From IMG/VR virus record IMGVR_UViG_3300022858_000986: a DNA stretch of 20,000 bases, one strand, 5' to 3'. This DNA comes from an uncultured virus (IMG/VR IMGVR_UViG_3300022858_000986) (Duplodnaviria > Heunggongvirae > Uroviricota > Caudoviricetes). This document shows positions 1-20,000 of the stretch, one piece after another; position 1 is the first letter of the stretch, and each line of letters starts with the position of its first letter. The position numbers and the translations under genes were made by a program. The notes under the pieces were generated by a model. The model had not been told where the DNA came from. It was given only the letters and a program-made list of their open reading frames with translations, and made no database searches.

Positions 1-1
1 A

Positions 2-832
2 GATATAAATAATAAAGAAACAGAATGACCATTTGGTGATGAAAAATTAAATGACTACCCAATTTCATTATTTGTTGATTACATTCCAAGCCCAGAAGAA
101 CTTGCGACAAACCCGCACAATATATTAATGATTATGGAGCCAAATGAATATTTCGGATTACATACTTTTGCTGAAAATAATGCGTCATATTTTACATGTA
201 TTTTGACATGAGGCCAACATATTTTGGATAATTGTGAAAATGCAGTTTTTATGCCTCATGGACTGAGTTGATTAAAAATGCCATACATAGATAATTTCCA
301 AAATATTAAGAAAAAATATGAAGTATCTTTTTTGTGCGGTGCTTTAAAAAAAATAGAAGGTCATTTTATTAGACATAAATTATATAAACGTGGTGATGAA
401 ATAACAATGCCTAAAAAATGATTTTATACATTGCCTGATTACAAAGAAGTAAATGGCAAATATAGAAGGACAGAACTGAATGCAAAAAAAGTTTGTTGAG
501 ACGAGAGTATGTTCCATATTGCTATTGAGAATATAAAACGTGACAATTTTTATACAGAAAAAATCTTAGATGCCTTCCTAACAAAAACAATACCAATATA
601 TTACGGCTGTCCCAATATCGGTGAATTTTTCAATTCTGATGGCATAATAACATTTGATAATGAAACTCAAGCAATTGACATTTGCAACTCACTTACAGAG
701 GATGATTATTATAAAAGAGTGAATGCGATTAATGAAAACTATAAAATTGCAAAAAGTAAATTTTATTGAAGAGGTATGGTTCAAGATTGACTTTGAGATT
801 TTATAAAAATAAACGAAATAGGGAGTAAATAA
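2..832 (+). CDS. Glycosyltransferase family 10 (alpha-1,3/1,4-fucosyltransferase-like), 5'-truncated by the window edge; code 4
   Basis: Frame is open from 2 to TAA 830-832 if TGA at 26, 209, 269, 419, 497, 767, 788 and 794 is Trp. GT10 motif FHIAIENIKRDNFYTEKILDAFLTKTIPIYYG. The stop overlaps the fcl start (TAATG). Confidence 0.85.
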
Positions 833-1767
833 TGATAAGTTTTTATTACGATAGCATCCTTTGCACTGGCGGGTCTGGTTTAGTAGGACAATATTTACAA
901 CAAAGATTAAAGCCACAATTTTTACCAAACATACATTACATTTCAAGTAAAGATTATGATTTATGTAATATGGACGACGTTAAAAAAATGATGGATAAGT
1001 ACAAACCAAAAGTCGTAATTCATCTGGCGGCGAGGGTTGGTGGCATTGTTGAGAACATTAAATATCCAGTAGATTTTTACGAACAAAATATTTTAATGAA
1101 TACGAATGTATTGCAACAATGTCACGAGCATAACGTTGAAAAAGTTATTGGAATAATTAGCACATGTGCTTATCCAGATGTAGTAGAAAAATATCCAATG
1201 GTTGAAGATGACCTTTTTAACGGCAGACCACCTGAAACAAATTTTTCTTATGCGTTTGCGAAGCGAGCAATGGCGGCACAAATTGACGCTTATGTAAAAC
1301 AATATAATAAAAAATGGTGTTATCTAATACCGTGCAATTTATATGGCGAATTTGACAAATTCGATCCAGAAAGAAGTCATTTTGTTTCTGCATTACTTCA
1401 GAAAATTATGGATGCTGATGATAAGATACAACTATTTGGAACTGGGAAACCATTAAGGCAATTTATGTATGCTGATGATTTGGCGAAGTTAATTGTATTA
1501 ATGCTAAATGCAGATATAGTCCAAAACTTTAACGTAGCAACAGACGAAATATATAGTATTAAAGAAATAGCCGAGATTGCTTTGAACGCCTTAGACGAAG
1601 ATTTGAAAATTGAATTTGATGAAACAAAACCTAATGGGCAATATAGAAAAGACGTGAGTTGTAAAAAATTATTAAGCCATTTCCCACACTTTGGATTTAC
1701 GCCTTTAAGTGCCGGAATAGAAAAGGTGTACAACGCAATGATGATACAGAAAAATAACGGACAGTAG
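832..1767 (+). CDS. fcl: GDP-L-fucose synthase (GDP-4-keto-6-deoxymannose 3,5-epimerase/4-reductase)
   Basis: TGGSGLVG, HLAARVGGI, STCAYP (catalytic Cys), YAFAK (YxxxK), PCNLYG, SHF (catalytic His), GTGKPLRQF. RBS GGGAG at 821-825. Confidence 0.92.
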   Translation: MISFYYDSILCTGGSGLVGQYLQQRLKPQFLPNIHYISSKDYDLCNMDDVKKMMDKYKPKVVIHLAARVGGIVENIKYPVDFYEQNILMNTNVLQQCHEHNVEKVIGIISTCAYPDVVEKYPMVEDDLFNGRPPETNFSYAFAKRAMAAQIDAYVKQYNKKWCYLIPCNLYGEFDKFDPERSHFVSALLQKIMDADDKIQLFGTGKPLRQFMYADDLAKLIVLMLNADIVQNFNVATDEIYSIKEIAEIALNALDEDLKIEFDETKPNGQYRKDVSCKKLLSHFPHFGFTPLSAGIEKVYNAMMIQKNNGQ

Positions 1768-1768
1768 A
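1753..1768. repeat. Left arm of a 16-bp inverted repeat (partner 2113-2128)
   Basis: AATAACGGACAGTAGA versus the reverse complement of 2113-2128 (AATAACAGACAGTAGA): 15/16 identical. The mismatch would be a G-U pair in RNA. Confidence 0.75.
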
Positions 1769-1788
1769 AAGATAGAAAGATAGAAAAG
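1765..1788 (+). repeat. Short 8-bp tandem repeat (TAGAAAGA x~3)
   Basis: TAGAAAGA TAGAAAGA TAGAAAAG, starting at the fcl stop codon and running into the next RBS. Confidence 0.7.
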
Positions 1789-1798
1789 GAGATACAAA

Positions 1799-2101
1799 AT
1801 GTATTTGAAAATTAGGCAAAGAGAGAAAGACGACAATAATGGGAAAGTGGAGTCCTGATACATTATTGGAGACGTAAAGGAAGTATCATATAAATGAGTT
1901 AAATTTGAAAAGTTTCCTCATAAAATGTATGAAGGGTGTAGATTAATATTAACGGGAAGTGAAAATGATTTAAAGTATGTTAGACGATTACTTATTTTTC
2001 ATGATATAGGTAAGATGTCAGGAGACCATTGTGAAGAAATTTATTGCGATGATGATGTTTATCTTTGTAATGAAAATGGTAAAACAATAGAACATATATA
2101 G
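1799..2101 (+). CDS. Hypothetical protein, 100 aa (phage-type, C-terminal VYLCNENGKTIE motif); code 4
   Basis: AAGGAG RBS at 1786-1791, ATG 1799, TGA at 1856 and 1895 read through, TAG 2099-2101. Absent from the ORF track. Confidence 0.75.
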
Positions 2102-2112
2102 GAAATAGATTA

Positions 2113-2128
2113 TCTACTGTCTGTTATT
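2113..2128. repeat. Right arm of a 16-bp inverted repeat (partner 1753-1768)
   Basis: TCTACTGTCTGTTATT in the intergenic gap after the 100-aa ORF. Confidence 0.75.
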
Positions 2129-2149
2129 ATATAAAAGGAAAATATTAAA

Positions 2150-2341
2150 ATGAGCTGTAAATGCCAAGAATGTGGAAAGCAATACAAAGTAGATATTATT
2201 GTTCCTGATGAAATATGGGAAAAAATAAAACCAAAAAATAAACCAGAAGGTGTCGGACTACTTTGCGGTAAATGTATAATGTTGAAAATAGAAGAAATGA
2301 ATAAATATGATTATTGATATTTAACCAAAAAGGAGAATTAA
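2150..2341 (+). CDS. Small putative zinc-binding protein, 63 aa (CxxC...CxxC); code 4
   Basis: MSCKCQECGK...VPDEIWEKI...GLLCGKC. TGA 2315 read-through moves the stop to 2339-2341, 1 nt before the next ATG. AAGGA upstream. Confidence 0.75.
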
Positions 2342-2346
2342 AATGA
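2330..2346 (+). promoter_or_regulatory. Recurrent translation-initiation motif AAGGAGAATTAAAATGA
   Basis: Identical 17-mer at 2330-2346 and 2560-2576, and a near copy AAGGAGATTAAAATGA at 17111-17126. Each is a Shine-Dalgarno plus spacer plus ATG. Confidence 0.7.
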
Positions 2347-2561
2347 AAAATAAGTTTAAATTAAGTGCAGGCAGTATGGTAAAGATAAGCGGAATACCAT
2401 TTGCATTAACGAGCGATGTAATAGTAGAGACGGCAACACCTGGCGAAATGTATCGTTATCATAACGACGGCCGTTGCCTGTATAATGTTGGGTTTGCATC
2501 GCCTGATGAAGACGGTACGTTTATACAAGTTAAAAATATACAAGATATAGACGATAAATAA
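2343..2561 (+). CDS. Hypothetical protein, 72 aa
   Basis: Strong AAGGAG RBS, fills the gap between neighbours, TAA stop. No recognisable family. Confidence 0.7.
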   Translation: MKNKFKLSAGSMVKISGIPFALTSDVIVETATPGEMYRYHNDGRCLYNVGFASPDEDGTFIQVKNIQDIDDK

Positions 2562-2572
2562 GGAGAATTAAA

Positions 2573-3160
2573 ATGAGTGATGTAACGGCATTTAGGGGTG
2601 GTCACATCAATAAAGGTGGAACAAATGATGTTTCAAAAACCGATAAACAAAAAATTAAACCACCGGCACAAAAAGCAAAAGAAGCCAAAATTATTATTGG
2701 CGAAGATAGATGTTGCAAGGCATCACACGAAGAAATATGCGATGGAGCGTTAGAACATTATGAAGAACTATCTGCAAAATGCCATGATTGGTTAAGTACT
2801 ATTCCACAAGCAATTAAGTTTTATAAGAAATATGGTGGGCCAATAAGAGACGAGGAAAAATTGTCTGATGGCAATCCTATTAAGATGGTGGAGGTCACAA
2901 CAAAAGATGGCTTGAAATTTGATTTAGGTGAGGTCGCACAGAAATATCCGGAAATCATACGTGACGAAATCGATAGAGAGATAGTAATGGATATTAAAAA
3001 TTCAGTCCATTCAAATGATGAAAACCATATGACGTGGAATGGTCGTAATTATGATGATTGTAGAAAGTTTATTGGAAAATGTGGATATTTTTATGGCTAT
3101 GTTGGTAGGGGTTTTGAAAAAATTTTTGGTTGGTTAATACATCACAAATGCAAGGAGTAA
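2573..3160 (+). CDS. Hypothetical protein, 195 aa
   Basis: AAGGAG RBS, open frame, stop abuts the gmd RBS. No confident family. Confidence 0.75.
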   Translation: MSDVTAFRGGHINKGGTNDVSKTDKQKIKPPAQKAKEAKIIIGEDRCCKASHEEICDGALEHYEELSAKCHDWLSTIPQAIKFYKKYGGPIRDEEKLSDGNPIKMVEVTTKDGLKFDLGEVAQKYPEIIRDEIDREIVMDIKNSVHSNDENHMTWNGRNYDDCRKFIGKCGYFYGYVGRGFEKIFGWLIHHKCKE

Positions 3161-3163
3161 ATT

Positions 3164-5302
3164 ATGAAGAAGAAGGCACTTTTGACAGGAATATCAGGAC
3201 AAGATGGAAGTTTTTTGGCAGAATTCTTATTAGAAAAAGATTACGAAGTTTACGGAATTGTAAGACGTAGTTCTGTAGCGGAAAATCAAACGTCAAGGCT
3301 TATAAATATTTGAGATAAGATTAAAGATAATTTATTCTATGCAGACATTACAGATTTCGCATCTTTGCTTAGAGTTATAAACATTGTAAAGCCAGATGAA
3401 ATTTATAATTTGGCGGCCCAATCACATGTGAGAATATCATTTGATGAACCAATTTATACAACTGAAACAATTGTTCAAGGAACTCTTAATCTATTAGAAA
3501 TAATACGATTAGAACACCCGCACATAAAACTATATAATGCCTCTAGTTGTTTGCCAGCAGGAACTACAATTATAGTCAAAAAAGAAATTCAAAGAACAAG
3601 AGACAACAAAAAACAAAGCTTTTTGCAAGGCGGAAGTGTAAATAAAATAGAAAACATAATTGTTGGAGATGAAATATTATCTTTTAATGAAAAAACTTCG
3701 AAAAAAGAATATAAAAAAGTTAAAGCAATTGGCAATAGAATTGCGAATAATATGTTTACTTTAAAGTTGTCTAATAGAAATGAATTGCGGCTTTCTGGGA
3801 ATCATCCAGTTTTTGTTGTAGATAAAGGATGAGTTAGAACAGATAGTTTAAAAATAGAAGACAAGGTACTTCAGTATATATATCCCGGACTTAGAGGCAG
3901 GATTACAAAGGGGCTAACTAATATTGAATTATATGGGGAAAAAAGAGCCAAGGAAATACATAAAAAAAATTCTGAATCACAAAAAAATAGAACCTTTGTC
4001 CACCCATGAAAAGGGAAAACATTAAATGAAGTATATAAAAATAATAAGAAAAAATTAAAACAAATACGTCACATTTTTAGCGTAAGTAAAATAGGAATCG
4101 CCCCCTGAAATAGTGATATTAAAAATAGCAAAAATAAAAAACATATTATGGCTTGAGAAAAAGCTAAAAAAAATATTGGCAAGAGCAATAAAAAATTATG
4201 AGAAAATAAAGAATGGGCAGAAAAACAATTTAATAAGCTTATGATTAGAACGAGAAAGAACACTTGGTTGCCTAATAAAAGTGAGATTAAATTTCAAGAA
4301 TTTTTAGAAGAAATATGTCCAGGCGAATTTAAATATAATAGTTTTGAAAATGAAGACTTTTTGACTATAGAGAGAAAAATACCTGATTTCATTAATATTA
4401 ATAATAAGAAAAAACTTATTGAATATAATGGAGATTATTGGCACAATTTAGATGGCAGAAGAGAAAATGATAAAAAAAGAATACAATTATTTAAAAGTAT
4501 AGGATATGATGTATTAGAAATATTTGAGTCTGAATTTAAAAAAGATAAAAATAAAGTTGAAAATAAAGTAAAAACATTTTTATATAATCCACAAGTAGAA
4601 ATAATAGAAATAATTGAAATTTTAAAACACGATTATTCGGAAAAAGTCTACGATATTCAAGTTGAAGATAATCATAATTTTTTCGCTTATGGAGTATTAG
4701 TTCATAATAGTGAAATGTTTGGCAACAATATTGATGCTGATGGATTCCAAAGAGAAACAACGCCAATGAACCCAGTAAGTCCTTACGGGTGCGCCAAAAC
4801 TTATTCGTACAATATAGTTAGGAATTATAGACATTCTTATGGTTTATTTTTAAGTAACGGAATATTATTCAACCATGAATCGACAAGGCGTGGCTTAAAT
4901 TTTGTTACAAATAAAGTAGTTAAAGCGGCAGTAGAAATTATATTAAATAAACGTGATACTTTGCCGTTAGGCAATTTAGATGCGGCAAGAGATTGGGGCC
5001 ATGCCAAAGATTATGTCAAAGCAATGTGAATGATGTTGCAACACGACAAGCCAGATGATTTTGTTTGTGCAACGGGAACTTCTCATACAGTTAGAGAATT
5101 AGTTGAATATGTATTTAAGAGTCTTGGCACAGATTATAAAAAATATGTTACAATAGATGAAAGATATTACAGACCAGAAGAACTTAACGTATTGAAAGGT
5201 GATTCAACAAAAATACAGAGAGAGCTTGGTTGGAAACGAGATTATAATTTTACAACAATGCTAGATGAAATGGTGAGATATTGGCTAGAAAAATTAGGAT
5301 AG
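3164..5302 (+). CDS. gmd: GDP-mannose 4,6-dehydratase precursor containing an intein (712-aa precursor, about 325 aa spliced); code 4
   Basis: [73 protein letters not shown](W)MMLQ. Single frame once TGA at 3311, 3830, 4007, 4106, 4154, 4199 and 5027 is read as Trp. AAGGAG RBS. Confidence 0.95.
3548..4708 (+). mobile_element. Intein (387 aa) with a central Vsr/DUF559-like endonuclease
   Basis: Block A CLPAGT; block [16 protein letters not shown](W)[12 protein letters not shown]; blocks [24 protein letters not shown] followed by the +1 Ser. Central PNKSE...IPDF...[10 protein letters not shown]...[18 protein letters not shown]. Confidence 0.93.
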
Positions 5303-5311
5303 GAGAATAGG

Positions 5312-6688
5312 ATGGGTTTTAATAATGAAAAAGAACAACAAAAAATATTAAAGATGATACAAAAATATTTTGATAAAAAAGAAAAAACAAAGACATGAGA
5401 GGCAGGCAAAGATTGAGTACATTATGCTGGGCCTAAATTTGATGCTGGTGAATATAAAGCGGCGATACAAGTATTACTTGATGAATGGTTAATTTTAGGC
5501 AAAAAAGGAAGAGAGTTCGAAGCGAATTTTGCAGAGAAACTTGGCTGTAAATACGGAATTATGACAAATAGTGGTTCAAGTGCTAATTTACTTATGATGG
5601 CATCCTTAGCATTAGGCAAAAATAGACTGCCCAAAGGTTCAAAAATAATTACGCCAGTATCAGGGTTTTCAACAACAGTGGCGCCAATAATACAAATGGG
5701 CTTTAGACCAGTTTTTGTTGATGTTGAACTTAAGACAATGAATATTGACTTAGACAAATTAGAAGATTTTCTAATCCAAGAACGCAAAACGGCACCTCAG
5801 CACGAATGGAGCAAAGCATTAGTATTCGCACATGTATTGGGAAATCCACCTGATATGAGTAGGGTTATGAAGATTGTTAAGGATTATGATTTAATGTTAC
5901 TTGAAGATTGTTGTGACGCACTTGGTTCAATTTATAAAAATAAGAAATTAGGTTCGCTTGGCAAAATGGCAACATGTTCATTTTTCCCTGCTCATCATAT
6001 GACTTGTGGCGAGGGCGGTTTCGTTGCAACAAATGATAAAAAATTATATGACAAATTAAGAAGCCTAAGAGATTGAGGTCGAGGTTGTAGTTGTGTCGGC
6101 AAAGAAGAAAATGTTTCAAGTAATGGTGCGTGCGGCAAAAGATTTAGTAATTGATTGCCAAATATGCCAGATCTTGTATTTGATCACAAATATATATTTA
6201 GTAATATTGGGTTCAACTTACGCCCAACAGAAATGCAAGCCGCAATGGCGAATGAGCAAATGAAAAAATTAAGTAGTTTTCATGCTGATAGGAGATTAAG
6301 GTATTCGGTACTTAAACAAAAGTTTGAAAAATATTCTGACAAGTTCCATGTTGTTACAGCAACGAAACATGCGTGAGTATCTTGGTTTGCCTTTCCAGTA
6401 ATTATTAAAGATGATGCTGGATTTAGTAGAGAAGATTTGATTAATTTCTTTGAAAAAAAGAAGATACAAACGAGACCTTATTTCGCAGGTAATATTTTAC
6501 ACCAACCAGGATATACATTTTTGACTAAGCAAGAAAAAAATAAGGTTGAGAACTTTCCGAATGCAAACAAAATATTAAGGGATGCATTCTTTCTTGGCGT
6601 AAGCCCTGTAATAAGTTTTGAACAGATTGAATACATTGGCAAAATACTTGATAACTTTATGGAAAAAAGACAGTGAAGCGGTAAATAA
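5312..6688 (+). CDS. rfbH: NDP-4-keto-6-deoxyhexose 3-dehydratase, E1/RfbH/DdhC type (PMP- and Fe-S-dependent, DegT/DnrJ fold), 458 aa; code 4
   Basis: NSGSSANLL, AHVLGNP, EDCCDALGS, SFFPAHHMTCGEGG (His in place of the PLP Lys), RD(W)GRGCSC...CGKRF, FDHKY, SWFAFP, IQTRPYFAGNI. TGA at 5396, 5414, 6074, 6152, 6374 and 6674. AGGAG RBS. Confidence 0.88.
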
Positions 6689-6701
6689 TAGGAGAAATAA
6701 A

Positions 6702-7052
6702 ATGAATACACAAATTATATTGATGGAAGTAATTTCTAAGACAAATAAATTACTTAATACTATCAAAACAAATGGTTTAATAATTGAAGGTACAACAAAG
6801 ATACCAATATTAAGTGAAACTTCAATAAGCCAAAAGACAAACAAGCCAGGCATATATTATGCATCAGTGAAATTGCCCGATACACTAAAAAGTGATAGCA
6901 GTATTGTTTTTGATATTAAAATAATGGAAGAAATTGATGGCAAGCTTGAAGATACATTTTTAAAATTTAAATATAGTCCATACGCAGAAAGGCCATATGT
7001 TGATTACATGGAAAGATTGTATTTAGATAGTACAGGCAAAAATAAAAAGTAA
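6702..7052 (+). CDS. Hypothetical protein, 116 aa
   Basis: AGGAG at 6690-6694 precedes ATG 6702. The track's start at 6618 overlaps rfbH and is unlikely. Confidence 0.7.
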   Translation: MNTQIILMEVISKTNKLLNTIKTNGLIIEGTTKIPILSETSISQKTNKPGIYYASVKLPDTLKSDSSIVFDIKIMEEIDGKLEDTFLKFKYSPYAERPYVDYMERLYLDSTGKNKK

Positions 7053-7118
7053 TTAATGAGCGCAATGAATGAAAAGTAAGTGCAATAACACACAACAAAA
7101 GAAAAATAGGTGCAAATA

Positions 7119-8039
7119 ATGAGATTTTTTATACACGCACATATTATGCCATGAGAGATAGATGAACTTCTTGTACTGGTAAGAAAACTAAAAAAATCAT
7201 ATTATTATTTAGATAAAGACGATGAATGTACATTCTATGTTTGTTTAAATTTATCAAGTGCAATAGTTGACTGAGATAAATCAAAATTAGAAAAGAAATT
7301 CTTTATTGATAAGTTTAATTCTATTTTACAAATATTAAATAATAGTTATAGTATAGAATGTGAGATATACGAAGGAGACGACCCAATTGGGCATTTGGAT
7401 ACAGAGAAAAAACTTTATAAACGACATGAAGAGTACGATGGAGTTCTTGTTCTATGTCCAGATGTTCATTTTCATAATACATTGTTGTATAGTATGTTTT
7501 CTGCATTTAAGATTATAGAAAATAAATTTTCAATAGTAACTCCACAAACACATAAATTGTGAGACGTAACTTGAGACGAAATGACAAATAAATATTGTAA
7601 GCAATTCAGCCACAAAGATTACCGTAAGATTGACGTATATGACGTTGAATTAGTCACTGAGAATAATTTAGATAATATATCAATTTTGCCAGTTACTAAC
7701 AATAAATGGGCGGGATGATTTGACCTTAGGTCGTCTGAGATATGTAGATTATTTCCACCACCCGAAAGCTGAACGGGGTTTGGGCCATATGATACTTATT
7801 TAATGTGGTTATTACATCACAACAAAAGAGAAGTCTCATCATTTGACTTTCAACAATATGTTATTGAGAATCAAGTAATTGGCAAATATTCAAATCATAA
7901 TTTCAAACAATTTTATAAAGAATACCTTGCCTTTAAAGATGTAAAGCTAACACAAAGAAAAAAATATGAAAGTGAAATTAATTGGTTAGTAAAAATGAAG
8001 TTAAAAGAATTACAAGAAGGAGACAAAACAAGTGAATAA
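7119..8039 (+). CDS. Putative GT-A-fold glycosyltransferase-like protein, 306 aa; code 4
   Basis: Frame is open with TGA at 7152, 7272, 7560, 7572, 7716 and 7770. YDGVLVLCPDVHF resembles a DxD region and (W)TGFGPYDT resembles a GWG.ED acceptor loop. The function is inferred from these weak motifs and from context. Confidence 0.7.
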
Positions 8040-8904
8040 CAGGATGTCTGTATTCGGTGGTACTGGATTTATTGGGTCAAGATTTTGTGAAATGTTTGAA
8101 GACAAAGTAATAAAAATTGACAGAGACGATTACACACCACAAACAAATAATATATTATATTTAATTAGTACTATTAATAATTATAATGTCCATACGGATT
8201 TACACGTTGATGTTGACACAAATTTAACTGTATTGATGAGTGTATTAGAGCAAGTGAAGAAAAGAAAACATACTGGAGAAGATGTTACTTTTAATTTTGT
8301 TAGTTCTTGGTTTGTTTATGGTCAGAATCATGAAATTCCATTTAGGGAAGATACGTCAAGATGTACGCCTGCTGGATTTTATTCTATTACAAAACATTGT
8401 GCCGAACAATTGTTAATATCATTTTGTCAGACGTTTGATATTAAATATAGAATATTTAGATTAGCAAATGTTATTGGGGAGAGCGATAATAAGATTTCAA
8501 AAAAGAAAAATGCTTTGCAATTTTTAATTAAAGAAATTGTTCACGGCAAAGATGTTCCACTTTATTATGGTGGTGAGGTTTTGAGAGACTATATATATGT
8601 TGATGATGTATGTAATGCAATTGAATTATGTACAGAAAAAGCGAAACCGAATGACATTATAAATATTGGCAGTGGAAAGCCATATAGGTTTATTGAATTA
8701 ATAGAAACTGCAATTAAATATTCTAATTCAAAAGGTAAGATAATTAATATACAGCCAACTAAGTTCCATGATATTGTACAAGTTAGACATTCTTATTTGG
8801 AAACACGTAAATTAAAATCTTATGGATTCGAACAAAAATTTAATATTGATGAAGTTATTAAAAAATTAGTTTCCTTTTATCAAAAGGAACAATGGGAGTT
8901 ATAA
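8032..8904 (+). CDS. NAD(P)-dependent epimerase/dehydratase/4-reductase (extended SDR)
   Basis: GTG start after AGGAG; VFGGTGFIG, VSSWFVYG, YSITK, RLANVIG, RDYIYVDD, NIGSG. Confidence 0.88.
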   Translation: MNNRMSVFGGTGFIGSRFCEMFEDKVIKIDRDDYTPQTNNILYLISTINNYNVHTDLHVDVDTNLTVLMSVLEQVKKRKHTGEDVTFNFVSSWFVYGQNHEIPFREDTSRCTPAGFYSITKHCAEQLLISFCQTFDIKYRIFRLANVIGESDNKISKKKNALQFLIKEIVHGKDVPLYYGGEVLRDYIYVDDVCNAIELCTEKAKPNDIINIGSGKPYRFIELIETAIKYSNSKGKIINIQPTKFHDIVQVRHSYLETRKLKSYGFEQKFNIDEVIKKLVSFYQKEQWEL

Positions 8905-11043
8905 ATGATTATAGGAATAGGATTAAGACCATATGAGAAACATTTGGCACCATTTTTAGACCCGATTATCAAAGAACTTACTGGAAGGGGTCATAGGGTA
9001 ATAGATAATACTTTCTTAAACAAACAATGTGATTTAACATTAGTGGTTGATGTTCCAGTTGAAAATTGTACATCACCAAGAATGCTTGTGCCACATAGTA
9101 TTTTACCAATTAAAGGTGTTCACTTTATGCCTGACGAAACTCATATCTTTTGGAAAAGAATGAGACGTTTGGAATATTTTCTTCCACCATCAATTGAAGA
9201 AGGCGAATTGACAAAAAAAATAATGGGTGGTTCGGCTCCAATTATGCCTGCAATTGCTTACCCAAAAATTGACACTTATGTATCACGCAAAACTGGAAAT
9301 AAAATAGGATATATGCCAACATTTAATGAAGAATTAAGTGCTGACAATATTGTCTTAGAATGTGTAGAAGATTTTCGAAAGCTTGGCTACGGATTGCATG
9401 TAAAACAACATGGTGTAAAAACAAGAGCCAATGATTCAAACACTCCGCTACTAAACGAATCAGATATTGTTATTACTGACTTTTCGAGTTCAGGAATTGA
9501 AGCAATATTACTTGGAATTCCAACAATATTTGTAAGACAAGAGAAAAATAAAAATTATGAACATTGGGACCAAACAAATCATCCTGACTTAATTGGCAGG
9601 GGCATTGAGCAATATGGATATATTGTACATAATAAAGAAGAACTAATTGATGCCATTAAAGTAATTAAAGAAAGAAATATTGGTATTGGTGAGCCAATGA
9701 TTAAAGATATTGGGAAACATTCTGCAATTGCTGTTAATGCTATTGAAAGTATTGTTGAAATAGAACAAATGAAACAAACCGAGAAAGTATCTTTTATAAT
9801 GCCTTCGAGAAATAATTTAGACTATGTGAAGCAGGCATACAATAGTATTCGTGAAATTGAAATTAAACATCCTATTATTTTATTAGATGATGCGTCAGTA
9901 GATGGTACTTGGGAATGGATGCAAAAGATAAGCGAGACTGACAAAGATGTTAAAATATACAGAAATGAAGGTCCGGAGCGTGTTGGACATACTATACTTT
10001 ATGACGTTGGTGTAAAATTAAGTGACACAGATATATTCACCATTTTCCATGCAGACATGGTTGCATCTAAAAATTATATTAAAAACACCATTAAACATTT
10101 GCACAAAGGTAGAGTTGTTGCTGGCACAAGAGTTGAGCCACCATTACACCCACCAGGACCTGAAAAGATTATCTCTAATCTTGGCATGTCATTGGAAGAA
10201 TTTAATGAAAAGAAATTTAATAAAATTGTAAATATTTATGAACAGCAATTCAATAATCAAATTACTTTTGGGTTGTTTGCCCCATGAATGATGTATAAAG
10301 AAGATTTCCTTGCAATTGGTGGGCATGACCCATTATTTGCCCCAATGGAATTAGAAGATTCAGATATTTTTAATCGCTTTGTACTTGCTAAATACGGATT
10401 AATCCAAAGTAGAGACGCCTTTGTTTATCATATGACATGTAGAGGTAGCAGGTTCAAAGATGGTATTGAGATTGAAAAAGAAATTCCTCTTCCTGATGGA
10501 ACGATTTGGTACAAGCCTAAAGATTCAGAAGAGTATAAACAATTAAGAGAGCAGAAATTTAGAGAATGGCATAGAAAATGGCATTCGGACGTTTTACATG
10601 ATAGCTCATTATACCCAGTTATTAAGCCAAAATATAATATTGCATTTATAATTAAAGATTGTACAAAAGGATTATTGGCAAATTTAGAGCCATGGGCAGA
10701 CTATGTACTTGTAGATTTCGACCCATTTAATTATATTGTTGAGGAAAATGCAAAAAGCTGTTATGATATTGGTAAGAAAATTGGACATACTAAAGCAGTA
10801 AGGCAAGAGGTTATTGAGGCTCATAATATTATTATAGAGTTTAATGGCTTGGAATTAAAAACAATAGAGCAATTTAATCAAATAACAAAAGATTTATCTG
10901 ATATAATTACTTCGGTTAATGATGGCGAAGATATTGGTAACGGTGTAGAGTTTGAATGGGATATTTTTCATATGTTAGTGAAATCATTTAAAACATATGA
11001 AATGGATAATATTACAAACGATATAGATGATATAAAGAGGTAA
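8905..11043 (+). CDS. Fusion of a TagF-like (CDP-glycerol glycerophosphotransferase family, GT-B-like) domain and a GT2 glycosyltransferase, 712 aa; code 4
   Basis: N-terminal AYPKID, IGYMPTF, LHVKQH, SDIVITDFSS..IEAILLGIPTIF. C-terminal VSFIMPSRN, IILLDDASVDGT, FHADM, FAP(W)MMYKEDFLAIGGHD...EDSDIFNR, VYH. TGA 10285 joins the two track ORFs in frame. Confidence 0.82.
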
Positions 11044-11045
11044 AA

Positions 11046-12002
11046 ATGAGCGGAAGAAAAATAGCATATGTTACTGGGTGCCTTGGATTTATAGGGCAAT
11101 ATGTAACCAGATTACTATTAAAGAAAGGTTGATATGTTAGAGGTGTTGACAAAATTACTTACGCCGCAAATATTGACTTATTAAAAGAGTTTAATGAATA
11201 TGATAATTTTACATTTGAACGAAGTGATATATGCGATTTAGAACGATTGTATGATTGTGATTATATTATTAATATGGCGGCCGAAACACATGTTGACAAT
11301 TCAATAGTTCGTAGTGAGGAATTTGTACATTCGAATATAAATGGCGTTCATAATTTATTGGAATTAATAAGAAAAAGAAAACATTTCAAAATGCCAACTT
11401 TAATACATTTTTCATCAGATGAGGTATACGGAGATATTGTTGGTGGCGCTCATACCGAAAGGGATTTGCTAAAGCCAAGCAATCCTTATTCAGCTACAAA
11501 AGCATCTGCCGATATGCTGATAAAGGCGTGAGGTAGAACCTACGACGTGCCAAGTATAATTGTGAGACCAACAAACAATTATGGCATCGGGCAATATGTT
11601 GAAAAATTAATTCCCAAAGTATGTAAATATTTATCTATTGGTAGAAAAATACCAATGCATGAAAACGGTGAGCCTATTAGGAATTGATTACACGCAAAAG
11701 ATACAGCGAGAGCAATTGAAATTATTCTTGAGAAGGGTGCGGTCGGTAACATTTATAATATATCTGGAGATTTCGAGCAAGCAAACATTTTAACATTTGA
11801 GAAAATTTTAGATATATATTTTAAAGGACAAATTAGTGATGCCAATAATTTTGCAGATTTTACTTGCGAAAGAAAGGGGCAGGATGTTCGCTACTCAATT
11901 GATGATTCAAAGATTAGAGATTTAGGCTGGGCTCCAGTATGTAATTTTGACCATGAGCTGATTAAGATAGTTGAATATTATAAAAATAAATTTGTATGGT
12001 AA
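11046..12002 (+). CDS. rfbB: dTDP-glucose 4,6-dehydratase-like (RmlB/RfbB), 318 aa; code 4
   Basis: VTGCLGFIG, DKITYAAN, AAETHVDNSI, SSDEVYGD, PSNPYSATKASAD, A(W)GRTY, NNYG, EKLIPK, IRN(W)LH, RKGQDVRYSID. TGA at 11130, 11529 and 11685. Confidence 0.9.
11815..11862 (+). repeat. 48-bp perfect direct repeat, copy 1 (inside rfbB)
   Basis: TATATTTTAAAGGACAAATTAGTGATGCCAATAATTTTGCAGATTTTA is identical at 12715-12762, an offset of exactly 900 bp. Confidence 0.95.
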
Positions 12003-12003
12003 T

Positions 12004-12663
12004 ATGATGCTGAACTTAAATAATGTTACTTTGATTGCCTTAGATTGCGTCAACCCATATTATGCTGTAAATGCATTAAAATATAGTTCGAAAGATATTA
12101 AGTTTAATAAAATGTTATTACTATCCGATACAATGCCATCAAATATTACAAAAGATATAGAATGAATTAAGATTCCAAAAATTAATAGTATTATTGAGAG
12201 TTGCATATTCTCATTTTACTATATGAACGGATTTATACAGACAGACTTTGTTATGGGAATTCAATCAGATGGGTTTATTATTAATCCACATTTGTGAGAG
12301 GATGAATTTTTTAAATATGACTTTATTGGTGCTCCATGACCAGAATTAGAAATGGAAAATAGAATTGGAAATGGTGGGTTTACTATGCGAAGCAAGAAAT
12401 TTATAGAGTTATCACAGCAAATTGATTGAGATTGGGAAACACCAGATGATGTTTTTCTTAATAAGATAAATTATGATTTTTTTATCAAAAATGGTATGAA
12501 ATATCCGAGTCCAAAAGTTGCCGCAAGATTTTCAATGGAAAATCCGTTATGAGATATAAAATATGATTTAACTAAATGTTTTGGATTCCACAAAAGTTGA
12601 AGGGAAGAGTCGCAAGCTTACGTTAATATGATTAGGCAGGATTTCCCAATATGAGAAAAATAA
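12004..12663 (+). CDS. DUF5672-family protein (putative glycosyltransferase-like), 219 aa; code 4
   Basis: IQSDGFIINPHL(W)EDEFFKYDFIGAP(W)...IGNGGFTMRSKK...AARFSME...FGFH. TGA at 12163, 12295, 12337, 12427, 12550, 12598 and 12652. Confidence 0.85.
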
Positions 12664-12902
12664 AAATAGATTTATATGGCAAAAAATTACTTGGAGCTAT
12701 AATGACTATATATGTATATTTTAAAGGACAAATTAGTGATGCCAATAATTTTGCAGATTTTAGTATAACAAGAAAAGGTCAAGATGTTCGATATTCAACC
12801 AATGACTCAAAAATTAAAGCACTTGGGTGAAAACCCATATGTAATTTTGATACGGAGCTTATTGATATTGTAGAACATTATAGAAATAAATTTATCTGAT
12901 AA
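12651..12902 (+). pseudogene. Orphan diverged copy of the rfbB 3' end (62 codons) fused in frame to a short unrelated 5' segment; 83-aa ORF in code 4
   Basis: 12714-12902 is colinear with 11814-12002 without gaps. 47/62 aa are identical by hand count and many changes are synonymous. Confidence 0.8.
12715..12762 (+). repeat. 48-bp perfect direct repeat, copy 2
   Basis: Identical to 11815-11862. Confidence 0.95.
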
Positions 12903-12939
12903 ATAGAGATACTATGAATAACATAATAGGAGGTTATAA

Positions 12940-14445
12940 ATGAATAAATTTTTTAACAATTTAATTACACTTGAAATGGCAAATAATCATATGGGCGACG
13001 TTAATCATGCTTTACAAATGGTTGGCGAATTTAATTTAATCGCAAAAATGTTTGATGAATTTCAATTTGCTTGGAAGTTTCAATTTAGAGATATTGATAC
13101 ATTCATACATAAAGATTACAAAAATAGAATGGATGTAAAATATGTCAAAAGATTTAGTGAAACAAAATTAACAAATGGCGAAATTTTAAAAATAAAAAAG
13201 TTTGCAGAAGATAAGGGTTTCATAACAATGGCGACAGCGTTTGATGAGCCTTCTGTAGATTTAATTGAAGAAATGAATTTTGATATTATAAAGATTGCAA
13301 GCTGTTCATCCACAGATTGACCGTTATTAAATAAGATTGTAGAAACAAACAAACCAATAATTATCTCAACCGCTGGCGTCAAACTAAAAGACGTTGATAA
13401 TATTGTGAGTTTCTTACAACATAGGGAAAAAGACTTTGCCTTAATGCATTGTGTCGGCGAGTATCCTACTGGAGAGGAAAATCTACAACTTAATCAAATT
13501 GATTTGTTTAAGAATAGATATAAAAATATTACAGTTGGGTTTTCAACACATGAGAACCCAAATAATTATGATACTGGAGCGATTGCTGTTGCTAAGGGCG
13601 CAACAATATTAGAAAAACATGTTGCTGTAGAGACGAACAAATACAAACCTAACGCCTACTCGGTTCAACCATGACATTTATATAATTGGTTATATGAGAT
13701 ACGCAAAGCGTTGTCGATGTGTGGCGTTAAAAATGAGCGACATGAATTTTCTGAGAAGGAGACGACTGATTTAAGAACGTTCAAAAGGGGCGTGTTTGCT
13801 AAAAATGATATTCAGATTGATGATATAGTTAGCAGAGAAGAAGTATATTATGCTTGGCCAAATTGCGAAAAACAAATTCTAGCGAATGATATGTCAAAAT
13901 ATAACAAGTACACTGCAACACAAAATATAAAGGCTGGAGAGCCCGTTTTGACAAACTCAGTAACATTTAAAGATACAAGAGACAAGATTTGAGATATAGT
14001 ACAAGACGTTAAATCATTTTTGAAAGAATCAAACGTTGCATTTCCACAGAAAGCAGATTTAGAAATCTCACATCATTATGGCATTGATGGCTTTTACAAA
14101 ACGGGATTGACAATGATAACAGTTATTAACAAAGAGTATTGTAAAAAATTAATTATAATGTTGCCTAAACAATGACATCCTGAGCAATATCATAAGATAA
14201 AAGACGAAACGTTTATTATCTTATACGGAAGTGTAAGTTTATATTTGAATGGCGAACGTAAAAAATTAAATAAAGGCGACGTTGTAACAATAGAGCCAGG
14301 CGTCAAACACTTCTTTCGTACTGTAAGTGGATGTGTAATTGAAGAAATCTCTTCTACACATTTCGCTGATGATTCTTATTATACCGACGCAACCATTAAT
14401 AACAAAAAAGATAGAAAAACAGAAATAACACATTGGTTGGATTAA
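12940..14445 (+). CDS. neuB: NeuB-family (N-acetylneuraminate/nonulosonate synthase-like) protein with SAF domain and C-terminal cupin, 501 aa; code 4
   Basis: EMANNHMGD, KFQFRD, TAFDEPSV, KIASCSSTD(W)PLL, KPIIIST, MHCVGEYPT, VGFSTHE, LEKHV; SAF-like KRGVFAKNDI; cupin Q(W)HPEQYHKIKDETF...GVKHFF...IEEISSTH. TGA at 13318, 13672, 13990 and 14173. AGGAGG RBS. Confidence 0.85.
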
Positions 14446-14446
14446 T

Positions 14447-16288
14447 ATGAAATTATCAGATTATGTAATAAAGTTTATCGAAGAGGCGGGAGTAAAAGAT
14501 ATATTTATGTTGCCTGGTGGTGGCTGTATACATTTGGTCGATTCTGTAAGGAAAAGCAATTTGAATTATATATGTAATTTACATGAACAAGGAAGCAGTA
14601 TTGCCGCAGAGGCATATTCGCAATATACAAATAATTTAGGAGCGTGTTTGGTAACGACTGGGCCCGGAGGAACAAATACCGTTACAGGTGTGGCTGGTGC
14701 TTGACTTGATTCAATACCTATGATATTTATATCGGGGCAAGTTCCGATAAAAGATAGAACTTTCGGATTAGCAAGACAAGGGGGATTTCAAGAAGTTGAT
14801 ATAGCCGCCATTGTTAAGCCAATTACAAAATATGTAGTGAGAGTCAGTAACCCACTTATGATAAAGGTACATCTAGAAAAAGCATTATATGAAGCGACCA
14901 ACGGCAGGCCAGGCCCTGTATGAATAGACATTCCGTTAGACGTACAATCTGCACAAATTATTCCAGAAGTTTTAAATGGATGAGTTGAGCCAGAAAAGGT
15001 CGGCATGAATACGAAACAATCAGTAACAGACATTATAAATGATTTAAATTTTGCAAAGCGACCTGTTATTTTGGCAGGTAATGGTATTAGATTATCAAAA
15101 TCAGTTAAAGATTTCTTACAGTTAGCAGATATATTAAAAATACCTGTATTAACGACTTGAAAGGCAATTGACTTCTTTGACGAGAGCCACCCTTTATATA
15201 TTGGTAGGCCGGGTCTTGTTGGGCAAAGAGGCGCAAACTTTTCACAACAAAATTCTGATTTCGTACTTAGTATAGGTGCAAGATTAGACTTAGGCCAGAC
15301 AGCGTATAAGCCAGGATATTTTGCTCCGAATGCCAAAAAAGCAATAGTTGATGTTGACCCAAATGAAATTGCCAAAATACAAAAAAATACTTACTTGCAA
15401 ACTGGCGACGAAGAAAAAAAAAGGTCAGGAGATGAAAATAGAATGAAAGTAGATTACTCAGTCGAAGCTGATGCCGGTGAATTTATTAGAGAATTTATTG
15501 AGCAAAGCGGAATGCTTACTGCTGATTATAGTAATTGAGTTAAAGAGTGTAAAAGATTACACGAAAAATACCCAATATGTTTGCCTGAATATTGAAAAGA
15601 AAAGGACGGCGTTAATAATTATGTTTTGGTTGAAGCTTTGTCCAGAATTGTCTCAAATGATGTCGTGATTATTCCAAGCAGTTCCGGCTGTTCAAGTGAG
15701 GTAACAATGCAATCATTTAAGGTCAAAAAAGGGCAAAGAATATTTAACACGCCAGGTTTGGGAGCTATGGGGTACGGTATTCCTGCCGCAATTGGAGCTT
15801 GTGTGGCAAGTGATGGAAAAGAAACAATTTGTCTTGATGGTGATGGTGGTTTTATTATGAATATTCAGGAGCTTGAAACTGTTAAAAGATTGGGCTTACC
15901 AATTAAATTTTTTATATTAAATAATGAAGGGTATGTTTCAATACGCAATACGCAAAATAGTCACTTCGACGGTAAGCTTATTGGTAGTGACAAAGATAGT
16001 GGATTGACTCTTCCCGACTGAAAGAAGATTGCAAACGCATTTGGAATTCAATATACGTCAATAGACAGTCATAAAAAAATAGACAAACAACTCGAAATTA
16101 TTTTGGACATTCTGGGCCCTGTAATATGCGAAGTCAAAATGTCATTTGAACACACTACGGCACCGAAAGCGTCCATTTATAAAAAAGATGATGGGACTTT
16201 TTCTACAAAACCAATGGAAGATTTGGACCCGCCGTTAGACAGAGAAGAGTTTGAGGAAAATACAAAATGATGCAATCATTATTGATAA
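14447..16288 (+). CDS. Thiamine-pyrophosphate-dependent enzyme, acetolactate-synthase-like (YerE-type sugar-branching candidate), 613 aa; code 4
   Basis: HEQ, VTTGPGGTN, GA(W)LDSIP, GRPGPV(W)IDIPLDVQ, IPVLTT(W), GQRGANF, TPP motif GDGGFIMN...ILNNEGY. Nine in-frame TGA: 14702, 14921, 14981, 15158, 15536, 15593, 16019, 16268, 16283. Confidence 0.88.
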
Positions 16289-17112
16289 CAGGTGGTGATG
16301 GATTCATAGCAAGACATTGCAAAGAATATTTTAAAGACAGATATAGAGTGTTTGCCCCGAACAAATATGAGCTTAATTTAATGAATTTCGAAGAACTTAA
16401 AGAATGATTTTCTTGAAACCATATTGATTACGTTATACACACGGCAGTTTATGACGCACAAACAACATTTGGCAATAAAGATAAAAATAAAGTATTCTTA
16501 AATAACATGCAGATGTTTATGAATTTGGCCAGATTACAGAATTCATTTGATAGAATGATTTATTTTGGTTCTGGTGCCGAAACGCATATGGGGCAAGTTA
16601 GCAATTCACAGTATTCACTTGCGAAACAAACAATGACAAAATATATCGAAATATCAGAGAATAATATTTTCAATCTAAGATTGTTTGGGGTGATGGGAGA
16701 GTTTGCCGATTGAAGATATAGAATCCCAGAAAACTTAATTTGCAAAGCAATATATGATATGCCTTTGTATGTACCAAAAAATAAGATGTTTTCTTATATA
16801 GACGTTATCGACTTAATGAAAATTATAAATTTAATTTTAGAAAAGAAAGAGCTTGAATATAAAACGTATAATTGTGTTAATTCAAATTTAATAAATTATC
16901 AAGTATTTATAGATAAATTATTGAAACTTTCTCATAAAAAATTAAAGATAGACATAAAAAGTGATTATATACTTTATGAAGGCAATAATACAAATTTAAT
17001 TAATGAATTTCCAGAGCTTGGATTTACAGAACTTGATGATACTATTGGAAGATTATTAAATTATTATTTGGCAAACAAAGACAAAATAGATATAAATAAA
17101 TTTGAATATTAA
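16267..17112 (+). CDS. NAD(P)-dependent epimerase/reductase (extended SDR), 281 aa; code 4
   Basis: LLITGGDGFIA, DYVIHTA, YFGSGAE, YSLAK, LRLFGVMG, FSYIDVIDL. TGA at 16405, 16414 and 16711. Confidence 0.85.
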
Positions 17113-17122
17113 GGAGATTAAA

Positions 17123-18238
17123 ATGATAATAGACAATGAGTTTAAGAAGACTGAAACATATAAACGTGATTATTTAAAAAGAGAAAAGCCCTATGTGTAT
17201 GAAAAAATGTTAAAGTTTGGCGACAAACTTAAGAATGGTGAGAGCATAGCAATTATACAATTCCAATATAATTTTAAATGTAACTTTAAGTGCGTACATT
17301 GCTCAATAAAAGGATTTCAAGGAAATTTTGAAGAGAAAAAATCTTATACGATTAATGATGTAAAGAGGTTATCAAAAGAAGCTGATGAATTAGGACTTGC
17401 AAGATTTGTAATAACTGGCGGAGAGCCATTAATTTTTTCAGACCTTGACGATTTAATTGCGGCAATTGACCCGCAAAAGTTTTACATTAATCTTGACACA
17501 AATGGTTGGCTTTTAGATGATGCAAAGGCAAAGCACTTAAAAGAAATAGGAGTCGACAGAATTCAATTAAGTATAGATAGCCTTGACGCAAAAGAACACG
17601 ATGATTTCAGAAGAGCGCCAGGCTCATATGTACGCTGTCTAAGAGCAATTGACGCCGCAAAAAACGCCGGATTGGACATTTTTATACAAACGGTAGTTAC
17701 GCACTCAAGACTTCATTCGCAAGAGTTTATTGATTTTATCAAATACTTTAATGAAAAAGATGTTACGGTATTTGTTAGTTATGCAAAACCAGTTGGGGCT
17801 TGGGAAGGACATTATGATGAATTGGTTTCAATGGATGATATAAATTATTTTAAAGAAATGGAAAAAGAACATAACATTTGCACTCACTTAACTTCCGCTT
17901 ACGGTAGAGACTTGGGCTGTATTGCAGTTAAAGGTATGATTTCTGTAACACAATATGGCGATGTGATGCCTTGCCCATATATTCATACATCTATAGGTAA
18001 TGTTTTTCACGAGCCACTAAAAGATATTATACAACGTGGATTTGATATTAAATTTTTTGGAGAGTGGGCCGACACATGTTGGATAGCTGAAAATATGTCG
18101 TTTATAAAAAATTATGTTGCTAAAAATATATATGGTAAAGAATTACCAGTTTCAAGTGACCAAGTTTTCGGTGATAAGGATAAGACAAAAATTCCCTTTA
18201 ATGAAACAATGATAAAAGAAAATAAGTTTTCTGATTAG
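17123..18238 (+). CDS. Radical SAM protein with SPASM/twitch-type C-terminal domain, 371 aa
   Basis: CNFKCVHC (CxxxCxxC), TGGEPL, TNG, QLSIDS...HDDFR, GCIA...GDVMPCPY..SIGN. AAGGAG RBS supports ATG 17123 over the track's 17102. Confidence 0.9.
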   Translation: MIIDNEFKKTETYKRDYLKREKPYVYEKMLKFGDKLKNGESIAIIQFQYNFKCNFKCVHCSIKGFQGNFEEKKSYTINDVKRLSKEADELGLARFVITGGEPLIFSDLDDLIAAIDPQKFYINLDTNGWLLDDAKAKHLKEIGVDRIQLSIDSLDAKEHDDFRRAPGSYVRCLRAIDAAKNAGLDIFIQTVVTHSRLHSQEFIDFIKYFNEKDVTVFVSYAKPVGAWEGHYDELVSMDDINYFKEMEKEHNICTHLTSAYGRDLGCIAVKGMISVTQYGDVMPCPYIHTSIGNVFHEPLKDIIQRGFDIKFFGEWADTCWIAENMSFIKNYVAKNIYGKELPVSSDQVFGDKDKTKIPFNETMIKENKFSD

Positions 18239-18247
18239 GAAGATAAA

Positions 18248-19234
18248 ATGAAAAGATGTAAAATTTGTAGTGCAAAATTAGTAAGCTTTATTGATTACAA
18301 AAAACAGCCAAGTAAAGCACAACATTTGCCGAACATGAAAATGTTACAAAGTGATTTTGATATTCCATTACATATTTTTGAATGTACTGGATGCGGAACT
18401 GTACAGCTTGTAACAGATCCAGTATCGTATTATTCTCAAGCGATTAGGTCGCCAGATTGGAATATAAACCCCTTTAGAAAAAAACAACGTAGTAAATTTA
18501 TTAAAGAATTTGAACTTGAAAATAAAATAATTAAACAAATTAATAGAGAACCAAAAGAAGACAGTTATGATGCTTTTACAATGTTTAATTATTTAGAACA
18601 TTTCCCATCTCCAAAAGATACATTGAAACAAATTTGCAACAACCTAAATGATAATGGGGTAGGCATTGTTGAAGTACCTAATTTTGATGAAATCATTCGT
18701 GACCGTATTTTTGGCGAATTCATTATTGACCATTTATTTTATTTTACAGAAAAAACTTTAAGATTTGTTTGCGAAGCAAGTGGGTTTGATGTTATTAAAA
18801 TAGAAGAAATTTGGAATGGAGCAAGTTTATCCGCAACAGTAAAAAAGCGTCCGTTATTAAAGCCAATATTGTTTAGAGAAAACGAAATAGAACTAATTGG
18901 AGATATTGATAATTTTGCAAATCAATTTAAGTCGGTAACGTTTTGAGGTGCAGGGCATCAAACACTTATGATACTTTCAATGATGAAAACAATACATAAG
19001 GTATCATACATCGTTGATGATTTTAAGGTAAAACAATTTTTATATACACCCGTTACACATAAGGAAATTTTACCAAGCAATACACTTCTTACAAACCCAA
19101 CTGATGCTATTATAATAATGGTTGGCTGACAATATAAGAATGTTCTTAAACGCCTTAGAAATCTTAATTTAACACAAATGCCAAAAATAGCCTTAATAAA
19201 AAAAGCAACATTAGAGATTTATGAAGATATATAA
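18248..19234 (+). CDS. NDP-sugar C-methyltransferase-like protein (N-terminal Zn site, C-terminal Methyltransf_14-like domain), 328 aa; code 4
   Basis: CKIC...CTGCGTVQL, YDAFTMFNYLEHFPSP, GVGIVEVPN, DHLFYF, F(W)GAGH, IVDD..VKQ..YTP. TGA at 18944 and 19127; TAA 19232-19234. Confidence 0.78.
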
Positions 19235-19252
19235 ATAATATTAGGAGGTTAT

Positions 19253-19540
19253 ATGAGTAAGACAAATTTCACAAGACTTAAAATTAATGACAAAGAAGAT
19301 ATTGGCAAGGTAGTTAAACACGAACTTGACAATGGATTTGACAGACGTACTGGCGAGCAAATGAAATTGCGTGAATATTACATTACGTATGAGGCCACAA
19401 GAACCGTAGAGGACAGTATGGTAGTCGAGGCATACAATGAATGTGATGCGATACATATGGCACGTGAAGAGGTAACGATGTTTGACGATGTTGAAGGCTT
19501 TACAATTGTAGAAATTACAGTGGAGGATTACGATGATTAA
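19253..19540 (+). CDS. Hypothetical acidic protein, 95 aa
   Basis: AGGAGG RBS. YYITYEATRT...VVEAYNECDA weakly recalls DpnD/PcfM-like small phage proteins (unverified). Confidence 0.72.
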   Translation: MSKTNFTRLKINDKEDIGKVVKHELDNGFDRRTGEQMKLREYYITYEATRTVEDSMVVEAYNECDAIHMAREEVTMFDDVEGFTIVEITVEDYDD

Positions 19541-19718
19541 TATGAAAAAATTAACAAATGAAATTGAACAAATTTTGAAACATGCTGGTAAATTAAAAAT
19601 GAATTTTGATTCAAAGTCCGCAATTGATTTTTACACACAAACAATAATGCAAGCGGTTAAGAAGGCAGAACATGACGCAATATTAGAAACAAGTAAGAAA
19701 GCAGAAAGTGGATATTAG
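19533..19718 (+). CDS. Hypothetical protein, 61 aa
   Basis: GGAGG at 19522-19526, 8-nt overlap with the upstream gene, TAG stop. Confidence 0.65.
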   Translation: MINMKKLTNEIEQILKHAGKLKMNFDSKSAIDFYTQTIMQAVKKAEHDAILETSKKAESGY

Positions 19719-19725
19719 TAGGGTA

Positions 19726-20000
19726 ATGAAAGAAAATGTTAAAATAATTGTTGGCAATATTGAAGACCAAGATACTCAAGTAATAGTTAATCCAACAAAT
19801 GCAGAATTAATTTGAGAAGATGAAACCTGTAATGGTGTCATTATGAATAAAGTTGGAATGCAATATTATCATGAATGTGAAAAATTTATTGACAGAAATG
19901 GCCCATTAGATATGAATGAAATATTCTGATGGAGGGGTGGAGATTCGGATGCCGAATTTATATTAAATATTTATCCACCATTTTGGCAGCCAGCTAATTC
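19726..20000 (+). CDS. Macrodomain (Appr-1''-p/ADP-ribose-binding fold) protein, divergent, 3'-truncated by the window edge; code 4
   Basis: VKIIVGNIEDQDTQVIVNPTNAEL...KVG..YYHEC.....NGPL..NE...RGG...AEFILNIYPPFW follows the GDI...IVNAAN..L...AG..L..EC...G.L..G...HAVGP.W template. TGA at 19813 and 19927. Confidence 0.72.

Follow-up and report, generated by a model that had tools for sequence, protein, structure and literature searches.

The in-frame TGA codons that interrupt the genes of this uncultured viral locus raise the question of which code the DNA uses, which amino acid TGA then specifies, and in what kind of organism. Read on the plus strand with code 4, the window (the whole 20,000-nt stretch that was analyzed) contained 23 tightly packed genes with no frameshift required. 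A total of 63 in-frame TGA codons were spread over 15 genes, compared to 43 TGG codons among 6,603 codons overall, so that TGA made up 59% of Trp codons and was used by 15 of the 19 Trp-containing genes. The 22 complete genes ended in TAA (17 genes) or TAG (5 genes) and never in TGA. The initial annotation had estimated about 60 TGA codons in 15 otherwise intact genes and had described tight packing with TAA/TAG ends, and both descriptions proved accurate. It had also proposed comparing coding density between codes. Measured as the share of the window covered by nonoverlapping open reading frames (ORFs) of ≥100 amino acids (aa), coverage rose from 0.51 under code 11 (mean length, 228 aa) to 0.90 once TGA was treated as sense (mean length, 376 aa). 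With TAG as sense it reached 0.55. Reading TAA as sense gave a coverage of 0.82, but the ORFs were short (mean, 239 aa), and this option is at odds with genes that stop at TAA at the ends of their orthologs. Shine-Dalgarno motifs preceded 16 of 21 genes, and GC content was low (31%). The features discussed below are as follows:

2..832, + strand: GT10-like (fucosyltransferase-type) glycosyltransferase, 5′-truncated at the window edge (Pfam PF00852, E = 2.7e-5; 8 TGA, 0 TGG)
832..1767, + strand: SDR epimerase/reductase (PF01370, E = 5e-50; PF16363; 0 TGA, 1 TGG)
1799-2101, + strand: small orphan gene (no Pfam family; 2 TGA)
2150-2341, + strand: small orphan gene (no Pfam family; weak phrog_6053 match only; 1 TGA, 1 TGG)
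3164..5302, + strand: GDP-mannose 4,6-dehydratase (GMD), intein-interrupted (PF16363 in two stretches, E = 3.9e-110; PF14890 Intein_splicing; 7 TGA, 6 TGG)
3548..4708, + strand: 387-aa intein in GMD with a nested DUF559/MTES_1575-type nuclease (Pfam; PDB intein matches; 3r3p "mobile intron protein")
5312..6688, + strand: PLP/PMP sugar 3-dehydrase, E1/ColD type (PDB 3bcx, E = 4e-92; PF01041; 6 TGA, 3 TGG)
7110..8039, + strand: protein of unknown family (no Pfam or PHROG family; 6 TGA, 3 TGG)
8905..11043, + strand: 712-aa GT2-domain glycosyltransferase (PF00535; 1 TGA, 9 TGG)
11046..12002, + strand: dTDP-glucose 4,6-dehydratase-like protein, RmlB type (PDB 2hun, E = 2.7e-68; 3 TGA, 2 TGG)
11971..12663, + strand: DUF5672 protein (PF18922; 7 TGA, 1 TGG)
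12651..12902, + strand: 83-aa remnant ORF, copy of the RmlB C terminus (2 TGA)
12940..14445, + strand: NeuB-type sugar-acid synthase with fused cupin domain (PF03102, PF07883; 4 TGA, 4 TGG)
14447..16288, + strand: ThDP-dependent (TPP) enzyme, nearest solved structure 8rph (E = 3.5e-108; 9 TGA, 0 TGG)
16267..17112, + strand: SDR epimerase/reductase (PF01370; 3 TGA, 0 TGG)
17102..18238, + strand: radical SAM/SPASM protein (PF04055, PF13186; TGA-free gene, 0 TGA, 4 TGG)
18248..19234, + strand: sugar C-methyltransferase-type protein (PF13489, PF08421, PF08484; 2 TGA, 2 TGG)
19708..19998, + strand: macro-domain protein, 3′-truncated at the window edge (PF01661; 2 TGA and 2 TGG within the window); in L002 the protein has 180 aa

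The product of 832..1767 is probably a GDP-fucose synthase-type enzyme, a name suggested by the nearby GMD gene. The GMD intein begins with Cys, ends in His-Asn, and is followed by Ser. An intein-free allele was present in run X23, where exactly the intein stretch was missing (joint, 3541 to 4708).

To identify the amino acid, TGA codons were masked as X before alignment to four standard-code contigs. TGG occupied the position in at least one of these contigs at 18 of 27 alignable TGA sites, and the 97 aligned cells held W in 54 cases, G in 2, and C in none. TGG sites of the window, used as a control, behaved alike (11 of 18 sites; 33 of 57 cells). For TGA, W had a log-likelihood of -202, whereas F and Y had values of -338 and -339, respectively. 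In a per-codon BLOSUM-based test of 61 codons, the sole meaningful departure from the standard code was TGA, assigned to W at 152.8 log units above Tyr.

Individual genes gave the same answer, most clearly the TPP enzyme, in which TGA residues 86, 159, 238, and 364 each aligned with W in 120/120 homologs and residue 383 with W in 107/120, and PDB homologs had W at 86, 159, 238, and 363; residues 525, 608, and 613 were aliphatic or acidic in homologs rather than Trp. Several motifs that the initial annotation had singled out as conserved Trp positions were upheld by homologs. These were GPV-W in the TPP enzyme (W in 120/120 homologs), GAP-W in the DUF5672 protein (22/24), AM-W-MMLQ at GMD residue 622 (TGG/W in 3/3 relatives), RD-W-GR in the E1 enzyme (W in 3bcx, among PDB homologs, and in 3/3 relatives), and RmlB residues 162 and 214 (W in PDB homologs and 3/3 relatives). 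Five of the seven GMD-gene TGA codons fall within the intein. The G-W of intein block B held only in part, with W in one of three solved inteins among the matches listed. Beyond these motifs, all three RmlB-type TGA sites were TGG/W in 3/3 relatives (residue 29 also in PDB homologs), as were four of the five aligned sites of the E1 gene, and DUF5672 residues 109 and 123 were W in 24/24 and 22/24 homologs. W was also found in 4/4 relatives at residue 127 of the NeuB-type protein, whose remaining three TGA sites were variable, and at residue 149 of the 16267..17112 epimerase. Both TGA sites of the C-methyltransferase-type gene were TGG/W in L003, its closest relative (63% identity), and the single homolog of the 7110..8039 protein (L015) carried W at three of six sites. 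Among 13 distant homologs of the 2..832 gene, residue 70 was W in seven, while residue 90 was G in five and W in four. TGA is thus an ordinary Trp codon here, and the remaining codons are read according to the standard code.

The TGA codons are also real rather than errors. Two other assemblies retained every one that could be compared (28/28 sites in L001 and 32/32 in L002), and four runs other than the source run yielded contigs reproducing the window; the contigs of run X14 differed from it at two positions over 6.7 kb and one over 7.3 kb. The possibility of systematic error raised by the initial annotation therefore does not apply. Moreover, TGA and TGG interchange between strains and between paralogous copies. 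Position 19984 in the macro-domain gene lies in a TGG in the window and in a TGA in L001 and L002, and positions 10957-10959 of the 712-aa glycosyltransferase are TGG in the window and TGA in L002 and part of X14, X15, and X23. The terminal Trp of RmlB is encoded by TGG followed by TAA in the intact gene and by TGA followed by TAA in the duplicate remnant. The two copies, 11809-11993 and 12709-12893, share 78.6% identity over 187 nt, and the DUF5672 gene sits as an insertion between RmlB and this duplicate of its 3′ end; no DUF5672 homolog was found in the relatives' contigs. Strains differ in gene content as well: 7110..8039 lies within a strain-variable region, with depth dropping over ~6.9 to 10.8 kb in three runs, and L002 carries a different front part of the 8905..11043 gene, with its match to the window starting at 10821.

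Readings of TGA as glycine (code 25) or selenocysteine, or of the genes as pseudogenes or assembly errors, find their footing in a few variable columns where Gly occurs (2 of the 97 cells; the 5 of 13 homologs at residue 90 of the 2..832 gene). Set against the predominance of W and lack of C in those same cells, the invariant W in four TPP columns, the 63 sites in 15 genes without any frameshift, and the persistence of TGA across independent assemblies and runs, this set of readings is so improbable as to be negligible. For Gly and Sec, the alignments amount for practical purposes to a refutation, and the preference of the initial annotation for Trp was supported at most of the sites it named.

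TGA is never a stop in this lineage. None of 33 gene ends in the lineage was TGA, including genes outside the window, for which the initial annotation had left room for a terminal role; in standard-code relatives, 27 of 77 genes (35%) ended in TGA (P = 6.5e-7). The 16267..17112 epimerase, for example, ends Tyr-TAA, whereas its orthologs end Tyr-TGA.

Within the window, all genes belong to sugar pathways, are small orphans, or encode a macro domain; none is a structural hallmark, and bacteria commonly have homologs of the sugar genes. On these grounds the DNA could have been wrongly classed as viral and instead be a surface-polysaccharide island from the chromosome or a plasmid of a bacterium that uses code 4. 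We consider this very unlikely given what lies around it. IMG/VR viral contigs, L001 and L002 among them, contain DNA near-identical to the window, and one such contig (G001, 35.7 kb; CheckV completeness, 15%) carries a GPW_gp25 match at 24803-25069 (E = 3e-11, above the curated cutoff) with one in-frame TGA inside, together with gp6-like candidates. The gp25-type protein has 32% identity to a gp25-like protein of G003. Genes downstream match phage-only PHROG families, and homologs of a 793-aa protein and ATPase pair adjoin in a 484-kb uncultured phage. The sequence searched yielded no housekeeping genes of bacterial type, no tRNA, and no rRNA. In G003, G004, and L005, the same sugar cluster sits beside T4-like baseplate, gp55-like, gp32-like, and gp41-like genes. 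These relatives are distant (31 to 63% identity for sugar genes and 32% for gp25), and since the nonsugar genes of the lineage had no homologs in the compared parts of the T4-like contigs, the shared cluster may be a transferred cassette rather than a sign of common descent.

The lineage is a phage, and its baseplate gene itself contains an in-frame TGA. One protein cluster of the lineage occurs on a contig that measures up to 138 kb. Relatives of the lineage's replication and structural proteins show at most ~33% identity to any cultured phage, and the lineage comes from salt-lake metagenome runs and one marine run. The window is very probably part of a large tailed phage genome from salt-lake metagenomes in which UGA, normally a stop, now specifies Trp (code 4), much as the initial annotation had supposed in favoring a recoded large phage over a Mollicute. 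A prophage within a code 4 bacterium is a less likely alternative.

We infer the decoding mechanism, since no tRNA, release factor, or Trp-tRNA synthetase (TrpRS) was found in the ~48 kb of the lineage examined. ARAGORN found no tRNA, nor did Rfam (E ≤ 1) in 39,965 bases or RF00005 across the whole 35.7-kb G001 record, and no RF-1/RF-2 domain or TrpRS was found in G001; the decoding genes that the initial annotation had suggested seeking thus did not appear. For UGA to be read as Trp, TrpRS would have to charge a tRNA that has a UCA-type anticodon, and there would have to be relief from release factor 2. Such a suppressor tRNA could be carried elsewhere in the phage genome, the host would be a standard-code, Shine-Dalgarno-using one, as proposed for recoded gut phages, and TGA-free genes would be translatable ahead of a code switch.

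Alternatively, the phage may share the code of a hitherto undescribed saline-water bacterium that reads UGA as Trp, in which case the phage would need to encode neither a suppressor tRNA nor a release factor. The failure to find decoding genes in ~48 kb would fit such a host, as would the heavy recoding (17 of 33 genes across the lineage and 59% of Trp codons, metabolic genes included) and the complete absence of TGA from gene ends; a figure legend in Borges et al. likewise treats phages with a large proportion of recoded genes as adapted to a recoded host (10.1101/2021.08.26.457843). However, those ~48 kb are part of a genome that measures at least 138 kb, and TGA as a sense codon was found in none of ~100 related viral loci screened, all of which use the standard code. 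Known code 4 bacteria are mostly symbionts or gut bacteria; to our knowledge, none is a free-living salt-lake bacterium, and we know of no code 4 host from a salt-lake habitat. Genes differed strongly in their use of TGA versus TGG (the observed statistic was attained in 0 of 20,000 permutations), and a run of ~6 kb downstream had 0 TGA and 18 TGG codons (P = 9e-8), neither of which is expected after long adaptation. Moreover, TGA accounted for a smaller fraction of Trp codons (0.59) than A-ending codons did for Lys, Glu, and Gln (0.76 to 0.84). Together, the uneven use, the TGA-free run, and this lower share suggest partial, phage-style recoding. We therefore regard a recoded host as a doubtful explanation and lean toward a phage-supplied suppressor tRNA in a standard-code host as the likelier one. 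The heavy recoding in sugar-metabolism genes and the relatives' TGA stops, which are not depleted (27/77), run counter to the suppressor model.

Reassignment of TGA has precedents. Borges et al. describe TGA-recoded Jade and Agate phages from animal and human guts, set out the same suppressor/code-switch model, and report suppressor tRNAs in just 35% of code 4 phages (10.1101/2021.08.26.457843); TGA recoding is also described in some crAss-like phages (10.1101/2022.06.29.495998). As in those gut phages, Trp positions of the present lineage are occupied by in-frame TGA, the GC content is low, relatives use the standard code, and TGA-free genes lie on the same contig; a suppressor tRNA often goes undetected. 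It differs in coming from salt-lake (and one marine) runs rather than the gut, in belonging to a different lineage with at most ~33% identity to cultured phages, and in recoding that is dense in sugar-biosynthesis genes and so not confined to structural and lysis genes, where the published pattern concentrates it. Its nearest standard-code relatives are distant, with 35% of genes ending in TGA, unlike the close relatives in the model of Borges et al. Code 4 bacteria such as Mycoplasma, Spiroplasma, and some reduced symbionts (10.64898/2025.12.01.691617) similarly read UGA as Trp with no TGA stop in AT-rich genomes where TGA is the commoner Trp codon, but gene content here is that of a tailed phage and TGA use is patchy between genes. 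Phages of Absconditabacteria and Gracilibacteria (code 25) also have dense in-frame TGA, with a code matched to a recoded host (PMC10746230), whereas the TGA columns here hold Trp rather than Gly (of 97 cells, 54 are W and 2 are G). Code 15 (TAG-to-Gln) Lak megaphages and crAss-like phages are likewise large phages with a reassigned stop, a change thought to depend on suppressor tRNAs and release factors that the phage encodes (PMC9523058, PMC6784885; 10.1101/2021.08.26.457843). The codon here is a different one: TAG as sense raises coverage only from 0.51 to 0.55, and TAG terminates 5 of the 22 complete genes. TGA-to-Trp phages are thus already published, as a rare habit known so far mainly from gut phages, and what is unusual here is the salt-lake habitat and the lineage of a phage that has it.

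Under the standard code, the plus strand of the window reads as a chain of short open reading frames (ORFs), whereas with TGA as a sense codon it resolves into 23 tightly packed genes on a single strand, none of which requires a frameshift. A total of 63 in-frame TGA codons were counted in 15 of these genes, alongside 43 TGG codons, among 6,603 codons in all, in agreement with the initial annotation, which had described about 60 in-frame TGAs in 15 intact genes. Comparing coding density between codes, as had been proposed there, raised the coverage by nonoverlapping ORFs of at least 100 aa from 0.51 under code 11 to 0.90 with TGA as sense, and the mean ORF length from 228 to 376 aa. By the same measure, TAG as sense gave a coverage of 0.55. 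TAA as sense gave a coverage of 0.82 but a mean ORF length of only 239 aa, and it conflicts with genes that stop at a TAA at the very point where their orthologs end.

Stop codons for 22 genes fall within the window, 17 of them TAA, 5 TAG, and none TGA, the pattern of tightly packed, TAA- and TAG-terminated genes that had first been noted from the sequence alone. With 11 complete downstream genes added from L002, a near-identical IMG/VR contig, and L012, a downstream part of the 35.7-kb IMG/VR record G001, 0 of 33 genes in the lineage (the window and its near-identical contigs) end in TGA, compared to 27 of 77 genes in standard-code relatives (P = 6.5e-7, given the relatives' rate). Terminal use of TGA, which had been raised as a possible objection for other genes on the contig, was not seen in these 11 downstream genes. 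At the exactly aligned end of the SDR gene, orthologs have Tyr-TGA and the window has Tyr-TAA. TGA has been lost as a stop codon in this lineage. The base following TGA was G in 26 cases, A in 16, T in 13, and C in 8, a distribution not clearly distinct from that after TGG; the window has a GC content of 29 to 36% and a strong purine excess on the coding strand. Codon 608 of the ThDP enzyme gene, a TGA that overlaps the ATG of the next gene as ATGA, was considered as a "fossil stop" and rejected, since the proteins of relatives are equally long and end in TAA. In the E1-type 3-dehydrase gene, the relative L003, a standard-code viral locus, stops at a TGA one codon ahead of the window's TGA-455.

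The window holds a large sugar-nucleotide cluster, with the following features:

2 to 832, plus strand: GT10-like glycosyltransferase (gene 1)
3164 to 5302, plus strand: GDP-mannose 4,6-dehydratase (GMD), interrupted by an intein
3548 to 4708, plus strand: the intein (387 aa)
5312 to 6688, plus strand: E1/ColD-type 3-dehydrase
8905 to 11043, plus strand: GT2 glycosyltransferase
11046 to 12002, plus strand: RmlB-like dehydratase
11809 to 11993 and 12709 to 12893, plus strand: duplicated 3' end of the RmlB-like gene
14447 to 16288, plus strand: ThDP (TPP) enzyme
16267 to 17112, plus strand: second SDR (reductase)
17102 to 19234, plus strand: radical SAM/SPASM protein and C-methyltransferase-type protein
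Elsewhere on the plus strand: SDR epimerase/reductase, DUF5672 protein, NeuB-cupin fusion, macro-domain protein, and several small orphans

The grouping of the E1-type 3-dehydrase, the ThDP enzyme (closest PDB structure, 8rph), the SDR reductase, and the radical SAM/SPASM and C-methyltransferase-type proteins points to the synthesis of a methylated or branched dideoxy sugar, perhaps by a yersiniose-type pathway, while GMD, an SDR, and the GT10-like gene together suggest the use of GDP-fucose. The intein lies within the ASS|SEMFG stretch of GMD, which we take to be the catalytic Ser/Thr-Glu motif of the enzyme, and its nested nuclease is of the DUF559/MTES_1575 type, like PDB 3r3p ("mobile intron protein"), and not a LAGLIDADG domain. 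Because the intein contains five in-frame TGAs, it likewise depends on code 4, and its presence is polymorphic, since an allele in X23, a nonsource sequencing run, lacks exactly that stretch (joint, 3541 to 4708). The two copies of the RmlB-like 3' end (78.6% identity over 187 nt) flank the DUF5672 gene and leave an 83-aa remnant ORF. This arrangement suggests that a gene was inserted here; at the corresponding place, relatives lack DUF5672.

To avoid circularity, TGA was translated as X in alignments with homologs. Solved homologs have Trp opposite X at residues 86, 159, 238, and 363 of the ThDP enzyme, in the RD-W-GR motif of the E1-type 3-dehydrase, and at residues 29, 162, and 214 of the RmlB-like protein; the remaining X sites face aromatic or variable residues and, in the alignments shown, never Gly. 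Four IMG/VR contigs with syntenic RmlB, NeuB-cupin, ThDP enzyme, and SDR genes in the same order, all fully open under the standard code, served as a comparison set. At least one of them has TGG at 18 of the 27 alignable TGA sites, the opposite of the lack of Trp enrichment that could have spoken against reassignment. Of the 97 cells aligned to TGA sites, 54 hold W, 11 Y, 7 L, 5 F, and 2 G, and none holds C. In the same comparison, TGG codons of the window match W at 11 of 18 sites and in 33 of 57 cells. The empirical likelihood for TGA was -202 as W versus -338 as F. In a BLOSUM-based per-codon test of 61 codons against the relatives, TGA was the only meaningful departure, with W preferred over Tyr by 152.8 log units; CTC (n = 4) was a tie without weight, and the other codons kept their standard meaning.

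Single columns give the same picture where homologs are numerous. The ThDP enzyme gene contains no TGG at all, and among 120 homologs (55 to 65% identity, including Nostoc, deltaproteobacterial, and archaeal entries) four of its TGA columns are W in 120/120 and a fifth in 107/120, with Gly in 0/120 at these five conserved columns. Two TGA columns of the DUF5672 protein are W in 24/24 and 22/24 homologs. Gene 1, for which only distant homologs were available, gave mixed columns (residue 70, W in 7/13; residue 90, G in 5/13 and W in 4/13), and residues 525, 608, and 613 of the ThDP enzyme, also encoded by TGA, are aliphatic or acidic in homologs. Trp sites that the initial annotation had named in the E1-type 3-dehydrase, RmlB-like, DUF5672, and ThDP proteins were thus recovered, but the proposed G-W site of the intein has W in only one of the three solved inteins shown. 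Gly, as in code 25, was rejected on its counts in the aligned cells (2/97) and conserved ThDP columns, and selenocysteine on the spread of the 63 sites across 15 unrelated genes and the absence of Cys from the 97 cells. TGA is reassigned to Trp, rather than to Gly or Sec, a conclusion about as secure as sequence analysis alone allows.

The TGA codons recur in independent data. Two near-identical contigs from other assemblies, L001 (99.9% identity to the window) and L002 (99.3%), keep 28/28 and 32/32 TGAs, respectively. Window DNA is contained in 24 public runs, 23 labelled salt lake metagenome and one marine, with no RNA run listed among them; 13 are flagged as possible sources, and the contigs compared with the window came from four unflagged runs. 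Contigs from run X14 match positions 1 to 6719 with two differences and 12733 to 20000 with one, and a contig from run X15 matches 12733 to 19913 with two differences. This retention across assemblies and runs argues against a systematic error in which reads would carry TGG at these sites. Two sites do vary between strains. Position 19984 lies in a codon that is TGG in the window and TGA in L001 and L002, and positions 10957 to 10959 are TGA in L002, with the G>A change making up a fraction of the depth in X14 and X15 and the whole of it in X23. Within the window, the terminal Trp of the RmlB-like protein is encoded by TGG and the same residue in the duplicated 3'-end remnant by TGA.

A strain-variable stretch at ~6900 to 10820 (1 to 944 in L002) has lower depth in three of the four runs. 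Upstream of window position 10821, L002 carries a UDP-glucose dehydrogenase fragment and a 181-aa protein in place of the window sequence, and this protein has only its C-terminal domain in common with the GT2 protein of the window. TGG-rich genes (1 TGA and 9 TGG; 0 TGA and 2 TGG) fall within this stretch.

The window itself contains no structural hallmark gene. The case for a phage rests on the sequence around it, for which L001, L002, and another 3,566 bases of G001 (L012) were examined downstream. The near-identical contigs are IMG/VR viral contigs, the 35.7-kb one being 15% complete according to CheckV, and the DUF5672 protein cluster of the lineage is found on a contig as long as 138 kb. 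Matches among the genes just downstream include phage-only PHROG families, a macro domain, an LPD29 domain, and a CbbQ/NorQ-type ATPase. This ATPase and its neighbor, a 793-aa protein, have homologs that are adjacent in a 484-kb uncultured phage. Just downstream of the macro-domain gene, L002 (10376 to 10952) carries two adjacent paralogous genes (99 and 95 aa), both phrog_17589. Searching all 35.7 kb of G001 for protein families found a GPW_gp25 baseplate wedge match ~17 kb beyond the window (E = 3e-11, above the curated cut-off), in a frame of 133 aa that contains a single in-frame TGA, and gp6-like candidates (phrog_6) are also present, unscored. The Gp23 capsid model PF07068 matched nothing anywhere, controls included, and was uninformative. 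Shine-Dalgarno motifs in 16 of 21 genes indicate prokaryotic, Shine-Dalgarno-dependent translation. That the genome is a phage is well supported, and the gp25 gene with its in-frame TGA, the IMG/VR contigs, and the PHROG matches favor the recoded large phage suggested in the initial annotation.

Kinship is less direct. The standard-code relatives G003, G004, and L005 have syntenic sugar genes beside genes for gp6-/gp25-like baseplate proteins, gp55-like sigma factor, gp32-like SSB, gp41-like helicase, and RNR; the gp55-like sigma factor (phrog_234) was found on G003 only and not on G001. The lineage's nonsugar genes have no homolog in the examined parts of these T4-like contigs, and the gp25-like proteins of G001 and G003 have no more than 32% identity, so the sugar cluster may be a cassette that these genomes have in common and need not mean that they are closely related. 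No cultured phage is closer than ~33% to the relatives' helicase. In G003, two giant ORFs of 2,715 aa (L009 3 to 8147) and at least 2,347 aa (L009 11989 to L010 4029; both loci of G003) flank the gp6-/gp25-like baseplate genes, and neither has a PHROG match.

None of the other related loci screened needs TGA as sense. The screen took in the four contigs with syntenic genes, two huge phages, 15 viral loci that carry a homolog of gene 1 (GC, 0.25 to 0.50), 37 loci that carry the helicase of the relatives, 39 of 52 retrieved metagenome loci (those at least 4 kb long), and six further ThDP-enzyme loci; some contigs were counted in more than one of these sets. The huge phages LR756508.1 and LR756511.1, which have a few genes in common with the lineage, use the standard code. 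Low GC alone is insufficient to explain the recoding, since loci at 25 to 28% GC use the standard code. A search with gene 1 for a near-identical contig reaching upstream found none (best, 47% in viral_contigs and metagenome_contigs alike), although run X14 contains a 37.7-kb contig that extends ~31 kb upstream of the window. For P0026, at 65% the best ThDP-enzyme homolog from outside the lineage, viral_contigs holds no contig.

Reading UGA as Trp requires a UCA-type tRNA-Trp and relief from RF2. No tRNA was found by ARAGORN, which misses intron-split forms, in the window, L002, and L012, by Rfam at E ≤ 1 over 39,965 bases (a search that gave no match at all), or by RF00005 over the whole of G001, and searches of G001 found no release factor domain or Trp-tRNA synthetase (TrpRS). 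The decoding genes that the initial annotation had suggested looking for, tRNA-Trp(UCA), TrpRS, and release factors, were thus missing from the ~48 kb searched, out of a genome that spans 138 kb or more. By analogy with the published gut-phage model, we lean slightly toward a host that uses the standard code and a phage that supplies a suppressor tRNA. Early genes free of the recoded codon would be expressed first and the suppressor tRNA afterwards. Borges et al. (10.1101/2021.08.26.457843) found suppressor tRNAs in just 35% of their code 4 phages; in that model, the phage sometimes encodes RF1 and TrpRS as well. In favor of the suppressor model, use of TGA versus TGG is very uneven by gene (9/0, 8/0, and 7/1 versus 1/9 and 0/4; 0 of 20,000 permutations reach the observed statistic), a ~6-kb downstream run has no TGA among 18 Trp codons (P = 9e-8), and TGA makes up a smaller share of Trp codons (0.59) than A-ending codons do for Lys, Glu, and Gln (0.76 to 0.84). 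Recent gene gain may instead lie behind part of this unevenness, since the TGG-rich GT2 gene sits in the strain-variable stretch. In the published model, recoded codons are concentrated in late, structural, or lysis modules and other modules stay readable under the standard code; here, most of the genes seen to be recoded encode sugar enzymes, and the gp25 gene carries one TGA.

A host that natively uses code 4 is rather unlikely, even though such a host would fit the extent of recoding in metabolic genes (TGA is used by 15 of the window's 19 genes that contain Trp), the complete loss of TGA stops, and the lack of a suppressor tRNA, release factor, or TrpRS in ~48 kb. Were the host natively recoded, the phage would point to an unknown code 4 bacterium. 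It is slightly less likely again that the phage code mirrors that of a free-living saline-lake bacterium, of a lineage unrecognised as recoded, that natively reads UGA as Trp; if so, the phage would be the first visible trace of that bacterium. Shine-Dalgarno motifs argue only against a Shine-Dalgarno-poor host, and the closest bacterial matches to the GT2 gene in genome_contigs (26 to 30%, in a Saprospiraceae MAG and an Acidobacteriaceae MAG) are uninformative for host or donor.

Overall, the initial observation is confirmed and its interpretation, TGA as Trp in a phage-like genome, is supported. Stop codon-recoded phages have so far been characterised almost entirely in gut microbiomes, and TGA-to-Trp phages from that setting are described by Borges et al. 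A Codetta screen of 85 marine jumbo-phage bins reports code 11 only (PMC9123017), and a survey of 10,754 jumbo phages reports alternative codes in 5.75 to 8.75% of those from rumen, pig gut, and human gut versus 0 to 0.65% in other habitats (PMC13037316). No report of recoded phages from salt-lake or hypersaline settings was found in the literature searched. The present lineage is set apart from the gut phages of Borges et al. by its salt-lake habitat, its lineage, and the recoding of a whole sugar-pathway cluster. In their model, recoded phages have close standard-code relatives with low GC and depleted TGA stops. We found no such close relative here, and the relatives of this lineage are distant, with 37 to 43% GC and TGA as the stop codon of 27 of 77 genes. 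Since code 11 fragments the sugar cluster (coverage, 0.51 versus 0.90), such phages and their auxiliary genes are easily misannotated. A TGA-to-Trp lineage in salt-lake water, amid standard-code relatives, indicates that the same transition occurs outside the gut, and it offers a natural population in which the same sites still vary between TGG and TGA.
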